This document shows, in pieces, positions 1 to 13,547 of a stretch of DNA of 13,547 nt. The notes under the pieces are model-generated. The model was not told the DNA's origin and ran no database searches. It was given only the letters and a program-made list of their open reading frames with translations. Made by a program: the position numbers and the translations under genes. Source of the stretch: a virus; IMG/VR virus record IMGVR_UViG_3300045988_029035, positions 1 through 13,547 of that record; one strand, written 5' to 3'. Each line of letters starts with the position of its first letter. Position 1 is the stretch's first letter.

Positions 1-111
1 GGGACACGTAATAGCAGATTGCACAAAATTTTCTTCCCCAACGCACCAATTTTTGTGCAAAATGTCAATAGACACAAAATATAGTGCCCACGCCCCATAG
101 GGTAGGGGAGT
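1..111. repeat. Left inverted terminal repeat (ITR-L), 111 bp
   Basis: Checked base by base: bases 1-111 are the reverse complement of 13437-13547, and identity breaks at 112/13436. The terminus reads 5'-GGGACACG. An internal 10-bp inverted repeat pairs 19-28 (TTGCACAAAA) with 51-60 (TTTTGTGCAA). Confidence 0.97.
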
Positions 112-117
112 GGGCAC
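72..117 (-). terminator. Intrinsic terminator after the tail appendage gene, straddling the ITR boundary
   Basis: The minus strand reads GTGCCCAC-t-CCCC-taccctat-GGGG-c-GTGGGCAC followed by TATATTTTGTGT. The 5' arm is 117..110, the 3' arm is 91..84 and the U-tract is 83..72. It lies 15 nt downstream of the TAA at 132-134. Confidence 0.7.
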
Positions 118-131
118 AAGATACAATATAA

Positions 132-2438
132 TTACACGTTAGTTGTGGCCATTTTCTGCAAGTCGCTTTCCTGGTTAGATAGTTCGAGACCTGCTACAAC
201 GTTGCATCCTATGATGTTGCGCTGACCCGCTGAATCAAAGTGCATCCCGGCTGTGTAGAATTGTGCGGGTGCAAGAGGGATAATCGAATTAAAAAATACT
301 CTGTTATCGACACTGCCGTTAATGAAAGAAAAAGCGGCTGTCTCTGTGAATTTTGTAGTGCGCTGAACTACGTTTTTTGTAATCTGACATGCGGCAGACT
401 GCAACGCAACAATACACTGATCTACATTGATAAATTGGCAATTATCAATAATGCAACCTCTCGCATTAGTCAGCTGAACTCCGACGCAAGATTGTGTACC
501 GATAAATTGGCAGTTGCTTACGACGCCCGACGAATGCTGGAATTCCACCATACGATCACGGGCATTGAAATAGCAACCTTCAACAGTAATCTGGCTTTCT
601 CCTGCATTGTTGACATACAGTCCGCGGTTACACTGGTCTGCGATATAACCAGTAATCCAGATATTCCATACCGGGTTACCGCCACTTTTAGTAAAAATCT
701 GTATTGCTGTTTGAGCATGCGAGCACTCGCATCTATCAATGTAGACGTCGCGTATGTCATCGGAGTTGTACAGATTAAATTGTTGATTGTCGCCCGTCAG
801 ATTGTTAAAGCTACTGATACAGTTATAGAATCTGATGGACGCATTGCCACTAATTCCAGAGGCTCCCCCGCTGGATTCATCCAGAAGGAACGACGAATAT
901 GGGTTAGCCGATGTATAAAAAGTGTCGTGAACGACATTTTTTGTATAGGCGTTGATCGTGTTAATATAGCGTGCCACGCGTCGGCCACCTATACAATGTA
1001 TATTATCAATAGTGACGCGCTCTGCGTACTGTACGACGAAAAATTCCTGTACACTTTCTTCGGTTGCTACAAAAGTAGCATTGCGCACCGACAGTCTCTC
1101 CACATGAGATGCGGGGCTGTCGCCCGTTATATTGATAACACCATTAGGGCCGAATCCAACAGTATTATTGCAAAAGTCATAGGACGTGTGTTCATCAACT
1201 CGTACAGGGGCCTCAATTTTATAAATGGTATCGACCGCAGGTTTTCCATTTTCAATATGCCAGCTACCGGAAGTAGGAAATTTAATTACACCTGCAAAAG
1301 TCTGAATCGAGCCCCCGCGGAAAACATCTGCAATACTGGTATCAATATACCAGTCGGCGATTGTCTCTCCTGCTCTGATCAGGAACTTGCCGCCGTTTTT
1401 CTGGCGGAAGTGCAGGGTGCAGGGGGCCACAGGTTCACCAATCGTCAACATCACGCCGGACGCTACCACAATAGCGCCGCTGGTCATGAGCGGCGATCCG
1501 ATGTTAATTGCACCCGTAATAATGTACTCGCCATCAGGAATAAAAAGATCTTTGCCAGATGCAATGGCAGTTGAGAACGCAATAGTATCATCTGTAGTAC
1601 CGTCGCCCTTCGCACCATAGCTTTTAACGTTAGCGTAGTCAAGGACTTGTTTAGCATCCTGCTGTAACTGTTCAATGCTGTTCTGGAGGCCGTTGTCTGC
1701 GTTCTCCCGGGCCGTCTGCTCCGCACCAATAGCTGTCTGGAGCTGCGTGTCGGCGTTCTCTCTGGCCGTTTTCTCTGTGTCAATAGCCGTCTGAAGGTCG
1801 TTGTCTGCGTTCTCTCTGGCCTGCTTTTCGGTGTCAATAGCCGTCTGAAGGTCGTTGTCTGCGTTCTCTCTGGCCGTCTGCTCGGCGGTCAAGCGCTCAT
1901 TAAATGCAGTAAGCAGGTAATGTAGCACCTCATTAAATGTAGTAAGCAGGTAATGTAGCACCTCATTGGTAGAGCTGCTCACGCAGTTAGAGCCGGGTAC
2001 GTAGGCGTCACCCGCCTTCATTGCGGCAGTGATGCGCACCAGCAATCCGTTGACCCAAACAAGATCGTCAATGGCTCTTGCGGCTGTTGCGGTTGCACTG
2101 TGCCCTTCGTCTATGGGTGTAATCGCTTTTTTCACATTGGACCACAGCTCATCAAAGTTACCGATTTTTGTCCAGTATTCGGTGCGATCAAGAGAAACAC
2201 CGGACGGCACCGGCTGTACGGAAAGGTATGCGTTGCCGATGCTATCCACTACAACCGTGTTAGCCTCATACTGGCTCGTGATGTCCCACTGAATGGGGTT
2301 CGCGTATTTGATCGTGGCCAGACTGACGAAGTTCGTCAATTTTGTGTTGAACTCGTTCAGTACCTCGATAATCCAATCCAGATTGAGATCGTGGAAATTG
2401 GTGTAGGGTGCTTTGTGAATAGGATTGATGATACCCAT
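132..2438 (-). CDS. Tail fibre / pre-neck-appendage-like tailspike with a pectate-lyase-type parallel beta-helix (768 aa)
   Basis: The ORF track opens at a TTG (2471). I prefer the ATG at 2438 (MGIINPIHK...), which has AAGGAG 10 nt upstream overlapping the TAA of the upstream gene. The protein contains NVKSYGAKGDGTTDDTIAF, a pectate-lyase-superfamily cap motif typical of phi29 gp12-class appendages. It also has Cys/Asn-rich beta-helix rungs (NCQFIG...NCQFIN) and 18-aa coiled-coil repeats. It is the last gene of the late operon. Confidence 0.85.
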   Translation of the reverse strand: MGIINPIHKAPYTNFHDLNLDWIIEVLNEFNTKLTNFVSLATIKYANPIQWDITSQYEANTVVVDSIGNAYLSVQPVPSGVSLDRTEYWTKIGNFDELWSNVKKAITPIDEGHSATATAARAIDDLVWVNGLLVRITAAMKAGDAYVPGSNCVSSSTNEVLHYLLTTFNEVLHYLLTAFNERLTAEQTARENADNDLQTAIDTEKQARENADNDLQTAIDTEKTARENADTQLQTAIGAEQTARENADNGLQNSIEQLQQDAKQVLDYANVKSYGAKGDGTTDDTIAFSTAIASGKDLFIPDGEYIITGAINIGSPLMTSGAIVVASGVMLTIGEPVAPCTLHFRQKNGGKFLIRAGETIADWYIDTSIADVFRGGSIQTFAGVIKFPTSGSWHIENGKPAVDTIYKIEAPVRVDEHTSYDFCNNTVGFGPNGVINITGDSPASHVERLSVRNATFVATEESVQEFFVVQYAERVTIDNIHCIGGRRVARYINTINAYTKNVVHDTFYTSANPYSSFLLDESSGGASGISGNASIRFYNCISSFNNLTGDNQQFNLYNSDDIRDVYIDRCECSHAQTAIQIFTKSGGNPVWNIWITGYIADQCNRGLYVNNAGESQITVEGCYFNARDRMVEFQHSSGVVSNCQFIGTQSCVGVQLTNARGCIIDNCQFINVDQCIVALQSAACQITKNVVQRTTKFTETAAFSFINGSVDNRVFFNSIIPLAPAQFYTAGMHFDSAGQRNIIGCNVVAGLELSNQESDLQKMATTNV
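1695..1886. repeat. Imperfect 54-bp tandem repeats (about 3.5 copies) inside the tail fibre gene
   Basis: Units start at 1695, 1749, 1803 and 1857, each beginning GTC(T/G)GCGTTCTC. They encode the 18-aa repeats (E/K)(Q/K)TARENADNDLQTAIDT, a coiled-coil stalk. Confidence 0.9.
1898..1963. repeat. 33-bp tandem duplication inside the tail fibre gene
   Basis: 1898-1930 is CATTAAATGCAGTAAGCAGGTAATGTAGCACCT. 1931-1963 is identical except for one C/T difference. The duplication encodes NEVLHYLLT(T/A)F twice. Confidence 0.95.
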
Positions 2439-2452
2439 TTTATTGCATCTCC

Positions 2453-3142
2453 TTAATATACCAGCAAACAAAAGTTTGCCCGGATGTCCGTGACGATTTT
2501 ATGAACGGCATTTTCCATTGCAAGGGTCAACTCTTTGGAAATAAGGTCTTGCGGGTCCCGTCCTGCCCGGCCCTTCTCGGTCACGGTGTTGTTATAGCCG
2601 TCGTGCAACTCCGAGGTGTTGTTATCGGAGGTTGTCTGATCGGTGGTGGTTGTGTCGGTGCCGCTGCTGGTAATGGTGTTCCCAGTACCTAGGGCCGTCG
2701 TGCTCCTCTCCGCGGTTTGCAATGTCCCACTGTCGAACCCCGTGACGTCCCGGGTGGTGCTGTCACTGCCGTTATTCTGGCCGGTGGTGGTCAGGTTAGG
2801 CGCTCGGGTAGTTGTCCCCTTCACGCCGATTGTTCGGTTGATCGTGCCGCCGCTGTTTCCTGTATGGTCGGTGGTTCTGGTTCGGTCATCGGACGACAGC
2901 GCGTCGTATTCAAGGCCCAGCGCGTCAGCGTACCGGGTCCAGCTCGGAAGCATGGTTTCAGAATAGACGCCCAGCGCCCGACGCATCGTGGGGCCGTCCG
3001 CATATAGAACCTCTAATTCCATTGTATCAAACAGTAATTGATTGCAGGCAGTTTCTTTAGATACACTGACGGGGACTTTCAAGTCATCGAACAGCTCCGG
3101 GTATCCTGCCAACAACCCGTTAAAGCTCAAGGTTGCGTGCAT
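2453..3142 (-). CDS. Putative lower collar / tail tube adaptor protein (229 aa)
   Basis: The ATG at 3142 has AGGAGGTG 7 nt upstream. It overlaps the connector gene by 23 nt. It sits immediately after the connector gene, like phi29 gene 11. The central ~100 aa are rich in T/S/G/N. The function is assigned by synteny only. Confidence 0.5.
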   Translation of the reverse strand: MHATLSFNGLLAGYPELFDDLKVPVSVSKETACNQLLFDTMELEVLYADGPTMRRALGVYSETMLPSWTRYADALGLEYDALSSDDRTRTTDHTGNSGGTINRTIGVKGTTTRAPNLTTTGQNNGSDSTTRDVTGFDSGTLQTAERSTTALGTGNTITSSGTDTTTTDQTTSDNNTSELHDGYNNTVTEKGRAGRDPQDLISKELTLAMENAVHKIVTDIRANFCLLVY

Positions 3143-4061
3143 CGTTGTTCACCTCCTGCGTATTAGTATCGGGCGGGAACCTCCAATCGACCCACAAAAT
3201 AGACTTATCAATTCCAAACAGTTTTTGAACCCGTTCGCACCCACGCTGTAAGCTGTCCAACCAGAGCGACGCCTTAGCGGCTGTTTCAACGTTGTTAGAA
3301 TTGACTTCGTCGGTCAACATCCTCTCTTTTTTGCTGGTATTGGTATTCGGAATACCGACCTCGGTGTCAAATAGTGCTTTAATGGTTTTAAGAGCGGTTA
3401 GCAGTTCGTTGGTGATGAAGTTCCCTTTGAGGTCTGTTGCAAAATACATCCATGGGGCTTGCCCGGCCGCCCCATTCTTGGGCGCTTTGAGCAAAGAAGA
3501 ATCAACAAAAACGGCGGGGTCGCCCTGCATGATCTCGTCGAACATCTTTTTGAAAGATTCCGCACCCGCTTTGTTGCCTGCCGCAAACACGTAGGCAAGG
3601 CGGCTATTGATTAAATTGCTCTGGATGGTCTGGGCGGCAAGGGCCATCATATCCCCATAGTAGGCCACAATATCAACTATTCCACGGTAATCGGGCTGCA
3701 AATTGATGATCTCGCATTGTTTCCCGATCTGCAAATATGGAGACCCTTTAATAAAGGGGTTAGCAATGATAGAGTGTGTGGGATTGTAAAAAATGTTAAT
3801 GCCGGTAAGTCCCATTCGGTCATATACGAGGCCGTATCGGTCAGTGTTGAACACCGTTACACCGCCAGAACCGAAAACAAGATACTGCAAGCGGTTACAG
3901 GGCCAGGTGTCGGGGAGTGTCCATCGGACCATAGACACGGCCTCAAGAAACAGATACTTGCGGAAATAATAGGATAAGCTATTACCCTTGGTGTGCATCA
4001 CGGAGGGAGTCACCGGAGACACATGTGCGTTAATTTGTTCGTAACTATAGGGAGCACTCAC
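3120..4061 (-). CDS. Portal / upper collar connector protein, phi29 gp10-like (313 aa)
   Basis: The GTG start at 4061 has GGGAGG 9 nt upstream and forms a GTGA overlap with the upstream stop. Length is 313 aa versus 309 aa for phi29 gp10. The segment NTSKKERMLTDEVNSNNVETAAKASLWLDSLQRGCERVQKLFGID matches the gp10 segment I recall as [45 protein letters not shown]. Confidence 0.88.
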   Translation of the reverse strand: MSAPYSYEQINAHVSPVTPSVMHTKGNSLSYYFRKYLFLEAVSMVRWTLPDTWPCNRLQYLVFGSGGVTVFNTDRYGLVYDRMGLTGINIFYNPTHSIIANPFIKGSPYLQIGKQCEIINLQPDYRGIVDIVAYYGDMMALAAQTIQSNLINSRLAYVFAAGNKAGAESFKKMFDEIMQGDPAVFVDSSLLKAPKNGAAGQAPWMYFATDLKGNFITNELLTALKTIKALFDTEVGIPNTNTSKKERMLTDEVNSNNVETAAKASLWLDSLQRGCERVQKLFGIDKSILWVDWRFPPDTNTQEVNNDARNLEL

Positions 4062-4633
4062 AACAGATGACCTCCCTTCGCCATCTTAAACAGCAACCAT
4101 ACCGGCAATTTGCCAGTAGGTCCCGGGCCGGGACCCGGCCCGGGACCCGGCCCGGGACCCGGCCCGGGATCCGGGTTAGGGCCTCCGCCCGAGTCCCACT
4201 CTACGTCCCATGTGCCGACCTGATTCGGGATTCTGATAATGCTGGACGGGTCCCTCAGGTTTCCAGCTGCATCGGCATACTCCCAGTGCGTGTGAATGCC
4301 CGTGACGTAGCCGGTTTGTCCCTGTGTGCCGATAAACTGCCCCTTGGAGATCGTGTCGCCCACGTTCCAAATTTGTGAGGCAAAGTGCGCGGCCCGCCAT
4401 GTCGTGCCGTCGGCCATCCGTACTTTAATCATGTTGCCCCACGACTGATCGCCCGAGGTGCTGCCATTCCAGTGCTGAGCCACGACCACAACGCCAGACT
4501 CGGGCGCATAGGCTTTATGATCTCCGTGGACTGTGTCAATTCCCCGGTGGGGGCTACCGTCAGAGTATGCCGGATACCCGGCGGTGACTCTGATCGGTGA
4601 TACATCAGTAATACACTGTTTATATACTGCCAT
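4058..4633 (-). CDS. M23 (LytM-type) zinc metallopeptidase, a peptidoglycan hydrolase, with a C-terminal (GP)n linker (191 aa)
   Basis: The ATG at 4633 has AGGAGG 8 nt upstream. The M23 zinc-ligand motifs are present: HRGID (HxxxD) and HTHWEY (HxH). The C-terminus is GPNPDPGPGPGPGPGPGPGPGPTG followed by KLPVWLLFKMAKGGHLL. It lies in the tail module, like the M23 domain of phi29 gp13. Confidence 0.88.
   Translation of the reverse strand: MAVYKQCITDVSPIRVTAGYPAYSDGSPHRGIDTVHGDHKAYAPESGVVVVAQHWNGSTSGDQSWGNMIKVRMADGTTWRAAHFASQIWNVGDTISKGQFIGTQGQTGYVTGIHTHWEYADAAGNLRDPSSIIRIPNQVGTWDVEWDSGGGPNPDPGPGPGPGPGPGPGPGPTGKLPVWLLFKMAKGGHLL
4117..4176. repeat. 12-bp GC-rich tandem repeat encoding the (GP)n linker
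   Basis: The unit CGGGACCCGGCC is perfect at 4129-4140, 4141-4152 and 4153-4164, with degenerate copies on both sides. The array is full of CCCGGG palindromes. Confidence 0.9.
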
Positions 4634-4645
4634 AATTTACGCCTC

Positions 4646-6049
4646 CTACTCTAAAAAGAATCCATTTTTCATATAGCTTTTAACGCTGTCAATCTCGGCG
4701 GCAGTCGCGGTTAATGCGATGTCGGGGTCATCTACCATAATGAACCCCGGAATACTGAACAGTTGGACGCGCTTGCAAAGGGGCCTGCCGTGGTCCTCAT
4801 TGTTGTCGTCCACAAGAATTTTAAACCGGGCAACTATATAAGGGATTGTATCAAAAGCTATTGTGGACCCCGTAGCGCCCTTGCTCGCTACATCTGCATT
4901 AGTTGCCTGTGCAGCATTTAAAATACCATTTCCGACGTCTGAAATAGAACCACCGGATAACGCGGCCTGTAGACCTCCAAACGCAGCAGCAATACCGGTT
5001 TGAAGCAGTCCATTGTTACCTGAGGGGATGCCAAAAGTAATATTAGATAGTTGAATAGAAACACCTAATTTTGCTGTCGTTTCGTGTACTAACTGATTCG
5101 CGTTGGTGAATATACGTAAAATACTGTCGCCGGTAAAAAGGTCAGTCACATATTGTATAGATAATGTTGTGGCGCCCCACAGTTTAGATGCATCAAGAGG
5201 TATCACTCCAAAGGGCTGCAAGAAGATAGTGTAGTCCGTGTAGGGGGAGGCATTACAATACCCTCCGCGGCTTGCCGCTTGAGGGTGCTTCGGGATACTC
5301 ACGCTCACCGATTTTGTTAATTTGTTATTATCTTCTCCCAAAATCCAGCACGGGACGTCCACCGACCACCACCCCACATCGACACTAGAAACAAGCGGCA
5401 AATGCGCGGTGATTTCTGCAATGTTAAATGGATAATAGTTGCAACTGACGATATATTGATATGGATTAAAAAGGACCTTTGTTAAATTGTCGCTAATTTC
5501 TGAATTGTCAATACTAAGGTATGACACATTAGTCAGCAATTTTGCAGATAGTTTTTTGGCATTTGTAGGGGTCATTACTGCATATGTAATAGCCCCAATG
5601 GAGTTTGCGGCTTTAGCTATAAACCCAATAACAAAGAATCCCCCGCTAATTGTTTCCGCAAAGCCACCTTGAAAAGCGGTTGTTACACTTTGCACTTTAG
5701 CCGATGCCGGGTAAAGTCCATCTGAAATTGTACCATCATACTGCGCCGACGATCTTGTGACATACTCCGTACTATTGCCGATCTGTTCCCGGTAGCTAGC
5801 AAGAGTGTCAACAGTCAGCGACGCATTCCAAAGCCCGTCCGAATATGTCCAGTTCTTCACCCAGTAATACCGGCTGAACGTGGGAAGGTAACAATAATTG
5901 AACCCGGTGGGGTCACTCTGTGTTGCAATTTTGATCTCGGGGTCAATGATATTGCAGGGGGCCTTAAGGTCGATTCCGAACCCTTGCCCACCGCTGGGCA
6001 GCTTTGTGCTATTGGTGCGCTTTGCGAACTGATAAAAGGTAGCTTGCAT
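4646..6049 (-). CDS. Putative tail knob / distal tail protein, phi29 gp9-like (467 aa)
   Basis: The ATG at 6049 follows AGGAGGTG. The TAG stop overlaps the next gene's RBS. The gene sits between the capsid and connector genes, as phi29 gene 9 does. A Gly/Ala-rich loop (GIAAAFGGLQAALSGGSISDVGNG) and the C-terminal ...AEIDSVKSYMKNGFFLE resemble what I recall of the gp9 C-terminal part (...DLQEIRTIFDNGITLW). Confidence 0.6.
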   Translation of the reverse strand: MQATFYQFAKRTNSTKLPSGGQGFGIDLKAPCNIIDPEIKIATQSDPTGFNYCYLPTFSRYYWVKNWTYSDGLWNASLTVDTLASYREQIGNSTEYVTRSSAQYDGTISDGLYPASAKVQSVTTAFQGGFAETISGGFFVIGFIAKAANSIGAITYAVMTPTNAKKLSAKLLTNVSYLSIDNSEISDNLTKVLFNPYQYIVSCNYYPFNIAEITAHLPLVSSVDVGWWSVDVPCWILGEDNNKLTKSVSVSIPKHPQAASRGGYCNASPYTDYTIFLQPFGVIPLDASKLWGATTLSIQYVTDLFTGDSILRIFTNANQLVHETTAKLGVSIQLSNITFGIPSGNNGLLQTGIAAAFGGLQAALSGGSISDVGNGILNAAQATNADVASKGATGSTIAFDTIPYIVARFKILVDDNNEDHGRPLCKRVQLFSIPGFIMVDDPDIALTATAAEIDSVKSYMKNGFFLE

Positions 6050-6060
6050 TTTGCACCTCC

Positions 6061-6092
6061 TATAAAATAACCGGCGGGCGACGCCCGCCGGT
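6061..6092 (-). terminator. Intrinsic terminator after the major capsid gene
   Basis: The minus strand reads ACCGGCGGGCG-t-CGCCCGCCGGT (6092..6070), followed directly by TATTTTATA and then the RBS of the next gene. It lies 5 nt downstream of the capsid stop. Confidence 0.85.
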
Positions 6093-6097
6093 GCTTG

Positions 6098-7372
6098 TCA
6101 GGACTTAGAGGGGTCCGCGTCCTTGTACGTGGTGGTTTTCAGGGTGGAGGCTTTCGCCGCACGGGAAGAGCTCGGGGCGGTGACGTCGCCGGAGGTCATC
6201 AGGAACAGAACGGAGTTCTCGGTGAAGTCATCGTACCACGACCACCCGTAGTGATACCAGAAGTTAGTGTACAGGCCGCGGGCGTTCATGGGGGTCGGGA
6301 CCACACGAGACAGCTTCGGAGTGTAGCCGATGGCATCCCAGTCCAGCAGACACCCGAAAACATTCGACAGCTGCACCGCTTCATTCTTGGATGCCACACC
6401 GGCGGCAGTGGTCACGACAGGCGTTGCGGAAATGGTCTCGCGCTCGTCGATGTTCTGCCAGAACGTGACCTGTTCGGCGTCGCGGTACTTCAGCATATTA
6501 TCGTGGAATACCTCGGGAATCACGCGGGCGTCGATCTGGCTCTGCGTGCCGCTGTACAGATAGAGGTGCTGACGATCATACGGAGTGTGTCGCATGATGT
6601 TGCACGTCGTGCCGTCGATCACCCAATTCTGATGCCAGTTGGTAGACCGCTCTTTCATAAGGCGGGAAATGTCGTTGATACGGCCATAGGCGTACTTTGC
6701 AAAACCCGGGAAATTCGCTTCTTTGTAAACGTCCTGCACCTTCAGTTGGGTGCCCTGCTGAACGTTGTACTCGTCGAGCAGATACACAACGCTGTTGGGG
6801 CTGGTCACCGTCATGCCGGTCAGATGGTTCGCCATTAGGTTGTTGGCAAGGTTGCGCCGGTCAGCCTCGATCTGGTTCGACAGGTGAAGCACGAAGGACG
6901 ACCAGAACTGCGCCAGTTCCTCGGGGCCCCTAAATGCTGCCTCCATCTGGGTATCAGCCTGCGTGTACACGCGGCTGTAATTGGTCTGGCCGTAGTAGTT
7001 TGTCTGGAGGACTTTGGGCTTGTGGACTTCGTACATGTCCACGCTCTTGCCGTCCTCCAGCGCCCACGCCTTATCGGTGACGGGGTCGCTGTCGCAGAAA
7101 TTGATCTTCCGCACATGGTTCGACCAGTCGTCGCCCGTGACCTGCAAGCGCTTCAATGGTGCATCGTAGGGGCGGACGGCAAAAATGGTACGGCCCAACA
7201 CCTGGCTGATTGCTTTGGTGTAATTGTCGGGGCCGGTCAGCAACGTGGCCTGCGCAACAGACACAAAGCTAGACGTGTCCACGATGGGCGACGTCGGCGT
7301 CTGGCCAGTGGCAAGCTTATTAATCTCCGTCAAAATTGCGGCAATGTCCGCAAAATCCATACCCATGGGCAT
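6098..7372 (-). CDS. Major capsid protein, phi29 gp8-like HK97 fold (424 aa)
   Basis: The ATG at 7372 has GGAGGTG 7 nt upstream. It lies directly downstream of the scaffold gene and is followed by a strong terminator. The segment PMNARGLYTNFWYHYGWSWYDDFTENSVLFLMTSGDVTAP matches the gp8 segment I recall as [37 protein letters not shown]. The protein ends about 30 aa after this point, so it appears to lack the C-terminal Ig-like domain of gp8. Confidence 0.85.
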   Translation of the reverse strand: MPMGMDFADIAAILTEINKLATGQTPTSPIVDTSSFVSVAQATLLTGPDNYTKAISQVLGRTIFAVRPYDAPLKRLQVTGDDWSNHVRKINFCDSDPVTDKAWALEDGKSVDMYEVHKPKVLQTNYYGQTNYSRVYTQADTQMEAAFRGPEELAQFWSSFVLHLSNQIEADRRNLANNLMANHLTGMTVTSPNSVVYLLDEYNVQQGTQLKVQDVYKEANFPGFAKYAYGRINDISRLMKERSTNWHQNWVIDGTTCNIMRHTPYDRQHLYLYSGTQSQIDARVIPEVFHDNMLKYRDAEQVTFWQNIDERETISATPVVTTAAGVASKNEAVQLSNVFGCLLDWDAIGYTPKLSRVVPTPMNARGLYTNFWYHYGWSWYDDFTENSVLFLMTSGDVTAPSSSRAAKASTLKTTTYKDADPSKS

Positions 7373-7373
7373 C

Positions 7374-7757
7374 TCACTTCACCTCCGTTCCATAAGTCGG
7401 GTCGATAATTCGGGCCGTCACCGTGTTGGCGTCTGCCGTCGGCTGCTGCTGGATGCCAAGGCCCAGCGCGTTCGCCTGCAACGTCTGCGTCATAGTCTGC
7501 ATTGCCTGTGCAGTAGTCTGCTGACCCTGCAAAAGCTGCTGCAACAGGGTTTCGAGGCCATCGTACTGCGGTGCGGGCTGCGGTGCGGGCTGCGGTGCGG
7601 GCTGCGGTGCGGGCTGCGGTGCGGGCTGCGGTGCGGGCTGCGGTGCGGGCTGCGGTGCGGGCTGCGGTGCGGGCTGCGGTGCGGGCTTCTCCATAGCTTC
7701 GATTTCTGCTTTGGTGTATCCGGCCATAGCGAGGGCCGCCTTTTCACTGATTTTCAA
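7374..7757 (-). CDS. Putative scaffolding protein with a (PAPQ)10 linker (127 aa)
   Basis: The TTG start at 7757 has GGAGG 7 nt upstream (an alternative ATG is at 7727). The gene lies immediately upstream of the capsid gene, with a 1-nt gap. It has an N-terminal helix, ten PAPQ repeats, then a Q-rich helical C-terminus (LLQQLLQGQQTTAQAMQTMTQTLQ). The role is inferred from position and composition. Confidence 0.6.
   Translation of the reverse strand: MKISEKAALAMAGYTKAEIEAMEKPAPQPAPQPAPQPAPQPAPQPAPQPAPQPAPQPAPQPAPQYDGLETLLQQLLQGQQTTAQAMQTMTQTLQANALGLGIQQQPTADANTVTARIIDPTYGTEVK
7566..7685. repeat. Ten perfect tandem copies of a 12-bp unit (CTGCGGTGCGGG)
   Basis: Counted directly: units run 7566-7577 through 7674-7685 with no mismatch. 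On the minus strand each unit reads CCC GCA CCG CAG, which is PAPQ. Confidence 0.97.
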
Positions 7758-7977
7758 CTTTGGTCGCCTCCATTACAACGTACATGTCATGTGCCAAACA
7801 CTTAACGACAAGGTCCTTGTCTCCTTTGGTGACCGGGCCCACTGCGCAACACTGCCGCGTATGGTCACCGTTAGCCCAGTCACTATAATAGGGTATGCTC
7901 AAACGGGCGCACAAATCAGACAGCAAAAACGCGCGCTCGTTTGCGATAGACTGGGCGAAAATGATATAACAACCCAT
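7744..7977 (-). CDS. Hypothetical small Cys-rich protein (77 aa)
   Basis: I prefer the ATG at 7977 (MGCYIIF...), with AAGGGGGA 6 nt upstream, over the TTG at 7983 used by the ORF track. The gene sits between the holin and scaffold genes and overlaps the scaffold start by 14 nt. No recognisable motif. Confidence 0.6.
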   Translation of the reverse strand: MGCYIIFAQSIANERAFLLSDLCARLSIPYYSDWANGDHTRQCCAVGPVTKGDKDLVVKCLAHDMYVVMEATKVENQ

Positions 7978-7979
7978 GG

Positions 7980-8315
7980 TCAATCCCCCTTGAGTTTTGC
8001 AAAAATTTTAGTAAGAGGCCCCACCAATTCAGGATTGATCGCTCCGATATTCTCAATAATGCTGCCAATTTCCATCAAAACAAAATAGGTGCAACCGATG
8101 GCCGAGAAAGACACATTAACATTAACGCCTACAAAGGGAAGATAGAAATCAGTGGCAGCGAGCAACCCCACGGCCAGAACTTCACCGAATTTGTGGTAAA
8201 ACCCCTGTCGCATCACGCTGGAATCAAAACCAGTGGTAGAAAAGGCTTTAACCATACCACTGACAACATCCATGCCGATGAACACCAGAACGGCCAGCAC
8301 TGCGTAAACGTTCAT
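7980..8315 (-). CDS. Holin, Phage_holin_4_1 / TIGR01593-like family (111 aa)
   Basis: The ATG at 8315 has GGGAGGTG 7 nt upstream. There are three hydrophobic segments. GMDVVSGMVKAF...FYHKFGEVLAVGLLAATD...YFVLMEIGSIIENIG matches the conserved pattern of this Firmicute phage holin family. Confidence 0.85.
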   Translation of the reverse strand: MNVYAVLAVLVFIGMDVVSGMVKAFSTTGFDSSVMRQGFYHKFGEVLAVGLLAATDFYLPFVGVNVNVSFSAIGCTYFVLMEIGSIIENIGAINPELVGPLTKIFAKLKGD

Positions 8316-8345
8316 ATAACATCACCTCCCATACAGATATAAGTA

Positions 8346-8415
8346 AATCCCCGGTTCTTGCGCTGGCTGACGCCTGCCCGCCCCTTCTGGGGGCTGCCTG
8401 TGGGCACCGGGGATT
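8346..8415 (-). other. 70-nt structured RNA element: late-mRNA leader stem, terminator of the upstream operon, or candidate small RNA
   Basis: A 10-bp closing stem pairs AATCCCCGGT (8415..8406) with ACCGGGGATT (8355..8346). It encloses 50 GC-rich nt that contain an inner GCCCC-cagaa-GGGGC hairpin. It is followed by TACTTATATCTGTAT and then the holin RBS. Confidence 0.5.
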
Positions 8416-8421
8416 ATCTTT

Positions 8422-8449
8422 ATTATACATTAGCTGTGTAAAAAGTCAA
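8422..8449 (-). promoter_or_regulatory. Near-consensus sigma-A/sigma-70 promoter (candidate late promoter)
   Basis: The minus strand reads TTGACT (8449..8444), a 16-nt spacer, then TATAAT (8427..8422). This is the best promoter match I found in the genome. The -35 box overlaps the ATPase TGA stop. The predicted start near 8415 falls on the first base of the stem at 8415..8406. Confidence 0.65.
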
Positions 8450-9507
8450 GTGCCGCAATACTCACGGAAGAAAATTTCATCCGAGTAGCGCTCAAATTCA
8501 AGTTGCCGCTGCAAGTACGCGGGCCAAATATACCCATATGCGGCCCTGAACCGTTTCCGCTCATAGTCGCCGGTTCCATACGTGGGCATCTCGCCCGACC
8601 TGTGGCGACATACATAGTAAAGGGGTTTGCTCTTGTGCTCATAGATGCAACACCGGCCAATCTGTACAAGTGGGTAATATTCACGCAGGGGCCGGGACAC
8701 CACCAAACTCTTTTCTTCGGCGCTATACTGGTTCTCAATAGCTGATCTATAAAAGTCTGTGCCGCTCATGGACCTATAGAGGGCCGTATTTGCTTTCTCT
8801 TTTGCAATAGGACTATCGACAAGATCAATCAGCAAAATGCCCTTATCGGCCAACAGCTTGCAGCGCTCTTTCTTGCCGATCATCTTTTCTACTGTGTCGG
8901 TGATCTCCCATTGCATATAATAGGGGTTCGCCATGCCAACAGCGTTTGACATGCACAACAGCGTCAGGGGCTTTTGCCCCTTTAATTCGCGGTTACGGTT
9001 TACCGTTTCATAAATGTTAGCAAGGCCCACGCCCTCACCGCGCCGGTAATAGTCGGATTCTTCTTTCTGATATTCATCCAAGATGATTATATTGGTGTGG
9101 GGACTTGAAAAACCACGGGTTCGGGCAAGAGTTACGACGCTCCCCACAACTCCGGCCATTTGGGCCGGTTTTATGGGAGACCCTGTATCAGTGTAGGCCC
9201 CTGCGTTGCCTACTTCATACAGTCCCGCTATTTTAGGTATTTTAAACGGGGCATAATGTGTTTGCAAATCGTCGTTCAATGGAGACCATGGCCACATACT
9301 AGGCGACGCGCAAATAAGTTCCGCTTGCTGCGGCGTGCGGCGCAGATACAGAAATTCCTCCTCGGTCTGGTGTACGTGCTTTAATGCTCCGTAGGTCTTG
9401 CCGGTACCACGCCCGCCCCATATAAAAATAATAGATGCACCAGTGGACAGAATTCCGTCCTTCTCAGAAAAATTTGGCCACCCTTCATCGGTGTACAGTT
9501 TAATCAT
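8446..9507 (-). CDS. DNA packaging (encapsidation) ATPase, phi29 gp16-like (353 aa)
   Basis: The ATG at 9507 forms an ATGA overlap with the polymerase stop, with GGAGG 7 nt upstream. Walker A is IWGGRGTGKTY and Walker B is IIILDEY. FLYLRRTPQQAEL and CMSNAVGMANPYY match the gp16 segments I recall as FIYVRRYKPELAK and CLSNAVSVVNPYF. Confidence 0.9.
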   Translation of the reverse strand: MIKLYTDEGWPNFSEKDGILSTGASIIFIWGGRGTGKTYGALKHVHQTEEEFLYLRRTPQQAELICASPSMWPWSPLNDDLQTHYAPFKIPKIAGLYEVGNAGAYTDTGSPIKPAQMAGVVGSVVTLARTRGFSSPHTNIIILDEYQKEESDYYRRGEGVGLANIYETVNRNRELKGQKPLTLLCMSNAVGMANPYYMQWEITDTVEKMIGKKERCKLLADKGILLIDLVDSPIAKEKANTALYRSMSGTDFYRSAIENQYSAEEKSLVVSRPLREYYPLVQIGRCCIYEHKSKPLYYVCRHRSGEMPTYGTGDYERKRFRAAYGYIWPAYLQRQLEFERYSDEIFFREYCGT

Positions 9508-11597
9508 CAGATAACCTCCATAATCTTGTACCCTAGTATCTTTGCGTACTCGTCAGTGATGCCCAACGTATAGGTATTATCACAAATACACAGGTTTCTC
9601 GTAATGTGGACCGTATGCCCATCAACCACAAAATCGGGCACATTTGGGCGGTCATTATAAATAACCTGATTTCCTGCCGCAAGACAAAACGTAAACCCGG
9701 GCTTAAACACCTCGAAACCGCCCCACAGGGCCAGCTCCAAACCGCCCTTCCGCTTGCTGACTCCTGCTATAGTGGTAGTGATCGGCCCGCCTTTTTTATA
9801 GGTAGTTGCGTATTTTTTTGCGCCCCACGTCATAAACTCCGCATAGCTGCGCTCCTGCTCGTATACGCCCATATAATGAGTGTTGCCTTTTGGGTCGGTG
9901 GCACAAGCACCGTTATCTTTTGCAAGTTGTTTCACTGCTTTGTTAAAGTCCGACAAATCAATATTGCCCATGTATTTTACACTGTCTGTATCGCAGTACA
10001 CGCCATTCTTGCCCGCGGCCCATTGCGCTATTTTTAGGCGCTTGCGAGTATGGGCAGTCGTCCACACGCCCCATTGGTACGGTAGGAACAAGTGTGGGCG
10101 GTGATCGTTATAACTGCCCTCAGGGTCGTCGGTACATTCGCTCCAGAGATTGTCGGGGTCGTCCTCGTCAAAAAGTGTGTCCAGCTGCAGGGGGTCTTGT
10201 GCGGTCATACCATAATAGCTATTCAGATCGCCCTTGGACTTAACATAATACAAATCTTGACCGGCTACACCTTTAAGGGATGTTTTGCCCGTGTAGGATT
10301 CTTTGACGCAATCTGTCAACGGTTTAGGCAATTTGCCATAATCGGACGTGTACAGGTCCAGAACGTTAAGGGCATCCCAATCATACTCTTTCGCAATGAT
10401 TCTAAAGTCGATGTCTGTTATTGTAATCTCGAAATGTTCAGCAGACAACAAACGGCCGTTGTCGTTTATGTATCCTTCACAGTGCCGAACTTTTGCGAGC
10501 GGAATATAGGGGAACCCCCACCACTTAAACCGCTGGCGCAAACCTTTTACTTGTAGGCGCATCAAGCACGCCTTGCCGTGTCTCATACATTGCATAAGCC
10601 GCCCGACGGTGGCTGGCTCCTGCCTAAATGGAGTCATAGGAAAATAACATTCACATTGTGCCCCGGGATATGCGCTAGACATATCCTCAGAACCGACGTT
10701 TTCCAGATGGAGCCCGACATAATACCGATTGGCGTGAGTGTCGCCACCTCGGAAGGCCTCCCGCAGCATCTGGTACAATTCCCACGACGGCAAGAGGCGC
10801 TTAACCTTTTTAATGCCCCATTCATACATTGCTTCTCGGGCCATTCGTCTGACGTATCCGGTTCGCGTTAATGGTAGAGTATAGAGATCGTCACCGTCTC
10901 GCTTCATCTCAATTAACAGGCACTCTACAATACACCGAACGTCATTGATACAGTACGCTAATTCTGTAGATGTCAGGGGAGTCCATGGATACCGCACTTT
11001 TGAATAATCAAGAGCGCCTGTTAATTTGGCATGAGGTGCACCCAGCTGCTTGCCCCAAGCATCAAGGGACAAGTTGCTGTGTCTCATACTGCACCGATAT
11101 TCAATAGCGCGGTTGTCACATTTTAAGACCCGGCGGGGCTTGCTGGCAAACACATCGCCCGGGCCAAAATCCAAAACGCCCGACAGATATTGGAATTCAT
11201 GGGCAAGATTATGGACGTACATACATAAATACCAATCGCCGTGCGGGCCACTGTTGGCCTGCAAGTAATCGCTGATCGCACCTGTAAAATTTAACCACTC
11301 ATCCCACGTCCTGCCGATAATGGTAATATCCAAACCTAGTTGACATTGCCAAATATACATAATGGTGTGAGGGTTGTCGTCGGCGTCAACACACACGCGG
11401 CTTGTTTCAATATCAAACGCGCACGGCATAGCTACATACAAACGCTTCTTGTTCGTTTTGCGCTTTTTGCCTTTGGTGTGCTTCCTGTCCATATGCTCCA
11501 TGAGCCAAGGGACCGGGTTGTAATTACAAGCCTCCGCCAAAACCTCCGCGCAGGTCGGCGGAACTGCTGCCGTCGCTGTAGTCCCATTCTTTGCCAT
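9507..11597 (-). CDS. Protein-primed family-B DNA polymerase (696 aa)
   Basis: The ORF track starts at a TTG (11636). I prefer the ATG at 11597 (MAKNGTT...), with GGTGAGG 7 nt upstream. Exonuclease motifs: Exo I FDIETS, Exo II HNLAHEF, Exo III YCINDV. Polymerase motifs: A DMSSAYP, B KGDLNSYYG, C YCDTDS, and KxY GAKKY. These parallel phi29 DVNSLYP, KLMLNSLYG and YCDTDS. Confidence 0.93.
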   Translation of the reverse strand: MAKNGTTATAAVPPTCAEVLAEACNYNPVPWLMEHMDRKHTKGKKRKTNKKRLYVAMPCAFDIETSRVCVDADDNPHTIMYIWQCQLGLDITIIGRTWDEWLNFTGAISDYLQANSGPHGDWYLCMYVHNLAHEFQYLSGVLDFGPGDVFASKPRRVLKCDNRAIEYRCSMRHSNLSLDAWGKQLGAPHAKLTGALDYSKVRYPWTPLTSTELAYCINDVRCIVECLLIEMKRDGDDLYTLPLTRTGYVRRMAREAMYEWGIKKVKRLLPSWELYQMLREAFRGGDTHANRYYVGLHLENVGSEDMSSAYPGAQCECYFPMTPFRQEPATVGRLMQCMRHGKACLMRLQVKGLRQRFKWWGFPYIPLAKVRHCEGYINDNGRLLSAEHFEITITDIDFRIIAKEYDWDALNVLDLYTSDYGKLPKPLTDCVKESYTGKTSLKGVAGQDLYYVKSKGDLNSYYGMTAQDPLQLDTLFDEDDPDNLWSECTDDPEGSYNDHRPHLFLPYQWGVWTTAHTRKRLKIAQWAAGKNGVYCDTDSVKYMGNIDLSDFNKAVKQLAKDNGACATDPKGNTHYMGVYEQERSYAEFMTWGAKKYATTYKKGGPITTTIAGVSKRKGGLELALWGGFEVFKPGFTFCLAAGNQVIYNDRPNVPDFVVDGHTVHITRNLCICDNTYTLGITDEYAKILGYKIMEVI

Positions 11598-12123
11598 AGT
11601 TAACCTCACCTTGCTGCCACTGTACAAAATCGTCAATACTGACGTTGTAGCCGCCCTTCTCGCGCCAGTACATGACCGGCTGATCGGACGGATAATAATA
11701 CACGCCCGATGCCTTCACGGTCTCCCACCATTCCAACAGGGCCGTGTATTGATCTTCGGGCACGTCGGCAATGTCAATGCCGCCAACTTTCATTTTTTGT
11801 TCGAATTCGGCACGCGCACCGCCAACGGTGGAACCCTTGGAACGAACAAAGCGCGCTACATCCGCAAGGGCCTGCTCCAATGCTTTACGGTCTCCCCGCA
11901 TTGCCTTTAGGGTCGGGAAACCTACGGCGAATTCCTTATAAACGTCGCTTGTGCCGCTGATAGGGTCTTTTGATAAGCGCTTAATACGTTTCTGCGCAAT
12001 GTCGCGAAGTCGGGAATACTCTTTGCGCATTTGGTTATCGGGCCAAAACTCCAAGGCATAAGGGGTGTACAGCTCGGAGCTGTATTTGAGGGTTGCGCTT
12101 GCTTTAGCTGCGCCTACTGCCAT
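11524..12123 (-). CDS. Candidate terminal protein (199 aa)
   Basis: The ATG at 12123 has AAGGAG 10 nt upstream. The gene lies immediately upstream of the polymerase gene and overlaps it, the position of gene 3 in phi29. The C-terminal part is rich in aromatic, acidic and Ser residues (YYYPSDQPVMYWREKGG...WDYSDGSSSADL). I recognise no sequence homology, so the function is inferred from synteny and the requirement for a protein primer. Confidence 0.5.
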   Translation of the reverse strand: MAVGAAKASATLKYSSELYTPYALEFWPDNQMRKEYSRLRDIAQKRIKRLSKDPISGTSDVYKEFAVGFPTLKAMRGDRKALEQALADVARFVRSKGSTVGGARAEFEQKMKVGGIDIADVPEDQYTALLEWWETVKASGVYYYPSDQPVMYWREKGGYNVSIDDFVQWQQGEVNYGKEWDYSDGSSSADLRGGFGGGL

Positions 12124-12334
12124 GCTTCATCTGCTCCTTTCTATTCATAATCATATAATACCAGTCGAGGGGGTCTGCTTCAATGCCGAGGCCGTTAAAA
12201 ATAATTTTGGCCCATTCAGAACGGAAAAAATTGACATCTTTGTTAGTGACTCCACTGTATACAATGGCAGATGCAAGATATATCATGGAGTCGTCGCAAT
12301 TCAGCAAGGATACTCTGTTATCTTTACTTTTCAT
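12104..12334 (-). CDS. Hypothetical early protein (76 aa)
   Basis: The ATG at 12334 follows AGGAGG. It overlaps the next gene by 20 nt. It is more AT-rich than its neighbours. No motif recognised. Confidence 0.6.
   Translation of the reverse strand: MKSKDNRVSLLNCDDSMIYLASAIVYSGVTNKDVNFFRSEWAKIIFNGLGIEADPLDWYYMIMNRKEQMKHGSRRS
12155..12183 (-). promoter_or_regulatory. Candidate internal promoter upstream of the terminal-protein/polymerase genes
   Basis: The minus strand reads TTGAAG (12183..12178), a 17-nt spacer, then TATTAT (12160..12155). It lies inside the 76-aa ORF, about 30 nt upstream of the ATG at 12123 and downstream of the terminator at 12343-12377. Confidence 0.3.
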
Positions 12335-12342
12335 GGGGCCTC

Positions 12343-12377
12343 CTATAACAAATAGGGCCGCCGCATGTGCGGCGGCC
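12343..12377 (-). terminator. Intrinsic terminator / attenuator between the SSB-like gene and the 76-aa ORF
   Basis: The minus strand reads GGCCGCCGCA-ca-TGCGGCGGCC (12377..12356), followed by CTATTTGTTATAGG, which runs into the next RBS. Confidence 0.7.
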
Positions 12378-12387
12378 TTAGGTTAAA

Positions 12388-12822
12388 TTAAACCAGATTC
12401 AAAGACAGAACCTGACCTTTTTTGGTGCTGATCAAAACAGGCTTAATCTGCACCGGCTCCGTCCATGTGTCAGGGGTTCCAAGCAAAGTAAACATACGTT
12501 TCAGAGACTGGTACACACCGACGGAAACACATACGTAGGATTGCCCATCCTCGGTAATGAGGACAACACGCGGGGCAATCGTTTTGTCCTCGGGAACGTC
12601 ATCCTTGCTGACCTCGACGCACTCCACGGAAACATGAACCAGCGACAGAACCTCGTTGACATGCTCCCTCAGCTTGTTGGCAGGGTTGCTCGTGGCATTG
12701 TAGAATGCAATCGCGGCAGAGCGGTCAGAAAGATTCATGTCGGTATACCCCACGCCGGTGTTCATCACATCGGATACCAACATAGCACCAGTGTTTTCGG
12801 ACTTCATCATTGCTTCGGACAT
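12388..12822 (-). CDS. Early protein, possibly an ssDNA-binding protein (144 aa)
   Basis: The ATG at 12822 has AAAGGAG 9 nt upstream. It sits in the replication module. Its overall pattern (AFYNATSNPANKL...VLSLVHV...APRVVLITEDGQSYVCVSVGVYQSLKRMFTLLG) reminds me of the lactococcal phage p2 ORF34-type SSB family. The CDS call is solid, but the function is tentative. Confidence 0.55.
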   Translation of the reverse strand: MSEAMMKSENTGAMLVSDVMNTGVGYTDMNLSDRSAAIAFYNATSNPANKLREHVNEVLSLVHVSVECVEVSKDDVPEDKTIAPRVVLITEDGQSYVCVSVGVYQSLKRMFTLLGTPDTWTEPVQIKPVLISTKKGQVLSLNLV

Positions 12823-12861
12823 AATACAAAACTCCTTTCAATATGTGCCCTGTCTCATCAA

Positions 12862-12901
12862 CACCGGGCGGGCGGCCCCGGTGGACGGCCCGGAGGGCCG
12901 T
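12862..12901 (-). other. Two tandem GC-rich hairpins in an early intergenic region
   Basis: In plus-strand coordinates, CACCGGG (12862-12868) pairs with CCCGGTG (12877-12883), and ACGGCCC (12885-12891) pairs with GGGCCGT (12895-12901). No convincing U-tract follows on the minus strand. Confidence 0.45.
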
Positions 12902-12907
12902 TTCGAC

Positions 12908-13183
12908 TTATTGTATGTACTTATTGTACAACTTTTGATAGAAATTACGCATGTGCTCACGTACTTTGACAGCCCCCTGGTACTCAAGATCAGCCGACAA
13001 ACAAGAGCCCTTAAATACTGTAAGGTTACTTAGTTCGTCATCGCAATGAATAAGCGCTTGCCGATAACCTTCCAACCATGCACGATTATATGTGGCGTTG
13101 GCCGCGTCCTTTGGGTCCTCATACTCGCAGCACGTCAACGTACCATCCGGGTGTATCTCAATGATGAATTTACGCATTACCAT
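12908..13183 (-). CDS. Hypothetical early protein (91 aa)
   Basis: The ATG at 13183 has GGAAGGAGA 8 nt upstream. It overlaps the upstream 58-aa ORF by 14 nt. No motif recognised. Confidence 0.65.
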   Translation of the reverse strand: MVMRKFIIEIHPDGTLTCCEYEDPKDAANATYNRAWLEGYRQALIHCDDELSNLTVFKGSCLSADLEYQGAVKVREHMRNFYQKLYNKYIQ

Positions 13184-13346
13184 TTGCGGAATCTCCTTCC
13201 TGTAAAATACTTAAAGTCTTGTTAAGACTGATAAGCATTTTAATACTATCAATAATATCATTCTCGGTCAGTTCTTGCAGGTTCTCACCATCAAGAGCAA
13301 TATTATCATCGGTTAAAATGATTTTAATCGTGATTTCTTTCTTCAT
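13170..13346 (-). CDS. Small acidic early protein (58 aa), not in the supplied ORF track
   Basis: Hand translation gives MKKEITIKIILTDDNIALDGENLQELTENDIIDSIKMLISLNKTLSILQEGDSANGNA followed by TAA. The ATG at 13346 has AGGGAGG 7 nt upstream. It is the first gene after the early promoter region. The DNA is very AT-rich. Confidence 0.6.
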   Translation of the reverse strand: MKKEITIKIILTDDNIALDGENLQELTENDIIDSIKMLISLNKTLSILQEGDSANGNA

Positions 13347-13372
13347 GCTATAGCCTCCCTTCGTCTTAATGG

Positions 13373-13426
13373 ATTATATATAGTATACCACATACTAAAT
13401 TGTATATATTGCTTTATACATTGCAA
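13373..13426 (-). promoter_or_regulatory. Early promoter region with stacked promoter-like elements
   Basis: The minus strand reads TTGCAA (13426..13421), a 16-nt spacer, then TACAAT (13404..13399). Next come an extended -10 TGgTATACT (13390..13382) and a TATAAT (13378..13373). The inverted repeat TGTATA-n8-TATACA lies between the first -35 and -10 elements. The region sits between ITR-R and the first gene. Confidence 0.5.
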
Positions 13427-13436
13427 AAATTGCTAT

Positions 13437-13547
13437 ACTCCCCTACCCTATGGGGCGTGGGCACTATATTTTGTGTCTATTGACATTTTGCACAAAAATT
13501 GGTGCGTTGGGGAAGAAAATTTTGTGCAATCTGCTATTACGTGTCCC
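13437..13547. repeat. Right inverted terminal repeat (ITR-R), 111 bp
   Basis: Exact reverse complement of 1-111. It ends ...CGTGTCCC-3', so the complementary strand also starts 5'-GGGACACG. Confidence 0.97.

Follow-up and report, generated by a model that had tools for sequence, protein, structure and literature searches.

We are confident that the stretch of DNA analysed here (13,547 bp, 50% GC; hereafter the window) is the complete linear double-stranded DNA genome of a small phi29-like podophage of the human gut, from a lineage that is very abundant, often sequenced and formally unclassified, and that is neither new nor the smallest of its kind. Its 16 credible genes, all of them minus-strand, take up 95% of the sequence. 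In the early operon the order is orf58, orf91, a hammerhead ribozyme, the single-stranded DNA-binding protein (SSB), a terminator, orf76, the putative terminal protein (TP), the DNA polymerase (PolB) and the gp16 ATPase. A strong promoter and a conserved small RNA follow, and after them come the genes of the late operon, namely holin, orf79, scaffold candidate, major capsid protein (MCP), terminator, gp9 tail knob, M23 peptidase, gp10 connector, gp11-position protein and gp12-like spike. The initial annotation had likewise described a complete phi29-like genome bounded by inverted terminal repeats (ITRs), with 16 tightly packed genes and a minimal virion and replication set, and this description holds, down to the physical termini. 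The features are as follows.

1..111, no strand: left ITR, a perfect inverted repeat whose terminus begins GGGACACG
13437..13547, no strand: right ITR (same repeat and terminus evidence as the left arm)
13170..13346, minus: orf58, early protein (open reading frame; strain-variable)
12908..13183, minus: orf91, early protein (open reading frame with a ribosome-binding site)
12844..12908, minus: type II hammerhead ribozyme, following orf91 and just upstream of the SSB gene (RF02276)
12388..12822, minus: phi29 p5-type SSB (PF17427, E 9e-9; phrog_6243, E 1.3e-18)
12356..12377, minus: intrinsic-terminator-like hairpin after the SSB gene (9 GC pairs, then a U-rich tail)
12104..12334, minus: orf76 (open reading frame with a ribosome-binding site)
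11524..12123, minus: candidate TP, 199 aa (directly upstream of PolB, like phi29 gene 3)
9507..11501, minus: protein-primed-type family B DNA polymerase, 664 aa (PF03175 over cut-off; phrog_1907, E 2.6e-38)
8446..9507, minus: gp16-type DNA encapsidation ATPase (PF05894, E 2.8e-14; phrog_2150, E 3.8e-25)
8422..8449, minus: near-consensus sigma-70/sigma-A promoter, TTGACT-16-TATAAT (11/12 matches, the best in the window)
8343..8418, minus: conserved 76-nt three-way-junction RNA at the start of the late operon (RNAfold z, covariance models, covariation)
7980..8315, minus: holin (PF05105, E 5.3e-15)
7744..7983, minus: orf79 (conserved in distant relatives; tblastn matches in contigs L089 and L140)
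7374..7757, minus: candidate scaffolding protein (directly upstream of the MCP gene, like phi29 gp7)
6098..7372, minus: phi29-type MCP (PF25622, E 5e-17; phrog_2006)
6070..6092, minus: strong intrinsic-terminator-like hairpin after the capsid gene (10-bp stem with 9 GC pairs, then a U run)
4646..6049, minus: gp9-type tail knob, 467 aa (by fold; sequence searches gave no match)
4058..4633, minus: M23 peptidoglycan peptidase, 191 aa, with a C-terminal (GP)n linker (PF01551, E 1.8e-13)
3120..4061, minus: gp10-type connector, or upper collar (PF05352, E 2.8e-16; phrog_2038, E 2.4e-26)
2453..3142, minus: candidate lower collar, 229 aa (after the connector gene, like phi29 gp11)
132..2471, minus: tail spike or gp12-like pre-neck appendage with a pectate-lyase beta-helix (PF12708, E 3.4e-10; PHROG tail spike / pre-neck appendage)

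The initial annotation went further and took the window for a near-minimal and probably undescribed lineage of protein-primed tailed phages, with Mycoplasma P1 alone smaller, a view to which we leave only a slim chance. In its favour, none of the phages classified by ICTV is close, tblastn detects only five of the 16 proteins in the best cultured relatives, at 23-35% identity, and the nearest GenBank record is unannotated and marked 'UNVERIFIED'. That record, MT836263.1 ('Bacteriophage sp.' scaffold_1796, human faeces, Mexico; 13,058 bp, without ITRs), is nevertheless 88% identical in nucleotides over 88% of the window (114-13450), with the same gene order and most proteins 85-97% identical (orf91 94.5%). 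Its tail knob is only 55% identical and its orf58 just 59%, and the holin, which has no match in it, is replaced, so that the two genomes are mosaic. In fact, the first late gene is a holin here and another gene in many strains, and a strain alignment shows two alternative downstream genes.

The lineage is also found far beyond this one record. There are hundreds of related contigs in IMG/VR, ENA and Logan, including at least 184 IMG/VR contigs whose PolB is at least 96% identical, and the window's proteins fall in 90%-identity clusters of 3187-8632 members, some of which carry GenBank TPA names (DAO51879.1, DAL57884.1, DAS14029.1). The close records are themselves unclassified. As to size, cultured phi29-like phages of 10.4-12.3 kb share the architecture (Amedibacillus AD70P2/AD70P3, 12.2-12.3 kb; Astrithrvirus, 11.6 kb; Vibrio K58 g2, 10.4 kb), so Mycoplasma P1 is not alone in being smaller. 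A review (Evseev et al. 2024, PMC11476376) already counts over 2000 phi29-like entries, of which many are human-gut genomes of 12-15 kb, and lists 11-15 kb gut phi29-like clusters; one representative, at 13,382 bp and 49.8% GC, resembles the window in size and GC, the two properties on which they were compared. Thus the genome is an ordinary one, because its lineage is already abundant in human-gut sequence databases.

Could the ITR be an assembly artefact, the true molecule being circular, concatemeric or integrated? Assemblers can duplicate ends, and two long contigs, L084 (26.4 kb) and L018 (18 kb), seem to exceed the genome ends, but we hold this to be very improbable. The ITR arms are 111 nt each and 100% complementary. 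Fourteen related contig ends coincide exactly with position 1 and about 36 others fall 1-11 nt short; GGGACACG is the common stopping point for dozens of independent assemblies from many samples and pipelines, and in five contigs (L072, L069, L050, L088, L006) TruSeq/Nextera adapters or linker are joined straight onto the terminus. Because independent assemblies share one stop nucleotide and adapters abut it, the ITR ends are true physical termini. Moreover, the ITR pair is identical inside each genome yet 2-12% diverged from genome to genome, and the unique sequence that adjoins it differs between the left and right ends and is conserved across assemblies. The two overruns appear artefactual: L018 folds back on itself as a palindrome, and L084 is a chimera of two strains, strain A being cut within its ITR and strain B starting from an intact terminus. 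A search of 185,579 species genomes revealed no chromosomal insertion; the matches there are solely whole contigs of 4.8-13.5 kb, binned into metagenome-assembled genomes of three unrelated genera.

Most gene assignments come from family matches scored against curated cut-offs (Phi29_Phage_SSB, DNA_pol_B_2, Podovirus_Gp16, Phage_holin_4_1, Phi29_MCP, Peptidase_M23, Phage_connector and pectate-lyase-like spike), and in this way the PolB, gp16-like ATPase, gp10-like connector, gp8-like capsid and gp12-like appendage named at the outset all passed. Linear plasmids too carry PF03175 polymerases and ITRs, but with a full virion module present (MCP, connector, tail knob, spike, packaging ATPase and holin) a non-viral PolB element, whether a linear plasmid or casposon-like, is the least credible reading of all. 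The sole PDB match of PolB is phi29 DNA polymerase (E 2e-7), YCDTDS motif included. Its start is most likely the ATG at 11501 rather than the TTG at 11636, because gene callers on public contigs gave exactly the 664-aa product. The 199-aa TP candidate is all-helical, with invariant EY.R.RD.AQKR.KR, STV.G and S146-D147 (alignment A1), and matches the syntenic, itself uncharacterised Astrithrvirus gp02 (hhalign prob 96%, E 3e-9); similarity to phi29 TP is absent in both sequence and fold comparisons. Protein priming is suggested by the polymerase family, the ITRs, synteny and this homology. Orf76 gave no match in family searches.

Among the virion proteins, the 467-aa protein is, by its predicted fold, the gp9 tail knob that had been proposed. 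An AF2 model built with 41 diverse homologues (pLDDT 85, pTM 0.69) has phi29 gp9 as its top 7 Foldseek matches in the PDB (5fb5/5fb4/5fei; E 3.5e-12, prob 1.0), residues 340-385 forming a disordered Gly/Ala-rich loop, and 5055 cluster representatives (clustered at 50% identity) are homologous at E<=1e-3. The spike matches phi29 gp12 in the PDB (3gq7, E 1.3e-6); its gene has coiled-coil repeats at 1682-1961 and probably starts at an ATG near 2438. Lower collar and scaffold are candidates by position and weak similarity. Family searches gave no match to the former, which BLASTP aligns weakly but in register with phi29 gp11 (E 0.21); its match to the syntenic AD70P3_00003 is better (E 8e-7). The scaffold candidate contains a (PAPQ)x10 repeat encoded by a 12-nt x 10 tandem repeat. 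Family searches of the window's proteins detected neither a head-fibre homologue nor a Big_2/Ig domain, as had been noted. The absence of a separate endolysin, also proposed, stands in part: there is no amidase or lysozyme among the window's genes, but a holin and the M23 peptidase are present. The latter matches the C-terminal domain of phi29 gp13 (residues 188-285; BLASTP E 2e-7) and would be a similar tail lysin and/or an endolysin.

By analogy with phi29-type phages, replication would start at both ends, primed by the 199-aa protein, and the terminal GGG would allow sliding-back, the gp16-type ATPase would package unit-length DNA via the connector, and the tail knob and M23 peptidase would open a Gram-positive cell wall. 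A species of Bacillota (Clostridia) is the probable host, given the holin family, GGAGG ribosome-binding sites and sigma-A promoters.

With phi29 itself (a Bacillus phage, Salasmaviridae) the window shares the predicted replication and packaging strategy, the structural order 7-8-9-10-11-12, and homologous or structurally matching counterparts of p5, p2, gp16, gp8, gp9, gp10, gp12 and the gp13 C-domain. The TP candidate, in contrast, has no sequence relation to its phi29 namesake. phi29 is larger (19.3 kb) with a shorter ITR (6 bp against 111 bp). Its early and late operons diverge and are controlled by p4/p6, whereas the window uses one strand with the ATPase gene in the early operon. The phi29 MCP bears an Ig domain, and the phage also has a head fibre and a separate endolysin, with a pRNA of 174 nt encoded at the left end of its genome. 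The cultured AD70P2/AD70P3, which NCBI files under Guelinviridae, have the window's single-strand order (TP-position gene, PolB, ATPase, intergenic gap, scaffold, MCP, knob, portal, collar, fibre), with PolB 35%, MCP 29% and connector 33% identical. They differ in GC content (27% vs 50%) and smaller genome, only 5/16 window proteins are detectable by tblastn, and the deposited record has no ITR and no hammerhead at the Rfam gathering threshold. Astrithrvirus (Salmonella phages astrithr, assan and Astrid) and its allies Phanie, DU_PP_III, Entb_47 and Vibrio K58 g2 are phi29-like phages of 10.4-11.9 kb that also have ITRs (18 bp in astrithr), a PolB 31-35% identical and, in Astrithrvirus, a putative TP homologous to the 199-aa protein and a gp09 matched by the N-terminus of the window's knob. 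Unlike the window, they infect Gram-negative hosts and leave no gap between the ATPase gene and the next one, and the RNA motif found no match in them; their tail knob is divided over two genes (PMC11476376).

Two structured RNAs lie among these genes. The hammerhead scores 43.3 bits against RF02276 (gathering score 37; E 3.4e-6) and is kept in 76 related loci, with core variants C3-G8, U3-G8 and U3-A8 and a covarying stem I pair. Nine relatives that were scanned, including L084 with its near relative, contain no hammerhead that reaches the Rfam gathering threshold. U3-A8 core covariation has been described for type II hammerheads of phages and prophages (Perreault et al. 2011, PMC3088659), and the related loci agree; like those ribozymes, the window's copy reaches the gathering score and sits between genes of a polycistronic phage transcript. 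Unlike them, it pairs U3 with G8, and this wobble in its core means that it may be slow.

The second is the 76-nt RNA, which the promoter at 8422..8449 is predicted to drive together with the late operon; a TTGACA-17-TAtAaT arrangement stands ahead of the motif in nearly all lineages examined. The RNA (RNAfold z -3.1) consists of P1, P2, a 7-nt bulge, a P3 hairpin with a CRGAA loop and a P4 hairpin, with a U run after P1. We searched for it with models R1-R3: the 22 R2 matches agree without exception in relative position and strand, and the lineages that contain them have ATPases about 30-40% identical. A candidate can be made out by eye in the ATPase-scaffold gap of AD70P2/AD70P3. In the alignment 93.5% of cells are paired, covariation is 0.773 vs 0.162 when shuffled (0/500 shuffles), and the complementarity between bulge and P4 loop covaries as well (0/200000 permutations). 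A 60-aa open reading frame at 8248-8430 was rejected as spurious because it overlaps this conserved non-coding RNA.

The RNA matches nothing in Rfam, RF00044 included. We regard it as a candidate mini-pRNA, with a cis-acting leader as the competing interpretation. As in phi29 prohead RNA (RF00044), the 5'-to-3' order is closing helix (A/P1), helix (C/P2), 5'-side bulge (CE), hairpin (E/P3), return strand, second hairpin (D/P4) and closing strand; over 3-6 nt the bulge is the Watson-Crick complement of the second hairpin's loop, the two covarying, and some lineages use the AACC(A)/(U)GGUU of phi29 pRNA. The differences lie in length (76 nt vs 120-174 nt), in the closing helix (9 bp vs about 24 bp with a CCA bulge) and in placement, since here the RNA opens the late operon at its 5' end and in phi29 it belongs to an early unit at the genome end. 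To our knowledge, phi29-type DNA-packaging RNA has been reported from Bacillus phages only. An otherwise ordinary genome here carries a conserved RNA of pRNA-like shape.

The genome is a linear double-stranded DNA with inverted terminal repeats (ITRs) at its true ends. A perfect 111-nt inverted repeat occupies positions 1-111 and 13437-13547, and related contigs stop where the window stops. A scan of IMG/VR with the polymerase (PolB) returned 184 relatives, mostly contigs of 13.0-13.9 kb, and among the best 80 of these 184, which we kept (PolB at least 96% identical), 14 contig ends stop exactly at position 1 (GGGACACG...) and some 36 others fall 1-11 nt short of it. The few contigs that run beyond the terminus do so into library sequence: a TruSeq adapter is joined to GGACACG or CGTAATAGC in L072 and L069, another lies at one end of L088, and a Nextera adapter is joined at position 9 in L050. 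Because adapters directly abut the terminus, the molecule ends there. The two ITRs are identical within each genome and 2-12% different between genomes, the pattern expected if both ends stay identical inside each genome. One further contig, L006, carries one and the same 55-nt sequence on both genome termini (TAAGATGTGAAGGAGCCTGCTCTAATAACG..., L006:1-55), probably a library linker.

The initial annotation had described a complete, ITR-bounded phi29-like phage genome, and the repeat, the contig ends, the adapters and the gene content all bear this out. Contigs spanning the ends, or an integrated form, would tell against it. The 26.4-kb contig L084 joins two different strains, of which one is truncated within its ITR and the other begins at an intact terminus, and the over-long 18-kb L018 is a fold-back palindrome; both are artefacts and not concatemers. 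No integrated copy was found in 185,579 bacterial and archaeal species scanned at one genome per species. The matches in that scan were whole phage-sized contigs in metagenome-assembled genomes of three unrelated genera (Collinsella, Prevotella and Butyricicoccus), which points to mis-binning, and we rejected them as a host signal.

Every long open reading frame preceded by a Shine-Dalgarno site is on the minus strand, where 16 genes take up 95% of the sequence (GC 50%); the window holds no tRNAs, and a 60-aa frame at 8248-8430 was rejected as a gene. Pfam and PHROG matches, counted above curated cut-offs, name eight of the products:

12388-12822, minus strand: phi29 p5-type single-stranded DNA-binding protein (SSB)
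9507-11501, minus strand: family B polymerase (PF03175)
8446-9507, minus strand: gp16 encapsidation ATPase
7980-8315, minus strand: holin
6098-7372, minus strand: phi29-type major capsid protein (MCP)
4058-4633, minus strand: M23 peptidase
3120-4061, minus strand: gp10 connector
132-2471, minus strand: pectate-lyase-type spike

The packaging ATPase, MCP and connector all exceed their Pfam cut-offs (3/3). The spike matches phi29 gp12 (E about 1e-6) and the M23 peptidase the C-terminal domain of phi29 gp13 (E 2e-7), this peptidase and the holin being the only lysis or wall-degrading functions found. The polymerase scores 30.7 bits against a PF03175 cut-off of 25.8, its sole relative in the PDB is phi29 DNA polymerase (E 2e-7), and its sequence assigns it to the protein-primed family B type. 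The gene directly upstream encodes a 199-aa candidate terminal protein (TP), in whose family basic and Ser-Asp motifs are invariant and of which the syntenic Astrithrvirus gp02 is a homologue (hhalign probability 96%). Searches of the PDB by phmmer and by profile found nothing, hhalign against phi29 p3 gave nothing, and its AlphaFold2 model (pLDDT 78) drew no Foldseek match in the PDB. Since the 199-aa protein has no detectable relation to the phi29 TP, it is by analogy that we infer protein priming in this phage.

The 467-aa product has no family or solved-structure match at the sequence level (phmmer and profile against the PDB, Pfam on 41 homologues), and hhalign aligned it to gp9 with a probability of 9%. 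However, when an AlphaFold2 model built from 41 diverse homologues (pLDDT 85) was compared with the PDB by Foldseek, the top seven matches were all the phi29 gp9 tail knob (5fb5: E 3.5e-12, probability 1.0, TM about 0.5). By this fold comparison the protein is a gp9-type tail knob; the sequence-level searches were negative or weak. The single disordered stretch of the model is a Gly/Ala-rich loop (residues 340-385), which resembles the membrane-active loop of gp9. A search of the related loci with the diverse knob alignment returned close relatives only. A 229-aa protein in the gp11 position shows a weak, in-register similarity to gp11 (BLASTP E 0.21). Scaffold candidate, MCP, knob, connector, collar candidate and appendage follow one another as genes 7-8-9-10-11-12 do in phi29. 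The M23 gene interrupts this series behind the knob gene, and the ATPase gene has shifted to the last position of the early operon.

If the phage works as phi29 does, both ITRs would be start points of TP-primed replication, with the terminal GGG permitting sliding-back. A promoter just inside the right ITR would drive the early operon, a near-consensus promoter at 8449-8422 would start the late one, and a strong terminator at 6092-6070, after the MCP gene, could set the ratio of capsid to tail proteins; the gp16-type ATPase would then package unit-length DNA. A hairpin at 84-117 (GTGCCCAC...GTGGGCAC) straddles the inner edge of the left ITR, with a T-rich run after it on the minus strand, and is likely the late-operon terminator, lying partly inside the ITR.

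Two other claims of the initial annotation did not survive. It took the lineage to be probably undescribed; yet an unannotated GenBank record from human faeces (MT836263.1, deposited without ITRs) is 88% identical across 88% of the window, the 90%-identity clusters to which the window proteins all belong number 3,187-8,632 members each, with GenBank TPA names among them, and a survey of more than 2000 phi29-like entries includes many human-gut clusters of 12-15 kb (Evseev et al. 2024, PMC11476376). One entry of that survey, 'Virus sp. ctxAI8' (13,382 bp, 49.8% GC, with Clostridia suggested), resembles the window in size and GC, the two values compared. The initial annotation also called the genome near-minimal and named Mycoplasma P1 alone as smaller, whereas cultured relatives of the same architecture reach down to 10.4 kb: Amedibacillus AD70P2/P3 (12.2-12.3 kb), filed under Guelinviridae; Salmonella astrithr/assan/Astrid (11.6-11.7 kb); and Acinetobacter Phanie, Pectobacterium DU_PP_III, Enterobacter Entb_47 and Vibrio K58 g2 (10.4 kb). 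According to the survey, the Amedibacillus phages form a cluster separate from that of the Clostridium Guelinviridae (Evseev 2024, PMC11476376).

We use phi29-like protein-primed podophages as an informal group that takes in Salasmaviridae, Guelinviridae, Rountreeviridae, Astrithrvirus and others. Judged by sequence, the window does not show the close proteome relationship to phi29 and its relatives that would place it in Salasmaviridae: pairwise tblastn with phi29 detects 5/16 proteins at 23-35% local identity and leaves the MCP undetectable. The same comparison with AD70P3 also detects five of the 16. Because tblastn against cultured phages finds 5/16 window proteins, at 23-35% identity, the lineage is taxonomically unplaced, yet clearly of an already known type. 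The genome by itself adds little; what it provides is a clean reference sequence, complete from one true terminus to the other, for an unclassified phage lineage that is very common in the human gut.

Strains of this lineage are mosaic. Between the window and MT836263 most proteins are 85-97% identical, but the knob (4646-6049) is at 55%, between neighbours at 92-97%, and orf58 at 59%. The holin (7980-8315) is replaced in MT836263, and many strains have an unrelated first late gene in its place; instead of the pectate-lyase spike, one strain has a module of three genes, whose products measure 213 aa, 79 aa and, for a GDSL lipase, 423 aa (L084:3728-5898). In the scaffold candidate, (PAPQ)10 is encoded by a perfect repeat of 12 nt x 10 (7566-7685), and the M23 peptidase has a (GP)n repeat at 4119-4178. 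Because many related contigs break exactly at these two repeats, their copy number is probably variable or mis-assembled. Tandem repeats of 54 nt x 3 and 33 nt x 2 at 1682-1961 encode heptad-like coiled-coil units (TARENADNDLQTAIDTEK) in the spike neck.

Two RNA elements lie between the genes. The first is a predicted type II hammerhead (RF02276) at 12844-12908 on the minus strand, which starts from the orf91 stop codon, lies between orf91 and the SSB gene and is conserved in 76 related loci. At 43.3 bits against a gathering score of 37, the sequence reaches the family threshold, with stems I and III closed, and related loci show a compensatory C-G to U-A change in stem I. The core in the window reads UUGAUGA (U3, G8) where the canonical form is CUGANGA...GAAA with C3-G8, and across related loci the catalytic 3-8 pair is C3-G8, U3-G8 as in the window, U3-A8 or, once, C3-A8. 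None of nine scanned relatives carries a hammerhead at the Rfam threshold (0/9). Both the U3-A8 covariation and hammerhead processing of phage polycistronic RNAs have been described (Perreault et al. 2011, PMC3088659); the element is of an already known type. Together with a terminator at 12377-12356 it brackets the SSB gene, an arrangement that suggests ribozyme-based shaping of mRNA in a minimal phage: cleavage upstream and strong termination downstream would yield a discrete, abundant SSB mRNA.

The second element is apparently undescribed, and its conservation is strongly supported. The 130-nt gap between the ATPase and holin genes has an unusually stable fold (z -3.1), and across about 80 strains a 70-nt core within it hardly changes, whereas the flanks vary and not even the gene that follows is constant; the closing stem shows compensatory changes among close strains. 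Covariance models built from these strains (R1-R3) find the RNA in lineages whose ATPases are about 30-40% identical, and it persists across lineages with proteins only about 30% identical. In 419 kb searched with R2 (E<0.1), all 22 of the 22 matches lie on the coding strand, 10-170 nt past the ATPase gene. The instances are as follows:

8343-8418, minus strand: RNA motif of the window
L143:5305-5376: RNA motif
L140:1047-1123: RNA motif
L142:8563-8638, minus strand: RNA motif
L089:4259-4347: RNA motif
L152, L154-L159, L162-L164, L168, L234, L240, L241: RNA motif in other records

A link to the ATPase gene itself was rejected: in MT835998, where R3 scores the motif at 38.5 bits, the RNA stays with the late promoter, while the ATPase gene and the early operon lie 8 kb away on the opposite strand. 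The covariance models found no match in phi29, astrithr or AD70P3. In the cultured AD70P3 we noticed, by eye only, a candidate at about 6295-6370 on the minus strand, with P1 UGAGGG/CCCUCA, P2 UUGC/GCAA, the bulge AUAUCCAA, P3 UAGUG-CCGAA-CACUA and a P4 loop GGGAU, followed by a U run and a ribosome-binding site (RBS); the RNA may be present in this phage also. In L142 (MT836587.1) a tRNA-Gln(UUG) sits immediately downstream of the motif (8489-8564, minus strand), and RNase P cleavage at this tRNA would define the 3' end of the upstream RNA.

In the alignment, the RNA opens with P1 (9 bp), P2 (4-5 bp) and a 7-nt bulge on the 5' side with a CA end, and continues through the P3 hairpin with its near-invariant loop (C-CRGAA-G), the return of P2, the P4 hairpin, a short A-rich joiner and the return of P1. 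In the model-derived alignment 93.5% of cells pair, and changes on both sides occur in 9/9 pairs of P1, 4/5 of P3, 2/3 of P4 and 2/5 of P2, the latter helix being supported though absent from the aligning model. The covariation score is 0.773; shuffled alignments give 0.162 (0/500), and slid partners no more than 0.143. From a MAFFT alignment, RNAalifold recovers P3 alone, because the divergent helices fail to align by sequence. In every lineage the bulge can form Watson-Crick pairs with the P4 loop, with differing sequences (GGC/GCC, GGAC/GUCC, GACC/GGUC, GAGC/GCUC, ACCA/UGGU, AACCA/UGGUU, AAUCA/UGAUU and others): a bulge forms on average 4.15 contiguous pairs with its own loop and 2.33 with those of other lineages (0/200,000 permutations), as would be the case for a contact within or between molecules alike. 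A promoter (TTGACA-17-TAtAaT) lies 3-8 nt upstream in nearly all instances examined, and behind most of them comes a U run, ahead of the first late RBS. In the clade of L143, L185, L175 and L169, CUUCCGGCAG occurs about 10-20 nt past the motif, just upstream of that RBS (L143:5387-5396); it is complementary to the conserved P3 loop and stem (GCCGGAAG) and may form an alternative pairing. No such complement occurs in the window's own lineage.

What could this RNA be? Its order of elements is that of the phi29 prohead RNA (pRNA), drawn in Rfam as A helix, C helix, CE bulge (AACC), E hairpin, C', D hairpin (GGUU) and A': the window RNA is likewise a three-way junction, with A, C, CE bulge, E hairpin and D hairpin in sequence and a complementary, covarying CE-type bulge and D-type loop. 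The pRNA forms its ring on the prohead by pairing of CE with D loops between adjacent molecules (PMC5066667), and the literature treats it as exclusive to phi29 and the related Bacillus phages (PMC5066667, PMC11476376). We tentatively propose that the 76-nt RNA could be a miniature prohead/packaging RNA. The shared topology, the covarying kissing pair, the self-contained unit of promoter, RNA and U run, the conserved folded state and the phage family in which it occurs all speak for this. Such an RNA would be transcribed from its own strong promoter, its 3' end set by P1 and the U run or by processing; kissing contacts between bulge and loop would join the molecules into a ring, which would dock the gp16-type ATPase on the connector. 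No family of Rfam 15 matches the intergenic RNA; the RF00044 (pRNA) model has no hit in the window at E<=5 and scores phi29 itself at 145 bits.

A similar probability attaches to a cis-acting leader or attenuator of the late operon, in which the bulge and the P4 loop would form an intramolecular pseudoknot. The late promoter and the first late gene always flank the RNA, P1 and the U run look like a terminator, and some lineages carry the downstream complement to the P3 loop. Two further readings were rejected: a tRNA-like RNA (ARAGORN predicts no tRNA, and the loops are too small for one), and a four-way junction with a local P2 hairpin, which is 56% paired against 80%, with covariation, for the long-range P2.

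We regard the RNA as a more useful result than the genome itself. If it is a leader, the early-to-late boundary would carry an RNA-based element, in a group of phages for which no late activator is known. As a miniature pRNA, it may extend pRNA beyond the Bacillus phages. We found no report on how other phi29-like phages fix their short ATPase to the portal; this RNA, with its pRNA topology and its covarying kissing sequences, opens the question to testing. Should the packaging role prove true, pRNA-dependent packaging would not be confined to the Bacillus Salasmaviridae, and the mechanism would go back to the ancestor of a very large clade of gut phi29-like phages with genomes of 12-14 kb.
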